Positions 1 to 64,000 of a stretch of DNA of 64,000 bases are shown here, one piece after another (positions within the stretch are counted from its first letter, which is position 1; each line of letters begins with the position of its first letter). This stretch comes from Hydrurus foetidus (lineage: Eukaryota): NCBI GenBank assembly GCA_900617105.1, contig UYFQ01000001.1:682001-746000 (forward strand), in the 5' to 3' direction. The notes under the pieces are model-generated. The model was given only the letters and a program-made list of their open reading frames with translations, ran no database searches and was not told where the DNA came from. Both the position numbers and the translations under genes were made by a program.

Positions 1-828
1 ACGCCGTCCGCCTGCGCGCGAATGGCCTCCAGGCCTTGGTCACCGCTGTCGGCCTCGTCCACCACGAAGCCCATATTGCTCAGATGGTCGACGAGCACGG
101 TGCGGGCATGGGCGTTGTCGTCCACCACCAGCAGCCGAAGCCCGAGCAGATGGGGTTCGGGTAGTAAGCGGCGCGCTACTTGTTGTCCCATCCCCAACCT
201 GGCTGTGAACCAAAAAGTTGCGCCCTGACCCAGCTCGCTTTCCACGCCAACCTCGCCGCCCATGATGTGGGCCAAGCTCTTGGCGATGGCCAACCCAAGG
301 CCCGTGCCGCCAAACTTTCGGCTGGTGGAGTTGTCTGCCTGGTTGAAGCTCTGAAACAGTTTGCCGATTTGTTCTTCGGTCAAGCCCATGCCGGTGTCAG
401 ACACCTCGAACCGCAGCAAAACTTCTGGGGCTGTGCAGGGCAGGCTGAAAACCCTCAGGCTGATTTCGCCCGTTTCGGTGAACTTAACGGCGTTGTTGGC
501 GTAGTTGATCAGAATTTGCCCTAAACGCAGAGGGTCGCCCAGCAGGTGTATAGGCACGTTGGGGCCAATGTCATGAATCAACTCCAGGCCTTTGGCTGCG
601 GCTTTGTCGCTGACCATGTTGGTCACCATGTCGAGCACCTGGGTTAACTCAAAGTCTATGTGTTCGACCTCAAGCTTGCCCGCTTCGATTTTGGAGAAGT
701 CAAGTATGTCGTTGATGATGCCCAGCAAGTGTCGCCCCGACTGGCTGATCTTCTTCACGTAATCGCGCTGTTTCGGGTTCAAATCAGTCTTCAGCGCCAG
801 GCTACTTAAGCCAATGATGGCATTCATG

Positions 829-863
<35 letters not shown>

Positions 864-1901
864 ATCGGTTTTGGCTTGGGTTGCTGCCTCTGCTTGCACC
901 TTGGCCAGGCGCAAATCGTCCATCATTTTTCGCTGCTCGGTGATGTCTTCCACCGTCCAAAGATTGCCTTTTCGCAGATCGTCGACATCCACCGCGCAGC
1001 CGCGCAAGCTGCCCCAAAACCAGCTGCCATCGAGGCGGCGAAGTTGTGCCTCAAAAGCATACACACCGCCCTTGCTGATGTGCGCGCGGATGTCCTGGAT
1101 GCGTGCTTGTCCGGCTTCTGCGTCAAGGTACATCGCCTCAGACGTACGCCCGATCAGGGTGCCACTTGGCGCATGCATCATCGCGTCAAAAGCGTTGTTC
1201 GTGCGCACTATGGCGCTGTCTTTGTAATGAATAATGCCCACCGTTGTGGCATTGAAGATGGCTTGCTGCTCGTCCAGTACCGCCTGAACTTGCAATTCCA
1301 TTGCCTTTCGATCAGTGATGTCTTCGTAGTAGCCAGTGGCCACATACGCCTGGTCGCTTCCGTGGTTAGCGGTTTTGCTGACAGAGCGAAACCACCGCGT
1401 TTTCCCGTCTTTGACGATGCGGGCTTCGATCGAAAATTCCGGCAGAAAATTGGGGTTGGCCTGTCGCTTTTGGAACAGCTCATTCAGCTTTTCCTGGATG
1501 ACTTGCAAATCATCGGCAGGCACATTGCGCCACCGGGTCGCCGGATCACGCAGAATCTCTTCCCGACTCACGCCCAGGACGGCTTCGACTTGCTCGCTCA
1601 AAAATCGGTAGCCCACAATCTTTCCACCATCCGACCTAATTTGGTAAGTGGCCAGTGGCAGAGCACGGTCCATGTCCTCAATCATGTGCGCCGCCTGCGT
1701 GGCCGCCTCCCGGTCAAGCGCAGACTGCTGACGCTGTACCTGCAATTCTTGCGTCAAGGCCTGGTTCGTGCGCAGCAGTCTGGTGCTCGTACAGTGACCG
1801 TGCCAGGCGAGTATTCCCAGTACAAGTAAAAGTCCGGACAGACTGACAATCAACAACACTGCTTCAATCCAATTGGTATTGGGCGGGATCGCCCAACGCA
1901 C
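1..1901 (-). CDS. Hybrid sensor histidine kinase (TM-PAS-PAS-HisKA-HATPase-REC...), 3' end outside the window
   Basis: Not in the ORF track because its stop is outside the window. Manual translation gives [52 protein letters not shown] and LLVVDDN. An in-frame stop lies at 1965; the GTG start at 1901 is tentative. Confidence 0.9.
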
Positions 1902-2079
1902 ATTATGGAAACATTGCGCACCGATATCGACTGAGGCGAACAATGGCCCCCAATGTGCAATGGTCTAAGCCAGCTTGCGCTTTTGTTTCAAAGCAGCGTC
2001 ATGCTCGCCGCCCGCAGTAACGTGCAAGTGCGGATCAGCGGCAGGCCCACCAGTGCGGTGGGGTCATCGTTTTCAATCC

Positions 2080-2290
2080 TCGACGACACCGATGTGGTCC
2101 AGAATCCGCCTGAACTGGACGCCCTCGGAAATGAACGCGATCAGGTACATCTAACCACCGCACAGTGGGCACAGCAGCGGAAAAACCTCGTAGATTCTGG
2201 CGATCAACACCGCCCACAAGTAATGTGCAGGTGGGCGCTTGGGTGGCGCAGGATCGGGAGTGGGTGAGATGGCATGGCCCAGCGGCATCT
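2080..2290 (-). mobile_element. IS91/ISCR-family transposase C-terminal relic
   Basis: The minus strand reads ...PAHYLWAVLIARIYEVFPLLCPLCGG*MYLIAFISEGVQFRRILDHIG, with an internal stop. This resembles the CPxCGG-containing C-terminus of IS91-like transposases. Confidence 0.7.
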
Positions 2291-2324
2291 TCGACTGCAG
2301 TTCACGCACGGCGCGGCGAGTACC

Positions 2325-2419
2325 ACGTTTAACGCCTGTTCTTTGAATTCTGGGGGATACGTTTTCGGTTCATGTTTATCGCTCCAGGGGATCATCCGCC
2401 TTGAAAAAAGGAGGTGACA
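2325..2419 (-). mobile_element. Probable IS3-family left end with truncated orfA
   Basis: The minus strand begins TGTCACC... and then encodes KTYPPEFKEQAL, typical of an IS3 OrfA N-terminus. It abuts the IS91 relic. Confidence 0.5.
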
Positions 2420-2448
2420 ACTAATCTGACGCAGGGGGCTGGCCAGTT

Positions 2449-5400
2449 TTAAGCCGCGTCCTTGACCCACTTGTCAATAGTTGCAAACATGCCAGCGACG
2501 TTCAGAGGCTTGGCAATGTGGTCGCACATGCCTGCCGCCAGTACCTTCTCCTTGTCCCCCGCCATCGCGTTGGCCGTCATCGCGATCACTGGCAACGCTT
2601 TCCACGCCGGGTTCTTTCTGATCTCCCGCGTGGCGGCGTAGCCGTCCATCACGGGCATCTGACAGTCCATCAGCACGCAGTCGAATTTGTCGTCTTTGGC
2701 GAGTATGTCCAGTGCCTCTTGGCCGTTGTTGGCCAGGATGACTTGCATTTGGGCCTGCCCCAGCAGTTCTACGGCAAGTTCTTGGTTCATTTCGTTGTCT
2801 TCGACGAGCAAGATTCTTACCCCGTGGAGTCGGGCCATGACTTCTGCGTTGGTGTCTGCCCTGTCTTTGGCCCTGCTTTCCAGGGCGACGCCTTTGTCCA
2901 GCGCTTCTCCGATGGATTCGATCAGGGTGCTGGCGGTCATGGGTTTGGTCAGCACTGTCTTGAATTTGACGTCGCGCTGGCGTGCTTGCTCCATGGCTTC
3001 GTCTCGTCCGTAGGCTGTGACCATGATGACGGCGGGGTAGCGGGTGGGGGGCTTGTTCTGGAGCTTGTGCAGGGTTTCCAGACCGTCCATGACGGGCATT
3101 TTCCAGTCTATGAGGATGAGGTCGTAGGCAGCGCCTTGTTCGTCTGCTTGTTCTATTTGCTGCAGGGCTTGGTTGCCGTCCGCTGCGGTGTCGACATCCA
3201 GCCCGAAGGTGTGAACCATGGTGCTGAGGATTTCGCGTGCCGAGGCGTTGTCGTCTACGACCAGGGCTTTGAGGCCTTTGAGTTCGTCGGCGCGGAACAT
3301 GCGCCTGACTTGCGGATTGGCTTGTACGCCAAAGTGGGCATGGAAGTGGAAGGTGGAGCCGACGCCGGCTTGGCTTTCGACCCAGATGCGTCCTTGCATC
3401 ATTTCAACGAGGTTTTTGGAGATGGCCAGGCCCAGTCCGGTGCCGCCGTATTTGCGCGTGGTGGAGGTGTCGGCTTGGCTGAAGGATTTGAACATCTTGG
3501 CGCATTGCTCTGCGGTCATGCCTATGCCGGAGTCTTTGACCCAGAAGTGGAGTTGGACACCGCTTTCGTCTTCCTTGACTTTCTCGATGCCGACAACGAT
3601 TTCTCCTTTGTCGGTAAATTTGACGGCGTTATTGCCCAGGTTGACAAGGATTTGCCCGAGTCGCAGGGGGTCGCCTTGCAATGAGGTGGGGACGTCGGCG
3701 CCTGCGTCAAAGAGCAGTTCGAGTCCTTTGTCTTCTGCTTTACCGCCGACCAGGTCGGCCAGGTGGTCCATGACATCTTCGAGTCTGAAGTCAACTTGTT
3801 CCATGGTCAGCTTGCCTGCCTCGATCTTGGAGAAGTCCAGGATGTCGTTGATGATGCCCAGCAGGTTTTCTGCCGAACGGTTGACTTTTTCTATGTAGTT
3901 GCGCTGCTTTTTGTCCAGCCCTGTTTGCAGGGCCAGGTGTGACATCCCGATGATCGCGTTCATCGGCGTCCTGATCTCGTGGCTCATGTTCGCCAGAAAA
4001 TCACTCTTCGCCTTCGTCGCATCTTCGGCAACCTCTTTGGCTCTGAACACCTCCGCTTCTGCCGACTTGCGCTCAGTGATGTCATAGGTCCAGGTGACGA
4101 TATGCTTGGAGCCATAGACCTCCTGAAAGCTGGAAGTCAGCAGAACGGTCAGAGGCGAACCATCGGCCCGTGCAAACACAGCCTCATAGTCTCTGACAAA
4201 ACCACCACGCCCCAGCGCTGCCACAAACGGTTCGCGGTCAGCCGCATTCAGCCAGAGCGTGCGGGTATTCCTCTGGGCCAACTCGTTAACCGAACAACCA
4301 ATCAATTCAGCCATTCGGCGATTCATAAATACAGAGTGACCATCAAGGGTATGGATAGAGCAGCCGACCGGACTGTTCTCCAGAATCAACCGCATCCGGA
4401 TCTCGCTCTCGAGCATTTTCTGCTCCAGTCGCTTTCGTTCTGTAATGTCGTACAGCCAGTTCAGTTTTAAGCGGCGCTCACCTTGTTGAATCCAGTGGGT
4501 GCTGATCAAGGCCCAAATCTCGCGCCCATCCAAACGACGAAGACGCCCTTCGAAGTTGTCAACCCGACCGTTTGCTGCAAATAGTTTCTGAAGTTGATCT
4601 CGCTCTTCGCTGCTGACCCAAAAGCTCGCATTCGACCTTGACTTCATCTCTTTGACCGTCGCCCCCAGCATTTCTGCCAGCCGACTCGTACCCAACACCT
4701 GTTCACCGGACTCTGTGGTCAACACCACGGCGCAGGGGCTATGCTCAAGAATTTGACGCAAATTCGCCTCGTTTTCAGCAATTTGCATTTGCTTGCTTGC
4801 GAGCTCATCGGCTTGCTTGCGCGTTGCTGCCAAAAGTACCTGCGTTCGTTGGTTTCTCCCTAATATTTCAATGCATAAGGCAAGCATGGGAAACAGGGCG
4901 TCGAGAAACGACTGATCCTCAGCGCTGAGTGGCTTGAGAGTAGCCAATTCAACAACACCAAGAAAAACACCATTATTGATGATCGGCTGCACCAAAATCG
5001 TTGCTGGGGCTCGAGTGGCGAGCACTGATGCCACCCGGATGTAATCTTGCGGTGGGTTGTCCAAGCGGATAGCCCGAGCTTCTATGGCACACTGGCCAAC
5101 CAAGCCCGCACCAAAGGCGATTTCCGGTTCAAACGAGTCACTGCCTTCGAAACCATAACCACTGCAAAAGACAATGCATTGCTTTTCGTGCTCGGCCAGA
5201 TACATGCTGCCCTGCCCAAGGGACATTTGATCCGCCAACCCAGACAGTAAGGCACTTCCGAGTTCTGAAAAATTCTGGGCTTTTTGCAAACGCGTTGACA
5301 ACACCGCCAATGCTTGTGACTGAACGCCCTGGGCAGTTAACACCCGATTCCCGACAGCTAACTGGCGAAACAGGGCACTGACTGGCTGCGCTACCCCACG

Positions 5401-6528
5401 GTAAAGCCGTACAACAGTAACAGCACCAATCGCCGTCAACAGCAGCAAGGACATGAACATTCCAAGCATGTACTGGCGGGTCCACGGTGCAAAGTCACGC
5501 TCTGGAGCCATCAGTGCGAGCCGGAAATTTAGATTTCTCCAGGGTACGTCGCTCAGTTTGACTCGCCAGAGTTCTTCATTATGAAAAACCATCGAACCAA
5601 GCGGTGATTCAGCGTCTGCGTCTGGACCGTTCAATGCCGACGCAAGGACGGTAAGCCCAATGGCACCAGGCTCTTGCAACACAGATTTCTTGAGAGCATC
5701 CTCATTTTCAAATCCTGCCAGTCTTGGCAATCCGAGTACTTTTCCTTCCGGTGTCAATAGCGCCACTTGCCCGTTGGTAGCGTAGCCGAGTTCAAGTGTG
5801 ACACGCGAAAGATCGGCCAAAAGAACGTCAAAAGCTATGACCCACTGCTTTCCTGACTTCGGATCTGTCCAGCGCAGCGCGGCTGTAATGCCGGGCTCTT
5901 GCGTCGTCAAAAACATGTAGGGGGAGGTCCAATGAATTTGTCCATCGGCCGAATCTAAGGCCCCAGTAAACCATGGGCGTTTGCGCGGGTCGTAGTCTTG
6001 CGCCTTAGATTCCGATTCGACTCGCGTGTGCGCATCTTTCCATGTGATCCATTGCTGTTCTTTGCCTCGCTTGGAGACGTCGGTTATGCGGTTCTTCCAA
6101 CCGCCGGGCACCTTCAGCAAAAGCGTTTCCCGGCCATCATCTACGGCAATATGGATGCTGCTGACAAAGCCGCGCTGCGCGATCACCGGAATCAGCAAGC
6201 GGTTCAGACTGTCTGGATTGTCAAGGTTAACGACACCATCTTTGGTCCAGTCACGAACAGTCAATACGGCACGTTCCACTGAACCGATCAGATTGTCAGT
6301 TTTGGCGATCACTTTCTCGCGTGCTTCTCTCTGCGAAACCTCCGCCTTTTCAATGGCCAGCGGTTTAGCGCGAAGCTGATAAAAAATGACCGCCATGCTG
6401 ACGATAAGCAGCCAGGTCGCGGCGGGTACAAGCCAGCTCATGCGAAGCAACAAGCGCCGAACATGACGGTTCTTACCGATCAAGTCTGACGACAGAACGT
6501 CTGATCTCTGAATGGCTGAGTTGGTCAT
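2449..6528 (-). CDS. Hybrid histidine kinase (TM-Cache-like-TM-GAF-PAS-PAS-HisKA-HATPase-REC-REC)
   Basis: 1359-aa ORF with H-box [16 protein letters not shown] boxes and two receiver domains (LIDWKMP, LMDCQMP); no Hpt domain. Confidence 0.95.
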   Translation of the reverse strand: MTNSAIQRSDVLSSDLIGKNRHVRRLLLRMSWLVPAATWLLIVSMAVIFYQLRAKPLAIEKAEVSQREAREKVIAKTDNLIGSVERAVLTVRDWTKDGVVNLDNPDSLNRLLIPVIAQRGFVSSIHIAVDDGRETLLLKVPGGWKNRITDVSKRGKEQQWITWKDAHTRVESESKAQDYDPRKRPWFTGALDSADGQIHWTSPYMFLTTQEPGITAALRWTDPKSGKQWVIAFDVLLADLSRVTLELGYATNGQVALLTPEGKVLGLPRLAGFENEDALKKSVLQEPGAIGLTVLASALNGPDADAESPLGSMVFHNEELWRVKLSDVPWRNLNFRLALMAPERDFAPWTRQYMLGMFMSLLLLTAIGAVTVVRLYRGVAQPVSALFRQLAVGNRVLTAQGVQSQALAVLSTRLQKAQNFSELGSALLSGLADQMSLGQGSMYLAEHEKQCIVFCSGYGFEGSDSFEPEIAFGAGLVGQCAIEARAIRLDNPPQDYIRVASVLATRAPATILVQPIINNGVFLGVVELATLKPLSAEDQSFLDALFPMLALCIEILGRNQRTQVLLAATRKQADELASKQMQIAENEANLRQILEHSPCAVVLTTESGEQVLGTSRLAEMLGATVKEMKSRSNASFWVSSEERDQLQKLFAANGRVDNFEGRLRRLDGREIWALISTHWIQQGERRLKLNWLYDITERKRLEQKMLESEIRMRLILENSPVGCSIHTLDGHSVFMNRRMAELIGCSVNELAQRNTRTLWLNAADREPFVAALGRGGFVRDYEAVFARADGSPLTVLLTSSFQEVYGSKHIVTWTYDITERKSAEAEVFRAKEVAEDATKAKSDFLANMSHEIRTPMNAIIGMSHLALQTGLDKKQRNYIEKVNRSAENLLGIINDILDFSKIEAGKLTMEQVDFRLEDVMDHLADLVGGKAEDKGLELLFDAGADVPTSLQGDPLRLGQILVNLGNNAVKFTDKGEIVVGIEKVKEDESGVQLHFWVKDSGIGMTAEQCAKMFKSFSQADTSTTRKYGGTGLGLAISKNLVEMMQGRIWVESQAGVGSTFHFHAHFGVQANPQVRRMFRADELKGLKALVVDDNASAREILSTMVHTFGLDVDTAADGNQALQQIEQADEQGAAYDLILIDWKMPVMDGLETLHKLQNKPPTRYPAVIMVTAYGRDEAMEQARQRDVKFKTVLTKPMTASTLIESIGEALDKGVALESRAKDRADTNAEVMARLHGVRILLVEDNEMNQELAVELLGQAQMQVILANNGQEALDILAKDDKFDCVLMDCQMPVMDGYAATREIRKNPAWKALPVIAMTANAMAGDKEKVLAAGMCDHIAKPLNVAGMFATIDKWVKDAA
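2464..4033. repeat. 1,570-bp direct repeat, copy 1 (kinase transmitter/receiver cassette)
   Basis: Matches 7247-8816 at an offset of 4783. Shadow ORFs in other frames (388, 226, 108 and 90 aa) are also identical between the two copies. Confidence 0.95.
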
Positions 6529-6565
6529 ACAGTTAAGTGGTCATGCTGGGGCTAGCGGCTTAAGG

Positions 6566-9500
6566 TCAAAACTTTAATGACTGCAGCGCCTCTAGCGCCG
6601 AGTCAAAGTCGAATTCCGCGATTGACTTCGCCACGGTTTTCAAGCCCCCCGCAACAGGGGTGTCCGCCGCTAGCTTGAAAAGTTCTTCCACGACATCGCC
6701 TGCCTGGATATCGCTTTCGCAGAGCAGGTTTTTCAGGCGGTCCACAAGCTCATTGAATTGCGCGCTATTGATGGTATTTGTCTGTGCCGACGTGTGTACT
6801 GTGGGCGGTTTCATACCTGTCAACTGCTTTAGCCCAACAATGACGGGCGACAGCTCGTCGAGCACATTCGCAAGGCACAGATCCAGCACTTCCTGCGAGC
6901 CCCCTGAATTGCACGCTTGCTCGAGTTCATTGGCCGCCGCCTGAACGCCTTTGGCTCCGATGTTGCCTGCAGTCCCCTTTAATGTGTGTGCTGCACGGGC
7001 AGGTGCAGACGCGTCGCTGTCGACAAGAGCAGCCCTGAACTGCGCTTCGAAATTACCTTGACTCTCGCAAAACATACCCAGCAAGCGGCGGTACAGTTTT
7101 TCGTTTTTCATCGTTGTAGCGAGACCTGCCTTGGTGTCGATACCGGGCAAGGAAAACAAGTCGTCTGTGTCGATTGGCGCTGTGCCTGCAGTCGTCGCCA
7201 CAACAGCGCCAATCACAGCGGCGGCTGGTGCGGGAGTGGGCATTGAGACCCACTTGTCAATAGTTGCAAACATGCCAGCGACGTTCAGAGGCTTGGCAAT
7301 GTGGTCGCACATGCCTGCCGCCAGTACCTTCTCCTTGTCCCCCGCCATCGCGTTGGCCGTCATCGCGATCACTGGCAACGCTTTCCACGCCGGGTTCTTT
7401 CTGATCTCCCGCGTGGCGGCGTAGCCGTCCATCACGGGCATCTGACAGTCCATCAGCACGCAGTCGAATTTGTCGTCTTTGGCGAGTATGTCCAGTGCCT
7501 CTTGGCCGTTGTTGGCCAGGATGACTTGCATTTGGGCCTGCCCCAGCAGTTCTACGGCAAGTTCTTGGTTCATTTCGTTGTCTTCGACGAGCAAGATTCT
7601 TACCCCGTGGAGTCGGGCCATGACTTCTGCGTTGGTGTCTGCCCTGTCTTTGGCCCTGCTTTCCAGGGCGACGCCTTTGTCCAGCGCTTCTCCGATGGAT
7701 TCGATCAGGGTGCTGGCGGTCATGGGTTTGGTCAGCACTGTCTTGAATTTGACGTCGCGCTGGCGTGCTTGCTCCATGGCTTCGTCTCGTCCGTAGGCTG
7801 TGACCATGATGACGGCGGGGTAGCGGGTGGGGGGCTTGTTCTGGAGCTTGTGCAGGGTTTCCAGACCGTCCATGACGGGCATTTTCCAGTCTATGAGGAT
7901 GAGGTCGTAGGCAGCGCCTTGTTCGTCTGCTTGTTCTATTTGCTGCAGGGCTTGGTTGCCGTCCGCTGCGGTGTCGACATCCAGCCCGAAGGTGTGAACC
8001 ATGGTGCTGAGGATTTCGCGTGCCGAGGCGTTGTCGTCTACGACCAGGGCTTTGAGGCCTTTGAGTTCGTCGGCGCGGAACATGCGCCTGACTTGCGGAT
8101 TGGCTTGTACGCCAAAGTGGGCATGGAAGTGGAAGGTGGAGCCGACGCCGGCTTGGCTTTCGACCCAGATGCGTCCTTGCATCATTTCAACGAGGTTTTT
8201 GGAGATGGCCAGGCCCAGTCCGGTGCCGCCGTATTTGCGCGTGGTGGAGGTGTCGGCTTGGCTGAAGGATTTGAACATCTTGGCGCATTGCTCTGCGGTC
8301 ATGCCTATGCCGGAGTCTTTGACCCAGAAGTGGAGTTGGACACCGCTTTCGTCTTCCTTGACTTTCTCGATGCCGACAACGATTTCTCCTTTGTCGGTAA
8401 ATTTGACGGCGTTATTGCCCAGGTTGACAAGGATTTGCCCGAGTCGCAGGGGGTCGCCTTGCAATGAGGTGGGGACGTCGGCGCCTGCGTCAAAGAGCAG
8501 TTCGAGTCCTTTGTCTTCTGCTTTACCGCCGACCAGGTCGGCCAGGTGGTCCATGACATCTTCGAGTCTGAAGTCAACTTGTTCCATGGTCAGCTTGCCT
8601 GCCTCGATCTTGGAGAAGTCCAGGATGTCGTTGATGATGCCCAGCAGGTTTTCTGCCGAACGGTTGACTTTTTCTATGTAGTTGCGCTGCTTTTTGTCCA
8701 GCCCTGTTTGCAGGGCCAGGTGTGACATCCCGATGATCGCGTTCATCGGCGTCCTGATCTCGTGGCTCATGTTCGCCAGAAAATCACTCTTCGCCTTCGT
8801 CGCATCTTCGGCAACCCCGCGCGCATGCCTGAGAGCAACCTCTGCTTGACGTTGCTCTGTCACGTCTTCGAGCATCCAGACCGTGCCTTTGGAAAGGTCT
8901 TTTGGATCAATGGCTCGGCCAAATATATGGCAGAGGAATTGACTTCCATCTACGCGAACCATGGTGCCTTCGCGGCTGAATTGCTCTCCGGTGGAGAGCT
9001 GCGAGTACACGCCTTCACCGCCTGCTTCGTATGTCGCTTCATCGGCATACCAGATACGTGTCGACTGACCAATCTGTGAACCGGGCGCACGGTCGAAGAG
9101 TTCATCGACCTTCTTGTTCGACCGCACAATGATGCGATTTTTAACCTGCACAACGCCAATGTCAGCCGTGTCAAGAATGGCCTCTAGTTCATCTCGCACC
9201 AATTGCATAGACAACTCAGCCGCCTTGCGAGGCGTGATGTCATCCAGTGAAAACTGAAGCAGCGTTCGCCCACGGTAATTGAACTGGGCCAAGAATACCT
9301 GCGCATCCCATTGTTCCCCGTTTGGCCGCTGGTTGCGCCACTCGAAACTCAGGGGCCCACCGGATAACACCGACATATCTTGCTTGGCCGCTGCTTCAGC
9401 GCTGTTGCTTCCATCGTATTGATACGGCGCAGAAAAATCGGAAGGGTACTTCCCCAATAACTCCTCGCGTGTTGAACAGCCACAGAGTTTGACCGCAGCC

Positions 9501-11401
9501 ATATTGCAATCAATATATCCTTGTTCCGGATCAAAAATCACAATCGGTCGGTTTGAGTCCTGAAACAACATCTTGTTATAGGTCTCGCTGTCTCGAATCT
9601 GAGTTTCCGCCAGTTTGCGCGAAGTAATATCACGCAGGACAATGCAAAGATTCAAGTCCTGCCCCTGGAGCGCAGGTAGCCCTGACAAGCCGATCTCCAA
9701 GGAGAACTCAGTCCCGTCTTTGCGAATACCTTCAATCTCCACTGACGCTTCTTGAAGGAGGGTAGGTTCTGAATAATTCACAATTCCCTGCACCAGCTTT
9801 TTCAAATTGTCGCTTGATGCTGGAGCGATGAGACTCGATATCTCTTTGTTTTGGAGCTCATCCGATTGATAGCCAAACATCTGCTCAACATGCGGATTCG
9901 CAAGAATGATCCATCCACGTGCATCAGTGACAACCATGCCATCAGCCGCAGATTCAATGATTCGCCGGTACCACGCTTCTGTGGTCTTCAATGCATCTTG
10001 CTGAGCTGTGAGTTTGGTGGCCTGCTCCTCCAACAAGCTTGCCTGTTTTTCCATCCGCTTGGCTTGCTCTTGGCTCTCATGCAAAAGACGCTGGGTCTTG
10101 GCGCTGCGCTCAATGATTTCAACATTCATTGCCAAAATCGGCAAAATCCCATTCAACAACGCTTGCTCGTTCTCGTCGAAATCATCAAACATGGCCAGTT
10201 CGACCACGGCCAACAGCCGGTCATTGCGTATGACGGGCAGTACCACAATTGAACGCGGCGCAGCCTCGCCAATACTCGATCGGATGCGCACATAGTCTGC
10301 CGGTGGCTTCGTCAGGATGATCGTCGTTCGCTCCATCGCGCACTGACCAATCAGGCCTTGCCCCATATCAATGAATTGATTGAGGTTCTTGCGTTCTTCA
10401 TTGGCATAGCCACTGAGCAAACGAAGCTTGCGAACTGATTCGTCATAGATATAGAAGACACCATGACCTATGTTCAATAAAGGCGCCACATTCGAGAAAA
10501 ACTTGCGTGACAGGTCAGTGAAGGTTGACACCGTCTGCAACTCACCCGATATCTGCGCCAAATGCGTTTTCAACCAGCGTTGCGCCGCAATTTGTTGGGA
10601 CTCTGCTTGGAGCACCTTGATGGCGCGGGTCAAATCGCCAATTTCGTTCGGATAGTTGCCATGGGGGATCTCCACATTGAGCGTACCTGCCGCCAACGCC
10701 TCCACAGCAGATCGCACCCTGTCAGACGGTCGCCTAACCGAAAGGGTGATCACAAACCCGAACACGCCCCCCATCAAAAGCCCTCCGATCAGCACAAGCA
10801 GGGTCACTCGGCGGCTGTCGTCATAGAGCGTCTGCAAAGCTTGGGCTGAACGCTTGGCCCCAGCCTCTTTGCTGGCAGATAGCTTTTTTAAGGTCTCATC
10901 CGCAAGGTTGACTGTGGCCATGAAATCAGCAGAGTTGACGAATTTGGCCGCCTCGCTGGTACGTAATGACTCTCCTGCAACCATCTTGGTGGTGAGATCA
11001 ACATTACGGCGATAGCGGTCAAACCTCCCCTCGAACTCCAGCAGCAGCTTTTTGTTATCGTCCCTGAATGTTCTTTTACGTGCTTCTTCCAGTTCCCGCA
11101 TCAGCATGCGCTCTGCAGCAACTATTTCAATACGCGCTTTTTCCCGGCTCAATGCGTCAGGTGCCAGAATCATCTGCCGCAGCCACTGCCCCATATAAAT
11201 CAAATTGACATTGGCTTCTTTGACATGGGAAATACCCTGAAGATCCTTTTCATAGATTTGCCGAGCTTCCTCGTTCATGGCCCGCAAGTTGAAAAGCGCA
11301 TGCACACCGACGCCTATCAACAGCAACAAAAGACTGCCAACGACGATGGCCAATTTGCTCCTGAGCTTGAGGCGCTCCAATGAGGTCATTAAGTACTTCA
11401 T
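6566..11401 (-). CDS. Hybrid histidine kinase (four-helix periplasmic sensor-HAMP-GAF-3xPAS-HisKA-HATPase-REC-REC-Hpt)
   Basis: 1611-aa ORF with an MCP-like four-helix bundle between TM segments, HAMP (NEIGDLTRAI), H-box and Hpt motif AHTLKGTAGNIGA. Confidence 0.95.
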   Translation of the reverse strand: MKYLMTSLERLKLRSKLAIVVGSLLLLLIGVGVHALFNLRAMNEEARQIYEKDLQGISHVKEANVNLIYMGQWLRQMILAPDALSREKARIEIVAAERMLMRELEEARKRTFRDDNKKLLLEFEGRFDRYRRNVDLTTKMVAGESLRTSEAAKFVNSADFMATVNLADETLKKLSASKEAGAKRSAQALQTLYDDSRRVTLLVLIGGLLMGGVFGFVITLSVRRPSDRVRSAVEALAAGTLNVEIPHGNYPNEIGDLTRAIKVLQAESQQIAAQRWLKTHLAQISGELQTVSTFTDLSRKFFSNVAPLLNIGHGVFYIYDESVRKLRLLSGYANEERKNLNQFIDMGQGLIGQCAMERTTIILTKPPADYVRIRSSIGEAAPRSIVVLPVIRNDRLLAVVELAMFDDFDENEQALLNGILPILAMNVEIIERSAKTQRLLHESQEQAKRMEKQASLLEEQATKLTAQQDALKTTEAWYRRIIESAADGMVVTDARGWIILANPHVEQMFGYQSDELQNKEISSLIAPASSDNLKKLVQGIVNYSEPTLLQEASVEIEGIRKDGTEFSLEIGLSGLPALQGQDLNLCIVLRDITSRKLAETQIRDSETYNKMLFQDSNRPIVIFDPEQGYIDCNMAAVKLCGCSTREELLGKYPSDFSAPYQYDGSNSAEAAAKQDMSVLSGGPLSFEWRNQRPNGEQWDAQVFLAQFNYRGRTLLQFSLDDITPRKAAELSMQLVRDELEAILDTADIGVVQVKNRIIVRSNKKVDELFDRAPGSQIGQSTRIWYADEATYEAGGEGVYSQLSTGEQFSREGTMVRVDGSQFLCHIFGRAIDPKDLSKGTVWMLEDVTEQRQAEVALRHARGVAEDATKAKSDFLANMSHEIRTPMNAIIGMSHLALQTGLDKKQRNYIEKVNRSAENLLGIINDILDFSKIEAGKLTMEQVDFRLEDVMDHLADLVGGKAEDKGLELLFDAGADVPTSLQGDPLRLGQILVNLGNNAVKFTDKGEIVVGIEKVKEDESGVQLHFWVKDSGIGMTAEQCAKMFKSFSQADTSTTRKYGGTGLGLAISKNLVEMMQGRIWVESQAGVGSTFHFHAHFGVQANPQVRRMFRADELKGLKALVVDDNASAREILSTMVHTFGLDVDTAADGNQALQQIEQADEQGAAYDLILIDWKMPVMDGLETLHKLQNKPPTRYPAVIMVTAYGRDEAMEQARQRDVKFKTVLTKPMTASTLIESIGEALDKGVALESRAKDRADTNAEVMARLHGVRILLVEDNEMNQELAVELLGQAQMQVILANNGQEALDILAKDDKFDCVLMDCQMPVMDGYAATREIRKNPAWKALPVIAMTANAMAGDKEKVLAAGMCDHIAKPLNVAGMFATIDKWVSMPTPAPAAAVIGAVVATTAGTAPIDTDDLFSLPGIDTKAGLATTMKNEKLYRRLLGMFCESQGNFEAQFRAALVDSDASAPARAAHTLKGTAGNIGAKGVQAAANELEQACNSGGSQEVLDLCLANVLDELSPVIVGLKQLTGMKPPTVHTSAQTNTINSAQFNELVDRLKNLLCESDIQAGDVVEELFKLAADTPVAGGLKTVAKSIAEFDFDSALEALQSLKF
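7247..8816. repeat. 1,570-bp direct repeat, copy 2
   Basis: Matches 2464-4033; flanks diverge at 2463/7246 and 4034/8817. Confidence 0.95.
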
Positions 11402-13380
11402 GAGCCTTCGCTCGCAATCTGCCCATTTTCGAGTTGCGCGCTAAGTACACTCAAATCGATGAAGGTCCCCACCAGCCCCCCAGGCTCACCATTGGCATTG
11501 CGGAAACCAACAACGGAATACAAGGTGTCGCGCATCATCCCATCCGCATATGGTATTTGAGCGATGCGTCTGACAGTCCCCGCGGTGGCGACTGTGTGCT
11601 CATCCTCAGCTTGATAGGCGATGCGGGAAGCCTCTGGCAGATAAGTCAAGTCGAGAACAGATTTGCCGATCAAGTCTTGCCTGTTGACGGCAAAGGTTTC
11701 CTCGTAAGCACGATTGAATCCTCGAAACCGGGTGTCCGCGCCCTTGTAAAACATCGGGTAGGGGATAGCATCAATCAACGCTTGCTGAAAAGCAATGTGG
11801 CTTTGCGTCGCCTGCTCTTCTTTGAGCTTGTCAGCCAGGGTCGCTTCTGTACTAAGTTTGCGGCGCTGAACTTCCAGGTTGATCGCCAGCATCTGGACCC
11901 ACTCCAGGCAGCGAGCCTTGGCAAGTTCATTGGGAACTTCTTGAAGGCCAAGCTCTACCGCACCGATCAGCGCTCCCTGGAGCACCACAGGCAACAGCAA
12001 CAGAGCAGCCGGGGCTGTCTCGCCCAAGCCCGATTGCAACACCCAAGCAGGATCCTGCAGTGCGTCAATGACACGCATTTGACCGTCAGCGGCGCATTGA
12101 CCCAGTAAACCTTCGCCGCACTCGAGCGTCTCGGGGCATTCATTGGTACACGCGGCCATGCCTACGCGTTTCATCGATGTCTCGTTTTGAAATTCACGGA
12201 CGTAGACAACACCTTGCAACGCACCAAACAGTGATCTCGATTCAGAAAGAAAAACCTGAGCCAACGCACCCATATCCGGTGCCCGCTGAAGTAGCAGTCC
12301 CGCCGCTGCCAGCCGAGATTTGTGCACGTTGCTCGCAGTCTGAGCATCTGCATGCACCTGAAGTTCATTGGATGTCAAGGCTTGTTTGTAGCGAACTCGC
12401 CAAAGCGTGAAGCTCATGGCACCAAACACCAAAGTGAACAGAAATGCACCGCATGCGACCAAAACCAGTTCTACTTGCGAGCGAGAGTGTGACAGATCGC
12501 CAACCAGCACCAAGCGCCAGTCCCCAAAAGGATCATTCCATTTAAGCGATGCACTCGCCACCACAACGCGCGAGGCACCAAGCATCTGTGGAGAGTCCTC
12601 GAGCTTGAAAGGGAGTACATCAGGGTACTTTCCATCAACAAACTTCCCAAACTGCTTATGCTCGCGAATGGTCTTGAGTTGCTCTGGGGTTGGCCTGGTT
12701 AACAAACGCCCCAACCACTCTGGGCGACTGCTTGAAAACACAATGCCATGCGGCGAGATAAGCAGCGCGCTGTCTGGGCTACTTTTCATCACGCCCTCGA
12801 TCTTGGCCAAACTCGTTCGGGCAACAGCAACCCCGACAACGTCTGAATCCTGCGAATTCCCCCTGTAAATGGGAGACGTGATGTACAGCGAACGGTCACC
12901 CCGTGCCATGCTCACCGCAGCGTAGATATTTTCCGAGCCCTGCATGCCCATCTGAAAATAGGGGCGAAACGAAACATCGAGGCCCGTCGATGGCCTGCCA
13001 GAATTGTCCCAAGACGATCTGACGATACCGTTTCGTCCAACGACAAAGACACCGTCAGCGTCATAGGTTCGCCCGATGCTTTCCAACACAGCCAGGGCTG
13101 ACTGAGATTGCGATTGTGCAGTGGAGGCAACGTCATATTTCACTTCGTCATTGGTCAGCCCCAGCAACGAAGTCAGCCCCATCAGTTTGCCGTTCGCTGT
13201 TTCTCCCATGATCTCAAGCGCCATGCGTTCGGCATCCTGCGCCAGGCGGCGGCTTCGCTGCGCTGAGTGCGCACTTTCGTCAATCAGCCCGGCAATCAAC
13301 GCCACCATCAAGCAAGTGGCGAGCAAAATAGCCCATGCAGTTCTGGGGCTACTGACAATAGTCGGCGGTCGAATGTTCAT
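11398..13380 (-). CDS. Membrane sensor protein (Cache-like-GAF-PAS) with no output domain
   Basis: 660 aa with two TM segments, a DctB-like Cache region (SFRPYFQ), GAF (GEGLLGQCA) and a C-terminal PAS. Its stop overlaps the start of the next kinase (ATGA). Confidence 0.85.
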   Translation of the reverse strand: MNIRPPTIVSSPRTAWAILLATCLMVALIAGLIDESAHSAQRSRRLAQDAERMALEIMGETANGKLMGLTSLLGLTNDEVKYDVASTAQSQSQSALAVLESIGRTYDADGVFVVGRNGIVRSSWDNSGRPSTGLDVSFRPYFQMGMQGSENIYAAVSMARGDRSLYITSPIYRGNSQDSDVVGVAVARTSLAKIEGVMKSSPDSALLISPHGIVFSSSRPEWLGRLLTRPTPEQLKTIREHKQFGKFVDGKYPDVLPFKLEDSPQMLGASRVVVASASLKWNDPFGDWRLVLVGDLSHSRSQVELVLVACGAFLFTLVFGAMSFTLWRVRYKQALTSNELQVHADAQTASNVHKSRLAAAGLLLQRAPDMGALAQVFLSESRSLFGALQGVVYVREFQNETSMKRVGMAACTNECPETLECGEGLLGQCAADGQMRVIDALQDPAWVLQSGLGETAPAALLLLPVVLQGALIGAVELGLQEVPNELAKARCLEWVQMLAINLEVQRRKLSTEATLADKLKEEQATQSHIAFQQALIDAIPYPMFYKGADTRFRGFNRAYEETFAVNRQDLIGKSVLDLTYLPEASRIAYQAEDEHTVATAGTVRRIAQIPYADGMMRDTLYSVVGFRNANGEPGGLVGTFIDLSVLSAQLENGQIASEGS

Positions 13381-13423
13381 CCGGCGGTCGCGTTGTGTGG
13401 GACTGATCGGTATTTCGGTGCAA

Positions 13424-14581
13424 TCAAGCGTTACCGGTGATTTGCTTGAGGGTTTCTGCCTTGAGTGCTAGTTCTTCATCAGAGTCTGCAAACCGAGCAG
13501 CTATTTCCCTGAAAGTCTCGGCCAAAGCAAGGAAGGCATCCGCAACATCTGGGTCAAAGTGTGATCCACGTCCTTCTTGGATGATTTGAACGGCCTTTTC
13601 GTGTGGCATGCCTTCTTTGTACACACGCCGACTGATCAATGCATCATAAACATCAGCAACAGCCATGAGCCGTGCCGAAATAGGGATCGATTCACCTGCC
13701 AGACCCTCGGGGTAGCCGCTGCCATCCCATTTTTCCTGGTGGTAGTAAGCTATCTCTTTGGCGTACTTGAGGAACTCCACCTCTGTACCCAGTTTCTTCT
13801 CGGCCGACTCGATGGCATTGCGGCCCAGCGTCGTGTGCTCCTTCATGATTTCAAACTCTTCGGGTGTGAATCGCCCAGGTTTAAGCAGAATTCGATCCGG
13901 GATGCCGACTTTTCCAATATCGTGCAAGGGGGCTGACTTGAAAAGCATTTCAATGATGCGATCGCTCAGAAAATGCCTGAACTTCGGATGGATCTTCAAG
14001 TTTTCTGCCAGTGCCCGCATGTAATATTGGGTGCGCCTGATATGGTTACCGGTGTCGTTGTCTCTGGTCTCCGCCAGTGAAGCCATCGCCAGGATCGTCA
14101 CATCCTGGATGGCGCCAAGCTCACGCGTGCGTTTACCGACTTCGGCCTCAAGGTAGGTGTTCACCTCTTTCAGGAAGTCAGCCTGCGCCTTGATCTTCAA
14201 ATGGGTACTGACGCGAGCCATCACCACTGGCGGCTTGATAGGCTTGGTGATGAAATCAGCCGCCCCCATTTCAAAACCTTTGGTTTCGTCGTCCATGCCT
14301 GTCATGGCGGTCAAAAAAATGACCGGTATGTTTTCGGTGACTGGGTTCGCTTTTAATTGTTCGCATACATCGTAACCAGACAAGCCAGGCATCACGATGT
14401 CCAGCAATATCAGATCGGGAGGATTGGCACTTTGAGCAATTTTCAGCGCTCTTTCACCATTGTTTGCGACTTTGACAGCATAGATGTTCTTCAACAACTC
14501 AGACAATAAAGTCAGGTTATCCACCGTGTCGTCCACGATCAGCACGGCGTATTTCCTCGTAAAGTCCAGAGAGTTATACAT
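13424..14581 (-). CDS. Response regulator with HD-GYP phosphodiesterase domain (RpfG-like)
   Basis: REC domain (VLIVDD, LLDIVMP, KP) plus APLHDIGK and HQEKWDGSGYP. Start reassigned to MYNSLDF. Confidence 0.93.
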   Translation of the reverse strand: MYNSLDFTRKYAVLIVDDTVDNLTLLSELLKNIYAVKVANNGERALKIAQSANPPDLILLDIVMPGLSGYDVCEQLKANPVTENIPVIFLTAMTGMDDETKGFEMGAADFITKPIKPPVVMARVSTHLKIKAQADFLKEVNTYLEAEVGKRTRELGAIQDVTILAMASLAETRDNDTGNHIRRTQYYMRALAENLKIHPKFRHFLSDRIIEMLFKSAPLHDIGKVGIPDRILLKPGRFTPEEFEIMKEHTTLGRNAIESAEKKLGTEVEFLKYAKEIAYYHQEKWDGSGYPEGLAGESIPISARLMAVADVYDALISRRVYKEGMPHEKAVQIIQEGRGSHFDPDVADAFLALAETFREIAARFADSDEELALKAETLKQITGNA

Positions 14582-14894
14582 GTATAGACTTTCGTTTGAT
14601 TTGTAGGCTCGCCACGACATTTGCGAGGCAATTGTGAGGTTTTTCCGGCGATGTAGCGTTAAAGCATCGACAAGCGCCAGAAGCCAGTGTGGATTCTGCA
14701 GCCCGAGTAGCAACAATTCCGTCTGCAAGCATGTCCCGTATCTCCTGCGCCAGATTTCAGATGCGATGCTGGACAGCACGCTGCCATTCCATTTGTGTCG
14801 GCAGCGTCGAAATCAAACTGTGGCAAATATCTCATTTTCTGCATTTTTTTATGCCTGACATCGTTGTTGGTGAATAATATCGTATCATTTTTAC

Positions 14895-14925
14895 AAAAAA
14901 TAAGTAAAAATATTTACATTTTTTG
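14895..14925. promoter_or_regulatory. AT-rich inverted repeat in the divergent intergenic region, possible RpiR operator
   Basis: GTAAA-AATA-TTTAC at 14904-14917 flanked by A6/T6 tracts, just upstream of the RpiR gene. Confidence 0.35.
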
Positions 14926-14953
14926 TTTTTATGAGCCAACCAAATAGAAGCTG

Positions 14954-15922
14954 ATGGAGAACCCCCATACCAACCCCACAATGGCAGAGCTAGTCAGACT
15001 GGCGTGGCCATCCCTTACCAATTCGCACAAGCAAATGGCTGACTACTTGATAGCGCACCCGCTGAAGGTTGCGATCATGCCAATCGATGGGTTTGCGGCC
15101 GCCACAGGTGTTTCCTTGGCTACGGCTAACCGATTTGCACGGGCACTTGGGTTCAAAAGTTATTCTCAGTTTCGAGCAGCTGCAATCCATGATTTTGAAT
15201 CCGCTTTGGCACCGATCTCGAAACTGAGCAAGCAGCGCGCGCATTTCTTGTCAGACACGGAAGTGTTTTTTGCATCGCTGGAGGAAAGCCAGCGCAACAT
15301 GAATTTGACAAGTCAATCATTGGATGTAAAAAGCTGCGAAATGGCAGTCAAAGCAATACTTGAAGCTAAGCGCATCTACATACTTTCATTTGGGAGCAGC
15401 AGTTGGCTGGGAGGATTTCTTTCCAGTCGCTTGAACTATTTCTGCGACGACGTCCAACCACTGGCCAGCATTGAAGGATCGGGACATACAGCGAAAGTTC
15501 TGCGACAGATGAAACCCAGTGACTTACTGATTTGTATGATGTTCCCACGTTACCTGAGTGATGCCATTTCCACAGTACGTCGGATACATGAAGCAGGCAT
15601 TCCTATTTTGGCCTTAACTGATCGACCAACATCGCCACTGGCGTCAATGGCAACGACGGTTCTCTACGCACACGTAGACAGTCAGTACTTTTCCAGCTCT
15701 GGAACTGGCATCCTCGGATTGATTGAGGCACTGGTGAGTGCAGTTGCTCACAGAGCTAAAGATGTGGTCCAAGCCGCATCTCAGCTTACTGAAGATATGC
15801 TTCCGTTGCTCCATCAAAACATGCCAAAGAGCAGCAGTTCTGCCGTAACTTCACCCATAGTTCCACCGAAAAAACCACAAATTATTGACAATAATAAAAA
15901 TTCTTCGTTGAATCCACTGTGA
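14954..15922 (+). CDS. MurR/RpiR-family transcriptional regulator (HTH + SIS)
   Basis: N-terminal HTH (GVSLATANRFARALGFKSYSQF) and SIS-like region (AKRIYILSFGSS, ILALTDRPTSPLA). Confidence 0.9.
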   Translation: MENPHTNPTMAELVRLAWPSLTNSHKQMADYLIAHPLKVAIMPIDGFAAATGVSLATANRFARALGFKSYSQFRAAAIHDFESALAPISKLSKQRAHFLSDTEVFFASLEESQRNMNLTSQSLDVKSCEMAVKAILEAKRIYILSFGSSSWLGGFLSSRLNYFCDDVQPLASIEGSGHTAKVLRQMKPSDLLICMMFPRYLSDAISTVRRIHEAGIPILALTDRPTSPLASMATTVLYAHVDSQYFSSSGTGILGLIEALVSAVAHRAKDVVQAASQLTEDMLPLLHQNMPKSSSSAVTSPIVPPKKPQIIDNNKNSSLNPL

Positions 15923-15932
15923 TTTTTCAAGC

Positions 15933-16571
15933 ATGCTGAAATACCTTACCGTCCCAGTAACGCCCTTTGAACAAAATTGCTCGCTGGTCTGGTGCAGTGA
16001 CACGCTGGACGCCGCCGTCATCGACCCGGGCGGCGACCTGGATCGTATACAGGCAGCTGCCAAGAAACTGGGCATCACGCTGAAAGCCATCTGGTTGACC
16101 CATGCGCACATTGACCACGCAGGAGGAACGGGTGTTCTGGCGCGCAGCTTGACGATCCCGATCATTGGCCCGCACGAGGGCGACCAATTCTGGATTGACG
16201 GTTTGCCTGAACAGAGTGCACGCTTTGGCTTCCCCCAGGCCGAGAGCTTTAAGCCGACCCGGTGGCTGCAGGATGGCGACACCGTCACCATTGGCAACTG
16301 CACGCTGCAAGTGCGGCATTGCCCAGGCCACACCCCGGGGCATGTCGTCTTTTACTCAGCTGAGATTCACCGCGCTTTTGTGGGCGACGTGCTGTTTGCG
16401 GGCAGCATTGGTCGCACAGACTTTCCCCAGGGCGACCATGCCACGCTGATCAGCAGCATCACCCAGCGCCTGTGGCCCATGGGCGATGACACGGTGTTCA
16501 TTCCCGGCCACGGCCCAGAGAGTACTTTCGGGCGCGAACGCCAGTCCAACCCCTATGTGGGCGGGACCTGA
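15933..16571 (+). CDS. MBL-fold metallo-hydrolase (glyoxalase II-like, YcbL/GloC family)
   Basis: Motifs THAHIDH, PGHTPGH, GDVLF and PGHG. Confidence 0.92.
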   Translation: MLKYLTVPVTPFEQNCSLVWCSDTLDAAVIDPGGDLDRIQAAAKKLGITLKAIWLTHAHIDHAGGTGVLARSLTIPIIGPHEGDQFWIDGLPEQSARFGFPQAESFKPTRWLQDGDTVTIGNCTLQVRHCPGHTPGHVVFYSAEIHRAFVGDVLFAGSIGRTDFPQGDHATLISSITQRLWPMGDDTVFIPGHGPESTFGRERQSNPYVGGT

Positions 16572-16585
16572 CGTTTTAAAACTTG

Positions 16586-16700
16586 TCCAAATGAACGCGA
16601 TCAGGTACATCTGATCACCGCACAGTAGGCACGGCAGTGGGAACACTTCGTAAATGCGGGCTATCAACACCGCCCACAGGTAGTGCACCGGTGAACGCTT
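16586..16700 (-). mobile_element. Second IS91/ISCR-family transposase C-terminal relic
   Basis: Encodes KRSPVHYLWAVLIARIYEVFPLPCLLCGDQMYLIAFI, homologous to about 2130-2240. Confidence 0.7.
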
Positions 16701-16834
16701 AACCGGTGTCGACTAAGAATCCGCTGTGACCTGACTCGTCAAGCCCCTAAGCGGCTTTGATGAGAAACGCTTTGTGCGGACGCGGTGGTCATATGCAATT
16801 TCCGTTGCTTAGGACTTGCCCGTCCCTCGCTTCG

Positions 16835-18388
16835 TTAAAGTAAATCTTCCGAAATGAACACAGATTGAAACCAGATTCCTAGCCATTGAAGCCAATCGAA
16901 ATCGGGCTCACTATTTCTAATCTGCAGCCGTCCCAAATCATCGACATAGCTCCATTGCTCGTTGGTGCCGTTCTGGGCCAGACTGACGCGGTAAAAATTG
17001 TGGGCGTTGGCCCCTTCTATCATCGCTAGCGCCGTCTGCGCCAGCATGGGGCTGTCGATAGCGACGGTCATCTCGGTGTTGTGCAGTGCGGATCGAGCGT
17101 CCAAATTCACTGAGCCGACCATCAACCAACGGCGATCGATCGCACCGGCTTTAACGTGCAGGCGTGCGTGCGATTTTCCAAAGGCCCCGAACGACTTTGT
17201 GGACTGCGGAAGTCGGGGGCTCAACTCCAATACCTCGGCACCCGTGCGCAGCATGGCTGGTCGTCTACGTGCATAGTAGTAGTAGGCCAGCGGTTCGTCG
17301 GTCGACCCCAAGGAGTTGGTCAAGAGCCGCATCTTGACTCCACGTTGGCCTAACGAGTGCATTAGCTTCAATGCATTTTGATCTGGTATCAGATAGGGGC
17401 TCAACATCACCACTTCTTCCTTAGCGAGCGCAATCAGGTCGAGTTGACCGCGCATCGCTGTGGACGCTTGGAACAGTTTGACGGGTTCGGTCACTTTGTT
17501 CGGCGAATCGGCAAACACCCTCGCCGTACCAGGGGTCAGGGCCAATCGGCCTTGACGCAATTGCACGCCCACCGAGGTCGAACCCAGGGGATCGGTTGCC
17601 GGCAGGTCCGGTGTGAATTGCATGGCAGCGGTCGCCAACTCAAAGCGCAGTTGTTGCGCTACAGGGTCGGGCACGGTTGCCACAACTTTGTGCAAGGGAT
17701 AAGCCTGCTCGCTGTTCCAATACATATCGAATGTCTTCGACAGGTCTTGCACGACCGAGCCGGCTGACAATACGTCGATATCAATGAAATTGGCATCACC
17801 GGCACGCCGGAAATAGGCGTCGGCAATGTTTCGCCCACCATAGATGGCCAAGGCATTGTCGGCCACCATCAGTTTGTTATGCATGCGGTGGTTCACCCGA
17901 TCGAACTCGTGGTACGACTGGAGCATACGCAGCAAGGGTGAACCAAACCGAGCCGGCAGCGGATTGAACAGTCGCACTTGCGCCTGCGGGTAGCTTGCCA
18001 GACCCACCAACAGCTCTTCGACTTCACCCGCGTAATAGTCGTCTACCAGCAACCTGACCCGAACGCCACGTTGCGCCGCATCCCGCAGTGCCCGAAGAAA
18101 CGTCATTCCTGTTACATCGGAGTGAATGTGGTAATACTGGGCATCCAGGGTTTGCTGTGCCTGTTGGGCCAAGTCAAGGCGAGCCGCAAACGCGTACTCA
18201 GCGGACGGTAGCAACCTAAACCCCGATTGATGTGGTATGTCCGTAGGCTGGCTGGCGGCTGCAACCCGAGTCAGTGCCGTGTCCTGCGTCGGGTTCAGCG
18301 CGTGTGAGGCTTCTACAGAGCCACGCGGCGCCAGCGTTGAGCAGGCGCTCAGCGTTACCATGATGAGGAGGAGTAACAGCTTTTCCAC
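16835..18388 (-). CDS. Phospholipase D family lipoprotein (ClsC/YmdC-like)
   Basis: Lipobox LSAC and two HKD motifs (HNKLMVAD, HVKAGAID). Confidence 0.9.
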   Translation of the reverse strand: MEKLLLLLIMVTLSACSTLAPRGSVEASHALNPTQDTALTRVAAASQPTDIPHQSGFRLLPSAEYAFAARLDLAQQAQQTLDAQYYHIHSDVTGMTFLRALRDAAQRGVRVRLLVDDYYAGEVEELLVGLASYPQAQVRLFNPLPARFGSPLLRMLQSYHEFDRVNHRMHNKLMVADNALAIYGGRNIADAYFRRAGDANFIDIDVLSAGSVVQDLSKTFDMYWNSEQAYPLHKVVATVPDPVAQQLRFELATAAMQFTPDLPATDPLGSTSVGVQLRQGRLALTPGTARVFADSPNKVTEPVKLFQASTAMRGQLDLIALAKEEVVMLSPYLIPDQNALKLMHSLGQRGVKMRLLTNSLGSTDEPLAYYYYARRRPAMLRTGAEVLELSPRLPQSTKSFGAFGKSHARLHVKAGAIDRRWLMVGSVNLDARSALHNTEMTVAIDSPMLAQTALAMIEGANAHNFYRVSLAQNGTNEQWSYVDDLGRLQIRNSEPDFDWLQWLGIWFQSVFISEDLL

Positions 18389-18783
18389 TGTGTTTCAACT
18401 TTGAATCGTATTGGCACTCAATCATATTCCGATCGCTTATTGCAGCCTGGGCACCCAGGCGGTCAGCAAGAAAAAATTAGCTCAGAATATCGATTCAAAT
18501 TGCTTGATGCGACAGAGCCTGCCCATGCGACGGATAGGCTTTTCAACCGTATGAGGCCAAGCATTGGCCCTTCGAAGAGGCCTTACCCACGTAGAAACCC
18601 TGGACGCACCGGCAGCATCAACCCAATCGGCCGACACCACTTCGCGCCGTCCGCGCGCGCTTGCCACCGGCTTTATGCTACTTTGTCGCGCAACACTTGC
18701 GCTGCGTGCTGCCAACCACGACACTGGCTCCACTTGGCCTGCCATGGTCACAGCTTTAACTCTTTATACATTCCAGGCACGAT

Positions 18784-20424
18784 ATGTTGTTCAGGCGCAC
18801 ACCGGGCTCTATCCCACTTCATTCACGGCGCAAGACCGCTGCGTGGTGTTACGGCCTTGCGGCGTGGATACTGGTGGCACTGACCGGCTGTGCCAGTTTG
18901 CCAGCGCCTGCCCCGCGCCCCAACAGCAACGCTATCGCCGCCAGCGTACAGACGGAATTAGGTGCAATGGCAACACATGCCGCTGCGCAAGCCGACGCAT
19001 CCGCTAGCGTGCCCAACCTGCGTTCGGGCCTGCGACCCATGCCAGAGGCCCATGTGGCGCTGGATGCACGGTTGACCCTGATCCGCAAAGCACAGGTCTC
19101 GCTGGACCTGCAGTATTACCTGGTGGGTGATGACGAAATCGGGCACCTGCTGCTGCGCGAGCTGCGCAACGCGGCCCAGCGTGGGGTGCGCGTGCGCCTG
19201 CTGGTCGACGATTTTTATACGCTGGGCATGGACCACCTGTTGCTGGGGCTGGCCGCACAACCCAATGCCGAGGTGCGCTTGTTCAACCCCTTTGCGGGGG
19301 GGCGCAGCACGTCGCTAGGGCGCATGCTGGGTTTGGCGGCAGACTTCAAACGCCTCAACCACCGCATGCACAACAAGCTGTTTTTAGCCGATGGTGTCAT
19401 GGCGATTGCGGGTGGCCGCAATATGGCGGACGGCTACTTCTTGCGGGGCACCGACAACTTCATTGACTTTGATGCGCTGGTGCTGGGCCCCGTAGTGCCA
19501 CAGCTGCAAACCATATTCGACAACTACTGGAACAGCCCGCACGTCTACCCCATCTCTGAGCTTGCGAGCAGCACCGAATCACCAGAATCTTTGCGCGCGC
19601 ACGTCGACAACATCACCCCTGTGCCCAGCCCCGAACCTGAGGCAGCGGCAGCCAGGGACGTGTATGGCGTGCCGCTGTTGTCGGTCGATCTCCCAGGCAG
19701 CCTGCAACACCTGGTGTGGGGCGAGGCCGCAGCGTTTGCCGACAACCCCGACAAGGTGGTACGCGGCACCACGCAGGCAGAAATGTCGCAGACCGCGTAC
19801 TACTACACAGTGGCTGCCTTTCATGAGGCACGCTCGGAGCTGATGCTGTTCTCACCCTATTTTGTGCCGGGCGTGGCCGGCATGGCAGGCCTGCAAACCG
19901 CTCGTTCGTACGGCATTTCGGTACGGGTGGTCACCAACTCCATGGCCACGACCGATGAGCCCCTGGCGAGCTTGGCCTATGAGCGCTACCGCATGCCCAT
20001 GCTAAAGCTGGGTATTGAGTTGTATGAACTGCGCCCCTTGCAAGACCCGACAGACACCCGCTTCGGGCCCGGAGCATCGCGCTCGCGCTGGCATGCCAAG
20101 ATGGCCTTTATTGACCGCAAAACCACGGTGCTGGGCTCCATGAACCTGGACCAACGCTCAGCTACCACCAACACCGAGGTCGTGTTGCTGATCCAGAGCC
20201 CCGAATTTGCAGAGCGCGTGCTGCGCTACTTCAGCGCCACGCGTCCGGACGATGTGAACCATGTGAACCAGGTCAAACTCAAGCCCGACGGCAAGAGCCT
20301 GCAGTGGGTTGCACGCAAGGGCGAAAGCCACGCCGAGGAACTGGATTCGGAGCCCGACATGGACTACCTGCTGCGCTTGAAACTCTTGCTGCTGTCGCCC
20401 TTTGTGTCGGAAGACTTGTTGTAG
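18784..20424 (+). CDS. Phospholipase D family lipoprotein (ClsC/YmdC-like), paralog
   Basis: Lipobox LTGC and HKD motifs HNKLFLAD and HAKMAFID; start uncertain. Confidence 0.9.
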   Translation: MLFRRTPGSIPLHSRRKTAAWCYGLAAWILVALTGCASLPAPAPRPNSNAIAASVQTELGAMATHAAAQADASASVPNLRSGLRPMPEAHVALDARLTLIRKAQVSLDLQYYLVGDDEIGHLLLRELRNAAQRGVRVRLLVDDFYTLGMDHLLLGLAAQPNAEVRLFNPFAGGRSTSLGRMLGLAADFKRLNHRMHNKLFLADGVMAIAGGRNMADGYFLRGTDNFIDFDALVLGPVVPQLQTIFDNYWNSPHVYPISELASSTESPESLRAHVDNITPVPSPEPEAAAARDVYGVPLLSVDLPGSLQHLVWGEAAAFADNPDKVVRGTTQAEMSQTAYYYTVAAFHEARSELMLFSPYFVPGVAGMAGLQTARSYGISVRVVTNSMATTDEPLASLAYERYRMPMLKLGIELYELRPLQDPTDTRFGPGASRSRWHAKMAFIDRKTTVLGSMNLDQRSATTNTEVVLLIQSPEFAERVLRYFSATRPDDVNHVNQVKLKPDGKSLQWVARKGESHAEELDSEPDMDYLLRLKLLLLSPFVSEDLL

Positions 20425-20439
20425 CCTGTGGGCCACGTG

Positions 20440-20657
20440 CCCGATTTAATGGTGCTGATCTCGCCCTGCACCAGCATGGCTGCGCTGGCGAGCGACCACT
20501 ACCCCCCTGGGTCTCACACATGCTGCTGCGCTACCCCATGCGCACGGACCAGATGCTTGCGCAGATTCGCAATCCCCTGCTGTTCATACACGGCACGCAA
20601 GACCCCTTGATCGCGCCACGGCACAGCGACGCGCTCAAGGCCCTCGCCAAGCTGTAA
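20440..20657 (+). pseudogene. C-terminal fragment of an alpha/beta hydrolase, frameshifted
   Basis: LMVLISPCTSMAALASDHYP, then a frame change in a C-run near 20502, then WVSHMLLRYPMRTD...LLFIHGTQDPLIAPRHS. No N-terminal half is present. Confidence 0.6.
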
Positions 20658-20672
20658 GCAACGGCTTCTAAA

Positions 20673-20730
20673 TTGCTATATTTTTTATAGCTTATTACGC
20701 ATATCCTGCTAGGGTTAAAGTCCAAAATAA
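20673..20730 (+). repeat. GCTAY-N7-RTAGC palindromic repeat, intergenic copy
   Basis: GCTAT-atttttt-ATAGCT-tatt-ACGC... Confidence 0.7.
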
Positions 20731-20881
20731 CTTAAAAAAATAGTCCGGCAGCTGGAGCCAGTGCGGGTACGCCTGCGGGTTCTTGGTTTATCATTTAAGA
20801 GAAACTACTATTTATTAAAAACAGAAAATATTAATTTAATGTATAGTTAGAATTCTTATTCGCCGTAAAAGGAGTCTCCAG

Positions 20882-21247
20882 ATGGCAAACGCCGCGTCAT
20901 GGTTCATGTTTTTTCTGGGTATCGCCCACATCGTGTTTGGTTTGATGCGGTTCAACGGCCCGGTGGTGGATGCCGTTTTGGCGGGTTTTATTGGCCAGTT
21001 CGCCGAGCCGGAGGTGCGACGTACCGCCTTTTGGTTTCTGCTCTTGGGGCCCTTGTTAATGCTGGCCGGGCAGGTAGGTATACATGCCGTGGCTAAAGGC
21101 GACCTGGCGCTGCTCAAGATTCTGGGCATTTATATCTTTGCAACCGCTGTACTCGGGGTGGCGGCCTTCCCTCAATCACCGTTCTGGGCACCGCTTGTGG
21201 TTGCCCCCGTGTTGATCGCCGTGGGCTACGGACGGCTGCCACTATGA
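20882..21247 (+). CDS. Small membrane protein (DUF6463-like)
   Basis: 121 aa with about four hydrophobic segments, preceded by an AGGAG RBS. Confidence 0.7.
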   Translation: MANAASWFMFFLGIAHIVFGLMRFNGPVVDAVLAGFIGQFAEPEVRRTAFWFLLLGPLLMLAGQVGIHAVAKGDLALLKILGIYIFATAVLGVAAFPQSPFWAPLVVAPVLIAVGYGRLPL

Positions 21248-21639
21248 ACACGTGTTTTGTTGCTGCAGCCGCCATCGCTTTTGTCGTCGGGCTGGTGCAC
21301 TCCGTGCTGGGTGAAAAGCTGATCTTTCGCCGGCTGCGCGCGTGGGACGAACTTGTGCCTACCAACGGCGGCAACGTGCTGCGTGAGCACCACGTCCGCA
21401 TACTCTGGGCCAGTTGGCACCTTGTGACCGTTTTCGGTTGGTGCATGGGTGCCGTGCTGTTGCGCCTTTCATGGTCAGCGCTGCCGGATGCCTCGAGCGG
21501 GTTTGTGGCTCAGGCTTGCGCCGTTGCCACGCTGGCAGGGTCTGCGTGTGTGTTCATAGGCACGCAGGCCAAACACCCGGGCTGGATTGGCCTGCTGGCT
21601 ATCGCCCTGTGCGTGTGGCTCGGCGGCGCGTGGGCTTGA
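21244..21639 (+). CDS. Hypothetical membrane protein
   Basis: Hydrophobic 131-aa ORF with an ATGA overlap with the upstream gene. Confidence 0.7.
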   Translation: MNTCFVAAAAIAFVVGLVHSVLGEKLIFRRLRAWDELVPTNGGNVLREHHVRILWASWHLVTVFGWCMGAVLLRLSWSALPDASSGFVAQACAVATLAGSACVFIGTQAKHPGWIGLLAIALCVWLGGAWA

Positions 21640-21683
21640 GCCCGTGGCCAACATTTCGCTCTCTAACCCGTTCAAAGACTTCC

Positions 21684-22418
21684 ATGCGCACCACCAAAGC
21701 CCAACAAGCCAAGAGCCACCGGCTCATCATCAAAACGGCCGTCGACCTGATGACCCAGCACGGGTTCGAAGGCACAACGATGAAGCAGATTGCACGCGCC
21801 GCCGATATTGGCGACGCCACGATCTACAAATACTTTCCGACCAAAGAGAAACTGGTCACCGCTTACTTTGAACAAGCCATCACCGACGCCCTGGTGCGGG
21901 CCGAAAAAGCGCCGTGGAACAAGGATTTTTCACTGCACGAACGTATGCAGTTGTTGATCGACAGCTTGTTAGAGATTTTGCTGGCCGACCGCGAATTTGT
22001 CGCCCTGGCGCGCGGGTTGATTGAACGTGCACCGATGCTGCTGCTGGGTGAACAGCTGCCGGGCAAGCCATTGCTGAAGGCCGCATTCATTCAGATGCTT
22101 GAGCAGGCTGAAGCCAGCAAAGAGATAGCGCCCTGTGGCTTCAAACCCAGTCTGGCGGGCTTGCTGGCAGATTATGTCTACGGTGTCATGGCCTACTGGC
22201 TGCGCGACGAATCAGAGCAGTTTGCCAACACCACACAAATGGTAGACCTGAGTCTGGGCGTGCTGGTGCTGGCGCTGCGCAGTGGCCTGGTGGACAAGCT
22301 GCTGGAGCTGGGTGGCTTCATGCTGCGCAGCCAGATGGCGCGGCTCATGCACGATGGCACTGGCCTGCTGGATCTGTTGCAACTGGCCCGCAGTGGCCTG
22401 GGAGGCACCCGCAAATGA
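21684..22418 (+). CDS. TetR-family transcriptional regulator
   Basis: HTH GFEGTTMKQIARAADIGDATIYKYFPTKEKL; start reassigned to MRTTKAQQ. Confidence 0.9.
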   Translation: MRTTKAQQAKSHRLIIKTAVDLMTQHGFEGTTMKQIARAADIGDATIYKYFPTKEKLVTAYFEQAITDALVRAEKAPWNKDFSLHERMQLLIDSLLEILLADREFVALARGLIERAPMLLLGEQLPGKPLLKAAFIQMLEQAEASKEIAPCGFKPSLAGLLADYVYGVMAYWLRDESEQFANTTQMVDLSLGVLVLALRSGLVDKLLELGGFMLRSQMARLMHDGTGLLDLLQLARSGLGGTRK

Positions 22419-22927
22419 AGCCCCTACTCAGTGACCTGCCCGCTGGCAGCCTTATCGCCCAAACACTGCCCAACGCTGACTTTGCCGACTCTTACCAGTT
22501 CGACGACTTGTGGCCGGACAAGAACGCGCTGGAAACTTACCTGACGCTGGTCACCCGCACCCCAGGCTGGATGAATGCGCTGATGGCGATGCGCAACCAG
22601 GCCGTGCGTCTGGTCGGGCTCAAGCACCTGGGCAATCTGTCCACGGCGGTCAATAGCAAACCGGCCAGCGCCTACAAGCTTGGCGATCGTGTCGGCATCT
22701 TTAGCCTCAAACATCTGCAAAACGACGAGGTCATTCTGTTTGATGACGACAAGCATTTGCTGGTGCAGTTGTCCGTCGTTAAACACAAAGTGGATGGCAA
22801 GCCCATGGTGTCGCTGAGCACCGTGGTGCATATCCACGACCGCTTGGGCCGCTGCTACATGGCCATCGTCGGCCCGGCGCACAGCTTCATCGTGCCGCGC
22901 ATGCTGGCGCAAGTGACGCATGTCTGA
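22415..22927 (+). CDS. DUF2867-family protein
   Basis: Motifs ADFADSY, PGWMNALMAMRN, GDRVGIF, DDKHL and PAHSFIVP. Confidence 0.75.
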   Translation: MKPLLSDLPAGSLIAQTLPNADFADSYQFDDLWPDKNALETYLTLVTRTPGWMNALMAMRNQAVRLVGLKHLGNLSTAVNSKPASAYKLGDRVGIFSLKHLQNDEVILFDDDKHLLVQLSVVKHKVDGKPMVSLSTVVHIHDRLGRCYMAIVGPAHSFIVPRMLAQVTHV

Positions 22928-24257
22928 GAACGGCGATGACAAAGCCGAGCTGCCCCGCACGGGGCGCTTGTCGCGCGGTGCCATTGCGGGCATGGCGGTG
23001 GCGCGGGCTGGCTTGGCGCACTTGGGCCACAAAGCGCAATCCCTGACCCGTGATGCAGCGCAAGAGGCACAGGCCCGCACCGCACACGAGGCCGAGTTAG
23101 GCCGCATCCTGTTTGCTGCGCTGAACCAGCTCAAGGGCACGGCCCTGAAGGCCTCGCAACTGATGAGCCTGGAACTGGGCTTTCTGCCCGAAGGCATGCG
23201 CCAGGAGCTGGCCCGCGCCCACTACCAGGTCACGCCGCTGAACCGCGCGGTGGTCATTAAAGTCTTGCGCCAAGAATTGGGTGATGACCCGCACAAGCTG
23301 TTCCAGCACTTCGAGCCACATGCCTTTGCCGCTGCCAGCCTAGGCCAAGTCCATGCAGCCACCTTGGCCAGCGGTGCTGCGGTGGCCGTCAAGCTGCAAT
23401 ACCCTGGCATGGCAGCCTCCATCGGCAGCGATATGCGCATGTTGCGCAGCCTGCTGCAAACATGGGGTGCTCACTCGGATGCGCTGCCCAATTCAGGCAT
23501 CATCGACAGCGTCATGGCCGACATCGAGCAAAAACTTGCCGAAGAGCTGGACTATCTGCATGAAGCCCAAGCCTTGCAATGGTTTGCCCAGCACCTCACG
23601 TTACCCGGCTTGGTCATCCCCCAGCCGGTGATGAACCGCACCACGAAGCGGGTGCTGACCATGCAGCGCCTGCAAGGCCAGCATGTCAACGAATGGCTGC
23701 TAACCCGGCCCAGCCAGGCCCAGCGCGACGGCTACGGCCAGTTGCTGTTCGACACCTTCATGCACTGCGCCTTTGTACTGCACCGCCTGCAGGCCGACCC
23801 GCATCCCGGTAACTACCTGTTCATGCCGGATGGGCAATTGGGCCTGCTGGACTTTGGTTGCACCCGCACGCTGGATGCTGGCTTTTGCGCAGCCGTATCC
23901 ACAGTGTGGTCGGCACTGCTGCATATCCCGGTGGACACCACCAGCCTGCAGCGGGCTTACGAGACATTAGGTCTGACAAGTCCCACGCTCAGCGCACACG
24001 ACTTTGGCACCCAGTTGTTGCCCGCCCTGGCGGACATGCAGGCCTGGCAGCGCCTGCCGTTCACGGTGCCGGTCTACGACTTTGCACAGCACCCGCCTTA
24101 TCCGGGCACCAAACCCGAACACCAACGCGCGGCCGTACAGTTTTTGCAAGCTGTGCCACCCGACCTGCCGTATTTCGACCGTGCCTACCTGGGCCTGACG
24201 CAGTTACTCAAAACGCTGGGTGCACAGGTACACACCAGCAACCCTTGGATCCACTGA
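22920..24257 (+). CDS. ABC1/UbiB/AarF (COQ8-like) atypical kinase
   Basis: Motifs LKGTALKASQ, AAASLGQVH, VAVKLQYPG, ADPHPGN and LLDFG. Confidence 0.92.
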   Translation: MSENGDDKAELPRTGRLSRGAIAGMAVARAGLAHLGHKAQSLTRDAAQEAQARTAHEAELGRILFAALNQLKGTALKASQLMSLELGFLPEGMRQELARAHYQVTPLNRAVVIKVLRQELGDDPHKLFQHFEPHAFAAASLGQVHAATLASGAAVAVKLQYPGMAASIGSDMRMLRSLLQTWGAHSDALPNSGIIDSVMADIEQKLAEELDYLHEAQALQWFAQHLTLPGLVIPQPVMNRTTKRVLTMQRLQGQHVNEWLLTRPSQAQRDGYGQLLFDTFMHCAFVLHRLQADPHPGNYLFMPDGQLGLLDFGCTRTLDAGFCAAVSTVWSALLHIPVDTTSLQRAYETLGLTSPTLSAHDFGTQLLPALADMQAWQRLPFTVPVYDFAQHPPYPGTKPEHQRAAVQFLQAVPPDLPYFDRAYLGLTQLLKTLGAQVHTSNPWIH

Positions 24258-24478
24258 GCGAGCTTGGTCGATGCCTCATCAGCCAACTGGCTTACGGCCA
24301 ATCCGGTGCACGGTGCAATGAAGCGGTGGGAGGCTTCAAGCTTAAAGCGTCGGCTTCGGCTCAAAATTGACCAGCGTGGTTGCAAAAAGCCTTGCATCAA
24401 CATGGTTTGATGAATGCTGCTAGATTGATGATGTGTCCTAGACATATTGGGTCCAGTCGATTTCCGCGAAGGGTTTGT

Positions 24479-25387
24479 ATGAAAAAACTTACTGTTTTTG
24501 CAGCGCTGATCGGTGCTGCATTTTTGAGCGCGTGTGACCAAAAACCTGTAGAAAAACCCTTGGAATACAGCAGTGCGCCTGCGAGTGCTGCCACGTCGGT
24601 CTATCGCTTAGCTGTTCATCCGCTTCACAACCCACAAAAACTCAGCGAAGCGTACCAACCCCTTGTTGATCTGCTGAATCGCCAGCTGCAAGGCGCGCAG
24701 ATTGAGCTGGAAGCCTCGCGCGACTACCAGGCCTACGAGGAGAAGTTCCGGGGTCGCACGCCTGCATTTTTGTTGCCCAATCCGTGGCAGACGCTGCAGG
24801 CGATGAAGGTGGGTTACCACGTCATTGCCATGGCGGGGGATGCTGAAGACTTCAAGGGCATATTCATCGTCCGCAAAGACAGTTCCGTCAAGCAGCCTGC
24901 TGACCTCAAGGGCAAGGTGGTCAGTTATCCGTCGCCCACCGCCTTGGCGGCTGCCATCATGCCGCAGTATTACCTGCACACTAAAGGCATCGACATCAAC
25001 CGGGATATTCAGAACGTCTATGTGGGGTCACAAGAGTCGTCCATCATGAATGCCTATCTGGGCAAGTCTGCCGCCAGTGCGACTTGGCCGCCGCCTTGGC
25101 GTCTGTTCCAAAAGGACCATCCGGCCGAGGCAGCCCAACTTAAGATGATTTGGGAAACACCCTCCTTGATCAACAACTCGGTGATGGCGCGCGACGACGT
25201 TCCGAAGGGCGTGAGCGAGCAGGTGCAGAAAGTGATCCTGGGGTTGACGCAGACGCCGCAGGGCCAAGCCATTCTTGCGGGCATGGAAACGGCGCGCTTT
25301 CATGCCGCCGATGACACCAGTTACAACGTAGCGATTGATTACATCAAACGGTTTGAGAAAGAGGTTCGTCCTGTTGAACAAAAATGA
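24479..25387 (+). CDS. PhnD-like phosphate/phosphonate-binding lipoprotein
   Basis: Lipobox LSAC and PhnD/SsuA-like motif FIVRKDSSVKQPADLKGK; start reassigned to MKKLTV. Confidence 0.85.
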   Translation: MKKLTVFAALIGAAFLSACDQKPVEKPLEYSSAPASAATSVYRLAVHPLHNPQKLSEAYQPLVDLLNRQLQGAQIELEASRDYQAYEEKFRGRTPAFLLPNPWQTLQAMKVGYHVIAMAGDAEDFKGIFIVRKDSSVKQPADLKGKVVSYPSPTALAAAIMPQYYLHTKGIDINRDIQNVYVGSQESSIMNAYLGKSAASATWPPPWRLFQKDHPAEAAQLKMIWETPSLINNSVMARDDVPKGVSEQVQKVILGLTQTPQGQAILAGMETARFHAADDTSYNVAIDYIKRFEKEVRPVEQK

Positions 25388-28300
25388 TCATCAATAGGCT
25401 GAAAAGACTGCTACTTGGAAGCCTGCGCAGACAGTTGATCGTTGGCATGGCGGTGATTGTTGCCACCACGATGTCCGTGTTCGTCTGGGACATGACCCGT
25501 CGCCAACAAGCGGTGGAGATTGAACTGCATACCGAACAAGTGGCGGCGCTGGCCAGCAGTGTGGCGACTTCGTCAGCCATTTGGGTTGCCACCCGAGATT
25601 TCAGCGGATTGCAAGAAATTGTCCAGGGTATTTCACGTTACCCAGATCTTCAGCATGCCATTGTGCTTGACGTGAAAGGCCAAGTATTGGCTCATACAGA
25701 CTCGACCAAAATCGGGAAATACCTGACTGACTTGCCGCAACAACCGCCATTGAAAGCTTTGCATCGAACCGCCGTTCTGATTGATATCACTGCGCCCATC
25801 ATGCTGGCGGGTAAGCAAGTTGGCTGGGTTCGAGTTGGCTTGGAGCTGGGAAACTTCAACACCCAGCTAGCCCTCACCCGGCGCAATGGCGTGATGTATG
25901 CGCTGATCGCTATTGCCTTGAGCGCCTTGGTGGCCGCGTTGGCAGGCCGCTACCTCACGCGGCGGCTGGACGCTATTGAACAGGTGGTGGACGCTGTGCA
26001 GGCTGGCGCGTCCCATGCGCGAACCGACATCTCTGGGGATGACGAGGCCGCACGGCTGGCCAGGCAGGTCAACCTCATGCTAGACAGTTTGGCGCAACGA
26101 GAACAAGCCTTGAAGGAGAGCGAGTTCCGCTGGAAATTCGCCATTGAAGGCTCGGGTGATGGGGTTTGGGATTGGAATGTGCAGACGCATCAAGTGCTTT
26201 ACTCCGAGCGCTGGAAAGAGATGCTGGGCTATGACGAGCATGAGATTGGGAGTGCCGAGACTGAATGGACGAGTCGACTGCACCCGGATGACTTGGCCAG
26301 TGTGTTCGAAACCAACCAAGCCCACTTAGACGGCAAGACCCCTGCGGCCGTGATGGAGTTCCGCCTGCGTTGCAAAGATGGCAGCTGGCGCTGGATTGTT
26401 GGCCGTGGCATGGTGGTCAGCCGTGACAGCCAGGGCAAGCCATTGCGTTTGATTGGAACCAATGCCGATATCACGGAACGCAAGCGCAACGAAGAGGTCA
26501 AAGCCTTTTTGTCACAAGTTGGCAGCGGCAGCGCTGATGAGTCCTTTTTTAAAGCATTGGTTCGGTTTCTTGCCCAAAGTCTGGAGATGGACGATGTGCG
26601 GATTGACAAGCTTGATGATGATGGCTTGAGCGCCCGCAACTTGGCCGTCTGGCACGACGGACAATTTGAAGAGGGTGCGAGCTATGCCCTCAAGGGCACC
26701 GCCTGCGGCGACTTAGCAGGCCAAAAACGCAGCTTTTATCCTGCTAAGGTTTGCGAGTCTTTTCCGGATGACCATGCGCTTCAGACGCTGTGCGCGCAGA
26801 GCTTCATCGGTGTAACGCTCCATAACTATGCCGGACAGGCCATTGGCTTGATTCACGCGATGGCTCGCCATTCTTTGGCAGATTCCTCTCAAGCAGTGGC
26901 AACGTTAGAGAAGATAAGCGCACGGGCTGCTGGAGAGTTGGAGCGCTTGATAGATGAAACCCAGATACGCGAACTCAACGCAAGCCTGGAGGAGCGGGTG
27001 CTGCAACGTACTACCGAGCTTGAGTCCAGCAACCAGTTGCTCGTTCAAGCCAAGTTTCAAGCCGAATCCGCCAACGTGGCCAAGAGTGCCTTTTTGGCCA
27101 ATATGAGCCATGAAATCCGCACGCCGATGAATGCGGTGATCGGCATGGCCTACTTGGCGCTGAAGACGAATCTCGATACACGTCAGCGCGACTATGTGCA
27201 AAAAATCCAAAGTTCCGCACAGCATCTGCTTGGCATCATCAACGATATTCTTGATTTTTCGAAAATAGAAGCGGGCAAGCTCGATGTTGAACATACCCGT
27301 TTTGCGCTCGATACGGTGATTCAAAATGTAGTTAACGTGATCGCTGACAAGGCCGTCACCAAAGGCCTGGAGTTGATTTGTGACATAGATGCCTCCATTC
27401 CGCGCCAATTGCTGGGCGACCCGTTGCGTCTGAGCCAAATCCTGCTTAACTACGTGAGCAATGCGGTCAAATTCACCGATCGCGGTGAAATCAGTATCAA
27501 CGTGCGCCTCGACCAACAGACAGATCAACACATTGACCCAGGCAAAGCGCAAGACGTTTTGGTGCGTTTCGAAGTCACCGATACCGGTATTGGCCTGAGC
27601 CCTGAACAGCTCAGCCGGTTGTTCCAGAGTTTTGCTCAGGCAGACACCTCCACTACGCGCAAATACGGTGGCACCGGTCTGGGTCTGGCCATCAGTAAAG
27701 CCCTGGCGGAACGCATGGGCGGCAAAGCGGGCGTCACCAGCATCGTGGGTTTAGGCTCTAGCTTTTGGTTCAGTGCTAGGCTGGGTTTGGATCTGGCGCC
27801 TGACAGCGACGACTTGCTCAACCTACACCCCAGCGTCGAGCTGCGCGGCAGGCATGTCCTTGTGGTTGATGACAACTTGCACGCGGCGACTGTTTTGCAT
27901 GCGCTGTTGGAATCTATTGGCGCGATTCCCCACAGTGTGAACTCTGGCCAAAGCGCGATTGATGCGGTGCTGCATGCCGCCAGCACCAACCAAGCCTATG
28001 ACGTTGTCATGATGGACTGGCAAATGCCGGAGATGGACGGCCTGCAAGCCGTCCAACGAATTCAAGAGTTGCCGAGCATCCCGCAGCCCAAAAAAATCCT
28101 CGTCACGGCCTATGGGCGCGATGATTTCACCAAAAATCCAGAAAGTCAGCACCTGGACGACAGTCTGCAAAAGCCCGTCACAGCCTCCAAGTTGGTAGAC
28201 AGCTTGATGCATGTTCTTGGCACCCCTCACAGCCGTCCCAATGGAAAAGAAGCCAGTGGGACAAAAAGCGCCCGCCTTCACAGCACGCTAAGCCTCACTC

Positions 28301-29385
28301 ACGCGGCTACCCTGGAAGCTCTCCGGTCGCTGCGGGGTGCCCAAATACTGCTGGTGGAAGACAATGACATCAATCAGCAAGTCGCGTGTGAACTTCTACA
28401 AGACGCAGGTTTTGTCGTGGATGTGGCCGACAACGGCCTTATTGCCTTGGGGATGGTGGCGCAAAAAGCTTATGACATGGTGCTGATGGACATGCAAATG
28501 CCCGTGATGGACGGTCTGAGTGCCACACGAGAAATCCGCAAGCAAGACGCTGCCCGAGCATTGCCAATCGTCGCCATGACCGCCAACGCCATGCAAGTTG
28601 ACCGGGATCGCTGCAAAGAAGCAGGCATGGACGGTTTTGTCACTAAACCGATAGAGCCAGAACACCTTTGGCAAGCGCTGGTACAGCATATACGCCTGCG
28701 ACCCGGTCTGGGGCAACTTGTCAGCATCCCCGCTGCAGCCAGCCTTGTGCATGGCGGTGCCGGAGACGACAGCGCTGTGAGCTTGCCGCAAAACATTGAA
28801 GGGCTTGACATCAGCCTTGGGCTCAAGCGGGTGATGGGCAAGAAAGCCCTGTATTTAAGTTTGTTGCGAAAGTTCATTCAAGGCCAAAGCGATGCCATGA
28901 CGCAGATCAATCAGGCGCTTGCCCAAGACGACTGGGACAGGGCCGAACGTATCGCACACACCCTCAAAGGTGTGGCCGGGAATATTGGCGCGATGGATTT
29001 GCAAGCTCAAACCGCCACGCTGGAAGCCTGTATCAAAGCCAAAGCCCCGCTTGATCTGGTGCTCGCCACCTCGCTTCAGCCGGATCTGATGCTCAAGCAG
29101 TTGGTGTCCCAGTTGCAGCAGGCCTTGTGCACGCAAGAGGGCGACGGTGCAGGCGCGGTGGTGTCTGCCGCTGCCGATTTGGCATCTTTGCGCCACAGTG
29201 CCTTGCTGAATCAGCTCGACACCTTGCTGGCTGACAATGACGCAGCGGCGTCTTCCCTGCTGGAGGAGCAAAGTCAGGCCATCAAGGCCTTGTTAGGAGC
29301 GGCTTATCCCGCCATTGAGCGCGCCATTGATGCGTTTGACTTTGAGCTGGCACATAATTTATTGTTAGAGGTGCGCCAAGGCTGA
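25384..29385 (+). CDS. Hybrid histidine kinase (TM-HAMP-PAS-GAF-HisKA-HATPase-REC-REC-Hpt)
   Basis: H-box [17 protein letters not shown]_3 (GVWDWN, HPDD), two receiver domains and Hpt [13 protein letters not shown]. Confidence 0.95.
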
Positions 29386-29588
29386 CGGCTAACCCCGTTC
29401 AATGAAGCGGGGCACCGCGCTGATTGCACTCAAGTCAGACAAGCCAGGCTCAGCGCTTGCAGCATTTTGCCGGTCTTGGTGTTGTGGTCATGTTCGGTCA
29501 CGCTGCCAGTAGGCAGCCCAAGGCCCGACGGGCTTCGTCGGGGCCTGCTGGAGAGTTTCGAGGCCAAAGTCCTCTGCGTCTGCCAGGT

Positions 29589-30776
29589 TCACGCTGCACG
29601 CACAAACTTCTCTAGGGCCCTGCGCGGTGTTGCAGGTGCGGGCGCAGCGGTGTAGCCAATGCGGCAGAACATCTGCACCGTGAGATCTTGCGGGCTGCGA
29701 GGCGCCCCTTGGCCCAGCACGAGTTGGTGCACCTGCTCATAGTGGGCCTGCATTTCCACAAACTCTTGCAAGGCTTGGCTCATCGGGTGCATGCCGATGC
29801 CTTGGGCCGTTGCCTGCAACTGCAGACGCACATAGGCGCGACCTGCTTCAATTTGCGCAGCACGGGTGTTGCTGCCTGCAATCCACACAAAGCCCATCGC
29901 TGTGTTGCTGTTGCCCTCAAAGCGGGCCATGGCATTCTTCTCAGCGGTGCTACCGACCGCTGGCGGCTGGCTGCGGTCAAACATACCCAAAGCCGTGATC
30001 GCCCGAATCATGGGGCTATTGATGGAAATGCCATCACGGTGCTGCATGATTTCTTGCGGCCCCACGCGCACAAGGTGAATGCTCTCCATCATGGTGCGCG
30101 GGGTACGCAGCTCCACCAAAGCGGATTCCAAGCAGAGTTTGCGCAACGCGGGCAAGCGCTCAGGCTGTACCGTGCCACCTGTACGCATGCCCGCAGTGCT
30201 CGCGTTCGCAAGCAGTTGGTCTAGGTTTGCCTGCGCAACCGAGCGGGTGGTGTCAAAGTCTGCTTTGGCGGTATGGCGCGACAAAATGCGGGCAAACAGC
30301 GGGTCTTTGCTGGCGCCAGCGTGCAGTGTGATTTTGGCGATGGGTTGCTGCATGGCCGCCGTCCAGTCCTTGGGGCGTGCTGGCAACTCCCCTTGAGGCC
30401 ACAGGCGCACCTCACTGCGCAAGCCCTGCTCGGCCAGTGCGATGACAAGCAACTCTAGGAAGGCGCCATGGCCAATCAAAATCTGACGGCCCAAAGGATC
30501 AGTATGTGGCAACGCGCGCTCCGGATCGGTGTAGAGCGTAATGACGCCAGCCTCACGCAAATCCACCAGCCACGGCTGCAGGTTGTGTGGATTGGGCGCA
30601 GTAATGGCATAGGCCAGAGCACGCCTGCGCGGGTCGGGTTCACTGGCCAGAGGCCCGCTCCAAGCCTCAAGCGCTTGCGCGGGAAACTCGCTGCTGATAC
30701 AAGCACTCAGTGTGATGCCGCTTGCGGCCACTATGGCACCACCACCGGCTAAGCGTATAAAGTTTCTGCGTTGCAT
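29589..30776 (-). CDS. Tat-exported Acg-family FMN-binding nitroreductase-like protein
   Basis: Twin-arginine leader MQRRNFI, then APNPHNLQPW, TDPLGRQILIGHGAFLE and TPRR. Confidence 0.85.
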   Translation of the reverse strand: MQRRNFIRLAGGGAIVAASGITLSACISSEFPAQALEAWSGPLASEPDPRRRALAYAITAPNPHNLQPWLVDLREAGVITLYTDPERALPHTDPLGRQILIGHGAFLELLVIALAEQGLRSEVRLWPQGELPARPKDWTAAMQQPIAKITLHAGASKDPLFARILSRHTAKADFDTTRSVAQANLDQLLANASTAGMRTGGTVQPERLPALRKLCLESALVELRTPRTMMESIHLVRVGPQEIMQHRDGISINSPMIRAITALGMFDRSQPPAVGSTAEKNAMARFEGNSNTAMGFVWIAGSNTRAAQIEAGRAYVRLQLQATAQGIGMHPMSQALQEFVEMQAHYEQVHQLVLGQGAPRSPQDLTVQMFCRIGYTAAPAPATPRRALEKFVRAA

Positions 30777-30922
30777 GGGACACCTTTTGGACGTTGTAGG
30801 TCTATTGTGGATACTGAGTTGCTACAGCACAATGGCCTAATTGCGTACATCAGAAATTCAAAAATGAACAGCTCTTTGGGCTGGACGTTTGCACGGGGCT
30901 GCACGGGCACTGAACCCAATCC

Positions 30923-32332
30923 TCATTCCGCGTCAGCAGCACCCGCATTCTTCAGCTCGGCGAACTTGGCCGCCATCGTCGGGTTGCCCCGCGTCAGCTT
31001 CTTGATCGTCACATCTTGCGCCTTGTCGTTCGCAAGACGCAGGTTACGGTCGGTGCCCAGCAATGCATCCTTGGTTTTCTGCAAGTGGTCAATGGATTTG
31101 TCGATCTCGTCGATGGCCTTTTTGAAGCTGTTGGACGCGAGATCGTAGTTCCGCGCGAATGCGGTTTTGAAGGTATCAAGGCTGGTCTCAAAATTCGTGA
31201 TGTCAATGCTCTGCGCCTTGACCAGCGCAAGCTCCGATTTGTACTTGAGCGAGTTCATCGCAGCGTTGCGCAGCAGCGTGATGATGGGGATAAAAAACTG
31301 TGGGCGGATGATGTACATCTTGGGGTAGCGGTGGAACACATCCACGATGCCGGTGTTGTACAGCTCGCTGTCGGGCTCCAGCAGGGAGACCAGCACGGCA
31401 TATTCGCACCCCTTCTCAAGGCGATCCTTGTCCAGCTCCTTCAAAAAGTCCTCGTTCTTGTTCTTGGTGGTGGTGCGGTCGTCCTCATTTTTCATCTCAA
31501 ACATGATGGAGACGATCTCGGTGCCTGCTTCGTCCAGGTCGCGAAAAATGTAGTCCCCTTTGCTGCCCGTCCGCGCATCGTTGTCTTTTTCGAAATAGGC
31601 CCGTGGAAACGCCGTCGCGCGAATGCGGTTGAACTCCGTCTCGCAGTGCTGCTCCAGCGTCTCGCCCACCATCTTGGTAGACAGGCGAGCCTTCATGTCG
31701 CGCAAGCGCTCAATCGCATCATCGCGGTCTTTGATCTGCGTCTCAAACTTGTCTTTGAGCGACTTCTCTGCGAGTTGCTTCTCAAGCTCAGCCCGCGCCA
31801 GACCATTCTTCAACGCGTCGCGTTCCCGCTCGACCCCATTCACCGCCTCGGTGATCGCCAGCTTTTGCATGACCTCAGTGGCATCGAGTTTGGCCTTCAG
31901 CCCTTGAATCTCCGCGTCCTTGGTCGCAGCGGCATTCTGTAGCCTGCTTGCCAGCTTCGCCTCGGCCAGCTCAGAAGCCGCCAGCTTTTCACGCTTGGCC
32001 TGATCCAGCTCGTTCGCCAGCGCGTCACGCTCTTTGTGCACCGCACTCAGGGCCTCGGTCACGGCCAGCTTACGCGCAACCTCACCCGCATCAAGCCTGG
32101 CCTTGAGCGCCTGGATTTCGGAATCCTTGGCGACAGCCGTCTTCTGCATGGCGCTGGCAACCTGGGCCTGGGCAAGCTCGACGGCATTGCGCTTGTCTTG
32201 CTCGGCCAATTCAAGCCGCTCATGCAACTGCTGCTCGAACGCGCCATCGCGCACTTGCTTCAGGATATCGGCGTACCCCGCCTCGTCGATTTTGAATGCT
32301 TTGTTGCAATGGGGGCAGATGATTTCGTGCAT
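30923..32332 (-). CDS. DUF2130-domain coiled-coil protein
   Basis: Starts MHEIICPHC, then a long coiled coil, [21 protein letters not shown] and IMFEMKNE (PD-(D/E)xK-like). Confidence 0.88.
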
Positions 32333-32532
32333 GGGGAAAGGAACTCTTCTTGTTGGTTGGACTGGCAGGTGCGCATCTTTAAACAAGGCGCTGACCAGCC
32401 TAGCATGCCGCGGGACGACTGCGTGGTGACTTGGTCGTCCGGCGCTGGATTGACGGGTGAGCGTCAATTTAAAAATAGGATACTTTCGAGACCCAGGTCT
32501 CTCATTTCAAATTCTGACTAGGTGGCGATTCG

Positions 32533-34830
32533 TCAAATATCGCCTTGAAAATGCTGTCGGCACCTTTCAAGAAAGACTTCAAATCTCCCTTCAGCAGAGG
32601 ATAGACAATTATTAATAAAATGTAAGGGCAGGCCAAGCTTAAATCTTCGCTGAGTGTTGCCTCCGCGATTTTCAATTTCAATAATTACTTTAGTAGTTTG
32701 TAAAGTAGGTAGTTCATTGTCAATAAAACCTTGCCCCTTGTCACCAAGTCGTATTTTTATTATAGATTCACTTATGTGTGTGCTACGTGTAAAGTACCGT
32801 AGTAATTTTTGAAGATGCAAAACTTCTGGATCAATTCCAAACTCAGGAACATCATCGAATGATTTGATACTAATTTGGTTATCAAATGAAAATCCAAGTT
32901 TCTCTAAATTGGCCTTGATAGCAAATGGCTCCCAAATTTCATGACCAGATTCAGAGAATTTAAGTGAATCGACAGTGCATTCGTTCAATGTGACGTTTGA
33001 AAATATCGAATTTGGATATAACTGCATTTGTCCGAATTTGCATTGAGTGAATGTGCAGTTTTTCAGTGTCGTGGCCTCATACCGACCCAGGGAGAAGTAG
33101 CAATGATCAAATGAGATGTCCGTAAGTGAACAATCAAACAATGCATCAACACCAAAAGTTAGTCCTTCTACCTTTAAATCGGCATCGTCAATTCCATTCA
33201 ATAGGCGAATTACAAGATGTCCACAATTTTCTTGCGTGTAAGAGGCCTGCCCATCCAGTTCGCCGACACTCGCAACTAGCGCCGCTGCTTGCTTGCGCTC
33301 CATTGCAGAATTACGGTCAATTGCGCGAATAAATGAAAGTCTCGCATGATCTGGGAGGATGCTTCTACGAACCACGCTTAACAACTCTGACTTTGCGCTT
33401 CCATTGCTTGGCCGTAATATGTCTGCCAATCCCTCGCCGAGGAAAAACTGTCGAAACTCATCGTGATCAAATTCAACGGCTGATGGAGCGTCTCGAGAGG
33501 AAACCAATAAAGCATGACCGCGGATCCTCTCTCTAATCTGATGTGCCTGTAGAGATGGTTTTCTCTTCAATTCGCAAAAGTAATCTGCAACGACATCAAG
33601 ATGATCCAATTTAAGAAAACTAACTCTCGATTCCCACATATTTACAGCAATCATCGCTAGTAGTTCACAATGTTCTTCTGTAGATAAGAGCGATGTCGCG
33701 ACTTCACCTCCAGAGCGATCAATCCATTTCTCCTTGGCCTCCCGATCAATAATTCCGCGAACAAAAACAGAGAAAAAATCAGCACCTGAAATTTGAATCT
33801 GTTCTAAGAAATTTTCCAGTGAATCAGATGAATTGGCAATATCTATAAGTCGTCGCACCAAAACGGGACGAGTCAAAAGGGAGTGGTTTTCTCCGAGCCG
33901 ATCTTTGACGCTTGAGTATGTCTGATATGGATTTATAACTCCTCTAGCTGTGCAGTATTCTAGAAACTGTTTTTTCCCCCAGCGCCGGAGTTCTAATTTG
34001 GAAAATCCAACGGATTGGCTACTAATACTATCGTAAAGTTTTTCTTGAGATTTGAGGTTTTCAAATTCAAAATAAGCCTTTCTTGCCGCGACTACAAAAC
34101 ATCCTGCTGATTTGAGCGCATCAACTAGTATGCCCATGGCAGATAGGGCTTCTCCAGAGCTGTTCTCAACAAACATCTCTTCAAAGCCGTCGAAAGCCGG
34201 TATTATTACCCCCATTCGTACCAATGCAAGAAATGAGTTGTAGTATAAAAATGGAAATCTGTATTTGTTTTGCAATGCACCAACTGTAATGTCGTCAAAT
34301 CGCAAGAAATGTCTTCCACCTAAAACAATAGGAACTAGTAGCCAGTCAGATTTGCCATCGGAAAAATTTTTGGCTTGGGTTCGCGCAGCTGCATTGATTA
34401 ACCAAGTTTTACCTTCACCAGCGTCACTTGTAATATAGAGCACGGTAGTTTCCAAAGGGCTTTTTGATTCCAATGAATCTAATAAGGTGTGACGAGCATC
34501 GGAAACTTCGTATGCTTGACCATCTGGTTGCTTGTCAAGCGTTGGCAAGAGATTGGCAGATGGGGATATGAAATTGTGTTCTATCGGAATTTGTTCCGTA
34601 AGCCTAGCAGCCAATAGTGGCAAATTTGCAAGGCGATTTACTATCCAATGACTGGCCGAAATAGCTGTACTATTGTTCTCTGAGACATAAATATCTCCAG
34701 ATTTGGCGCTAATGGCTGCTTCAATTACATCGCCATTTATCGAAAAAACTAACCGTTGTTTTTCATATAAAAGTTCAGTGCCAGGATCGGAGAATGTGGA
34801 TACTATTGATTTAAACTGATCTATTTGCAT
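32533..34830 (-). CDS. NACHT/STAND-like P-loop NTPase with C-terminal pentapeptide-like repeats
   Basis: Walker A YITSDAGEGKT, Walker B IIPAFDGFEE, TRPVL, winged-helix-like EFDHDEFRQFF and 5-residue periodicity (LTDISFDHCYF...LKNCTFTQCKF). AT-rich. Confidence 0.8.
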   Translation of the reverse strand: MQIDQFKSIVSTFSDPGTELLYEKQRLVFSINGDVIEAAISAKSGDIYVSENNSTAISASHWIVNRLANLPLLAARLTEQIPIEHNFISPSANLLPTLDKQPDGQAYEVSDARHTLLDSLESKSPLETTVLYITSDAGEGKTWLINAAARTQAKNFSDGKSDWLLVPIVLGGRHFLRFDDITVGALQNKYRFPFLYYNSFLALVRMGVIIPAFDGFEEMFVENSSGEALSAMGILVDALKSAGCFVVAARKAYFEFENLKSQEKLYDSISSQSVGFSKLELRRWGKKQFLEYCTARGVINPYQTYSSVKDRLGENHSLLTRPVLVRRLIDIANSSDSLENFLEQIQISGADFFSVFVRGIIDREAKEKWIDRSGGEVATSLLSTEEHCELLAMIAVNMWESRVSFLKLDHLDVVADYFCELKRKPSLQAHQIRERIRGHALLVSSRDAPSAVEFDHDEFRQFFLGEGLADILRPSNGSAKSELLSVVRRSILPDHARLSFIRAIDRNSAMERKQAAALVASVGELDGQASYTQENCGHLVIRLLNGIDDADLKVEGLTFGVDALFDCSLTDISFDHCYFSLGRYEATTLKNCTFTQCKFGQMQLYPNSIFSNVTLNECTVDSLKFSESGHEIWEPFAIKANLEKLGFSFDNQISIKSFDDVPEFGIDPEVLHLQKLLRYFTRSTHISESIIKIRLGDKGQGFIDNELPTLQTTKVIIEIENRGGNTQRRFKLGLPLHFINNCLSSAEGRFEVFLERCRQHFQGDI

Positions 34831-34832
34831 AT

Positions 34833-35546
34833 CTAAATTTCCAATTCCAAAAGGGGTTGTCCAGCTATTTCAATGGTGACTCTATGAGAGCTGAATTTGG
34901 GGTGTACTCTAATGATTTTTGATCCCCGCAAAGCAATCGTTCTTATGGGGGGCAAAAAATCGTCATCTTCACTAATTATTAGCAGTTCGTCATAGTCTTG
35001 TTGGGAAAGGTAAATCAGATCACAAGTGAGCATGGTGTCAACAATCTTCTGCTCGTGGCGATATATTAGTATTTGATCGCCTGCAGAGCAATTGCCGATC
35101 GAGCATTTTCCAGTTTTTAGCATTTTTCGAGCTACGGGAATTGGACAAGAACTGCTACTACAGCCGACGTGCTCTTGACTTTCAACTCTAATATTTTGTG
35201 CTCTTGACTTTTTTCTGTAAGTATTAAATAGATGATAGTTAGGTTCTTCCAAGAGTGACACGGCTAATTCAACAGTAGTATTAATAGAGCAATACGTTCC
35301 ACTTGCGTCTGTTACCCGTATTAACGCGGGGAACTCTTCTTGCATTTTTATGGAAATTTGTTGCGAGAGCTGACTCATTTCTTGGCCCTCAAACCAGCCG
35401 CCGTACAAGCGGATATGACACACACCTTGTTTTGGTAGCGAACGGAATTGCATTTTCTGCAGCACACTAGTCACAATAGATAATATGCCTGATATCTTCT
35501 GCATCGGATGCAAATTATCGTAGTCTATACAAATGGCGATTTTCAT
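34833..35546 (-). CDS. NYN-domain (LabA/DUF88, PIN-like) nuclease with a Cys4 insert
   Basis: ICIDYDN, EQKIVDTMLTCD and LIISEDDDFLP carry the acidic NYN motifs, with a C-x4-C-x13-C-x4-C insert. AT-rich. Confidence 0.82.
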   Translation of the reverse strand: MKIAICIDYDNLHPMQKISGILSIVTSVLQKMQFRSLPKQGVCHIRLYGGWFEGQEMSQLSQQISIKMQEEFPALIRVTDASGTYCSINTTVELAVSLLEEPNYHLFNTYRKKSRAQNIRVESQEHVGCSSSSCPIPVARKMLKTGKCSIGNCSAGDQILIYRHEQKIVDTMLTCDLIYLSQQDYDELLIISEDDDFLPPIRTIALRGSKIIRVHPKFSSHRVTIEIAGQPLLELEI

Positions 35547-35589
35547 TAAATGTTGCGTGTTAAATTGAACTGAGATACACGTCGAACAT

Positions 35590-36060
35590 ACTGTTCGCGC
35601 TTGATGAAATCACCAACCTCTGCGTTGCCCTTGTCGCCGCCACATAAAACACCCGCGCCGCGCCAGCCGCTCACGTGCTTCAAGCAACGCTGCGTGCAGC
35701 TTTTGCTCCAGCTCCGCTTTAGGTGGCAGTTCGGTCCAATATTCGGCCACGGTGATGCCGTCTTTGTGCATTTGCAGAAGCTCCACCTGTTCGCGGCTGG
35801 ATTCGGCGCACAGGATGAGGCCGATGGGTCTCTTCGCCCGGTTGGTGCTCGTGTTTGTCCAGCCTTTTGAGGTGTAATAAGTTGATAAAGTGGCTCCAGC
35901 TCAATTGTCGTGACAGTGTCGCGACAAACTGGGTAAACGGCAGGACAAGCTGCACCATGTGTCGCGAGGTTTTTGCCGACAGTGTCGACACAATTGCCGC
36001 AATTGGGAACGCGTCGGCAAACTCCACCACGTGACTCATGTTGGTTGCCATTGGCATGAC
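35590..36060 (-). pseudogene. YhcG/DUF1016 PDDEXK nuclease relic, internally deleted and frameshifted
   Basis: The N-terminal motif VATLSRQLSWSHF is joined directly to the C-terminal LDKHEHQPGEET, then a frame change to PIGLILCAESSREQVELLQMHKDGITVAEYWTELPP. Confidence 0.75.
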
Positions 36061-36092
36061 TGGCGGGCGTATTAATGTCTTTGGTTGGACGC

Positions 36093-36386
36093 TCACGGTG
36101 CCTGAATTGCTCCGTGCTCGGTAAACGCAAAAAGCAACGCCTTTGAAAATTTCAGATTTTGGAGGTGGTCGCAATTTGCGACTACCTCGGTTTTCTCATC
36201 AGCCGTAAGCTGAAAGAGGAAATCGCTGGGAAAGCGGTCCCGGTTGCGTTTGACCTGCTCATTAAGCCGCTTGGTCTGTACCCCGTACAGCGCAGCCAAG
36301 TCCACATCCAGCATGACCCGCAGGCCGCGAATCACTTGGATACGGCGCTCAATACGCGGCACCAGGTTGTGTGTTGTCTCGTTCAT
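36093..36386 (-). pseudogene. ORF6N-domain DNA-binding protein, C-terminally truncated
   Basis: IRGLRVMLDVDLAALYGVQTKRLNEQVKRNRDRFPSDFLFQLT...AFTEHGAIQA followed by an early stop. Confidence 0.8.
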
Positions 36387-36492
36387 GTTGTTTTCCTGGT
36401 CATGTTCCCTGACTCCCTCCATCCCTAACCATCCCAATCACCATCATCCCACAACGGTGGCCCGCGCACCGGGGGGTAAATCCGGGGGCACG

Positions 36493-37713
36493 CTAGCGCA
36501 ACGGGCTGCGCTGCGCCAAATCATCCAAATAGTGCGCGATTCCCTGGCCTTCGCGGTCTAAATAGTTTTGCACCGCATCCGCAAAAGCCGGGTGCGCCAG
36601 CCAATGCGCCGAGCTGGTTTTGACCGGCAGCAGCGCCCGCGCCATCTTGTGTTCCCCTTGGGCGCCCCCCTCAAACCGGGCGTAGCCGTTGGCGATGCAC
36701 CATTGCAGCGGCTGGTAATAGCAAGCCTCAAAGTGCAGGCAATCCACACGCTCCAGTGCGCCCCAGTAGCGGCCATAGGCTACTTTTTCATGGTGATTTT
36801 GGCCTTCTTCGCTTTCTGTATCTGCGTTGGTAGCTATCAAACTGGTAGCAATTGGCACCCCCTCGCGCTCAGCGGTGAACAGCAGCCAGCTTTGCGCCTG
36901 CGTGTCGGCCATGCGCTGGAAAAAATCGCGGCTCAGGTAGGGTGCGTTGCCGTGTTCCAGGTAGGTGCGCTCGTAGCAGTGGTAGAAAAAATCCCAGTCC
37001 GCTGTGCTGATGGCCGTGCCCTGCGCGTGGCGAAAGGTGACACCGGCATCGGCCACCTTGCGGCGCTCTTGGCGGATTTTCTTGCGCTTGTCGGGGGCGA
37101 GGTGGCTGAGGAAATCATCAAAATCCGCATATCCCGGTGATGTGTTCTGCCAATGAAACTGCACGGTGTGGCGCAGCATCAACCCGGCAGATTGACACGC
37201 CTGCAAATCCTCCTCCGCGCCAAACAGCACATGCAGTGACGACAAACCCTGCGATTCGCACCACTGCACCACCACCCGCACCAGCGTCTCACGGTTTGCT
37301 GCATCCCGCGCCAGCAGCCGCGCACCGGGCACGGGTGTGAAGGGTACGGCCAGCGTGGCTTTGGGGTAGTAGTCCAGCCCGTGCTGCGCGTAGGCGTTGG
37401 CCCAGGCGTGGTCAAACACGTATTCGCCGTAGGAATGCGGCTTGATGTAGACCATGCAGGCGGCGAGCAATTCGGTGCATTGCTCATCTTTCCATAGCGC
37501 GATACACCGTACTGACCAGCCGCTACGGGCAATCGCGCTGCCACTCTGGTGCAAGGCCGCGAGGTACTCGTAGCGCATGAACGGGGTAGGGTGGGGCTGG
37601 GCGGCGAGCAGGGCGTTCCACAGCGGGGCGGTGATTTTGGAATCAGGGGCGAACGGGGCGCTGAGGACTTGGGCGTGTAGAGCGGGCAAAGCGGGCGGGG
37701 CAGATGAGGTCAT
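36493..37713 (-). CDS. GNAT/FemAB-like protein (DUF482 family)
   Basis: Motifs HSYGEYVFDHAWA, PFTPVPG, YGRYWG, LHFEACYYQ and FEGGAQGEHK; start reassigned to MTSSAP. Confidence 0.9.
   Translation of the reverse strand: MTSSAPPALPALHAQVLSAPFAPDSKITAPLWNALLAAQPHPTPFMRYEYLAALHQSGSAIARSGWSVRCIALWKDEQCTELLAACMVYIKPHSYGEYVFDHAWANAYAQHGLDYYPKATLAVPFTPVPGARLLARDAANRETLVRVVVQWCESQGLSSLHVLFGAEEDLQACQSAGLMLRHTVQFHWQNTSPGYADFDDFLSHLAPDKRKKIRQERRKVADAGVTFRHAQGTAISTADWDFFYHCYERTYLEHGNAPYLSRDFFQRMADTQAQSWLLFTAEREGVPIATSLIATNADTESEEGQNHHEKVAYGRYWGALERVDCLHFEACYYQPLQWCIANGYARFEGGAQGEHKMARALLPVKTSSAHWLAHPAFADAVQNYLDREGQGIAHYLDDLAQRSPLR
36790..36851 (-). repeat. GCTAY-N7-RTAGC repeat, in frame within the GNAT gene
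   Basis: Minus strand GCTAC-cagtttg-ATAGCT-acca-ACGC-N9-AAGCG, encoding IATSLIATNADTESEEGQN. Confidence 0.75.
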
Positions 37714-37846
37714 AGCAAGTGACGATACCACTCTGATACCACCCTCACTGCGGGAAAACACCCGCACCACGCCGCACCGATTTGCCAAATCATGGCTGCT
37801 CAGGCGCAGCGCCATCCCCTGGCCCGTCAACCCAGCAAACCAGCCC

Positions 37847-39289
37847 ATGACCGATATAACCGCTCTCGATGCCGACGCACTGTCTCGTGCCATCCACGCC
37901 CGCCACGTCTCTTGCCGCGAGGTGATGCAGGCGTACCTCACGCGCATCCACCGTCTGAACCCGCAGTTCAATGCTATCGTTAACATAGCTTCTAACACTG
38001 ATCTGCTAAGCGTATCCGATGCTTTGGATGCTGAATTGGCCCGTGGCGAGTCACGCGGCTGGCTGCATGGCATTCCCCAGGCGATCAAAGACACGGGCCA
38101 CGCCATCGGCTTCCCCACCACCTACGGTTGCAGCCTGCTGAAAGGGGCCGTCGCCACCCAAGACAGCGTGATGACGGCGCGGATGAAGGCCGCAGGGGCC
38201 ATCGTCATCGGCAAAACCAACATGCCTGAGTTCGGCCTGGGTTCGCACACCTTCAATGACCTGTTCGGCACCACGCCCAACGCCTGGGACGCTACCGTCA
38301 GCGCGGGCGGGTCGAGCGGCGGTGCAGCCGTCGCTCTGGCGCAGCACCTGTTGCCCGTGGCCGATGGTTCTGATTTCATGGGCTCGCTGCGTAACCCGGC
38401 GGGGTGGAACAACATCTTTGGCATGCGCCCCTCCCAAGGCCGCGTGCCGTTTTGGCCCGCCGCCGACACCTGGGTCAGCCAGTTGGGCACCGAAGGGCCG
38501 ATGGGGCGCACGGTGCGGGATGTGGCCAAGCTGCTGGCCGTGCAATCAGGCCACTACCCGCAGGTGCCGCTGTCGATCAACACCCCACTGTCACCGTTTA
38601 CGGAGGAGGGCGACACCCGCGCCCTGCAAGGTCTTCGCGTCGGTTGGCTGGGCGATTTGAACGGTTATCTGGCGATGGAAGACGGCCTGCTGCCCGTTTG
38701 CGAGCAAGCCCTGCAACGCTTCACCGATGCCGGTGCCCATGTCGAGGCCTGCGGTTTAGGCTTTGACACCGCCGCGCTGTGGACGGCGTGGCTTGCATGG
38801 CGGCGTGCCCTGGTCGGCCCCAAAGTCGCTGCACTTTTGAAGCTGCCCGGTGCCCGCGAACGCATCAAACCCGAAGCCCTGTGGGAACACGACCAAGCCC
38901 AGGGTCTCTCGTTCATGGATTTCATGCAAGCCAGCGAGGTGCGTACCGCCTTTCACACCCACATGCTGGGTCTGCTCAAGCGCTACGACGTGCTGGCCCT
39001 GCCCAGTGCGCAAGTCTGGCCCTTCCCTGTAGAGGAGCGCTGGCCCCAAAGCATCGCAGGCCGCGCAATGGACACCTACCACCGCTGGATGGAAGTCACC
39101 CTCTACGCCACCTTCGCCGGCCTGCCCGCCATCAGCCTGCCCGCAGGCTTCCACCCCAATGGCCGCTGGCCTGCGGGGCTGCAACTGATAGGCGGTGCGC
39201 AGGGGGATGCCGCCTTGCTGCGCGTGGCGGCGGGGTATGAGGCGACGGTGGGGGCGCTGCTGGCGCGGCGGCCAGCGGAGGTTGGTTAG
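37847..39289 (+). CDS. Amidase-signature family amidase
   Basis: Motifs LHGIPQAIKD, GKTNMPEF, GGSSGG and GSDFMGSLRNPA; start reassigned to MTDITALD. Confidence 0.93.
   Translation: MTDITALDADALSRAIHARHVSCREVMQAYLTRIHRLNPQFNAIVNIASNTDLLSVSDALDAELARGESRGWLHGIPQAIKDTGHAIGFPTTYGCSLLKGAVATQDSVMTARMKAAGAIVIGKTNMPEFGLGSHTFNDLFGTTPNAWDATVSAGGSSGGAAVALAQHLLPVADGSDFMGSLRNPAGWNNIFGMRPSQGRVPFWPAADTWVSQLGTEGPMGRTVRDVAKLLAVQSGHYPQVPLSINTPLSPFTEEGDTRALQGLRVGWLGDLNGYLAMEDGLLPVCEQALQRFTDAGAHVEACGLGFDTAALWTAWLAWRRALVGPKVAALLKLPGARERIKPEALWEHDQAQGLSFMDFMQASEVRTAFHTHMLGLLKRYDVLALPSAQVWPFPVEERWPQSIAGRAMDTYHRWMEVTLYATFAGLPAISLPAGFHPNGRWPAGLQLIGGAQGDAALLRVAAGYEATVGALLARRPAEVG
37971..38025 (+). repeat. GCTAY-N7-RTAGC repeat, in frame within the amidase gene
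   Basis: GCTAT-cgttaac-ATAGCT-tcta-ACAC-N9-AAGCG, encoding NAIVNIASNTDLLS. Confidence 0.7.
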
Positions 39290-39322
39290 ACTTGTCAGTA
39301 AGACCACCTTAAAGCCCTTCCC

Positions 39323-40996
39323 ATGCCCCTCAAAATCTGCATCGCCCAGCTCAATTACACCGTCGGCGACATGCCCGGTAACGCGCAAAAAATCATCACC
39401 GCCGCCCGCACCGCCTACGCCGATGGCGCACGGTTGCTGTTGACGCCTGAACTCTCGCTGTGCGGCTACGCGGCGGAAGATTTGTACTTGCGGCCTTCGT
39501 TTGTGAGCGCCTGCGAGGAGGCGGTCAGCACTGTGGCGGCTGCTTTGGCTGACCTCATCGGCATGGTGGTTGTGTTGGGCCACCCGAGTGGGGGCGACAG
39601 CCGCACCAAGAGCGTCAGCGTGCAGCAGCGGCACAACGCGGCCAGCGTCATCAGTGAAGGGCGGGTGCTGCACACCTACGCCAAGCGCGAGTTGCCGAAT
39701 TACCAAGTCTTTGACGAGCGCCGCTACTTCACGCCGGGCGAGGGCGTGTGCGTGTTCCGGGCGGGCGAGGGGCAGGGCATCAAGTTCGGGCTGCTGATTT
39801 GTGAGGATGCGTGGTTCGACGAACCGGCCCGGCTGGCCAGAGACGAGGGGGCTGAGGTGCTGGTCGTCATCAACGCCTCGCCCTTTCACATGGGCAAAGG
39901 CGGCGAGCGCATTGATCGCATGGCGGAACGCGCCCGTGCCGTGCATTTGCCGCTGATTTACGCGCATTTGGTGGGCGGGCAAGACGAAGTGGTGTTCGAT
40001 GGCGGCTCGTTTGCCGTGGACAAGTTTGGCCTGTTGATGGCCCGTGCGTCCAGTTTCAAAGAAGAGCTGTTCACCATCGTCGCCCGGCAAGCCTGGGAAA
40101 CCATCAGCTTGACCGGCCCCATTGCCCCAGAGCGCAGCGTTGACGATGAACTGTGGGATGCCCTGGTGCTGGGCCTGCGCGATTACGTCAACAAAAACGG
40201 CTTCCCTGGCGTGCTGCTGGGGCTCTCGGGCGGCATAGATTCGGCGCTGGTGCTGGCGATTGCCGTGGATGCCTTGGGCAAAGACCGGGTGCGCACGGTG
40301 ATGATGCCTTCGCCTTACACCGCTGATATTTCGTGGATTGATGCCCGCGACATGGCCGCACGCATGGGGGTGCAGTACGACGAAATCTCCATCCTGCCCG
40401 AGTTTGAAGCCTTCAAAGCCTCGTTGGCGCCGCACTTTGTGGGCCGCGCTGAGGACACCACCGAAGAAAACATCCAGGCCCGCATCCGTGGCACGCTGCT
40501 GATGGCGCTGTCGAACAAGTTCGGCAGCATTGTGGTGACGACGGGCAACAAAAGCGAGATGGCGACGGGCTACTGCACGCTGTATGGCGACATGGCGGGC
40601 GGCTTTGCCGTCATCAAAGATTTGGCCAAAACCACTGTGTTCCGCCTGTGCCGCTGGCGCAATGCCAACGACCCGAACGGCACCTGCGTGAGCCCCATCC
40701 CTGAGCGCATCATCACCCGCCCCCCCAGCGCCGAGCTGCGCCCTGACCAGACAGACCAAGACAGCTTGCCCGATTACGCCGTGCTCGATGCCATCATCGA
40801 GGCCTACATGGAAAACGACGCGCGGGTGGAAGACATCATCGCCGCCGGCTACGCTAAAGCGGACGTGGACAAGGTGGTGCGCCTGCTCAAAATCAACGAA
40901 TACAAGCGCCGCCAAGCCCCCATCGGTATCCGTGTAACCCACCGTAGCTTTGGCAAAGATTGGCGCTATCCTGTCACCAGCAAATTTTGGGCCTAA
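39323..40996 (+). CDS. nadE: Glutamine-dependent NAD+ synthetase
   Basis: Nitrilase domain (TPELSLCGY, LPNYQVFDE, ICED) plus GLSGGIDS, ENIQARIRG and PPSAEL. Confidence 0.96.
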   Translation: MPLKICIAQLNYTVGDMPGNAQKIITAARTAYADGARLLLTPELSLCGYAAEDLYLRPSFVSACEEAVSTVAAALADLIGMVVVLGHPSGGDSRTKSVSVQQRHNAASVISEGRVLHTYAKRELPNYQVFDERRYFTPGEGVCVFRAGEGQGIKFGLLICEDAWFDEPARLARDEGAEVLVVINASPFHMGKGGERIDRMAERARAVHLPLIYAHLVGGQDEVVFDGGSFAVDKFGLLMARASSFKEELFTIVARQAWETISLTGPIAPERSVDDELWDALVLGLRDYVNKNGFPGVLLGLSGGIDSALVLAIAVDALGKDRVRTVMMPSPYTADISWIDARDMAARMGVQYDEISILPEFEAFKASLAPHFVGRAEDTTEENIQARIRGTLLMALSNKFGSIVVTTGNKSEMATGYCTLYGDMAGGFAVIKDLAKTTVFRLCRWRNANDPNGTCVSPIPERIITRPPSAELRPDQTDQDSLPDYAVLDAIIEAYMENDARVEDIIAAGYAKADVDKVVRLLKINEYKRRQAPIGIRVTHRSFGKDWRYPVTSKFWA

Positions 40997-41042
40997 AGCT
41001 GAGCTTGCATCAGCGCCCAGATTCGGATTAACACCTCTTTAA

Positions 41043-41405
<363 letters not shown>

Positions 41406-41422
41406 ATCCGCGTCGAACAAGG

Positions 41423-42151
41423 TCAGGGCTTGACGACTTCCAGCAGCCGGTCCAGCCCCCCCGCATTGATCGCCACCATCGCCTGCTCACGCACCTTGGG
41501 CTTGGCGTGGTAGGCCACCGAGAGGCCCGCGACCGCCATCATCGGTAAATCGTTCGCACCGTCGCCCACCGCAATGGTTTGGGCGGGGTTGATGCCCAAG
41601 AGCGAGGCGACTTCGAGCAGCGTGCGGCGTTTTTCAGCGCCATCGCAAATATCGCCCCACGCTTGCGTGACCACTTGGCCGGTGAGTTGGCCACAGTTCG
41701 GGCCACTTTCCACTTCCAGCACGTTCGCACGAACGAAATCAATGCCCAGTGTGTCCTTCACCCGATCAGCAAAAAACGTGAACCCACCGCTCACCAGCAG
41801 CACCTTCAGCCCCGCCGCCTTGCACGCCGCCACCAGCGTGGCCGCACCAGGGTTGAGCTGCAAGCGCTCTTGGTAGACCCGTTCCATATCGGCCACCGTC
41901 ACGCCCTTCAACTGCGCCACGCGGCGGCGCAAGCTGTCTTTGAAATCCGTGATCTCGCCGCGCATGGTGGCTTCCGTGATGGCCGCCACCTCCGCCTTGC
42001 GGCCAGCGGCATCGGCAATTTCATCAATGCACTCGATGTTGATGAGGGTGGAATCCATGTCGAACGCTATGAGCTTGAAGTCAGCAAGGCGCAGGGGCGG
42101 GGTGAAGCCTTGGACGATGAGGCCGGGGGAGGGTTCGGTTGAGGTTGTCAT
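41423..42151 (-). CDS. serB: Phosphoserine phosphatase
   Basis: HAD motifs FDMDSTL, VSGGF and GDGANDL. Confidence 0.94.
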   Translation of the reverse strand: MTTSTEPSPGLIVQGFTPPLRLADFKLIAFDMDSTLINIECIDEIADAAGRKAEVAAITEATMRGEITDFKDSLRRRVAQLKGVTVADMERVYQERLQLNPGAATLVAACKAAGLKVLLVSGGFTFFADRVKDTLGIDFVRANVLEVESGPNCGQLTGQVVTQAWGDICDGAEKRRTLLEVASLLGINPAQTIAVGDGANDLPMMAVAGLSVAYHAKPKVREQAMVAINAGGLDRLLEVVKP

Positions 42152-42158
42152 AGGGGAA

Positions 42159-42215
42159 TTGCTGTAATTTTGATAGCTAATAATGCTTTATTTGTGGGCT
42201 GTAATCAGCTTATTT
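42159..42215 (+). repeat. GCTAY-N7-RTAGC repeat, intergenic copy upstream of serB
   Basis: GCTGT-aattttg-ATAGCT-aata-ATGC... Confidence 0.6.
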
Positions 42216-42264
42216 CATGTCAATAATCAACTGCGCCAGCCGTCCTGTGGATGCCAACGCGTAT

Positions 42265-42696
42265 TTACACCAGCGGATTCACGGTGGCCAAGGCTTTGTA
42301 GCGGCTGAAGTCGCGGTCTGCACTCCACAGCACGGAAACGCCGTTTTCCAGGCAAATAGCGGCAATGCGGGCATCGTGGAATTGACCCCCTTGGAGCTTG
42401 GCTTGTTGGGTTAGCTCTGACAGCACCCGCCAGTGCTGGGGGCCGCTGTGCAAGATGTGCATTCTGGGGGCTTCAAGCCATGCGTCGATTTGCGCCAGCG
42501 CTTGGGTATAGCTGCTGGCGGGGCTGAAAATTTTGGGGTTGGTCACCACGGCCAAGAACTCATGCAGGCAACTGACGGGGATTCCCCAGTGCTGGCGACC
42601 TTCTGCCAGGGCGGTGACGCAGGCATAGGCTGCTGCGTGGAAGGTAGATTCTGCGCGGTGGGCATAAACCAGCACGTTGGTGTCAACGGCAATCAT
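42265..42696 (-). CDS. vapC: VapC-family PIN toxin (module 1)
   Basis: MIAVDTNVLVYA, EFLAVVT, HDARIAA and SADRDF; start reassigned. Confidence 0.9.
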   Translation of the reverse strand: MIAVDTNVLVYAHRAESTFHAAAYACVTALAEGRQHWGIPVSCLHEFLAVVTNPKIFSPASSYTQALAQIDAWLEAPRMHILHSGPQHWRVLSELTQQAKLQGGQFHDARIAAICLENGVSVLWSADRDFSRYKALATVNPLV

Positions 42697-42980
42697 TCTG
42701 GGGCTGCGCTGCTGCGGGTGGGGCTGGGGGGGACTGCCCATGCTGCGGCTACATGGGCTTCTTCCATTTCGCGCCATTGCCTGGGGTCTGCCACCAAGGT
42801 GGCGCCGCCGTGTACCCGTGCATCTTTGAGCTTGAAGCTGGGTTCGGGCTGGGTTTGTGCTTCGTGAAGTACCCGGCGCAGCCCTTCTTCAATCAAGGCT
42901 CGCAAGCTGGTGTGGCTGCTGCGGGCCAGTTCTTTGGCCGATTCAAACAGGGCATCGGACAGGTCAATGGTGGTTTTCAT
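42693..42980 (-). CDS. vapB: RHH-type VapB antitoxin (module 1)
   Basis: MKTTIDLSDALFESAKELA...SLRALIEEGLRRVL; overlaps the toxin start. Confidence 0.85.
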   Translation of the reverse strand: MKTTIDLSDALFESAKELARSSHTSLRALIEEGLRRVLHEAQTQPEPSFKLKDARVHGGATLVADPRQWREMEEAHVAAAWAVPPSPTRSSAAPE

Positions 42981-42985
42981 ATGGG

Positions 42986-43009
42986 CACCCGTATTTTTAA
43001 ATATGGGTG
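42986..43009. promoter_or_regulatory. Inverted repeat, probable antitoxin operator (module 1)
   Basis: CACCCGTATTT-TT-AAATATGGGTG (11-bp arms, 1 mismatch) directly upstream of the antitoxin start. Confidence 0.55.
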
Positions 43010-43022
43010 TATTTTAGGCGAT

Positions 43023-43475
43023 TTATTCGCGCAGCCAGTTTTCCACCCGCAAGCCGGGCACGCGCTTGAATTCGGTGTCGTTGTCGGTCACGAGCGTGCA
43101 GTCCAGTGCCAGGGCGTGGGCGGCGATTAAGGTGTCGTTGGGGCCTATAGGGGTGCCTTGACACTCTAGGTGGGTGCGGATGGTGGCGTAGTGTGCAATG
43201 AGGCTGGCATCCATCGGCATGGGGCGAATGAACTTCAGCATGGTGGCAATTTTGAGTGCAAGTTGTTCCGCCCCGGCTTTGGTGGCACCAAAGATCAATT
43301 CGCATTGCACGATCAGACTGGTACATAGGCTTTGCGGGTCTGCCAAATCCATCCTTTGCAGGCGCAATGCCAAGCTGCCATGAGGGTTGCGGATGGCGTG
43401 CGAAATGATGTTGGTATCGAGCATCCAACGGTTTTCAGCCGCTGAAGTCGCGGCTGTTGTTGGCGTTTTTCTCAT
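43023..43475 (-). CDS. vapC: VapC-family PIN toxin (module 2)
   Basis: MLDTNII, IGPNDTLIAAHA and LVTDNDTEFKRVPGLRVENW. Confidence 0.92.
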   Translation of the reverse strand: MRKTPTTAATSAAENRWMLDTNIISHAIRNPHGSLALRLQRMDLADPQSLCTSLIVQCELIFGATKAGAEQLALKIATMLKFIRPMPMDASLIAHYATIRTHLECQGTPIGPNDTLIAAHALALDCTLVTDNDTEFKRVPGLRVENWLRE

Positions 43476-43765
43476 AGAACAATATCGTCCAAGGGCAGTA
43501 AACCCTCGTCAACATCGGGGAACGGCTCTTCAATCGGTTCCCAATCTTTCATGGCTTCAAGCAGAGTGGCAAGACCGGGGCGGGCCGGTTCAATAATCAG
43601 TTTGTTGCCAACCCGTGTCATCGTGGCATCTTGGGTGGGGAATTCAAATTCACGCGGGATGCGCAGGGCTTGGTTGGCCCCGTTGCGGAACAGGCGGATG
43701 TTGCGCGTGGCGGAAACATCGGCGGTGGGGTCTGTGCGCCGTTGGGGCTGGGTTTGGGCTTGCAT
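43472..43765 (-). CDS. vapB: AbrB-type VapB/VagC antitoxin (module 2)
   Basis: RLFRNGANQALRIPREFEF and an acidic C-terminus; ATGA overlap with the toxin. Confidence 0.9.
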   Translation of the reverse strand: MQAQTQPQRRTDPTADVSATRNIRLFRNGANQALRIPREFEFPTQDATMTRVGNKLIIEPARPGLATLLEAMKDWEPIEEPFPDVDEGLLPLDDIVL

Positions 43766-43804
43766 GGCGGGTCTCCTGAAGCGGCTGAGGCTTTCAGTTT
43801 AGCC

Positions 43805-43822
43805 TATGCCTTGGCATATGCC
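43805..43822. promoter_or_regulatory. Overlapping palindromes, probable antitoxin operator (module 2)
   Basis: TATGCC-TT-GGCATA overlapping GGCATATGCC, about 40 bp upstream of the antitoxin start. Confidence 0.5.
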
Positions 43823-43857
43823 TAATGTGCCTGTGCAGCTCAAATGGCGGGAGGGGT

Positions 43858-44259
43858 TCACGCCTCGTACCAGTTTTCCAGCCGCAAGCCGGGCACGCGC
43901 TCGAACTCTCGGGTGTTGCGGGTGACGAGAGTCAGGTTATTGGCCAGTGCAATGCCTGCAATCAGCAGATCGTAGGGGCCAATGACACAGCCGCTTTTTT
44001 CCAGCGTGGCCCGCAGTTGGCCTGCTGCTGCTGCACTGTTCGCATCCAAGGGTAAAAAATGGTAGCGGACTAAAGCGGCATCCAAAAACAAGCGCAATGG
44101 CTTGGGGTGGGTTGATTTGGCGATGCCGCGTTCTATTTCCGTCACGTTGAGGGCACACAGGCAGAGGGCTTCAGCGCTGTGGCTGTGTATTTTGCTGCGG
44201 CACGCCCCTTGGTTTTTATAGGCGTAGATCAGGATGTTGGTGTCGAGCAGGTAGCGCAT
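43858..44259 (-). CDS. vapC: VapC-family PIN toxin (module 3)
   Basis: MRYLLDTNILIY, IGPYDLLIAGIA and LVTRNTREFERVPGLRLENW. Confidence 0.92.
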   Translation of the reverse strand: MRYLLDTNILIYAYKNQGACRSKIHSHSAEALCLCALNVTEIERGIAKSTHPKPLRLFLDAALVRYHFLPLDANSAAAAGQLRATLEKSGCVIGPYDLLIAGIALANNLTLVTRNTREFERVPGLRLENWYEA

Positions 44260-44274
44260 CAGGTGGGTTCCTGC

Positions 44275-44544
44275 TTATTCCCAAGACTCAATGGGGGTGT
44301 CAGTACCTAAGTCCGCATACCGAAGTTGGGGGTTGAGCAAGAAATCCAGTGCCTCGTCGTCGTTGGATTCGAGGCGCAGGCGGTCAATTTCAGCCCACAG
44401 ACCTTGCCAATCGTTTTGCTGCGCCGTTTTTGCAGCCTCAGCAAACTGGGCAAACCATTTGCTCACGGACAGTTTTGCCTTGGCCGCCGCTTCTTTGGCA
44501 GCGGCCAAGGTGTCGTCTTCCAGGTAGATGGTGACTTGGGTCAT
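44275..44544 (-). CDS. RHH/CopG-like antitoxin (module 3)
   Basis: MTQVTIYLEDDTLAAAKEAAAKAKLSVSKW with an acidic tail, directly upstream of a VapC. Confidence 0.8.
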   Translation of the reverse strand: MTQVTIYLEDDTLAAAKEAAAKAKLSVSKWFAQFAEAAKTAQQNDWQGLWAEIDRLRLESNDDEALDFLLNPQLRYADLGTDTPIESWE

Positions 44545-44707
44545 GGCCGTACTCCTTAAAATTACATGGGCAATTATATAAGTGTGCTGCACTTGCAGGC
44601 CGTAGTCACACTGACCCCATTGCTTTGATGGGATCCATAAATCGCTATTCTTCGTTGGCACTGCACGGGCCGCCGGTGCCCGCATGCCCTAAAAGGAGAT
44701 TTTCCTC

Positions 44708-45142
44708 ATGCCTTCACCTGAACTGATAACGCTCGTCTATGTGAGCAGCGCTACCTCGTTGATGTCAGAGCAAGATCTTGAAACCTTGCTGTTGAAGGCG
44801 CGAACGCTGAATTTGCAAAATGATTTGACAGGTATCTTGCTGTACAACGAGGGCAATTTCATGCAGTGCCTTGAGGGGCCAGAAAAGCCGTTGCTGGACA
44901 CCTATGAGCGTATCCAGCACAGCCGTGGGCACAACGACATCACTGAAATTTATCGCGGCCCGATTGAGCAACGCAGTTTTTCGTCTTGGGATATGGGGTT
45001 TTGCAGACCGACCCGGTCAGAGCAGCTGGCGTTGTCCAATGCCCGGTGGCGTGCGGCCACAGAGGATGCGTCTGCGCAGGCCAGCACATCTGCTGGATTG
45101 AGCTTGCTGCAAGATTTTTGGCAACGCGCCAGCAGCCGGTAA
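44708..45142 (+). CDS. Stand-alone BLUF blue-light sensor
   Basis: LVYVSSA, N...LTGILLY...FMQCLEG, H and RSFSSWDM; AGGAG RBS. Confidence 0.9.
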   Translation: MPSPELITLVYVSSATSLMSEQDLETLLLKARTLNLQNDLTGILLYNEGNFMQCLEGPEKPLLDTYERIQHSRGHNDITEIYRGPIEQRSFSSWDMGFCRPTRSEQLALSNARWRAATEDASAQASTSAGLSLLQDFWQRASSR

Positions 45143-45209
45143 CTGTCGTTAGCTGTTGATAGCCGTCGATAGTGGCAGGCGCGCCCCTTGCTGCGCTCTT
45201 CAGGTTTCC

Positions 45210-48200
45210 TTACGGTTGCAGCTCTTCGGTCTTGGGCTGCCCCAAGCTCTTGAGCACATCGCGCACCTGCTGCGCCCGGTCTTTCGGGTCGGGTACTTCG
45301 CGTTCAATCCGCAGTTTTTCGTTGCCTGACAAGCGGATGTGCTTGTTCTTTTGGATCAGCTGGATGATTTTCAGCGTCTCCACGGGCGGGTTGGGGCGGA
45401 AGGTGATGGTGGTGACACCGGGGGCGGCATCGACTTTCACCACGCCGTAGGGCTTGGCGATGACGCGCAGGCGGTGGACGTCGATCAGCGTTTGCGCTTG
45501 GGGCGGGAGTTTGCCGAAGCGGTCTACGATTTCTTCGAGCAGGTCGTCGATCTTGTCGGGGGTCTTGGCGGTGGCGAGTTTTTTGTAGAACGACAAGCGC
45601 AAATGCACGTCGCCGCAGTAGTCGTTGGGCAGCAAGGCGGGGGCGTGCAGGTTGATGTCGGTGGTGATGCCCAAAGGCTTGAGCAAATCGGGTTCTTTGC
45701 CGGCCTTCAAGCTGCGCACGGCTTCGCCCAGCATTTCGTTATAGAGCTGAAAGCCGATTTCCAGCATGTTGCCGCTTTGGTTTTCACCCAGCACTTCACC
45801 TGCACCGCGAATTTCCAGGTCGTGCATGGCGAGGTAAAAGCCGCTGCCGAGTTCTTCCATTTGCTGGATGGCATCCAGGCGTTGCTGCGCGTGCTTGGTC
45901 AGGCCTTCGATGTCGGGCACCATCAAGTATGCATAGGCTTGGTGGTGGCTTCGACCTACGCGGCCTCGGAGTTGGTGCAGTTGGGCCAAGCCGAATTTGT
46001 CAGCGCGGCTCATTACGATGGTGTTGGCGGTGGGCACGTCGATACCGGTTTCGATGATGGTGGAGCACAGCAGCAGGTTGTAGCGCTGGGCCACAAAGTC
46101 GCGCATCACGGCCTCTAGCTGGCGCTCGGGCATTTGGCCGTGTGCGATGGCGATGCGGGCTTCAGGCAGCAACTCTTCGAGCTTTTGGCGGCGGTTTTCA
46201 ATCGTTTCGACTTCGTTGTGCAAGAAGTACACCTGCCCGCCACGCTTCAACTCACGCAACACGGCTTCACGGATCACGCCGTTGCTCTCAGAGCGAACAA
46301 AGGTTTTGATAGCAAGTCGGCGTTGGGGGGCGGTGGCGATCACACTCAAATCCCGTAGCCCCTCCAGCGCCATGCCCAGGGTGCGGGGGATGGGGGTGGC
46401 GGTGAGCGTCAGCACGTCCACCTCGGCCCGCAGCGATTTCATCTGCTCTTTGTGGCGCACGCCGAAGCGGTGTTCCTCGTCGATGATGAGCAGGCCTAAG
46501 TCTTTGAATTTGGTCGATTCGCTCAAGAGTTTATGGGTTCCCACCACGATATCTACACCACCTTCAGCTATGCCTTTGATAGCGGATGTGATTTCTTTGC
46601 CGCTGCGAAAGCGCGAGACTTCAGCCACTTTGACGGGCCATTTGGCGAAGCGGTCTACCAGGGTTTGGTAATGCTGTTCGGCCAATAGCGTAGTGGGCGC
46701 GAGGAAGGCGACTTGCTTGCCGCCGGTGATGGCGATGAAGGCGGCACGCAGGGCGACTTCGGTTTTTCCGAAACCCACGTCGCCACAGATCAACCTGTCC
46801 ATAGGCCGGGGCGAAATCATGTCTTGGATGACGGCGTGGATGGCGGCTTTTTGGTCTGGAGTTTCGTCAAAACCGAAATCGTTGGCGAAGGTTTCGTAGT
46901 CGTTCGCGCTGTAACGGAAGGCGTGGCCTTCGCGGGCGGCCCGGCGGGCGTAGATGTTGAGCAGCTCTGCCGCGCTGTCACGCACCTGCTCGGCGGCTTT
47001 GCGCTTGGCTTTTTCCCACTGGCCAGAGCCTAGGCGGTGCAGCGGTGCTTCGTCTGCGCTGACACCGGTGTAGCGGCTGATGTGGTGGAGCTGGCTGACG
47101 GGCACGTACAGCGTGGCTTTGTCTGCATATTCGAGGTGGAGGAATTCTTGCTCTTGCGGGCTGCCGTCCGCGTTCTGGCCCATCCCCAGATCGAGGTTGA
47201 CCAAGCCCCGGTAGCGGCCAATGCCGTGGGCGTTGTGGACGACCGGGTCGCCGATGTTCAGCTCAGCCAAGTCCTTGATGAGGGCGTTAACGTCGCTGAC
47301 TTGCTCTTGTTTTTTACGGCGGCGGGTGGTGGGGCCAGCGGCGAAGAGTTCCGTCTCCGTCACGAAGTCCAAGCCTTCGTTAAGCCAACTGAAGCCCACG
47401 GTGAGGGCAGCGGTAGCGATGCCGACTTTCTCGTCACTCTTTTGGAAGTCAGCCAGCGAGTCGAACGCCGGGGGGCTGAGCTTGCTGGCACGCAAGAAGT
47501 CAAGCAGGCTTTCACGCCGCCCGTCGCTTTCGGCCAGCAGCAGCACGCGGTGGGGGGTGTTGCGGATGTGGGATTGCAGGCGGGCGAGGGGTTCTTCGGC
47601 ACCTCGGACGACGGAAAGGGCGGGGATGCTTGTGAAATCAGCGTTACCAGCTATGTCTTCGATAGCATCATGACCTGGTGCATGGCGTGGTTTGATCGCC
47701 AGTTGCGCGTAATCATTGCAGCGCGTGTAGAACTGCTCGGTGCTCAAAAACAGCGATTCCGGGGGCAGTGCGGGGCGCTCGGGGTCGTCTTTGACGAGGC
47801 GGTAGCGGTCTTTGGTGTCTTGCCAAAAGCGCTGGAAGGCGGGTTCCAGATCACCATGCAGCACGACAGTGGCGTTCGCGCCCAGGTAATCGAACACGGT
47901 GGCCGTTTGCTCAAAAAACAGCGGCAGGTAGTACTCGATACCCGCCGTGGCAACCCCGGCACCGATGTCTTTGTAGATGCGGCTCTTGGTCGGGTCGCCT
48001 TCCATCAGCTCACGCCAACGTCCCCGGAAACGGGCACGGGCCTCGTCGTCCATCGGGAATTCACGCCCTGGCAGCAAGCGCACTTCGGGCACGGGGTAGA
48101 GGCTGCGTTGGCTGTCGGGGTCAAAGGTGCGGATGCTGTCGATTTCGTCGTCGAACAAATCGACCCGGTAGGGCACCAGGCTGCCCATGGGGAAGAGGTC

Positions 48201-48718
48201 AATCAAGCCGCCACGCACCGCGTATTCACCGGGGCTGACGACTTGGGTCACATGGCTGTAGCCGGCCAGCGTCAGCTGTGCTTTGAGTTTGGCTTCGTCC
48301 AGCTTTTGTTTGACCTTGAATTCAAAGGTGTAGCCCGGCCAGAAAGCTGGGCGGCGCCAAGCGGTACAGCGCGGTGGTGGCGGGCACGATGACCACATCG
48401 GCGTCGTTGTCTTTGTTCCGCTGCTGTGATGCGCCACAGCGTGGCCAAGCGCTCGCTGATCAGGTCCTGGTGCGGCGAAAACGTGTCGTAAGGCAGGGTT
48501 TCCCAGTCGGGGAACAGGGCGGTACGCACCTCGGGGGCGAAGAAGGCCATTTCTTCCATCAGGCGCAGCGCATCGGTGGCGTCGGACGTGATGATGGCGG
48601 TGATTTTTTTGGCTGATTTTTCGCGCTGGGCAAGCTGGGCCAGCAGCAAGGAATCCGCTGAGCCTGGGGGGCGGGGCAGGGTAAAGCGTTTGCCGGGGGG
48701 GAGTTTGGGGAGGTCCAT
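45210..48718 (-). CDS. mfd: Transcription-repair coupling factor, with two apparent single-base insertions near the 5' end
   Basis: GDVGFGKTEVA, IIDEEHRFG and QLRGRVGR. The N-terminus MDLPKL...DWETLPYD is in another frame; removing one base at about 48427 and one at about 48335 restores a continuous frame. Confidence 0.93.
46565..46585 (-). repeat. GCTAY-N7-RTAGC core in mfd
   Basis: GCTAT-caaaggc-ATAGCT, encoding SAIKGIA. Confidence 0.55.
47615..47668 (-). repeat. GCTAY-N7-RTAGC repeat, in frame within mfd
   Basis: GCTAT-cgaagac-ATAGCT-ggta-ACGC-N9-AAGCA, encoding DAIEDIAGNADFTS. Confidence 0.72.
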
Positions 48719-48780
48719 GCAGCAGGGGGGTAGAGCCGGTGTCAGCGTCGGGCGCATCAAGGCGAAATAGCCATAACAAA

Positions 48781-48809
48781 GCACCCCAAACCAGGGCGGT
48801 GTGGGGTGC
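48781..48809. terminator. GC-rich hairpin between the GGDEF gene and mfd
   Basis: GCACCCCA...TGGGGTGC inverted repeat; role uncertain. Confidence 0.35.
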
Positions 48810-48887
48810 GATCAAGTCTAGCTTTGGATTTTAGGGCTTAAGTGCGTGCTTAAGGTGCGGCGTTATCAGGCGCTCAGTTTCTTCTGC

Positions 48888-49856
48888 TCAAACCACACAA
48901 ACCCGGTTACGGCCAGTCTCTTTGGCTGTGTAGAGGGCTATGTCAGATTGGCCCAGCAGGGTTTGCACAGATTGTCCGGGCTGAACCATGGCACAACCGA
49001 TGCTGATGTGCAGTGACAGTGGGCCGCTGTCGGTGTCGATCACCAAGTCCGAGATGCTCACGCGAATGCGGTCGGCCAACTCAGCTGCATGTGCCAGATC
49101 GGTTTGCGGCAAGATGATTAAAAACTCTTCACCGCCCCATCGGCTCACGCAGTCAATGGTTCTACAGCATTGGGTGAGTTGCAAGGCCACCGCACGCAGT
49201 GCTTGGTCGCCCACCAAGTGGCCGAGTTGGTCGTTCACCCGCTTAAAGTGGTCAATGTCGCAAAGCAGTACTGAAAATGCCGTACCGGTGCGTTGAAACC
49301 GCAGCCATTCGCTGTCCAGGCTGCTTTGGGCTTCTCGCCGGTTGGGCAGGCCAGTGAGTTCATCGGTGCGGGAAAGGCGGCTGTTTTCTTCCAGGGCAAC
49401 CGTCAGGTCATGGATATCCAAGAAGGCGACCATGTGGCAGTTGGGCAGGGTTGCCGAGTGCAATTCCGCTGTGATGTGAAACCAGCGGAGTTCACCGTTT
49501 TTGCATTGCACCAAAGACCGCGTTTGAGTGGTAGTCAGCCCTTTTTCCAAGCTCGTTTCTACAATGTTGTTCCAGTCTTGCATCCGGTTGGCACGGTATT
49601 GCGTATCAGGATAGGCAAGTCTGAAATAACTTTCAAGATCGGGCATCTCCGACATGCTGTAACCGATGTTTTCAATAAAAGCTTTGTTGAAAAAACGGTG
49701 CTTTCGCCCGCTGGCGTTGTTGCGATGGATGGGGTCGATGGCCTCAGACACCAGCAAGGGGATGGGCACAAAATCCATGCCTTTGAATAACAGCTCTTGC
49801 GTGTCATCCGCATGCAGCTCATCAGTGTCAAGGGGTTGGGTGGGGTGGGGGCACAT
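48888..49856 (-). CDS. PAS-like/GGDEF diguanylate cyclase
   Basis: TDELTGLPNRR, DIDHFKRVND, I-site RTID and SRWGGEEF. Confidence 0.93.
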   Translation of the reverse strand: MCPHPTQPLDTDELHADDTQELLFKGMDFVPIPLLVSEAIDPIHRNNASGRKHRFFNKAFIENIGYSMSEMPDLESYFRLAYPDTQYRANRMQDWNNIVETSLEKGLTTTQTRSLVQCKNGELRWFHITAELHSATLPNCHMVAFLDIHDLTVALEENSRLSRTDELTGLPNRREAQSSLDSEWLRFQRTGTAFSVLLCDIDHFKRVNDQLGHLVGDQALRAVALQLTQCCRTIDCVSRWGGEEFLIILPQTDLAHAAELADRIRVSISDLVIDTDSGPLSLHISIGCAMVQPGQSVQTLLGQSDIALYTAKETGRNRVCVV

Positions 49857-50037
49857 AAATTAACGGTTTTTCGTTTTATCTTAAGCCGCCACTCGTGGGT
49901 ATTCAAAGCTAAGTGGTTTAAATGGATGTAAATGATTATGACAAAAATGCTAAAAATGCCAAAAAAGTCCGTAAATAGCCCTGTCTGGGTTGCAGGCAAA
50001 ATAGACACCTTGTTCCATCTTTGATGAACACCCAACC

Positions 50038-50553
50038 ATGTTGACCTTGTTACCCTCTGTGCGTGTGCTTCACCGTGCATTTCCTTTCTTTGTTATTGCG
50101 AGCCTTTTGATGGGCTGCGCTTCTTCCATGACCGCAACACAATCCGTTTCTTCCGCTTCCGCTGATACCGCCACTGCTGTAACGACCCTCGCCCAACCGG
50201 GGCTGGACACCCTTGTCGGCAGCCAATGGATTGCCAAAGCCCTTGTGAATCCTGCGCTACCTGGGCGTACCACGCCACGTTTGCAGTTTGTCAGCCTCAC
50301 CCAAGTGGCCGGCAACGCGGGTTGCAATGGTTTTGGTGGCGATGCCGTGATCGCGGGCGACAACCTTCGCATGGGGCCGCTGGGGGCCACCCGCCGGATG
50401 TGCGAAAGCTCCGCTATGGCCATCGAGACCAAATTTTTAAGTGCGCTAGAGAGTGTGCGCAAAGCCCGCATCGTGCGCACAGCCACGGAAACGCAGCTTG
50501 AAATGTCCGACGATGCCGGTGCCGTGGTGTTGCGTTTGACACGCAGCGAATAA
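50038..50553 (+). CDS. META-domain (HslJ-like) lipoprotein
   Basis: Lipobox LMGC, GNAGCNGFGG, ATRRMC and ETKFLSAL. Confidence 0.85.
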   Translation: MLTLLPSVRVLHRAFPFFVIASLLMGCASSMTATQSVSSASADTATAVTTLAQPGLDTLVGSQWIAKALVNPALPGRTTPRLQFVSLTQVAGNAGCNGFGGDAVIAGDNLRMGPLGATRRMCESSAMAIETKFLSALESVRKARIVRTATETQLEMSDDAGAVVLRLTRSE

Positions 50554-50560
50554 GTTCCCT

Positions 50561-51343
50561 GTGCAGCTCCCCGTACAGCCTGCCACGCCCTCTGCGCCAC
50601 CGCGCTACTTTGCGCTCATTCCCTGCGGCGGCACGGGCAGCCGTGCAGGTGCGGGTTTGCCCAAGCAGTACCGGGTGATTGCCGGGCAGCCGCTGCTGGC
50701 CCACACCTTGGCGGCGTTTGCGGCCGTTCCTGAGCTGGCTGCGGTGCTGGTGGGAGTGTCGCCGCAAGACAGTGCCATCGCCCAGGCTGAGCTGGCTTGT
50801 GCAGCGGCCAGGGCATTGTCAAAATCATCTTTAGAAACTCCTTTTTTGATAGCTGCTAACGCCGGTGAGACGCGTTCAGCCACCGTGTTCAATGGTTTGT
50901 CTGCGCTGCTGACCCAACACGGTGCGCTGTCCACGGATTGGGTGCTGGTGCATGACGCAGCCCGCTGCCTCATCACCCCCGACCAGATCAACACCCTGGT
51001 GCGGGCCTGTACGGACGATGCCGTGGGTGGCCTGCTGGCACAGCCCTTGGCGGACACGCTGAAGCAGTCTGTACAGGGCAGGGTGGCAGCCACGGTAGAG
51101 CGAAGCGATAAATGGCTGGCGCAAACGCCACAGATGTTCCGCATTGGGGCCTTGCAGGCGGCTTTGCGGCACGCGCAGGCCGCTGATGTGGTTGTGACCG
51201 ATGAAGCCAGCGCGATGGAGGCGATGGGCTTGCAGCCGCTGCTGGTTGCAGGCAGTGCGCAAAACTTCAAGGTGACGTACCCCGAAGACTTTGCGCTGGC
51301 TGAGGCTTGTCTGCGGAGCAGAATGGAATCAAGAGCGCCATGA
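50561..51343 (+). CDS. ispD: 2-C-methyl-D-erythritol 4-phosphate cytidylyltransferase
   Basis: [23 protein letters not shown] and NFKVTYPED. Confidence 0.95.
50835..50885 (+). repeat. Degenerate GCTAY-N7-RTAGC repeat, in frame within ispD
   Basis: ACTCC-ttttttg-ATAGCT-gcta-ACGC, encoding [10 protein letters not shown]. Confidence 0.55.
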
Positions 51344-51846
51344 CCACGTCTTTCAACCCAATCAACCTGCTTAACCTGCGTATTGGCGAAGGCTGGGATG
51401 TTCATGCGCTGGTGCCGGGCCGCAAACTCATCATCGGTGGAACCGAGATCCCGCACAGCATGGGCCTGCTGGGCCACTCAGACGCCGATGTGCTGCTGCA
51501 CGCGATCACCGATGCGGTGCTGGGCGCAGCGGGCTTGGGCGACATTGGCACGCATTTTCCAGATACCGATGTGCGCTTTGCCGGTGCGAATTCGTCGGTA
51601 CTGCTGGCCGAGGCCATGCGCCGAGTGCGGGCAAAGGGCTTCACGCTGTGCAATGTGGACTGCACGGTGATTGCCCAAGCGCCGAAACTCGCCACGCACA
51701 TCCCGCTGATGTGTGAGTGCATCGCGCTGGCGTTGGATGTAGCCCCCACGCAGGTGAATGTGAAGGCCAAGACGGCTGAGAAGTTGGGGCCGGTGGGGCA
51801 GGGCTTGAGCATTGAGGCTCGTGCGGTAGTGCTTCTCTTTTTATAG
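51340..51846 (+). CDS. ispF: 2-C-methyl-D-erythritol 2,4-cyclodiphosphate synthase
   Basis: [31 protein letters not shown] and VNVKAKTAE. Confidence 0.96.
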
Positions 51847-51872
51847 CTACTGACGCATATCTGGATAGCAGA
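51829..51872 (+). repeat. GCTAY-N7-RTAGC repeat overlapping the ispF stop codon
   Basis: GCTTC-tcttttt-ATAGCT-actg-ACGC-N9-TAGCA; its TAG at 51844-51846 is the ispF stop. Confidence 0.7.
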
Positions 51873-51873
51873 A

Positions 51874-51892
51874 ATGGACTGTTTCAGTCCAT
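51874..51892. terminator. Hairpin between convergent ispF and kinase genes
   Basis: Perfect 8-bp stem ATGGACTG-ttt-CAGTCCAT. Confidence 0.5.
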
Positions 51893-51907
51893 GTGGGCAG
51901 GCCTGTA

Positions 51908-53338
51908 TCAGCTTGACTCAATCACTTTATTCAAGCGAATCAAAACAGCCAGCCCACCACTGGCTGGGCAGCTCAGGCTGAGCGTGCCGCCCATGCGCTG
52001 TATGGATTTTTCAACGATAGAAAGCCCCAAGCCAGCACCTGTGGCGGAAGTGCGGGCGGTGTCCCCGCGAAAGAAAGCTTTGGTCAATTGCGGCAGGGCT
52101 TCTGGGGCTACGCCTGGGCCTCGGTCGCGCACGCGCAAGACCACCCAGTGGTCGCGGTTACGGCCTGTGATTTCTACCTTGGCGACACCGGTGCTGGGTG
52201 TTTTGCCATAGCGGCGGGCGTTTTCTAGCAGGTTGTTGATGACACGGGCCAATTCGGTGGCATCGCCAAAAATGTGCAAACCAGGGGTTAAATCCAGCGT
52301 TACCCGCAGATCAGCGGGGTTGCTGAGCGCATAGAGGCAGTTTTCTAGCACCTCGTTGAGGTGAACTGGCTCAAACTGACTGGGTACAGGGCGGGCGTAT
52401 TCCAGGAATTTGTCGATGGTGCGGTCAAGCTGCTCGATGTCGTTGTCCATGTGGGCGCGGGCAGTTTCGTCGCTCACGTACATCTCGGTTTCCAGCCGCA
52501 GTCTGGCCAGTGGGGTGCGCAAATCGTGTGAGATACCGGCCAGCATCACGGCACGTTCTTGGTCAATTTTGGCAAGGCGCGAGGCCATGCGGTTAAAGCC
52601 AATATTCACCTCGCGAATTTCGTTGGTAGAGGCTTTTTCGTCCAGGTAGCTGGAATCGTAATCGCCTTCGCGCACCCGGCCTGCTGCCAGCCACAGCTGC
52701 TTGATAGGCTTGTTAATCATCCGGGCCAAGATGGCAGCGCCCGAAAGCGACAGCAGCAGTGCCAGCGCCAGCCAAATCAGCCAAGTGTGCCCACCATTGG
52801 GGCTAACGCGGTCTTGGTCGATGCTGAGCCAATAGGGTTGTTCGCGCAATTTAAAGCTCACCCACATGCCGGGGGTGCCGTTGACGTTGGGCGACATCAC
52901 GGTCTCGGGCCCGCTGCGGGTGCGCAGCTCTTGGAGGATGCGTTGGCTTAAAGCATCGGTGTTGTTGGAGGCCACCACGTCGGTAGGCAAATGCGGCTGG
53001 ATGCGCAAACCCTCTTCGGCGACTAAGCTTTGGCGTACTTCGGCCTCTTCGATGGCGTCGGTATGCATCAGAACTGCACGGGTGATGTTGACCATCGACA
53101 CAATTTGGTGTGCCGTTTGCAGCGCACGGGGCTCGAATTCCAGGGCAGAGAGCGTTTTTAACCAAGCAAGCACGCTGCCCGCCATCAGTGCGGCGAGCAA
53201 AAAGAAGGTGCGCCAAAACAGGCTTATACCTGGTTCGACGGTTGTGTTCAGCGCGGCCAGTGCGGAGGGCGCGTAATCCAAGCCCACCATCGTTGGTGGG
53301 GGATCGTTGTCTTGCGGTGGGACGTTAGACGTGACCAT
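51908..53338 (-). CDS. EnvZ/RisS-like sensor histidine kinase
   Basis: Two TM segments, HAMP, LAGISHDLRTPLARLRL, NLLENARRYG and GAGLGLSI. Confidence 0.92.
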   Translation of the reverse strand: MVTSNVPPQDNDPPPTMVGLDYAPSALAALNTTVEPGISLFWRTFFLLAALMAGSVLAWLKTLSALEFEPRALQTAHQIVSMVNITRAVLMHTDAIEEAEVRQSLVAEEGLRIQPHLPTDVVASNNTDALSQRILQELRTRSGPETVMSPNVNGTPGMWVSFKLREQPYWLSIDQDRVSPNGGHTWLIWLALALLLSLSGAAILARMINKPIKQLWLAAGRVREGDYDSSYLDEKASTNEIREVNIGFNRMASRLAKIDQERAVMLAGISHDLRTPLARLRLETEMYVSDETARAHMDNDIEQLDRTIDKFLEYARPVPSQFEPVHLNEVLENCLYALSNPADLRVTLDLTPGLHIFGDATELARVINNLLENARRYGKTPSTGVAKVEITGRNRDHWVVLRVRDRGPGVAPEALPQLTKAFFRGDTARTSATGAGLGLSIVEKSIQRMGGTLSLSCPASGGLAVLIRLNKVIESS

Positions 53339-54056
53339 CGGGCACAAACACGTAGCCTGTGCCCCACACCGTTTGCAGGTAGCGGGGAGCTGAGGCATCG
53401 TCTTCGATCAAACGGCGCAGGCGCGAAATCTGCACATCCAGGCTGCGGTCTGTGGGTTTGATGTCGCGGCCACGGGTCAGTTGGGCCAGCTTCTCACGGG
53501 TGAGGGGCTGGCGTGGGTGACGCACCATGGTTTTGAGCATGGCGTATTCCCCTGTCGTCAAGGGTAATTCTTCGCCGTTACGCTGCAGTTTACGTGCCGC
53601 TAAATCAAAGCTGAAGGGGCCAAACACCACCATCTCGCGGTTGGTGGCAGGTGCGCCGGGGGCTTCCATATTGGGCCTGCGGCGTAACACGGCGTTGATG
53701 CGGGCCAGCAGCTCACGCGGATTGAAGGGCTTGGCCAGATAGTCGTCAGCACCGACTTCAAGGCCTTCAATGCGGTCAAGCTCTTCGCTTTTGGCTGTCA
53801 GCATGATGATGGGTGTGGTGACCATGCTGGAGCGCAGGCGACGGCAGATTTCCAGGCCGCTCTCGTCAGGCATCATGACGTCGAGCACCACCAAAGAGGG
53901 CGACTCTGTGGGCCACAGACGGGTGAGTTCTGCGCCGCTGTCGGCCACAGCAACGTCAAAACCTTGCTGTGTCAGGTAACGCTGTAGCAGTTCACGTAAG
54001 CGGGGATCGTCGTCAACGACCATGATTTTGTCGCGGGTGGTGGCTGTGAAGATCAT
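53325..54056 (-). CDS. ompR: OmpR-family response regulator (OmpR/RisA-like)
   Basis: VVDDD, VLDVMMP, GADDYLAKPFNPRELLARI and DRSLDVQISRLRR. Confidence 0.88.
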   Translation of the reverse strand: MIFTATTRDKIMVVDDDPRLRELLQRYLTQQGFDVAVADSGAELTRLWPTESPSLVVLDVMMPDESGLEICRRLRSSMVTTPIIMLTAKSEELDRIEGLEVGADDYLAKPFNPRELLARINAVLRRRPNMEAPGAPATNREMVVFGPFSFDLAARKLQRNGEELPLTTGEYAMLKTMVRHPRQPLTREKLAQLTRGRDIKPTDRSLDVQISRLRRLIEDDASAPRYLQTVWGTGYVFVPDGHV

Positions 54057-54273
54057 CAGGTGCTTATGTTTAAGTTCATGAATGACAGTTTGCCATGGAC
54101 AAAACGACATTCGGAAAGCCTTTATTGTCCACTACCCCATTGGACTGGCTTGGGCTCGTTACAAATGTTTCAAACTGGCTTGGGGCTTACCTTGCGTTTA
54201 CCTCGGATTTACCAAGGCTCAGTCGCCAATTTACCGCCTTTGCCGTTAAATGCAGACGTATTGGAGAAACAGA

Positions 54274-55674
54274 ATGAGAAATTCAGCAAAACCAGTCTTA
54301 TTAACGCCTTCCGATGTGCGTCACTTGCTGGTACGCACCGGCTTTGCTCCCACGCAAGCAGAAGTTGACCGCTGGACGGGGCAATCTGCCGACACCGCTG
54401 TTAACGTACTGCTGGCCGAGGCCCAAGCGGCACGCACACTGAACCCACCGCCGCAGTTCGTCAGTGCGCCGCCCCCTGTCCCGCTGGGCCCCCTCAAATC
54501 TCGTGAAGAGCAGCAGGCTGCCCGTCAGCAGCAGTTGCGCGAAGGTTTGGACATGAAGGTGTGGTGGCTGCGCGAGATGGTGGAAACCCGCACGCCGCTG
54601 GCCGAGCGCATGGTGCTGTTTTGGCATAACCATTTCGCCACCTCGCAACAAAAAGTCATCCGCTCGCAGGCCATGTGGCAGCAGCAGCAGGTGTTACGGG
54701 CCAACGTGCTGGGGAACTTCAGCACCCTGCTGCATACGGTGGCCAAAACCCCTGCCATGTTGGTGTATCTGGATGGTGCCAACAGCCGCAAAGAGGCTCC
54801 GAACGAGAACTTTGCCCGTGAGGTGATGGAGCTGTTTGTGCTGGGTGAAGCGAGCCAAACCGCTGCGGGCTTGGGCGGCTACACCGAGCAAGACATCAAA
54901 GAGGCAGCGAGGGCTTTCACCGGCTGGAGCGTGGAGCGCGACGATTTCAGCTTCAAATTTCGCCCGTCTTTCCATGACAACGGCAGCAAGACTTTGCTAG
55001 GCGTAACGGGCAACCTGGACGGCGACCAAGCGCTGGACGTGATGCTGACCCAACCGGCAGTCGCTCGCTTTGTCGTAGGCAAACTGTGGCGTGAGTTTGT
55101 GTCACCTGGGGTTGCCTCAGCTACAGATTTTGTAGCTTCTCAAGCAGACATGACAAGCGCCGCCGATGTTTTTCGCCGCAGTGGTTATGACATCAGCGCG
55201 GCCATGCGCAGCTTGCTGCTCTGCGACAGTTTTTGGGCTGCTGATAACCGGGGCAGTCTCATCAAATCGCCAGTGGACTTGGTGGTAGGCACAGTGCGGC
55301 AGTTTGGCTTCACTGCCACCGATATGACACCACTGGTGCTTAAATCCGCCCAGTTGGGTCAAAACCTGCTGGTGCCGCCCAATGTGAAAGGTTGGCCTGG
55401 CTACACCGACTGGATCAACGCCACGACGTTATTGGAGCGCAAACGCTTCACCGAGCAGTTGTTTCGCATGGGGCCGTTGAAGGCAGACTTTGACCCTGAC
55501 CGTTGGCTGGCCACCTACAGCGGCCATGCAGACCGCGAGCCTTCAGAGGTCTTAAAAAATCAATTAGAGCAGGTATTGCTTGCAGTGCCAGCTACACATT
55601 CCATAGCGCAAGGCTCCGTAGGCATCGCCTACCTTCGCACGCTGACGCTAGACCCGGCTTACCAGCTCAAGTGA
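54274..55674 (+). CDS. DUF1800-family protein
   Basis: ERMVLFWHNHFATS, PAMLVYLD, PNENFARE and PPNVKGW. Confidence 0.9.
   Translation: MRNSAKPVLLTPSDVRHLLVRTGFAPTQAEVDRWTGQSADTAVNVLLAEAQAARTLNPPPQFVSAPPPVPLGPLKSREEQQAARQQQLREGLDMKVWWLREMVETRTPLAERMVLFWHNHFATSQQKVIRSQAMWQQQQVLRANVLGNFSTLLHTVAKTPAMLVYLDGANSRKEAPNENFAREVMELFVLGEASQTAAGLGGYTEQDIKEAARAFTGWSVERDDFSFKFRPSFHDNGSKTLLGVTGNLDGDQALDVMLTQPAVARFVVGKLWREFVSPGVASATDFVASQADMTSAADVFRRSGYDISAAMRSLLLCDSFWAADNRGSLIKSPVDLVVGTVRQFGFTATDMTPLVLKSAQLGQNLLVPPNVKGWPGYTDWINATTLLERKRFTEQLFRMGPLKADFDPDRWLATYSGHADREPSEVLKNQLEQVLLAVPATHSIAQGSVGIAYLRTLTLDPAYQLK
55118..55175 (+). repeat. GCTAY-N7-RTAGC repeat, in frame within DUF1800
   Basis: GCTAC-agatttt-GTAGCT-tctc-AAGC-N9-AAGCG, encoding SATDFVASQADMTS. 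Confidence 0.7.
55590..55608 (+). repeat. GCTAY-N7-RTAGC core near the DUF1800 C-terminus
   Basis: GCTAC-acattcc-ATAGC, encoding PATHSIA. Confidence 0.55.
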
Positions 55675-55708
55675 ATGCCTCTCAGCGCAAAACCCTTAAG
55701 GTCTCACC

Positions 55709-56932
55709 ATGAACGCTTACCTGAACCGCCGACAGTTGTTAACCCATTCAGTCCGTTTTTTGGGCGCAACCACTGGGGTTGCGCTGCTGAGCGCCCACGC
55801 ACCGGGCTGGGCACAAAGTCTCACCCAGCGTGCCAGCAGTGCCGCTGACCGCATCTTGGTGTTGATTGAGCTTAAAGGCGGTAACGATGGCCTGAACACC
55901 GTTGTGCCTTACGCCAATCCACAGTACGCCGCGATGCGTCCCAGTCTTGCCCTCAAGACCGATGAGCTGCTCAAAATTGACAGCCGTGTTGGCCTGCACC
56001 CTGAGCTTAAAGCGCTGCTGCCCTTGTGGGAGAAAAACGAACTTGCGGTGGTGCAGGGCGTGGGCTACCCCCAACCCAACCTGTCGCACTTCCGGTCTAT
56101 CGAGATTTGGGAGAGTGCGTCCAAATCCAATGAAACTTTGGACGATGGCTGGGTTGCGCGGGCAATGAAGTCCGGGTACGGCAGCACCCCGTTCACCGCC
56201 GAGGGCGTGCTGATCGGCATGAACGATTTTGGCCCCCTGGCCGGTGCACGTGCAGTGTCGCTGAACAACCCTGAAGCTTTCGTCAACCAAGCCCGTTTCG
56301 CCAGCACCATGCCGACCACGGGCAACGCGGCGTTGCGCCACTTGCTGCAAGTCGAAAACAACATCACCCAAGCAGCTGCGGGCTTGCGCGGCGAGAAATT
56401 CAATTTCGTGACCCCCTTTCCTCAAGGTGCTTTCGGTAACAGCGTGCGCGCTGCCGCCCAAGTCGTTGCCAGCCAGCGTGCCAGTGTGGGCACAGGGCAG
56501 GGCGGTGTGCCTGTCATCACCCTCAGTTTGGGCAGTTTTGACACCCACCAAAACCAGCTGGGCACCCACGCCAACCTGATGCGCCAGTTGGGCGAGGGTA
56601 TGGCTGCGCTCAAGGGGGCGCTGACCGAGTTGAACGCCTGGGACCGTACGGTGGTGATGACCTACAGCGAGTTCGGTCGCCGGGTACGGCAAAACAACTC
56701 GAACGGTACCGACCACGGCACCAGTGCACCGCACTTTGTCGCCGGTGGTGCCGTGCGCGGTGGCCTGTACGGTCAGGAGCCTGATTTCAACCGGCTGGAT
56801 GCGGCACAAAACCTGTTCTACACCACCGATTTTCGCCAGCTTTATGCCACGGTAGCGCAAGATTGGTGGGGTGTGAAGCCTGAGCTGGTGGTGCGTGGGC
56901 GGTTTGAGCCGGTCAACTTTTTGCGCATGTGA
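55709..56932 (+). CDS. DUF1501-family Tat-exported protein
   Basis: LNRRQLL leader, GGNDGLN, SHFRS, FDTH, SEFGR and GTDHG. Confidence 0.9.
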   Translation: MNAYLNRRQLLTHSVRFLGATTGVALLSAHAPGWAQSLTQRASSAADRILVLIELKGGNDGLNTVVPYANPQYAAMRPSLALKTDELLKIDSRVGLHPELKALLPLWEKNELAVVQGVGYPQPNLSHFRSIEIWESASKSNETLDDGWVARAMKSGYGSTPFTAEGVLIGMNDFGPLAGARAVSLNNPEAFVNQARFASTMPTTGNAALRHLLQVENNITQAAAGLRGEKFNFVTPFPQGAFGNSVRAAAQVVASQRASVGTGQGGVPVITLSLGSFDTHQNQLGTHANLMRQLGEGMAALKGALTELNAWDRTVVMTYSEFGRRVRQNNSNGTDHGTSAPHFVAGGAVRGGLYGQEPDFNRLDAAQNLFYTTDFRQLYATVAQDWWGVKPELVVRGRFEPVNFLRM

Positions 56933-56979
56933 GGCGTTTTCAGTGCTGTCACTCCCTTCATTTTCAAACCCTCATACCC

Positions 56980-57681
56980 ATGAATACTACAAAAATCATA
57001 GCTGCTATAGCCCTTCTCGTAAGCACAAGCGGCGTATTCGCTCAAAACAATGCACCCTCACTAAACGTGGTGCAACTGTCTGCCAATGCCGCGATAGAGG
57101 TGCAGCAAGACACCCTCAGCATCAGCCTGAACACCACCAAAGACGGCGCAGATGCCGGTACAGTGCAAACCCAACTCAAAACGGCCTTGGATGCGGCTTT
57201 GACCGAGGCCAAAAAATCCGCCTTGCCCGGCCAGATGGACGTGCGCACAGGCAACTTCAGCCTCTATCCGCGCTACAGCAATGGCGGTAAATTGAACGGC
57301 TGGCAGGGCACAGCTGAGCTGGTGCTGGAGGGCAAAGACTTTGCCCGTATCAGCAGCACGGCGGGCAAGATCCAGACGCTGACGATGGGCAACGTCAGCT
57401 TTTCGCTTAGCCGTGAGCAGCGCGAAAAGGCCGAGGCGCAAGTGCAAGCTTTGGCTATCGAGCGCTTCAAGACCAAAGCTGGTGAAGTCGCCAAGAGCTT
57501 TGGCTTTGGTGGCTATAGCTTGCGCGAGGTGTCGGTGAACGCGGGTGACCAGGGTTTCGCACCCCGTCCGCGCATGATGGCGATGGCGGCGAAATCGATG
57601 TCCTCTGACGAAGCCGTGCCGGTAGAAGCGGGCAAGAGTTCGGTGGTGGTGACGGTGAGCGGGGCGGTTCAGCTCAAGTGA
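56980..57681 (+). CDS. SIMPL (DUF541) periplasmic protein
   Basis: Signal peptide, a SIMPL-like body and C-terminal VEAGKSSVVVTVSGAVQLK. Confidence 0.85.
   Translation: MNTTKIIAAIALLVSTSGVFAQNNAPSLNVVQLSANAAIEVQQDTLSISLNTTKDGADAGTVQTQLKTALDAALTEAKKSALPGQMDVRTGNFSLYPRYSNGGKLNGWQGTAELVLEGKDFARISSTAGKIQTLTMGNVSFSLSREQREKAEAQVQALAIERFKTKAGEVAKSFGFGGYSLREVSVNAGDQGFAPRPRMMAMAAKSMSSDEAVPVEAGKSSVVVTVSGAVQLK
56984..57040 (+). repeat. GCTAY-N7-RTAGC repeat encoding the SIMPL signal peptide
   Basis: ACTAC-aaaaatc-ATAGCT-gcta-TAGC-N9-AAGCA, encoding NTTKIIAAIALLVSTSGVFA. Confidence 0.65.
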
Positions 57682-57799
57682 GGCCAGCCTAGAATGCTTT
57701 GACAGCGGCCCCCTTTCCTCTTTCCCCCCCTTTTGTCTGGGTGCCGTTTTTGCTTGCTGCTGTTCATTGCCACTGATCCTTCATTCGTCTGCATCTACC

Positions 57800-58765
57800 A
57801 TGTCTGAACCTACGCTCCACTTTGTTGTTTGTGCTGATCCGCTGCCTGCGCAGGCGCAAAGCGAAGCCATCCCTGCGATGCCTTCGGGTACTCACCGCAT
57901 GGCCTATTGGCAGTGGGGCAAGGCGGACAGTGCGCACGTCATCGTCTGCGTTCACGGTTTGACCCGCCAAGGACGGGACTTTGATGTGCTGGCCCAAGCG
58001 CTGTGTGATGCTGCCGGTGGTGTGTCTGGTGGTGACGTGCGGGTGATCTGCGCTGATGTGGTCGGGCGCGGCCAAAGCGATTGGCTGCCTGACCCTTCCG
58101 GTTACCAAGTGCCTAACTACGCCGCCGATATGCTGGCTTTGATCGCCCAGTTGCACCTTGAAGCCCCCATCACCACACTGGACTGGGTGGGCACCAGCAT
58201 GGGCGGCTTGATTGGCATCGTGGTGGCCGGGCAACCCGGTTTGCCCTTGCCTGTGCCAGTACGCCGCTTGGTGTTGAACGATGTGGGGCCAGCGATCCAG
58301 TGGCAAGCGGTGCAGCGTATTGGGTCGTATGTGGGCAACACCGGGCGGTTTGCCTCGGTGCAAGAGGCGGCGGATGCCATGTGGGCCATCTCCAGCAGCT
58401 TTGGCCCGCACACCCCGGCGCAATGGCTGGAACTCAGTCGCCACATGGTTAAACCTATTGCTGGTGACGAGGCCCAGGCTGTCACGCTGCACTACGACCC
58501 GGCCATTGCGCTGCCTTTCAAGGCGCTGACCGAAGCCCTGGCCCAGACAAGCGAGGCGATGCTGTGGCATTTGTACGACCACATTACGGCGCAGGTGTTG
58601 CTGACACGGGGGGCGGTGTCTGATTTGCTGTCGCCCGCTACCGCATTGGCGATGACGCAGCGTGGCCCCAAGGCAACACTGGTGGAGTTCGCCGGCGTGG
58701 GCCATGCACCGACACTGATCGCACCTGACCAGACCGGCGCGGTGACGCGGTGGTTATTGGCTTGA
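57800..58765 (+). CDS. Alpha/beta hydrolase
   Basis: CVHGLTRQGRDF, GTSMGG nucleophile elbow and GVGHAP. Confidence 0.92.
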   Translation: MSEPTLHFVVCADPLPAQAQSEAIPAMPSGTHRMAYWQWGKADSAHVIVCVHGLTRQGRDFDVLAQALCDAAGGVSGGDVRVICADVVGRGQSDWLPDPSGYQVPNYAADMLALIAQLHLEAPITTLDWVGTSMGGLIGIVVAGQPGLPLPVPVRRLVLNDVGPAIQWQAVQRIGSYVGNTGRFASVQEAADAMWAISSSFGPHTPAQWLELSRHMVKPIAGDEAQAVTLHYDPAIALPFKALTEALAQTSEAMLWHLYDHITAQVLLTRGAVSDLLSPATALAMTQRGPKATLVEFAGVGHAPTLIAPDQTGAVTRWLLA

Positions 58766-58783
58766 ATCTGACGATGGCAGAAG

Positions 58784-60988
58784 ATGACTGAAGCCACTGC
58801 TACGCCGGACGCTGCCCGCGAAGGTCTGCACACGCTGCACCACGCCCGCAGCTTTGCTGCGCCCTTGTTGGCTGGCGAGCTGCTGGACACGGGTGAAAAC
58901 GCGCTGTCGCACGCCGATGCTGTCGCGTCCATCGTGGCGACCATTGGCGGTGCGCCTACTTTGCAGGCGGCTGCCTATTTGGTGTACGCCTGCCAGCACC
59001 TGAACCGTCCGCGCGATGTGATCGCCAAGGCGTTTGGTGACAATTTAGCCGATTTGGCCCTGGCCACCACGCAACTGGTGCGGGTGCAAAGTCAAGCGCG
59101 TGAGGCTGGCTTGTCTACCGCCTTGTCCACTGTCAAAGGCCATGAAACCTCTGCCGCACAGACCGAGAACGTGCGCAAGATGCTGCTGGCGTTTTCCAAG
59201 GATTTGCGCGTCATCTTGCTGCGTTTGGCTTCGCGTTTGCAAACGCTGCGTCATTTTGCGGCGACCAAGCTGCCGGTTCCCCCCGTTTTGGCGAAAGAGT
59301 CGCTCGATGTGTTTGCGGCGCTGGCCAATCGCCTGGGCATTTGGCAGATCAAATGGGAAATGGAAGACCTGTCGTTTCGCTTTCTGGAGCCGCAAACCTA
59401 CCGTGAGGTGGCGCGCAAGCTCGATGCCAAGCGCGGCGAACGTGAGACGGCGGTGGAAAGCCTGCGCACCGAGTTAGAAGCAGCCTTGGCCGCGTTGGGC
59501 ATTCGTGCCACGGTGCAGGGGCGGCCCAAGCATATTTACAGCATTGTCAAAAAGATGCGGCAAAAGTCGCTGGCCTTTGAGCGGGTGTTCGATGTGCAGG
59601 CGCTGCGTGTGGTTGTGCCTGAGCCCGCCGATTGCTACGGTGTGTTGGCCCATGTGCATACCGCGTTCGCGCCTGTTCCGCAGGAGTTTGACGACTACAT
59701 CGCCCGGCCTAAATCGAATGGCTACCAGTCGTTGCACACCGTGGTGCGTGACGCGCAAGGCCTGGCGGTGGAAATCCAAATCCGCACCCAGGCCATGCAC
59801 GACCACGCTGAGCATGGTGTAGCGGCGCACTGGGCTTACAAAGAGGCGGGCACCAAAGGCTACGCGGGTGTGTCGGCCACAGGCGATTACGACAACAAGA
59901 TTGCCGTGCTGCGTCAATTGCTGGCCTGGGAGCGTGACCTTACCGAAACCAGCCCGGCCAAAGGCCTGTTTGAAGACCGCATCTACGTGCTGACACCCGA
60001 GGCTTCGGTGATCGAGTTGCCACAGGGCGCGACGGCGGTGGACTTTGCCTACACCGTTCACACCAGCCTGGGCCACCGCTGCCGTGGCGCGAGGGTGGAC
60101 GGCGCGATGGTGCCGCTCAATACGCCACTGAAAAACGGCCAGACCGTGGAGATCATGGCCGTGAAAGACAGCGGTGCGCATGTTGGGCCGTCACGCGATT
60201 GGCTGAACCCCGAGTTGGGCTACATGGCCAGCCACCGCGCCAAAGCCAAAGTACGGGCCTGGTTCAACGCCCAAATCGCCCACGAAACCATTGCACGGGG
60301 CCGTGAGGCGGTAGAAAAACTGCTACAACGCGAAGGTAAAACCGCGCTGCGGCTGGAAGATTTGGCGGATCAACTGGGCTTCAAGTCAGCCGATGCGCTG
60401 TTTGAGGTGGTGGGCAAAGACGAGCTTTCACTGCGCAGCATTGAAAACGTGCTGCGCCCCCCTGAGCCAGTGCTGACGCAAGACAACTACCTGCTGCTGA
60501 AAAAGCCCCGTCCACCTGAAAACAATGCCAAAGGCGGCGTGCTGGTCGTCGGCGTGGATTCGCTGTTGACGCAGCTCGCCAAATGCTGCAAACCCGTGCC
60601 GCCTGACAGCATTCAAGGTTTTGTCACGCGCGGTAAGGGTGTCAGCATCCACCGAGCCGATTGCAGCAACTTGCGTGAGCTGATCGCCCGCAACGGCGAG
60701 CGGGTCATCGAAGTAGCGTGGGGGCAACCCAAGCCTGTGCAGGGCGCAGCGGGGACTGTTTACCCGGTGGATGTGGCCGTCGAGGCTGCTGACAGGCAGG
60801 GTCTGCTGCGCGATATTTCGGAAGTGTTCGCCAAAGAAAAGATGAACGTGATCGGCGTGCAAACGCAATCGGTCAGGCATACCGCGTGGATGACGTTCAC
60901 CGTAGAAGTCACAGACTCAGGCCGCTTAGGCCGTGCGCTGAGTTTGGTCGGTGAAGTCGCTGGTGTGCGCGGTGCTCGGCGACGGTGA
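58784..60988 (+). CDS. relA: (p)ppGpp synthetase RelA (degenerate hydrolase domain)
   Basis: GRPKHIYSI, EFDDYIARPKSNGYQSLHT, EIQIRT, TGS and ACT domains; no HDxxED motif. Confidence 0.93.
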   Translation: MTEATATPDAAREGLHTLHHARSFAAPLLAGELLDTGENALSHADAVASIVATIGGAPTLQAAAYLVYACQHLNRPRDVIAKAFGDNLADLALATTQLVRVQSQAREAGLSTALSTVKGHETSAAQTENVRKMLLAFSKDLRVILLRLASRLQTLRHFAATKLPVPPVLAKESLDVFAALANRLGIWQIKWEMEDLSFRFLEPQTYREVARKLDAKRGERETAVESLRTELEAALAALGIRATVQGRPKHIYSIVKKMRQKSLAFERVFDVQALRVVVPEPADCYGVLAHVHTAFAPVPQEFDDYIARPKSNGYQSLHTVVRDAQGLAVEIQIRTQAMHDHAEHGVAAHWAYKEAGTKGYAGVSATGDYDNKIAVLRQLLAWERDLTETSPAKGLFEDRIYVLTPEASVIELPQGATAVDFAYTVHTSLGHRCRGARVDGAMVPLNTPLKNGQTVEIMAVKDSGAHVGPSRDWLNPELGYMASHRAKAKVRAWFNAQIAHETIARGREAVEKLLQREGKTALRLEDLADQLGFKSADALFEVVGKDELSLRSIENVLRPPEPVLTQDNYLLLKKPRPPENNAKGGVLVVGVDSLLTQLAKCCKPVPPDSIQGFVTRGKGVSIHRADCSNLRELIARNGERVIEVAWGQPKPVQGAAGTVYPVDVAVEAADRQGLLRDISEVFAKEKMNVIGVQTQSVRHTAWMTFTVEVTDSGRLGRALSLVGEVAGVRGARRR

Positions 60989-61008
60989 ATTTGCGGCTTA
61001 AAAAGTAA

Positions 61009-61017
61009 TGCTATAAT
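61009..61017 (+). promoter_or_regulatory. Extended -10 promoter of tRNA-Val
   Basis: TGcTATAAT ending 17 nt upstream of the tRNA. Confidence 0.65.
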
Positions 61018-61034
61018 TTGAGGCTTAGATACTT

Positions 61035-61111
61035 AGGCGCGTAGCTCAGCTGGTTAGAGCACCACCTTGACATGGTGGGGGTCGTTGGTTCGAGTCCAAT
61101 CGCGCCTACCA
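61035..61111 (+). tRNA. tRNA-Val(GAC)
   Basis: Acceptor stem AGGCGCG/CGCGCCT, D-arm, anticodon arm CCACC-TTGACAT-GGTGG, T-loop GTTCGAG and encoded CCA. Confidence 0.97.
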
Positions 61112-61271
61112 AGTTTCTCCTTTAAAGAAAACCAGTCTTTAAAGTTATGGAGATTCTTGGCGTACTTGGCAGAATATATTCTGTTCTCAAGTGCAAATTC
61201 AAAAGCCTTTTATTGGCTTTCAATTATTCAAAATTAATATCAATTTTTGTTTTTGCGTTAATTTCAACGCA

Positions 61272-61289
61272 TGCCTGTCACGACAGGCA
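61272..61289. terminator. Hairpin downstream of the CHAT gene
   Basis: Perfect stem TGCCTGTC-ac-GACAGGCA, 17 nt past the stop codon. Confidence 0.45.
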
Positions 61290-61306
61290 ATGTCAGTTAC
61301 CCTGAT

Positions 61307-64000
61307 TTATCGCATTCCATCCCCCACCAGCGCATACGGTGCCCAGTAAGTGGGGTGTGCAGTAGCTTGATGGTTCATCACAGTCAGCATGGCCTGCCTG
61401 AGTGATTCTGCTTTAGCTTCCATGGGTTTGCTTTGGTAGTTTTTAAAGGTCTCGGTGGTGAGTGTCACTGCACTCGCACTGTCCACTGCCCAGTGGGTGA
61501 CAAGTAAGCTTCGGCTGCCTGCATAAAAAAACCCTCTGGCCAGTCCAGATAACGCTTCCTCCGCTTTGCCATCCGCTGCTGCCGTGTTGCACGCTGATAG
61601 CACCACCCAATCCGCATTCAGTTTGAGCGTGAGCACGTCCTCTAGCGTCAACAATGGCTCAAGTACATTGACCGTATCGTCCTTTGTGCCCGCCATCGCC
61701 AGCGCAGGCTGCGTGAGGTTGGGTAGATCGCCAGCCATCAGCCCATGCGTGGCGAATGCCACAACACGTTGCTTTGCTAGATTGCCGTTTTTGTTTTGTT
61801 CCAATACGCTTGCACGTGTTGCTGCACTGCCCATAATCAAATCGCGGTTGGCATCTGCACCCAATGTCTTGGCTATCGCCAGTAACTCATCGCGCGTTTC
61901 TGGCAAACTGGGTATATCGGCGTACTTGATGCTACTTTTGAAATGTTCTTTTTCTAAATCAACTGCCGTTGTGGCGCGAATGAGATCGATTTTTCGCACA
62001 TCACTGCTGGATGACGTTGTGCTGCTTGCTAATGCAAAATTGAACAAAGGATCCCCCCACGCTAGCATGGGTTGCGATGCTGTTTTATGGGGAAGTGCCC
62101 TTATCGAAAGCCATGCTGCGACGCTTGGTACATGCGTGATGGCTGCTTGTTTGATGAGCCACGGCGCATCTTTCAAAGCCATCGTTGTAGGTGTAGCGGC
62201 TGTTTCCAGTACGCCAAATGGAATTTGCCCCAACACACCAGCCGCCGCGATGATGAGACTACTTTTTCCTGCTAAGCCTTGCTGTATGGGCGCTAGCAGC
62301 TGAGCATAAAGCTCTTTAGCCGCCACATGATCGAATGCTGGGCGACGACCGGGCTCGATTCCTGCTACGTCGAGGCTGATGCGCAGGCGTTTGACGAGGC
62401 TGTTCAGTTGGCTGTTGCTGATAGCCGCGCGGTGAAAGTTGCTTGCACTCTCTGCACCACTGCTACCAGCATGGCCGAGCGCCCACACATACACTGCGTC
62501 ATCGGTGGGTTGTAGCACGATCAGTGCTTCATTGGTCTTGAGGCGTGCCTGGATCTCCACAGTAGATGGTGGGCGTGGGCGAACCAATTTTTCGTAATCA
62601 GGGAACTTGGCTTTGATTTGTGTTTGCAGCTCTTGTCGTGTTTGCTCAAGCAAGTTGATACGTTCACGAATTTGTGCTGCAACGCTAGCAAGGGGTGAAG
62701 CTGCCTCGCCTGTTTCGCCTCCCAGAAAATTGCGCAGACCTTTGATCTCGTTGCGTGCATCTTGGTCAAGGCGCACCAAATCTGCCAAAGCTTCGTTGCT
62801 AGCCGCAGCGCGCACCGCTGCGTCACCCAATGCCTCTTGCACTGTGCCTGCACGCAGCCAGTCAGCAATGCCAAGCGCCGCCACAGTGTCTGCTGCGCTA
62901 ACCTGCGACGCCGCCTCCAAGTAAGTTGAGAAAATCAACTCACGCACTTCTTTGCGGATACCGATATTCTCTAAGTAGTCCACGTTTTCGGGCGCCATGT
63001 AATTACGGACAGACGCTTGCAAAATCGGGTAAGCCTGCGCTTTTGATTCAGGCGTTCCAATGCGCCACAGCGCCACGCCTTGCTGGCCTGATGCTTGCGC
63101 GGTAAAGAAGTGCTGAACCCCTGATGGATAGGGCCCGTAGAACTTGGCTTTGCTGCTTGAAACTGATACCAGCAGTGGCAAAGCCTGTTGTGGCATATTG
63201 TTGAAAAGATAGGTGAGTGCGCGGTCGGGTGTGAACTCGAAACGGCGCTTGATCGCTGTGTTCTCTAAGGCTAGCTTGTCAAAGTATGCGTACATTGCAA
63301 GCGATTCTGTATATTTTTTTTGACTGAAAAGCGAAATTGCAAGGCGATTTTGTGTGTTTAACAGCCTTGTGTCTGTGGCTGTGTGTCCTGACCTTTGTAA
63401 ACCCGCAATGCTTTGGCGCGTGAGTTTTTCATGCGCTATAAACTCCCGTTGATTAAATCTCAGCGAAGCGGCGTGTCCGAATGCCAATGCTTGCTGGCTT
63501 GCAGGTCGTTCAATGTCTTGAAATAATCGCAAGTATTCTTGCAGCGCGATTTCAGCATCCCCCAATTTTGCTGCACCCATGAGTACATAGATTTTCCTGT
63601 TTAATCGTGCAGCAAGATCATCGTAGGTAAAAATTTGATCGATTTCTACTGTGGCATTGGTAGAGATCTGAACAGCTTCACGTGCGTAACGAACAGATGA
63701 GTTGATGGCTTCAATAGCGGCCTGATACTGCCCCTTTCTTGCATAGAGATCTGATTTTGTTTGCTGCAATCCTGATTTCGTTCGTGCTATCTCTAGAAGC
63801 TCAGAATATCTTTTAGGCTTTAAATATTTGAAAAAAGACTCTGATTTTTCAATCGTTTTCCAAGCTTCGGCATCTCTATTTTGTTGATACATGTCGTGTG
63901 CAATGTTTCTTAAATAGAATGCTCGTTTGTAATCATTAGTTGCCACATTAAAAGCATCTAGTCGCCATTTATTGCCCTCTGCAATTTCGCCTCTAAGGAG
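61307..64000 (-). CDS. TPR-like/CHAT (caspase-like) protease, 5' end outside the window
   Basis: Catalytic AFATHGL and VVLSACNT, SLLVTHWAVD and HPTYWAPY. The frame stays open from 63946 to the window edge. Confidence 0.9.
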   Translation of the reverse strand, partial: LLRGEIAEGNKWRLDAFNVATNDYKRAFYLRNIAHDMYQQNRDAEAWKTIEKSESFFKYLKPKRYSELLEIARTKSGLQQTKSDLYARKGQYQAAIEAINSSVRYAREAVQISTNATVEIDQIFTYDDLAARLNRKIYVLMGAAKLGDAEIALQEYLRLFQDIERPASQQALAFGHAASLRFNQREFIAHEKLTRQSIAGLQRSGHTATDTRLLNTQNRLAISLFSQKKYTESLAMYAYFDKLALENTAIKRRFEFTPDRALTYLFNNMPQQALPLLVSVSSSKAKFYGPYPSGVQHFFTAQASGQQGVALWRIGTPESKAQAYPILQASVRNYMAPENVDYLENIGIRKEVRELIFSTYLEAASQVSAADTVAALGIADWLRAGTVQEALGDAAVRAAASNEALADLVRLDQDARNEIKGLRNFLGGETGEAASPLASVAAQIRERINLLEQTRQELQTQIKAKFPDYEKLVRPRPPSTVEIQARLKTNEALIVLQPTDDAVYVWALGHAGSSGAESASNFHRAAISNSQLNSLVKRLRISLDVAGIEPGRRPAFDHVAAKELYAQLLAPIQQGLAGKSSLIIAAAGVLGQIPFGVLETAATPTTMALKDAPWLIKQAAITHVPSVAAWLSIRALPHKTASQPMLAWGDPLFNFALASSTTSSSSDVRKIDLIRATTAVDLEKEHFKSSIKYADIPSLPETRDELLAIAKTLGADANRDLIMGSAATRASVLEQNKNGNLAKQRVVAFATHGLMAGDLPNLTQPALAMAGTKDDTVNVLEPLLTLEDVLTLKLNADWVVLSACNTAAADGKAEEALSGLARGFFYAGSRSLLVTHWAVDSASAVTLTTETFKNYQSKPMEAKAESLRQAMLTVMNHQATAHPTYWAPYALVGDGMR

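Follow-up and report, generated by a model that had tools for sequence, protein, structure and literature searches.

The GCTAY-N7-RTAGC dyad that recurs in the 64,000-nt stretch of DNA analyzed here (the window) is the head of an oriented element of ~65-69 bp and not a stand-alone palindrome. The element consists of the 17-bp dyad followed by a 45-48 bp oriented tail with phased A/T, the period of which was 10.5 bp in both of two relatives of the window DNA, G002 and G003 (permutation P = 0.014 and 0.047, respectively). The first-pass annotation had described a palindromic element; its dyad core is real, but the full element has a direction and its tail is strand-specific. The motif was found at all 11 of the coordinates that had been listed, with an exact core at seven, one mismatch at three (42161, 51831, 56986) and two mismatches at one (50837). 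The 7-nt spacer proved invariant, as claimed, since exact dyads occurred at spacer 7 only when spacers of 3-13 were scanned in the window. Comparison with a shuffled expectation had been set beforehand as a test, and the seven exact cores compare with a mean of 0.06 (maximum 1) among 100 shuffles of the window. The matrix scan and the frame-bias check proposed at the same time also bore the annotation out: a weight matrix trained on G002 alone recovered 10 of the 11 window sites at 17.6-49.8 bits (all but 46567, a bare core) and none in the reversed window (Table 1), and one reading frame was preferred in G002 (see below). A sub-threshold match of 14.6 bits was present at 34640, in an accessory block of the window. 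Tails lie on the minus strand at the 36833, 47650 and 55591 sites.

Table 1. Sites of the element in the window.
Feature	Position	Strand	Remarks
Full element, intergenic	20671..20739	+	Exact core 20675-20691; 49.8 bits
Full element in GNAT/FemAB-like gene (PF04339)	36785..36853	-	46.1 bits
Full element in amidase, over helix	37969..38037	+	No indel; 37.8 bits
Full element, intergenic, 9 bp upstream of serB-like HAD gene start	42157..42225	+	One core mismatch; 34.5 bits
Core alone, Mfd helicase domain	46567..46583	.	No tail
Element in length-variable Mfd loop	47602..47670	-	24.1 bits
Element in ispD	50833..50901	+	Left arm with two mismatches; tail over gap-free conserved stretch; 25.0 bits
Element with TAG as stop of ispF-position ORF 51340-51846	51827..51895	+	37.1 bits
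Element in DUF1800	55116..55184	+	8-residue insertion relative to most orthologs; 31.9 bits
Element close to DUF1800 C-terminus	55543..55611	-	No indel; 17.6 bits
Full element on signal-peptide-like N-terminus of SIMPL (DUF541)	56982..57050	+	47.9 bits

All eight in-gene sites of the window (GNAT PF04339, amidase, mfd twice, the gene that we take from its own sequence and its neighbors to be ispD, DUF1800 twice, and SIMPL) are read in an Ala-x-x-x-Ile/Val-Ala frame. The single fixed frame reported for them is, across G002, only a preferred one: of 50 in-gene sites, 38 use it, and the remaining two frames account for 3 and 9. Avoidance of the TAG stop, which had been offered as a partial cause, explains one rare frame but not the second; at the nine G002 sites that share a rare frame, the core TAG or its complement is altered. 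The core TAG rarely served as a stop codon in relatives (1 of 32 and 0 of 40 non-CDS sites), and at the 51831 site, where it does so in the window, the tail runs into a convergent intergenic region that also has a separate hairpin.

The annotation had weighed a REP/RPE-like element domesticated into proteins against a genome-wide site retained inside genes. The former fails at five of the eight in-gene window sites (mfd 46567, amidase, the IspD tail, DUF1800 55591 and SIMPL), where no indel separates the element from orthologs and the element arose in place; in contrast to RPEs or MITEs in proteins, an in-frame insertion of element length is absent there, and the element as a whole gives no hairpin signal. 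The other three sites lie in lengthened or variable loops (+8 residues at one), where an insertion may have taken place. In the GNAT/FemAB-like protein the core covers a conserved strand and the tail a lengthened loop, at a position shared by 14 of 17 motif-rich genomes; the core at DUF1800 55591 is likewise exact in 14 of 17 motif-rich orthologs. At mfd 46567, which is gap-free in 29 aligned rows, the core arose through synonymous changes alone, with a non-consensus spacer. Its exact form is shared by the window, G001 and G002 and recurs in G162, which belongs to a separate branch, whereas three further motif-rich genomes encode the same hexapeptide with ordinary codons. Ancestral residues survive within elements in genes: in 39 of 47 gap-free rows the identity to a motif-poor ortholog was higher than for any of the 72 intergenic copies when translated.

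The retained-site alternative is supported by the in-place origin, by the bias toward the core genome and by conservation inside ORFs beyond protein constraint. Motif codons were kept in G001 at 12 of 14 positions, whereas among GCT/ATA/GTA codons outside the motif 36 of 125 were kept (P = 5e-5), and in G002 at 12 of 12 compared with 53 of 135. Furthermore, 14 of 38 A-[IT]-x-x-[IV]-A peptides used both rare codons where 0.39 were expected, an effect absent at other spacings. The tails also have host dialects: those of G002 and G003 were separable by leave-one-out (93% and 91% correct), and in the two dialect groups compared the orthologous GNAT copy has the tail type of its own host. Since the element is neither a hairpin nor a young mobile repeat, and since five of the eight in-gene window sites are gap-free, the mfd core synonymous, the silent positions conserved and an orthologous copy matched to the tail dialect of each host, a force acting on duplex DNA probably makes and maintains the sites. 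The element is a strong candidate for some duplex-DNA protein site.

Genome-wide figures were taken from relatives of the window DNA, among them G002, the Mfd of which is 98% identical to that of the window. The element is strongly over-represented across the chromosome and scarce in mobile DNA such as plasmids and islands. Of 401 Comamonadaceae genomes, 114 had 40-732 exact cores each and 280 were classed as motif-poor. The density of the element is ~1 per 4.7 kb. Plasmids carried 7 sites in 1.31 Mb, compared with 561 in 5.98 Mb; the V. eiseniae plasmid had none, and a BLAST search of plasmids with one copy gave chance-level matches only. The reported lack of good copies in the accessory blocks of the window held (0 of 11 sites in 31.3 kb, P = 6e-4, with post hoc boundaries that are the annotation's own). 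The motif marks native as distinct from recently acquired DNA within Comamonadaceae. No orientation bias relative to transcription was found (27 sense, 23 antisense). Close pairs (<500 bp) numbered 1 in G002 against 8.0 expected and were depleted in G003 too, whereas the G423 and G162 lists displayed no depletion. In a separate observation, the extended pattern was found in about 260 viral contigs, mostly as a single copy.

Our preferred reading, to which we would give slightly less than an even chance, is that the element is a putative 'self' tag akin to an uptake signal and shaped by biased transformation, much as the uptake signal of Pasteurellaceae is. A protein would read the dyad and bend or wrap the tail, and uptake and recombination would favor better-matching fragments. 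Better-matching alleles would then creep in via point mutation where the protein tolerates them, as in loops, signal peptides, Ala/Ile/Val-rich helices and terminator regions, and the dialects would track drift of the receptor. In the USS/DUS literature (PMC1626085, PMC3630211, PMC1939737, bioRxiv 2025.10.24.684340), these signals, like the element, arise in genes without insertion, have lineage dialects, core-genome bias and frame bias, place a third to two thirds of their copies in ORFs, and build up in permissive regions and terminators. The USS shares with the element a core plus helically spaced A/T on one side, and the helically spaced A/T segments described beside its core (PMC1626085) are like the 10.5-bp tail phase found here. 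Selective DNA uptake occurs in Verminephrobacter eiseniae without any known signal, and transformability is described for two Acidovorax species (PMC4212676). The in-place origin, silent-position conservation and dialects also favor this reading, as do the lack of replichore polarity and of transcriptional orientation bias, the scarcity on plasmids and the close-pair depletion in G002 and G003; the missing depletion in the G423 and G162 lists counts against it.

The element is unlike the USS and DUS in its dyad core, lower density and relaxed consensus. Uptake sequences are described as non-palindromic (PMC1939737), and their perfect copies as far outnumbering singly mismatched ones (PMC1626085), whereas here perfect and one-mismatch cores stood at 33:33 in G002 and 33:19 in G003. 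The three in-gene window sites in lengthened loops also speak against uptake. The extended USS is about 30 bp, the element being about twice as long, and DUS/USS density is roughly 1 per kb, above that of the element. In comEC, 28 sites at three conserved positions were found in 52 kb over 20 motif-rich genomes, which favors uptake; against it, these positions are ancestral and the membrane protein they lie in is rich in Ala, Ile and Val. Minor-pilin loci, with 8 sites in 51 kb, showed no enrichment. ComEC was present in 30 of 30 motif-rich and 29 of 30 motif-poor genomes and ComP-family pilins in 27 and 28 of 30, respectively, these PF16732 and PF03772 matches occurring in both groups, and ComEA-family matches (5 of 5 genomes) likewise did not set rich apart from poor genomes. 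No protein separated the two groups among the Y1_Tnp, ComEC, ComP-family, NdpA, ComEA-family and H-NS profiles.

A close rival, possible at appreciably less than an even chance, is an intracellular chromosome-wide site bound by a protein dimer or tetramer (a nucleoid organizer, LysR-like or topology factor) that would grip the dyad and bend the phased tail. Ordinary selection would then maintain every site, an argument also made for HIP1 of cyanobacteria. The in-place origin and conservation results fit such a site equally well, and a relaxed consensus is typical of intracellular binding sites. Sites are enriched between convergent genes (25 in 13.4 kb) relative to divergent regions (7 in 28.0 kb), although such enrichment, at terminators, is reported for uptake sequences as well. 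The T-N11-A spacing of the core is that of the general LysR box (PMC6449761), and in LysR-type operators, too, a second, weaker dyad comes after an odd one; the element differs in its hundreds of copies, mostly off promoters and depleted in divergent regions. HIP1, as described in PMC5861425, is similarly palindromic, hyper-abundant and conserved both within and between ORFs, with an unproven function and a proposed role in chromosome structure, but it is a contiguous 8-mer whereas the element is a spaced dyad with a long oriented tail and host dialects. As to a binder, the NdpA family was found in 0 of 5 genomes and the H-NS family in 5 of 5, rich and poor alike. No replichore polarity or ori/ter restriction was found among chromosomal sites, unlike SlmA, MatP, ParB or KOPS sites, which are restricted to a chromosome region or have replichore polarity. 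Moreover, apparently nested lineages have wholly lost the element, a loss seen in Ramlibacter/Caenimonas. Two motif-poor genomes, scanned over 200 kb each, had no dyad in its place, and homologous sites of poor genomes had no DNA-level remnant.

It is improbable that the element is an old repeat spread by a conserved single-copy TIRYT (HUH) nuclease or other transposase through loop insertion and gene conversion over coding DNA. Three window sites and several sites in relatives do lie in loops 5-26 residues longer, weak sites are few, and at 8 of the 11 motif-rich loci listed the terminal repeat downstream of the TIRYT is adjoined by an element without its left arm, with a same-distance match in G002. 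However, copies beside TIRYT are as diverged as all others, top pairwise identity among copies was 0.71-0.78, and near-identical copies, dimers and clusters were not found. As for the linked RAYT/TnpA gene that had been suggested, the Y1 gene is present in 29 of 30 motif-rich and 24 of 30 motif-poor genomes, and TIRYT has its own GGGGWSAS-type repeats, which alone supply the A/T spacer. The purely synonymous mfd core and the ancestral residues retained within elements likewise do not fit a spreading repeat. Hairpin models were rejected, as neither dyad covaried and seven of eight copies folded no better than shuffles; a stable, covarying hairpin with a GTAG/CGTC tag was not found.

Rickettsia palindromic elements are grouped with REPs and TIRtrons as dispersed, partly intragenic repeats. 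REP/BIMEs with RAYT and TIRtrons with TIRYT, as described in PMC3733652 and PMC6006769, share with the element hundreds of dispersed chromosomal copies, a convergent-region bias, some intragenic copies and a Y1 nuclease gene with an adjacent copy; the element differs in lacking the hairpin, tag, dimers, clusters and young identical copies, and in being mostly not inserted. The Betaproteobacterial repeat element (BRE), also from Comamonadaceae genomes, is ~90 bp long, 69% G+C, tandem and present in 1-29 copies (PMC3110155), unlike the element. VeiPR1, another Comamonadaceae repeat, is described as confined to V. eiseniae (PMC3975124). A literature search found no published description of the element, which does not in itself establish absence from print.

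An RNA-level element (terminator or stability hairpin) or a by-product of codon usage and the encoded protein is extremely unlikely and already largely refuted: the dyad arms could pair, convergent regions are enriched and a frame is preferred, but covariation, a stable fold, transcription strand bias and an Rfam match are all absent, promoter and terminator scans gave chance-level matches only, the rare codons described above are far in excess and spacing-specific, and motif richness is not set by G+C (a 70% G+C locus came from a genome with 455 cores and a 54% locus from one with 10).

The cited USS/DUS papers describe uptake signals in two families only. With a probability somewhat below even, the element may represent a third family-wide system, with a dyad core and a wrapped footprint of 65 bp that no earlier one has, in which the drifting specificity of a putative receptor would have rewritten hundreds of Comamonadaceae proteins, and may be the missing signal for selective transformation in Verminephrobacter. 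If so, a third uptake-signal family, this time among bacteria common in soil and freshwater, would show whether genomes and proteins are generally reshaped by uptake bias, and the signal would provide a handle for transforming Comamonadaceae strains. If the binder is instead cytoplasmic, the sites would belong to an unrecognized chromosome-wide system with several hundred sites.

Seven exact GCTAY-N7-RTAGC dyads were found in the window, against a shuffle mean of 0.06, and 7 nt was the only spacing at which exact dyads occurred there. The invariant spacer described in the first-pass annotation was thus borne out, as was the single frame shared by eight in-gene sites (GNAT [PF04339], amidase, mfd twice, ispD, DUF1800 twice, and SIMPL), confirmed by Pfam and translation. 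Its 11 copies were not all perfect, however, since three carry one mismatch and one carries two. The gene we take to be ispD was named from its own sequence and its neighbors. A weight matrix built from the close relative G002 recovered 10 of the 11 sites. Mfd of the window was 98% identical to that of G002 and 97% to that of G001, another close relative, and the best named matches of the GNAT protein were from Rhodoferax.

For genome-wide figures, relatives were picked via DUF1800. Exact cores numbered 222 in G001, 285 in G002, 561 in Polaromonas sp. P2-4, 10 in Ramlibacter, and 5 in Ralstonia. Across 401 family genomes, 114 had at least 40 cores (rich), 7 had 21-39, and 280 had 20 or fewer (poor). 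Among named records, Polaromonas and Comamonadaceae MAGs were rich, and Ramlibacter, Caenimonas, Rhizobacter, Ralstonia, Pandoraea, and Herminiimonas were poor; the Ramlibacter/Caenimonas clade fell amid rich lineages in an Mfd tree of 29 rows with weak backbone support. The proposed scarcity in accessory DNA held for four Polaromonas/Rhodoferax plasmids, with 7 cores in 1.31 Mb versus 561 in the 5.98-Mb chromosome of P2-4, which is not their host strain. On two single-contig chromosomes, sites lay all round with orientations intermixed (103 forward and 84 reverse on the first, with the first 100 listed; 26 and 19 on the second, all sites listed). Of 20 samples of P2-4, each 20 kb long and evenly spaced, 19 contained one or more sites.

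Other features of the window and of relatives' genomes
Feature	Location	Observation
Hybrid histidine-kinase genes	window 2464-4033 and 7247-8816	1570-bp repeat, 100% identical, within two adjacent genes; recent duplication, conversion, or assembly artifact
Phospholipase-D family	window 16835-20424	Divergent gene pair of similar size
PIN-domain modules	window 42265-44685	Three VapBC-like modules separating serB-like gene and mfd; gap ~240 bp in G002
mfd	window 48277-48721 (minus strand)	Two frame changes vs. G002 protein, probably sequencing indels; intact ORF 45210-48398
tRNA-Val and lower-G+C block	window 61035-64000	CHAT-domain protein (61307-63946); likely island edge
CCCC-N3/4-GGGG	P2-4 pieces L100-L109	Second abundant spaced dyad; possibly a true REP family
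comEC	loci L327-L356	Element at three conserved positions in rich genomes: 28 sites over 20 genes, none over 10 poor ones
TIRYT-type Y1 nuclease	loci L357-L376	Syntenic, terminal repeats conserved; present in almost every family genome tested and apparently domesticated

At 77 exact-core sites, the element opened with a short lead of A/T, followed by the dyad, one T, and a tail of 45-48 bp that extends to one side; positions 25-26 and 38-41 carried conserved GC, and A/T tracts occupied 51-54 and 62-64. Tail A/T content had a periodicity of 10.5 bp both in G002 (P = 0.014 over 81 sites) and in P2-4 (P = 0.047 over 55 sites), and the tail-proximal dyad arm was better kept (31 vs. 65 mismatches). 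Covariation was convincing at none of 15 position pairs (lowest P = 0.03), and seven of eight copies folded as single-stranded DNA no better than shuffles; the eighth formed a separate hairpin within its tail. The closest pair of copies was 71% identical in G002 and 78% in P2-4. A matrix scan of 396 kb of G002 gave 82 sites, 50 of them in genes called with a simple gene finder (27 sense, 23 antisense), and intergenic sites of G002 and P2-4 numbered 25 across 13.4 kb of convergent regions versus 7 across 28.0 kb of divergent ones. Taken together, these features point to an element acting at the level of duplex DNA, not RNA.

Motif codons were retained at 12 of 14 positions in G001, versus 36 of 125 other GCT/ATA/GTA codons, and at 12 of 12 in G002, versus 53 of 135 (two non-independent codons per site). 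Of 17 rich genomes, 14 had the GNAT site at the same alignment column, whereas none of 12 poor ones did. Tails of G002 and P2-4 form distinguishable dialects; 9 of 10 window sites scored as G002-type. For the GNAT copy, the type was that of G002 in the window, in G001, and in G002 itself, and that of P2-4 in P2-4 and in six of seven others. Because its dialect matches the host, this old site keeps pace with the present host consensus.

Host proteins were compared with orthologs by a gap test of the kind earlier used for USS (PMC1626085). Between insertion and substitution, an in-place origin was indicated at five sites. At mfd 46567, no gap occurred in 29 rows; the exact core was present in the window, G001, G002, and G162 (a relative on a separate branch), and in three rich genomes the identical hexapeptide is written in ordinary codons. 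DUF1800 55591 was indel-free even against Rhizobacter and Ralstonia, its exact core being present in 14 of 17 rich orthologs and absent from two poor genomes that share the peptide pattern. In the amidase, a full 38-46-bit element overlies a helix of unchanged length, and the IspD tail (a longer loop lies just upstream) and SIMPL N-terminus were gap-free across the element. Longer loops instead hold three sites: mfd 47650, the tail of the GNAT site, and DUF1800 55120, where the loop has +8 residues. From 133 site-to-ortholog alignments over all loci, 47 distinct rows were tested (preferred frame, gap-free, at least 53% identical overall); retained identity exceeded all 72 translated intergenic copies in 39 of these, a set covering about ten positions, with antisense duplicates and some comparators possibly secondarily motif-poor. 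Wholesale overwriting of coding DNA by an element copy is therefore unlikely at those positions. Patchwise conversion may still have been a route into genes, and the non-consensus mfd spacer speaks against it.

Some factor that reads duplex DNA probably shapes the sites. We tentatively favor a self tag resembling an uptake signal: biased uptake and recombination would favor element-bearing DNA and build sites in place, one step that would cover the origin of sites in place, the recoding of proteins, the dialects, the bias toward the core genome, the absence of polarity, site spacing, and the core with its phased tail. Comamonadaceae show selective transformation for which no signal is known (PMC4212676). 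Counting against uptake are the dyad, a relaxed consensus, a lower density of sites, and the failure of competence genes to separate rich from poor genomes. The first two are compatible with a chromosome-wide binding site for an intracellular protein, which ranks a close second as a possible explanation and has a precedent in HIP1 (PMC5861425), but no candidate emerged among the families profiled in rich versus poor genomes. The check for a linked RAYT/TnpA gene, suggested in the first-pass annotation, turned up a Y1 nuclease, a single-copy TIRYT with its own terminal repeats that occurs in 29 of 30 rich and 24 of 30 poor genomes. A left-arm-less element adjoins the TIRYT downstream repeat (8 of 11 rich loci listed, 0 of 6 poor); it may be one ancestral site built upon the repeat's A/T tract, or a clue to a source copy. 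Spread from such a TIRYT-linked source is improbable.

A literature search that covered BRE and the GTAG/CGTC survey of REPs did not find the element described; its motif words were absent from four supplements of that survey, and BRE (PMC3110155) is a different repeat. VeiPR1, another repeat reported from this family, is said to be unique to Verminephrobacter eiseniae (PMC3975124). In behavior, the element resembles an uptake signal (USS/DUS) or HIP1. Because it lacks a defining feature of each named family tested, it is assigned to none of them. The element is real, family-wide, and evolving in place, and is probably a recognition site.

Follow-up and report, generated by a model that had tools for sequence, protein, structure and literature searches.

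A two-gene cassette pairing a predicted NYN ribonuclease with a NACHT-type NTPase, a candidate anti-phage system

In most characterised NLR-like proteins of bacteria, the effector is part of the same polypeptide chain. Both bNACHT and Avs proteins are anti-phage, as described in the available text of Kibby et al. (10.1101/2022.07.19.500537) and Lee et al. (PMC12803255 / PMC13581612). The NTPase described here resembles the bNACHT proteins in its NACHT module, its WHD histidine, its repeat-type C-terminal region and its location near defence genes, and pentapeptide is among the bNACHT sensor types listed in that text. As far as the same text goes, bNACHT effectors vary, whereas our NTPase has a fixed N-terminus and length with no fused enzymatic effector found, and it is further distinguished by an obligate NYN partner gene and a DGFEE Walker B; the terms NYN and PIN are absent from the available bNACHT main text. 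Avs1-24 are STAND switches too, with a proposed phage-protein-triggered oligomerisation and a cell-killing effector, but their sensors are mostly TPR-like, WD40 or FGE in the available main texts (PMC12803255 / PMC13581612), from which NYN, PIN and pentapeptide are absent, while our NTPase carries a pentapeptide solenoid. This comparison is with main texts, and the NTPase may figure as an untested clade in the supplementary tables of Lee et al.

Other described systems share single components with the pair. HEC-03 (Payne et al., 10.1101/2024.01.29.577857, available text) is also a pair of an ATPase and a PIN-fold protein in which defence requires both genes, but its ATPase is an ABC ATPase and ours a NACHT; HEC-09 has a MARF1-like NYN, as here, but is a single gene and gave no defence. 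Like the HEC systems, members of the present family can lie embedded within type I RM operons. In the available text of DefensePredictor (PMC13092281), DS-3 and DS-5 are PIN nucleases and DS-8 a NACHT, with catalytic residues required for defence, and NYND, a solitary NYN, gave no defence when tested. DS-3 is one gene of ~340 codons, the partner of DS-5 is DUF5830/AcrIF4-like and DS-8 fuses a metallophosphatase; none of the three combines NYN with NACHT, and these descriptions set them apart from our pair.

The NTPase matched none of the families of PADLOC-DB 2.0.0 (2023) at E<=1, and its only match in NCBIfam 20.0 (2026) was to the solenoid of Hailong HalA, at 24.5 bits against a cut-off of 250, so that identity with HalA was ruled out. 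Identity of the nuclease with HEC-09 or the PADLOC NYN was ruled out too, the match covering only residues 162-217, the ~55-residue catalytic end (E 2e-4), and the present gene having an obligate partner; across 98 NYN members the profile reached E 8e-6 at best. The literature searched held no paper on an NYN and NACHT pair: the terms occur in other contexts in the available portions of PMC8195603 and PMC10853773, and the text of 10.1101/2025.07.10.664194 contains none of NYN, PIN, NACHT or STAND. An earlier sequence-only reading had recognised no named system in the pairing, and within PADLOC, NCBIfam and, mainly, the main texts of this literature, we likewise find none.

The pair lies in the window, by which we mean the whole 64-kb stretch of DNA analysed (Table 1). 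The initial description, an AT-rich block holding two same-strand ORFs 2 nt apart, is borne out by the ORFs and by the base composition: GC is 0.408 in the block against 0.561 in the window and changes abruptly near 32500 and 35600, and the NTPase starts 2 nt past the NYN stop (junction TAG-AT-ATG). All of the sequence motifs quoted for the two genes are present. The genes flanking the block encode DUF1016 (in broken form), ORF6N and DUF2130; the last does not recur in the largest neighbour clusters listed, and a promoter and terminator scan stayed at chance level. Our preferred reading, to which we give about an even chance, is that the pair is a mobile cassette in which an NLR-like NACHT switch senses infection and turns on a separate NYN ribonuclease, likely as a defence against phage.

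Table 1. Features of the block and its immediate surroundings, in window coordinates
Feature	Position	Strand	Remark
NYN (PIN-like) nuclease gene, first of pair	34833..35546	-	237 aa
First acidic motif D8-Y-D-N11	35514..35525	-	D8, N11 98/98; D10 90/98
Cys4 insert C129-x4-C-x13-C-x4-C153, predicted zinc site	35088..35162	-	precedes QK-x-VD helix
Q166-K167, D170, D176, D194-D196, rest of predicted active site	34959..35051	-	all 98/98
NACHT-type STAND NTPase gene, second of pair	32533..34830	-	765 aa
Small N-terminal alpha/beta domain, residues ~1-80, conserved	34591..34830	-	model: helix, five strands, helix
NACHT module NBD-HD1-WHD-HD2	33193..34590	-	invariant residues and NLRC4 structural match
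Walker A SDAGEGKT, with K141	34405-34428	-	K141 invariant in 98 NTPases
Walker B DGFEE, residues 214-218	34177-34191	-	98/98 NTPases
WHD F454-D455-H456	33463-33471	-	invariant in 98 NTPases
Pentapeptide-type beta-solenoid, candidate sensor, residues ~547-650	32881..33192	-	profile and fold matches
Conserved C-terminal ~100-aa alpha/beta domain (662-760)	32536..32847	-	secondary structure H-E-H-E-E-H-H
Broken, partly deleted DUF1016 (YhcG) gene, context outside pair	35613..36174	-	DUF1016_N and YhcG_C pieces, two frames
DUF2130 gene, downstream context outside pair	30923..32332	-	Pfam PF09903 E 1e-92

Three contigs of one run join position 32333 to 35608 without the block. Elsewhere the pair is spread across many bacterial groups and across phyla and is rare, occurring in 2 of 301 Pseudomonas genomes, and its GC content is lower than that of its flanks at 79 of 81 loci. 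Four viral contigs carry it, with one copy between tail-fibre assembly genes; no match was found among cultured phages or in complete E. coli genomes (blastn with the pair from locus L003), or on 72,556 plasmids. The block is best explained as a mobile two-gene cassette, with the tail-fibre copy in a prophage cargo position.

For the first gene, assignment to NYN with intact acidic motifs stands. The protein scores 31.6 bits against Pfam NYN (PF01936; cut-off 24.2), its model matches 2qip (Z 11.7, rmsd 3.0, 139 aligned) and the MARF1 NYN 5yaa (Z 11.1, rmsd 3.7, 137 aligned), with 5' nuclease folds ranking next at Z 7.1-7.7, and the predicted active-site residues are invariant in 98 of 98 proteins, save D10 of the first motif. 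Foldseek with this model returned nothing at E<=0.001 (best 2qip, E 0.01), and a sequence search of the PDB gave nothing significant for either protein of the pair. We predict a PIN-like fold with a conserved acidic active site, and ribonuclease activity. The four-Cys pattern is found in all 98 aligned NYNs, C129, C134 and C148 being invariant, from which we infer zinc binding. The sequence-only reading was right that the Cys4 insert is present, but gave it too much weight, as a sister family lacks it and retains the pairing.

The second gene had been called a NACHT-like NTPase, and its model (pLDDT 85) agrees: the best Foldseek matches are NLRC4, NOD2 and NLRP3 (E 3e-12), and residues 60-559 align to NLRC4 8fvu_B over 404 residues (VIA Z 17.7, rmsd 6.4), 4.5 Z units above the next row. 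R250 is invariant in 98 NTPases, as are the Walker A lysine, DGFEE and the F-D-H triad of the WHD. Like the NACHT signature D[GAS]hDE given in the available text of 10.1101/2022.07.19.500537, DGFEE has a small residue after Asp and two acidic residues, but it has Glu for the second Asp, and the first Gly of Walker A is replaced by Ser in 96 of the 98 proteins. Because of these two departures, nucleotide handling may differ from that of canonical NACHTs. Pfam NACHT (PF05729) does not match the window protein, and 15 of 63 family members give a weak match (E 1e-4 at best); full-length family hits span 740-786 aa. Taken together, the predicted structure and the invariant residues argue for a NACHT-type switch with an NLR-like fold. 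Animal NLRC4 (8fvu, 4kxf) and the MARF1 NYN (5yaa) are the closest solved folds for the two proteins, at ~12% identity. NLRC4 has LRR and CARD, whereas the NTPase has a beta-solenoid and no CARD. We know of no link between NLRC4 and the MARF1 NYN in animals.

Since the alignment of the model with NLRC4 begins at residue 60, the private N-terminal domain comprises about 60-80 residues and not the ~120 first proposed. It has no usable family match in the PDB, Pfam or ESM Atlas, where its rows, among them NACHT N-terminal helical clusters, lie at the chance level of 0.79-0.81, and it is a candidate docking site for the nuclease. The pentapeptide-like solenoid of the initial description is present, but is not C-terminal as had been claimed, a domain of ~100 aa following it. 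Of 63 family members, 49 match Pentapeptide_4 at E<=0.01, with the window protein below the cut-off; profile matches are to McbG-like proteins, MfpA and Qnr, and 6uv7 is matched at Z 10.6. The C-terminal domain, which was overlooked in the first reading, has conserved Arg residues and is also found in the sister family. Its secondary-structure elements follow one another as in a winged helix, but it has no family match in the PDB, Pfam or ESM Atlas, so its winged-helix label is one that we infer. In sequence-level searches neither the ~80-aa N-terminus nor the ~100-aa C-terminus showed an enzymatic domain or a known adaptor, and these small domains could be an adaptor of a new type.

Prediction of the complex of NYN and NTPase scored 0.52, compared with 0.00 for the best control, with contact agreement of at least 54% across runs and a partner pLDDT of at least 79; one of the three runs scored 0.10. 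In a benchmark, 51 of 78 solved pairs reached the mark used, as did 2 of 108 mismatched pairs. At scores of 0.60 or less it was reached by only 5 of the 78 solved pairs, but by all 4 of the mismatches that passed; of 44 blind neighbour pairs, 7 passed too. A score of 0.52 therefore falls in a range in which a pass is wrong more often than it is right, and the models lend weak support to binding.

Inheritance of the two genes is clearer. Among NTPase-anchored genome loci with room, 76 of 78 had an NYN match (74 directly upstream, 2 divergent), and of 77 NYN-anchored metagenome loci with room, 76 had the NTPase directly downstream; gaps are -20 to +13 nt in intact pairs. The two trees share 29 of 58 splits (0.17 on average with shuffled labels), and 22 of the 26 well-supported NYN splits recur in the NTPase tree. 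A search for a further gene conserved at pair loci found none, and it is only type I RM genes that recur at unrelated loci. The two genes are inherited jointly as a near-obligate pair; the sequence-only reading had proposed a check for such conserved pairing.

Near-obligate pairing with tight translational coupling would also be expected if the NTPase kept a constitutively active NYN off until a phage product freed it. Restraint and release of this kind operates in PARIS and toxin-antitoxin defence. The weakly predicted binding in the resting state is consistent with it, and genome loci with an intact NTPase and a broken NYN match outnumber the reverse by 6 to 1, an asymmetry that is biased in that the loci were found via the NTPase and several assemblies have frameshifts. 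Moreover, one of the six (L022) is merely cut by a contig end, and L205 has an intact NYN without an adjacent NTPase, although an NTPase lies on another contig of the same genome. Together with the oligomerisation by which STAND proteins usually activate effectors (PMC12803255 / PMC13581612; 10.1101/2022.07.19.500537; available text), this leads us to consider restraint unlikely.

The preferred reading, a sensor that turns its nuclease on during infection, draws on genomic context as well. Enrichment in defence neighbourhoods had been put forward as a check, and a known defence gene is among the two nearest genes per side at 34 of 97 loci but at 4 of 40 random windows (Fisher p 0.003), which is ~five-fold higher odds; these loci are not phylogenetically independent and the hits were classed by hand. 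The contrast is weaker for genome loci alone (22/74 vs 4/40, p 0.019). Dropped from test and control counts alike were PADLOC hits to ABC ATPases of generic type, to kinase, ankyrin, TPR, sigma-54 AAA, cyclase, oxidoreductase and exonuclease families, and to a prophage methylase; candidate-only or weak hits were dropped at L036, L038, L059, L065 and L080 (test) and L170 (control). Type I RM genes neighbour the pair at 17 of 97 loci and at none of the 40 random windows. Because the genes travel together across many bacteria and often adjoin defence genes, the pair is likely an anti-phage system.

Alternatively, the pair could be a selfish addiction module, or a unit that processes RNA in response to stress, landing in variable regions. 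At 63 of the 97 loci, about two thirds, the genes scanned included no known defence gene. STAND clades outside defence are intermingled with defence clades (PMC12803255 / PMC13581612, available text), and the solitary NYNs HEC-09 and NYND failed the defence tests described above. Such a non-defence role seems quite improbable given the raised odds of a defence neighbour, the rarity of the pair, its spread across phyla and its position as prophage cargo. Addiction modules are, in addition, common on plasmids, where the pair was not found. PrrC guards a resident restriction enzyme from the hsdS-hsdR position. A defence against invading DNA, in which the solenoid and winged-helix-like domain engage DNA or DNA-processing enzymes and the NYN cuts DNA or guards a restriction enzyme as PrrC does, would fit the profile matches to the DNA mimics MfpA and Qnr, the conserved C-terminal Arg, the 5' nuclease folds next in rank and at least 8 loci with the pair between hsdM/hsdS and hsdR on one strand, but we hold it to be similarly improbable, as at 80 of 97 loci, the window included, the scanned neighbours comprise no type I RM gene, embedded genes of many kinds accumulate in the hsdS-hsdR gap as a general hotspot (10.1101/2024.01.29.577857, available text), and both of the best fold matches are of NYN type and score well above the DNA nucleases.

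If the NTPase does switch on the nuclease, the resting protein would be an ADP-bound monomer held by His456 of the WHD, by analogy with described STAND proteins; the counterpart of this histidine auto-activates bNACHT25 (10.1101/2022.07.19.500537, available text). Recognition of a phage product by the solenoid and C-terminal domain would lead to nucleotide exchange and oligomerisation, whereupon bound NYN subunits would be clustered and activated, cutting cellular RNA and halting the infected cell. A more specific proposal, which we put forward tentatively and on balance lean against, is of a bacterial inflammasome-like system with at least two deep families, one with the Cys4 insert and one lacking it, in which a NACHT sensor of fixed architecture, bearing the solenoid and the winged-helix-like domain and possibly detecting nucleic acid instead of a phage protein, recruits the NYN ribonuclease via a new adaptor surface, giving NYN its first NLR-switched role in defence. 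A widespread cassette whose effector is a separate, obligate protein would parallel animal NLRs that recruit effectors in trans, and NYN nucleases, having failed two single-gene defence tests, would gain a defined role and an activator. The beta-solenoid would also be a STAND sensor type not found in the available main text of the Lee et al. survey (PMC12803255 / PMC13581612). As the pair consists of two short genes with clear point mutants, the WHD histidine included, it can be tested without the phage trigger being known.

The sister family has the same layout of NYN and NTPase, and its NTPase is homologous to the window NTPase family over 722 columns, with a Walker B of DGFDE. No viral contig carrying it was found in a search with the sister NTPase. 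One member, P0480 (971 aa), had the appearance of a natural NYN-NACHT fusion; we do not count it as one, because only this sequence shows it and the junction looks to us like the usual NYN end translated in a shifted frame. P0480 scores above the Pfam NACHT cut-off.

As had been read from the sequence alone, the block at 32533-35546 is AT-rich (40.8% GC against 56.1% for the window) and holds two same-strand ORFs 2 nt apart, the NTPase gene following the NYN nuclease gene through a TAG-AT-ATG junction. We searched for this pair from both sides: genomes gave 95 NTPase loci and metagenomes 128 NYN loci, and of each set the best 80 were taken. Directly upstream of the genomic NTPases lay an NYN gene in 74 loci (NYN fragments included), with 2 divergent, 2 lacking room and 2 lacking the gene; the metagenomic NYN genes had the NTPase downstream in 76 loci, no room in 3 and no NTPase in 1. 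Among these best loci, where there was room, the partner adjoins in 76 of 78 from the NTPase side and 76 of 77 from the NYN side. For one of the two neighbourless NTPases, NYN is on a different contig of the same genome (G035; loci L053 and L205), neither gene adjoining its partner. In two Longimicrobiales genomes (L051:9040-12247 and L080:9054-12235) the NYN gene is inverted, so that the two genes diverge. Across 61 intact genome pairs, 22 of the 26 well-supported splits in the NYN tree were found again in the NTPase tree, which shows joint inheritance and says nothing on binding.

Features of the block, its surroundings and the NTPase
Feature	Position or extent	Strand	Remarks
NYN nuclease, 237 aa	within 32533-35546	minus	ORF, first gene of pair
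NTPase, 765 aa	within 32533-35546	minus	ORF, second gene of pair
NTPase small N-terminal domain	about 60-80 aa		
NTPase NACHT module	between N-terminal domain and solenoid		
NTPase pentapeptide solenoid	residues 547-650		
NTPase C-terminal domain	~100 aa, after solenoid		conserved
Broken DUF1016 gene and ORF6N gene	35613-36437, upstream of block	minus	ORF6N matches PADLOC candidate PDC-S05; DUF1016 is the family of PDC-S02
DUF2130 gene	downstream of block		
Short-ORF series	42265-44259		resembles PIN/VapC toxin and antitoxin pairs (by eye); adjoins serB-like gene

The pair is a real, widespread and apparently unnamed two-gene cassette. Searched against PADLOC-DB 2.0.0 and NCBIfam 20.0, neither protein gave a match to any named system, and no description of the pair was found in the full-text literature covered, outside which lie large clade tables and most subscription papers; the earlier failure to recognise a named system is thereby upheld. 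The terms NYN and PIN are not in the main text of the bNACHT paper (Kibby et al., bioRxiv 10.1101/2022.07.19.500537), nor are NYN, PIN and pentapeptide in the main text of either version of the Avs1-24 survey (Lee et al., PMC12803255 and PMC13581612), nor NYN, pentapeptide and two family motifs in 7 supplements of its Nature version. The NTPase may be listed in the large clade tables of Lee et al., in tables of Kibby et al. or in DefenseFinder.

The NYN assignment was supported. The protein exceeds the Pfam NYN cut-off, and its model (pLDDT 84) matches 2qip (Z 11.7) and the mouse MARF1 NYN (Z 11.1), the third-ranked match being at 7.7. All 98 aligned non-redundant NYNs share the acidic residues among D8, N11, Y48, W51, Q166, K167, D170, D176, D194 and D196, every one of these positions being invariant, and all 98 have the four-Cys pattern of the proposed insert. 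We infer that the protein is an RNase and that its Cys4 insert binds zinc.

Sequence profiles detect the solenoid alone in the NTPase; its model (pLDDT 85) has NLRC4, NOD2 and NLRPs as top structural matches, which supports a NACHT-like NTPase. Walker A reads SDAGEGKT and Walker B DGFEE, and R250 and F-D-H456 are invariant among aligned NTPases. The NACHT signature is given as D[GAS]hDE (Kibby et al., bioRxiv 10.1101/2022.07.19.500537), so DGFEE is a variant of it; Pfam NACHT was matched weakly by 15 of 63 diverse family members. A separate N-terminal domain is present, but is shorter than the ~120 aa first claimed, and the pentapeptide-like solenoid is there but is not C-terminal, being followed by a further domain. 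The order of elements in this last domain suggests a winged helix; a family match was sought for it and none found. The layout is fixed, with full-length matches of 740-786 aa (best 150 of 649 representatives, E<=1e-30).

The complex (NTPase 1-758, NYN and zinc) was predicted in three runs, with scores of 0.10, 0.55 and 0.52, giving a median of 0.52 against 0.00 for the best control; at least 54% of contacts were common to the runs, with partner pLDDT at least 79. In calibration 51 of the 78 solved pairs reached the mark, as did 2 of the 108 mismatched ones, but passes at 0.60 or less came from only 5 of the 78 solved pairs and from all 4 passing mismatches. The predictions weakly suggest that NYN and NTPase may bind each other. 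The part of adaptor first proposed for the NTPase N-terminus is hypothetical. STAND systems with extra genes exist (Avs1, Avs3, CARD-NLR), and an effector in trans is therefore not unprecedented. By analogy with Avs and bNACHT work, the C-terminal part of the NTPase would sense the trigger, sensing would drive nucleotide exchange and then oligomerisation, and the oligomer would activate bound NYN, which would cut RNA and cause arrest; we hold the chances of this full sequence to be about even. Restraint and release is an unlikely alternative to such activation. Neither of two solitary NYN proteins conferred defence when tested by others (bioRxiv 10.1101/2024.01.29.577857; PMC13092281); this agrees with a partner being required, yet counsels caution.

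We consider it probable that the pair defends in some way against phages or mobile elements. On each flank, at most the two closest genes (simple ORF caller, >=110 aa, <=4 kb away) were scanned with PADLOC at E<=1e-12, only components of named systems being counted, by hand. The test set held 336 proteins from 97 loci, after removal of 11 duplicate or rearranged loci; for the control set, 40 randomly placed windows of 12 kb on 36 contigs of the same genomes gave 155 proteins, treated identically. A named-system neighbour occurred in 34 of 97 loci against 4 of 40 windows (odds ratio 4.9, p 0.003; related loci are included, hence the counts are non-independent), the expected enrichment near defence genes; genome loci alone gave 22 of 74 (p 0.019). 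Type I RM accounted for 17 of the 34 and type II/III/IIG RM for 5, the rest being DarT, DarG, Qat, SoFic, Nsn/PARIS-like, Dsr1, Gabija (twice), BREX, PD-Lambda-1, PD-Lambda-5 and SIR2-Argonaute-like. The pair sits between hsdM/hsdS and hsdR in at least 8 loci, a position described as rich in embedded defence genes in the HEC systems paper (Payne et al., bioRxiv 10.1101/2024.01.29.577857). Against a defence role, 63 of the 97 loci showed no named defence component in this PADLOC scan of their closest flanking genes. A DNA-directed or RM-guard role for the pair seems quite unlikely, and a module outside defence is similarly improbable. At L008:1985-12280 a Qat system immediately precedes the pair, and transposase-like ORFs break up the qatC region of that system.

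Records carrying the pair cover about 14 phylum-level groups, judging by their titles. Within Pseudomonas it occurs in 2 of 301 genomes, the seed genome among them. Its GC lies below that of the flanks in 79 of 81 loci (duplicates included), by a mean of 8.5 points. Four viral contigs carry the NTPase, and in one (L163) tail-fibre assembly genes lie on both sides of the pair. At L029:655-20013 two large polyketide/non-ribosomal peptide synthase genes flank the inserted pair. Two further public runs have contigs that carry the window block itself at about 95-97% identity. In run X5, three contigs connect 32333 directly to 35608, with 3,274 bases missing, a hint of an empty site in a relative from junctions whose shorter flank is just 39 letters at 85% likeness. 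Loci L006, L011, L018 and L065, some of which are type I RM loci, likewise have ORF6N and DUF1016 families adjoining the pair, and the window's ORF6N/DUF1016 region may be the leftover of a type I RM-like island.

A second, distantly related NYN and NACHT pair lies at L058:14824-17782, with a first-family pair about 2.5 kb away. This sister NTPase has 482 matches at E<=1e-40, among which may be first-family members, and shares 20% identity with the first-family NTPase across 722 columns, both terminal domains included; its Walker B is DGFDE and a Pfam NACHT match is usual. NYN was upstream in all 5 fetched copies, once in frameshifted pieces. The sister NYN lacks the Cys4 insert, and therefore the pairing predates the insert, which does not define the system. 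Loci L208-L213 also carry sister pairs without it, and one genome (G417) has two tandem copies. The sister-family protein P0480 (971 aa) is a seeming NYN-NACHT fusion, a lone sequence with a frameshift-like junction.
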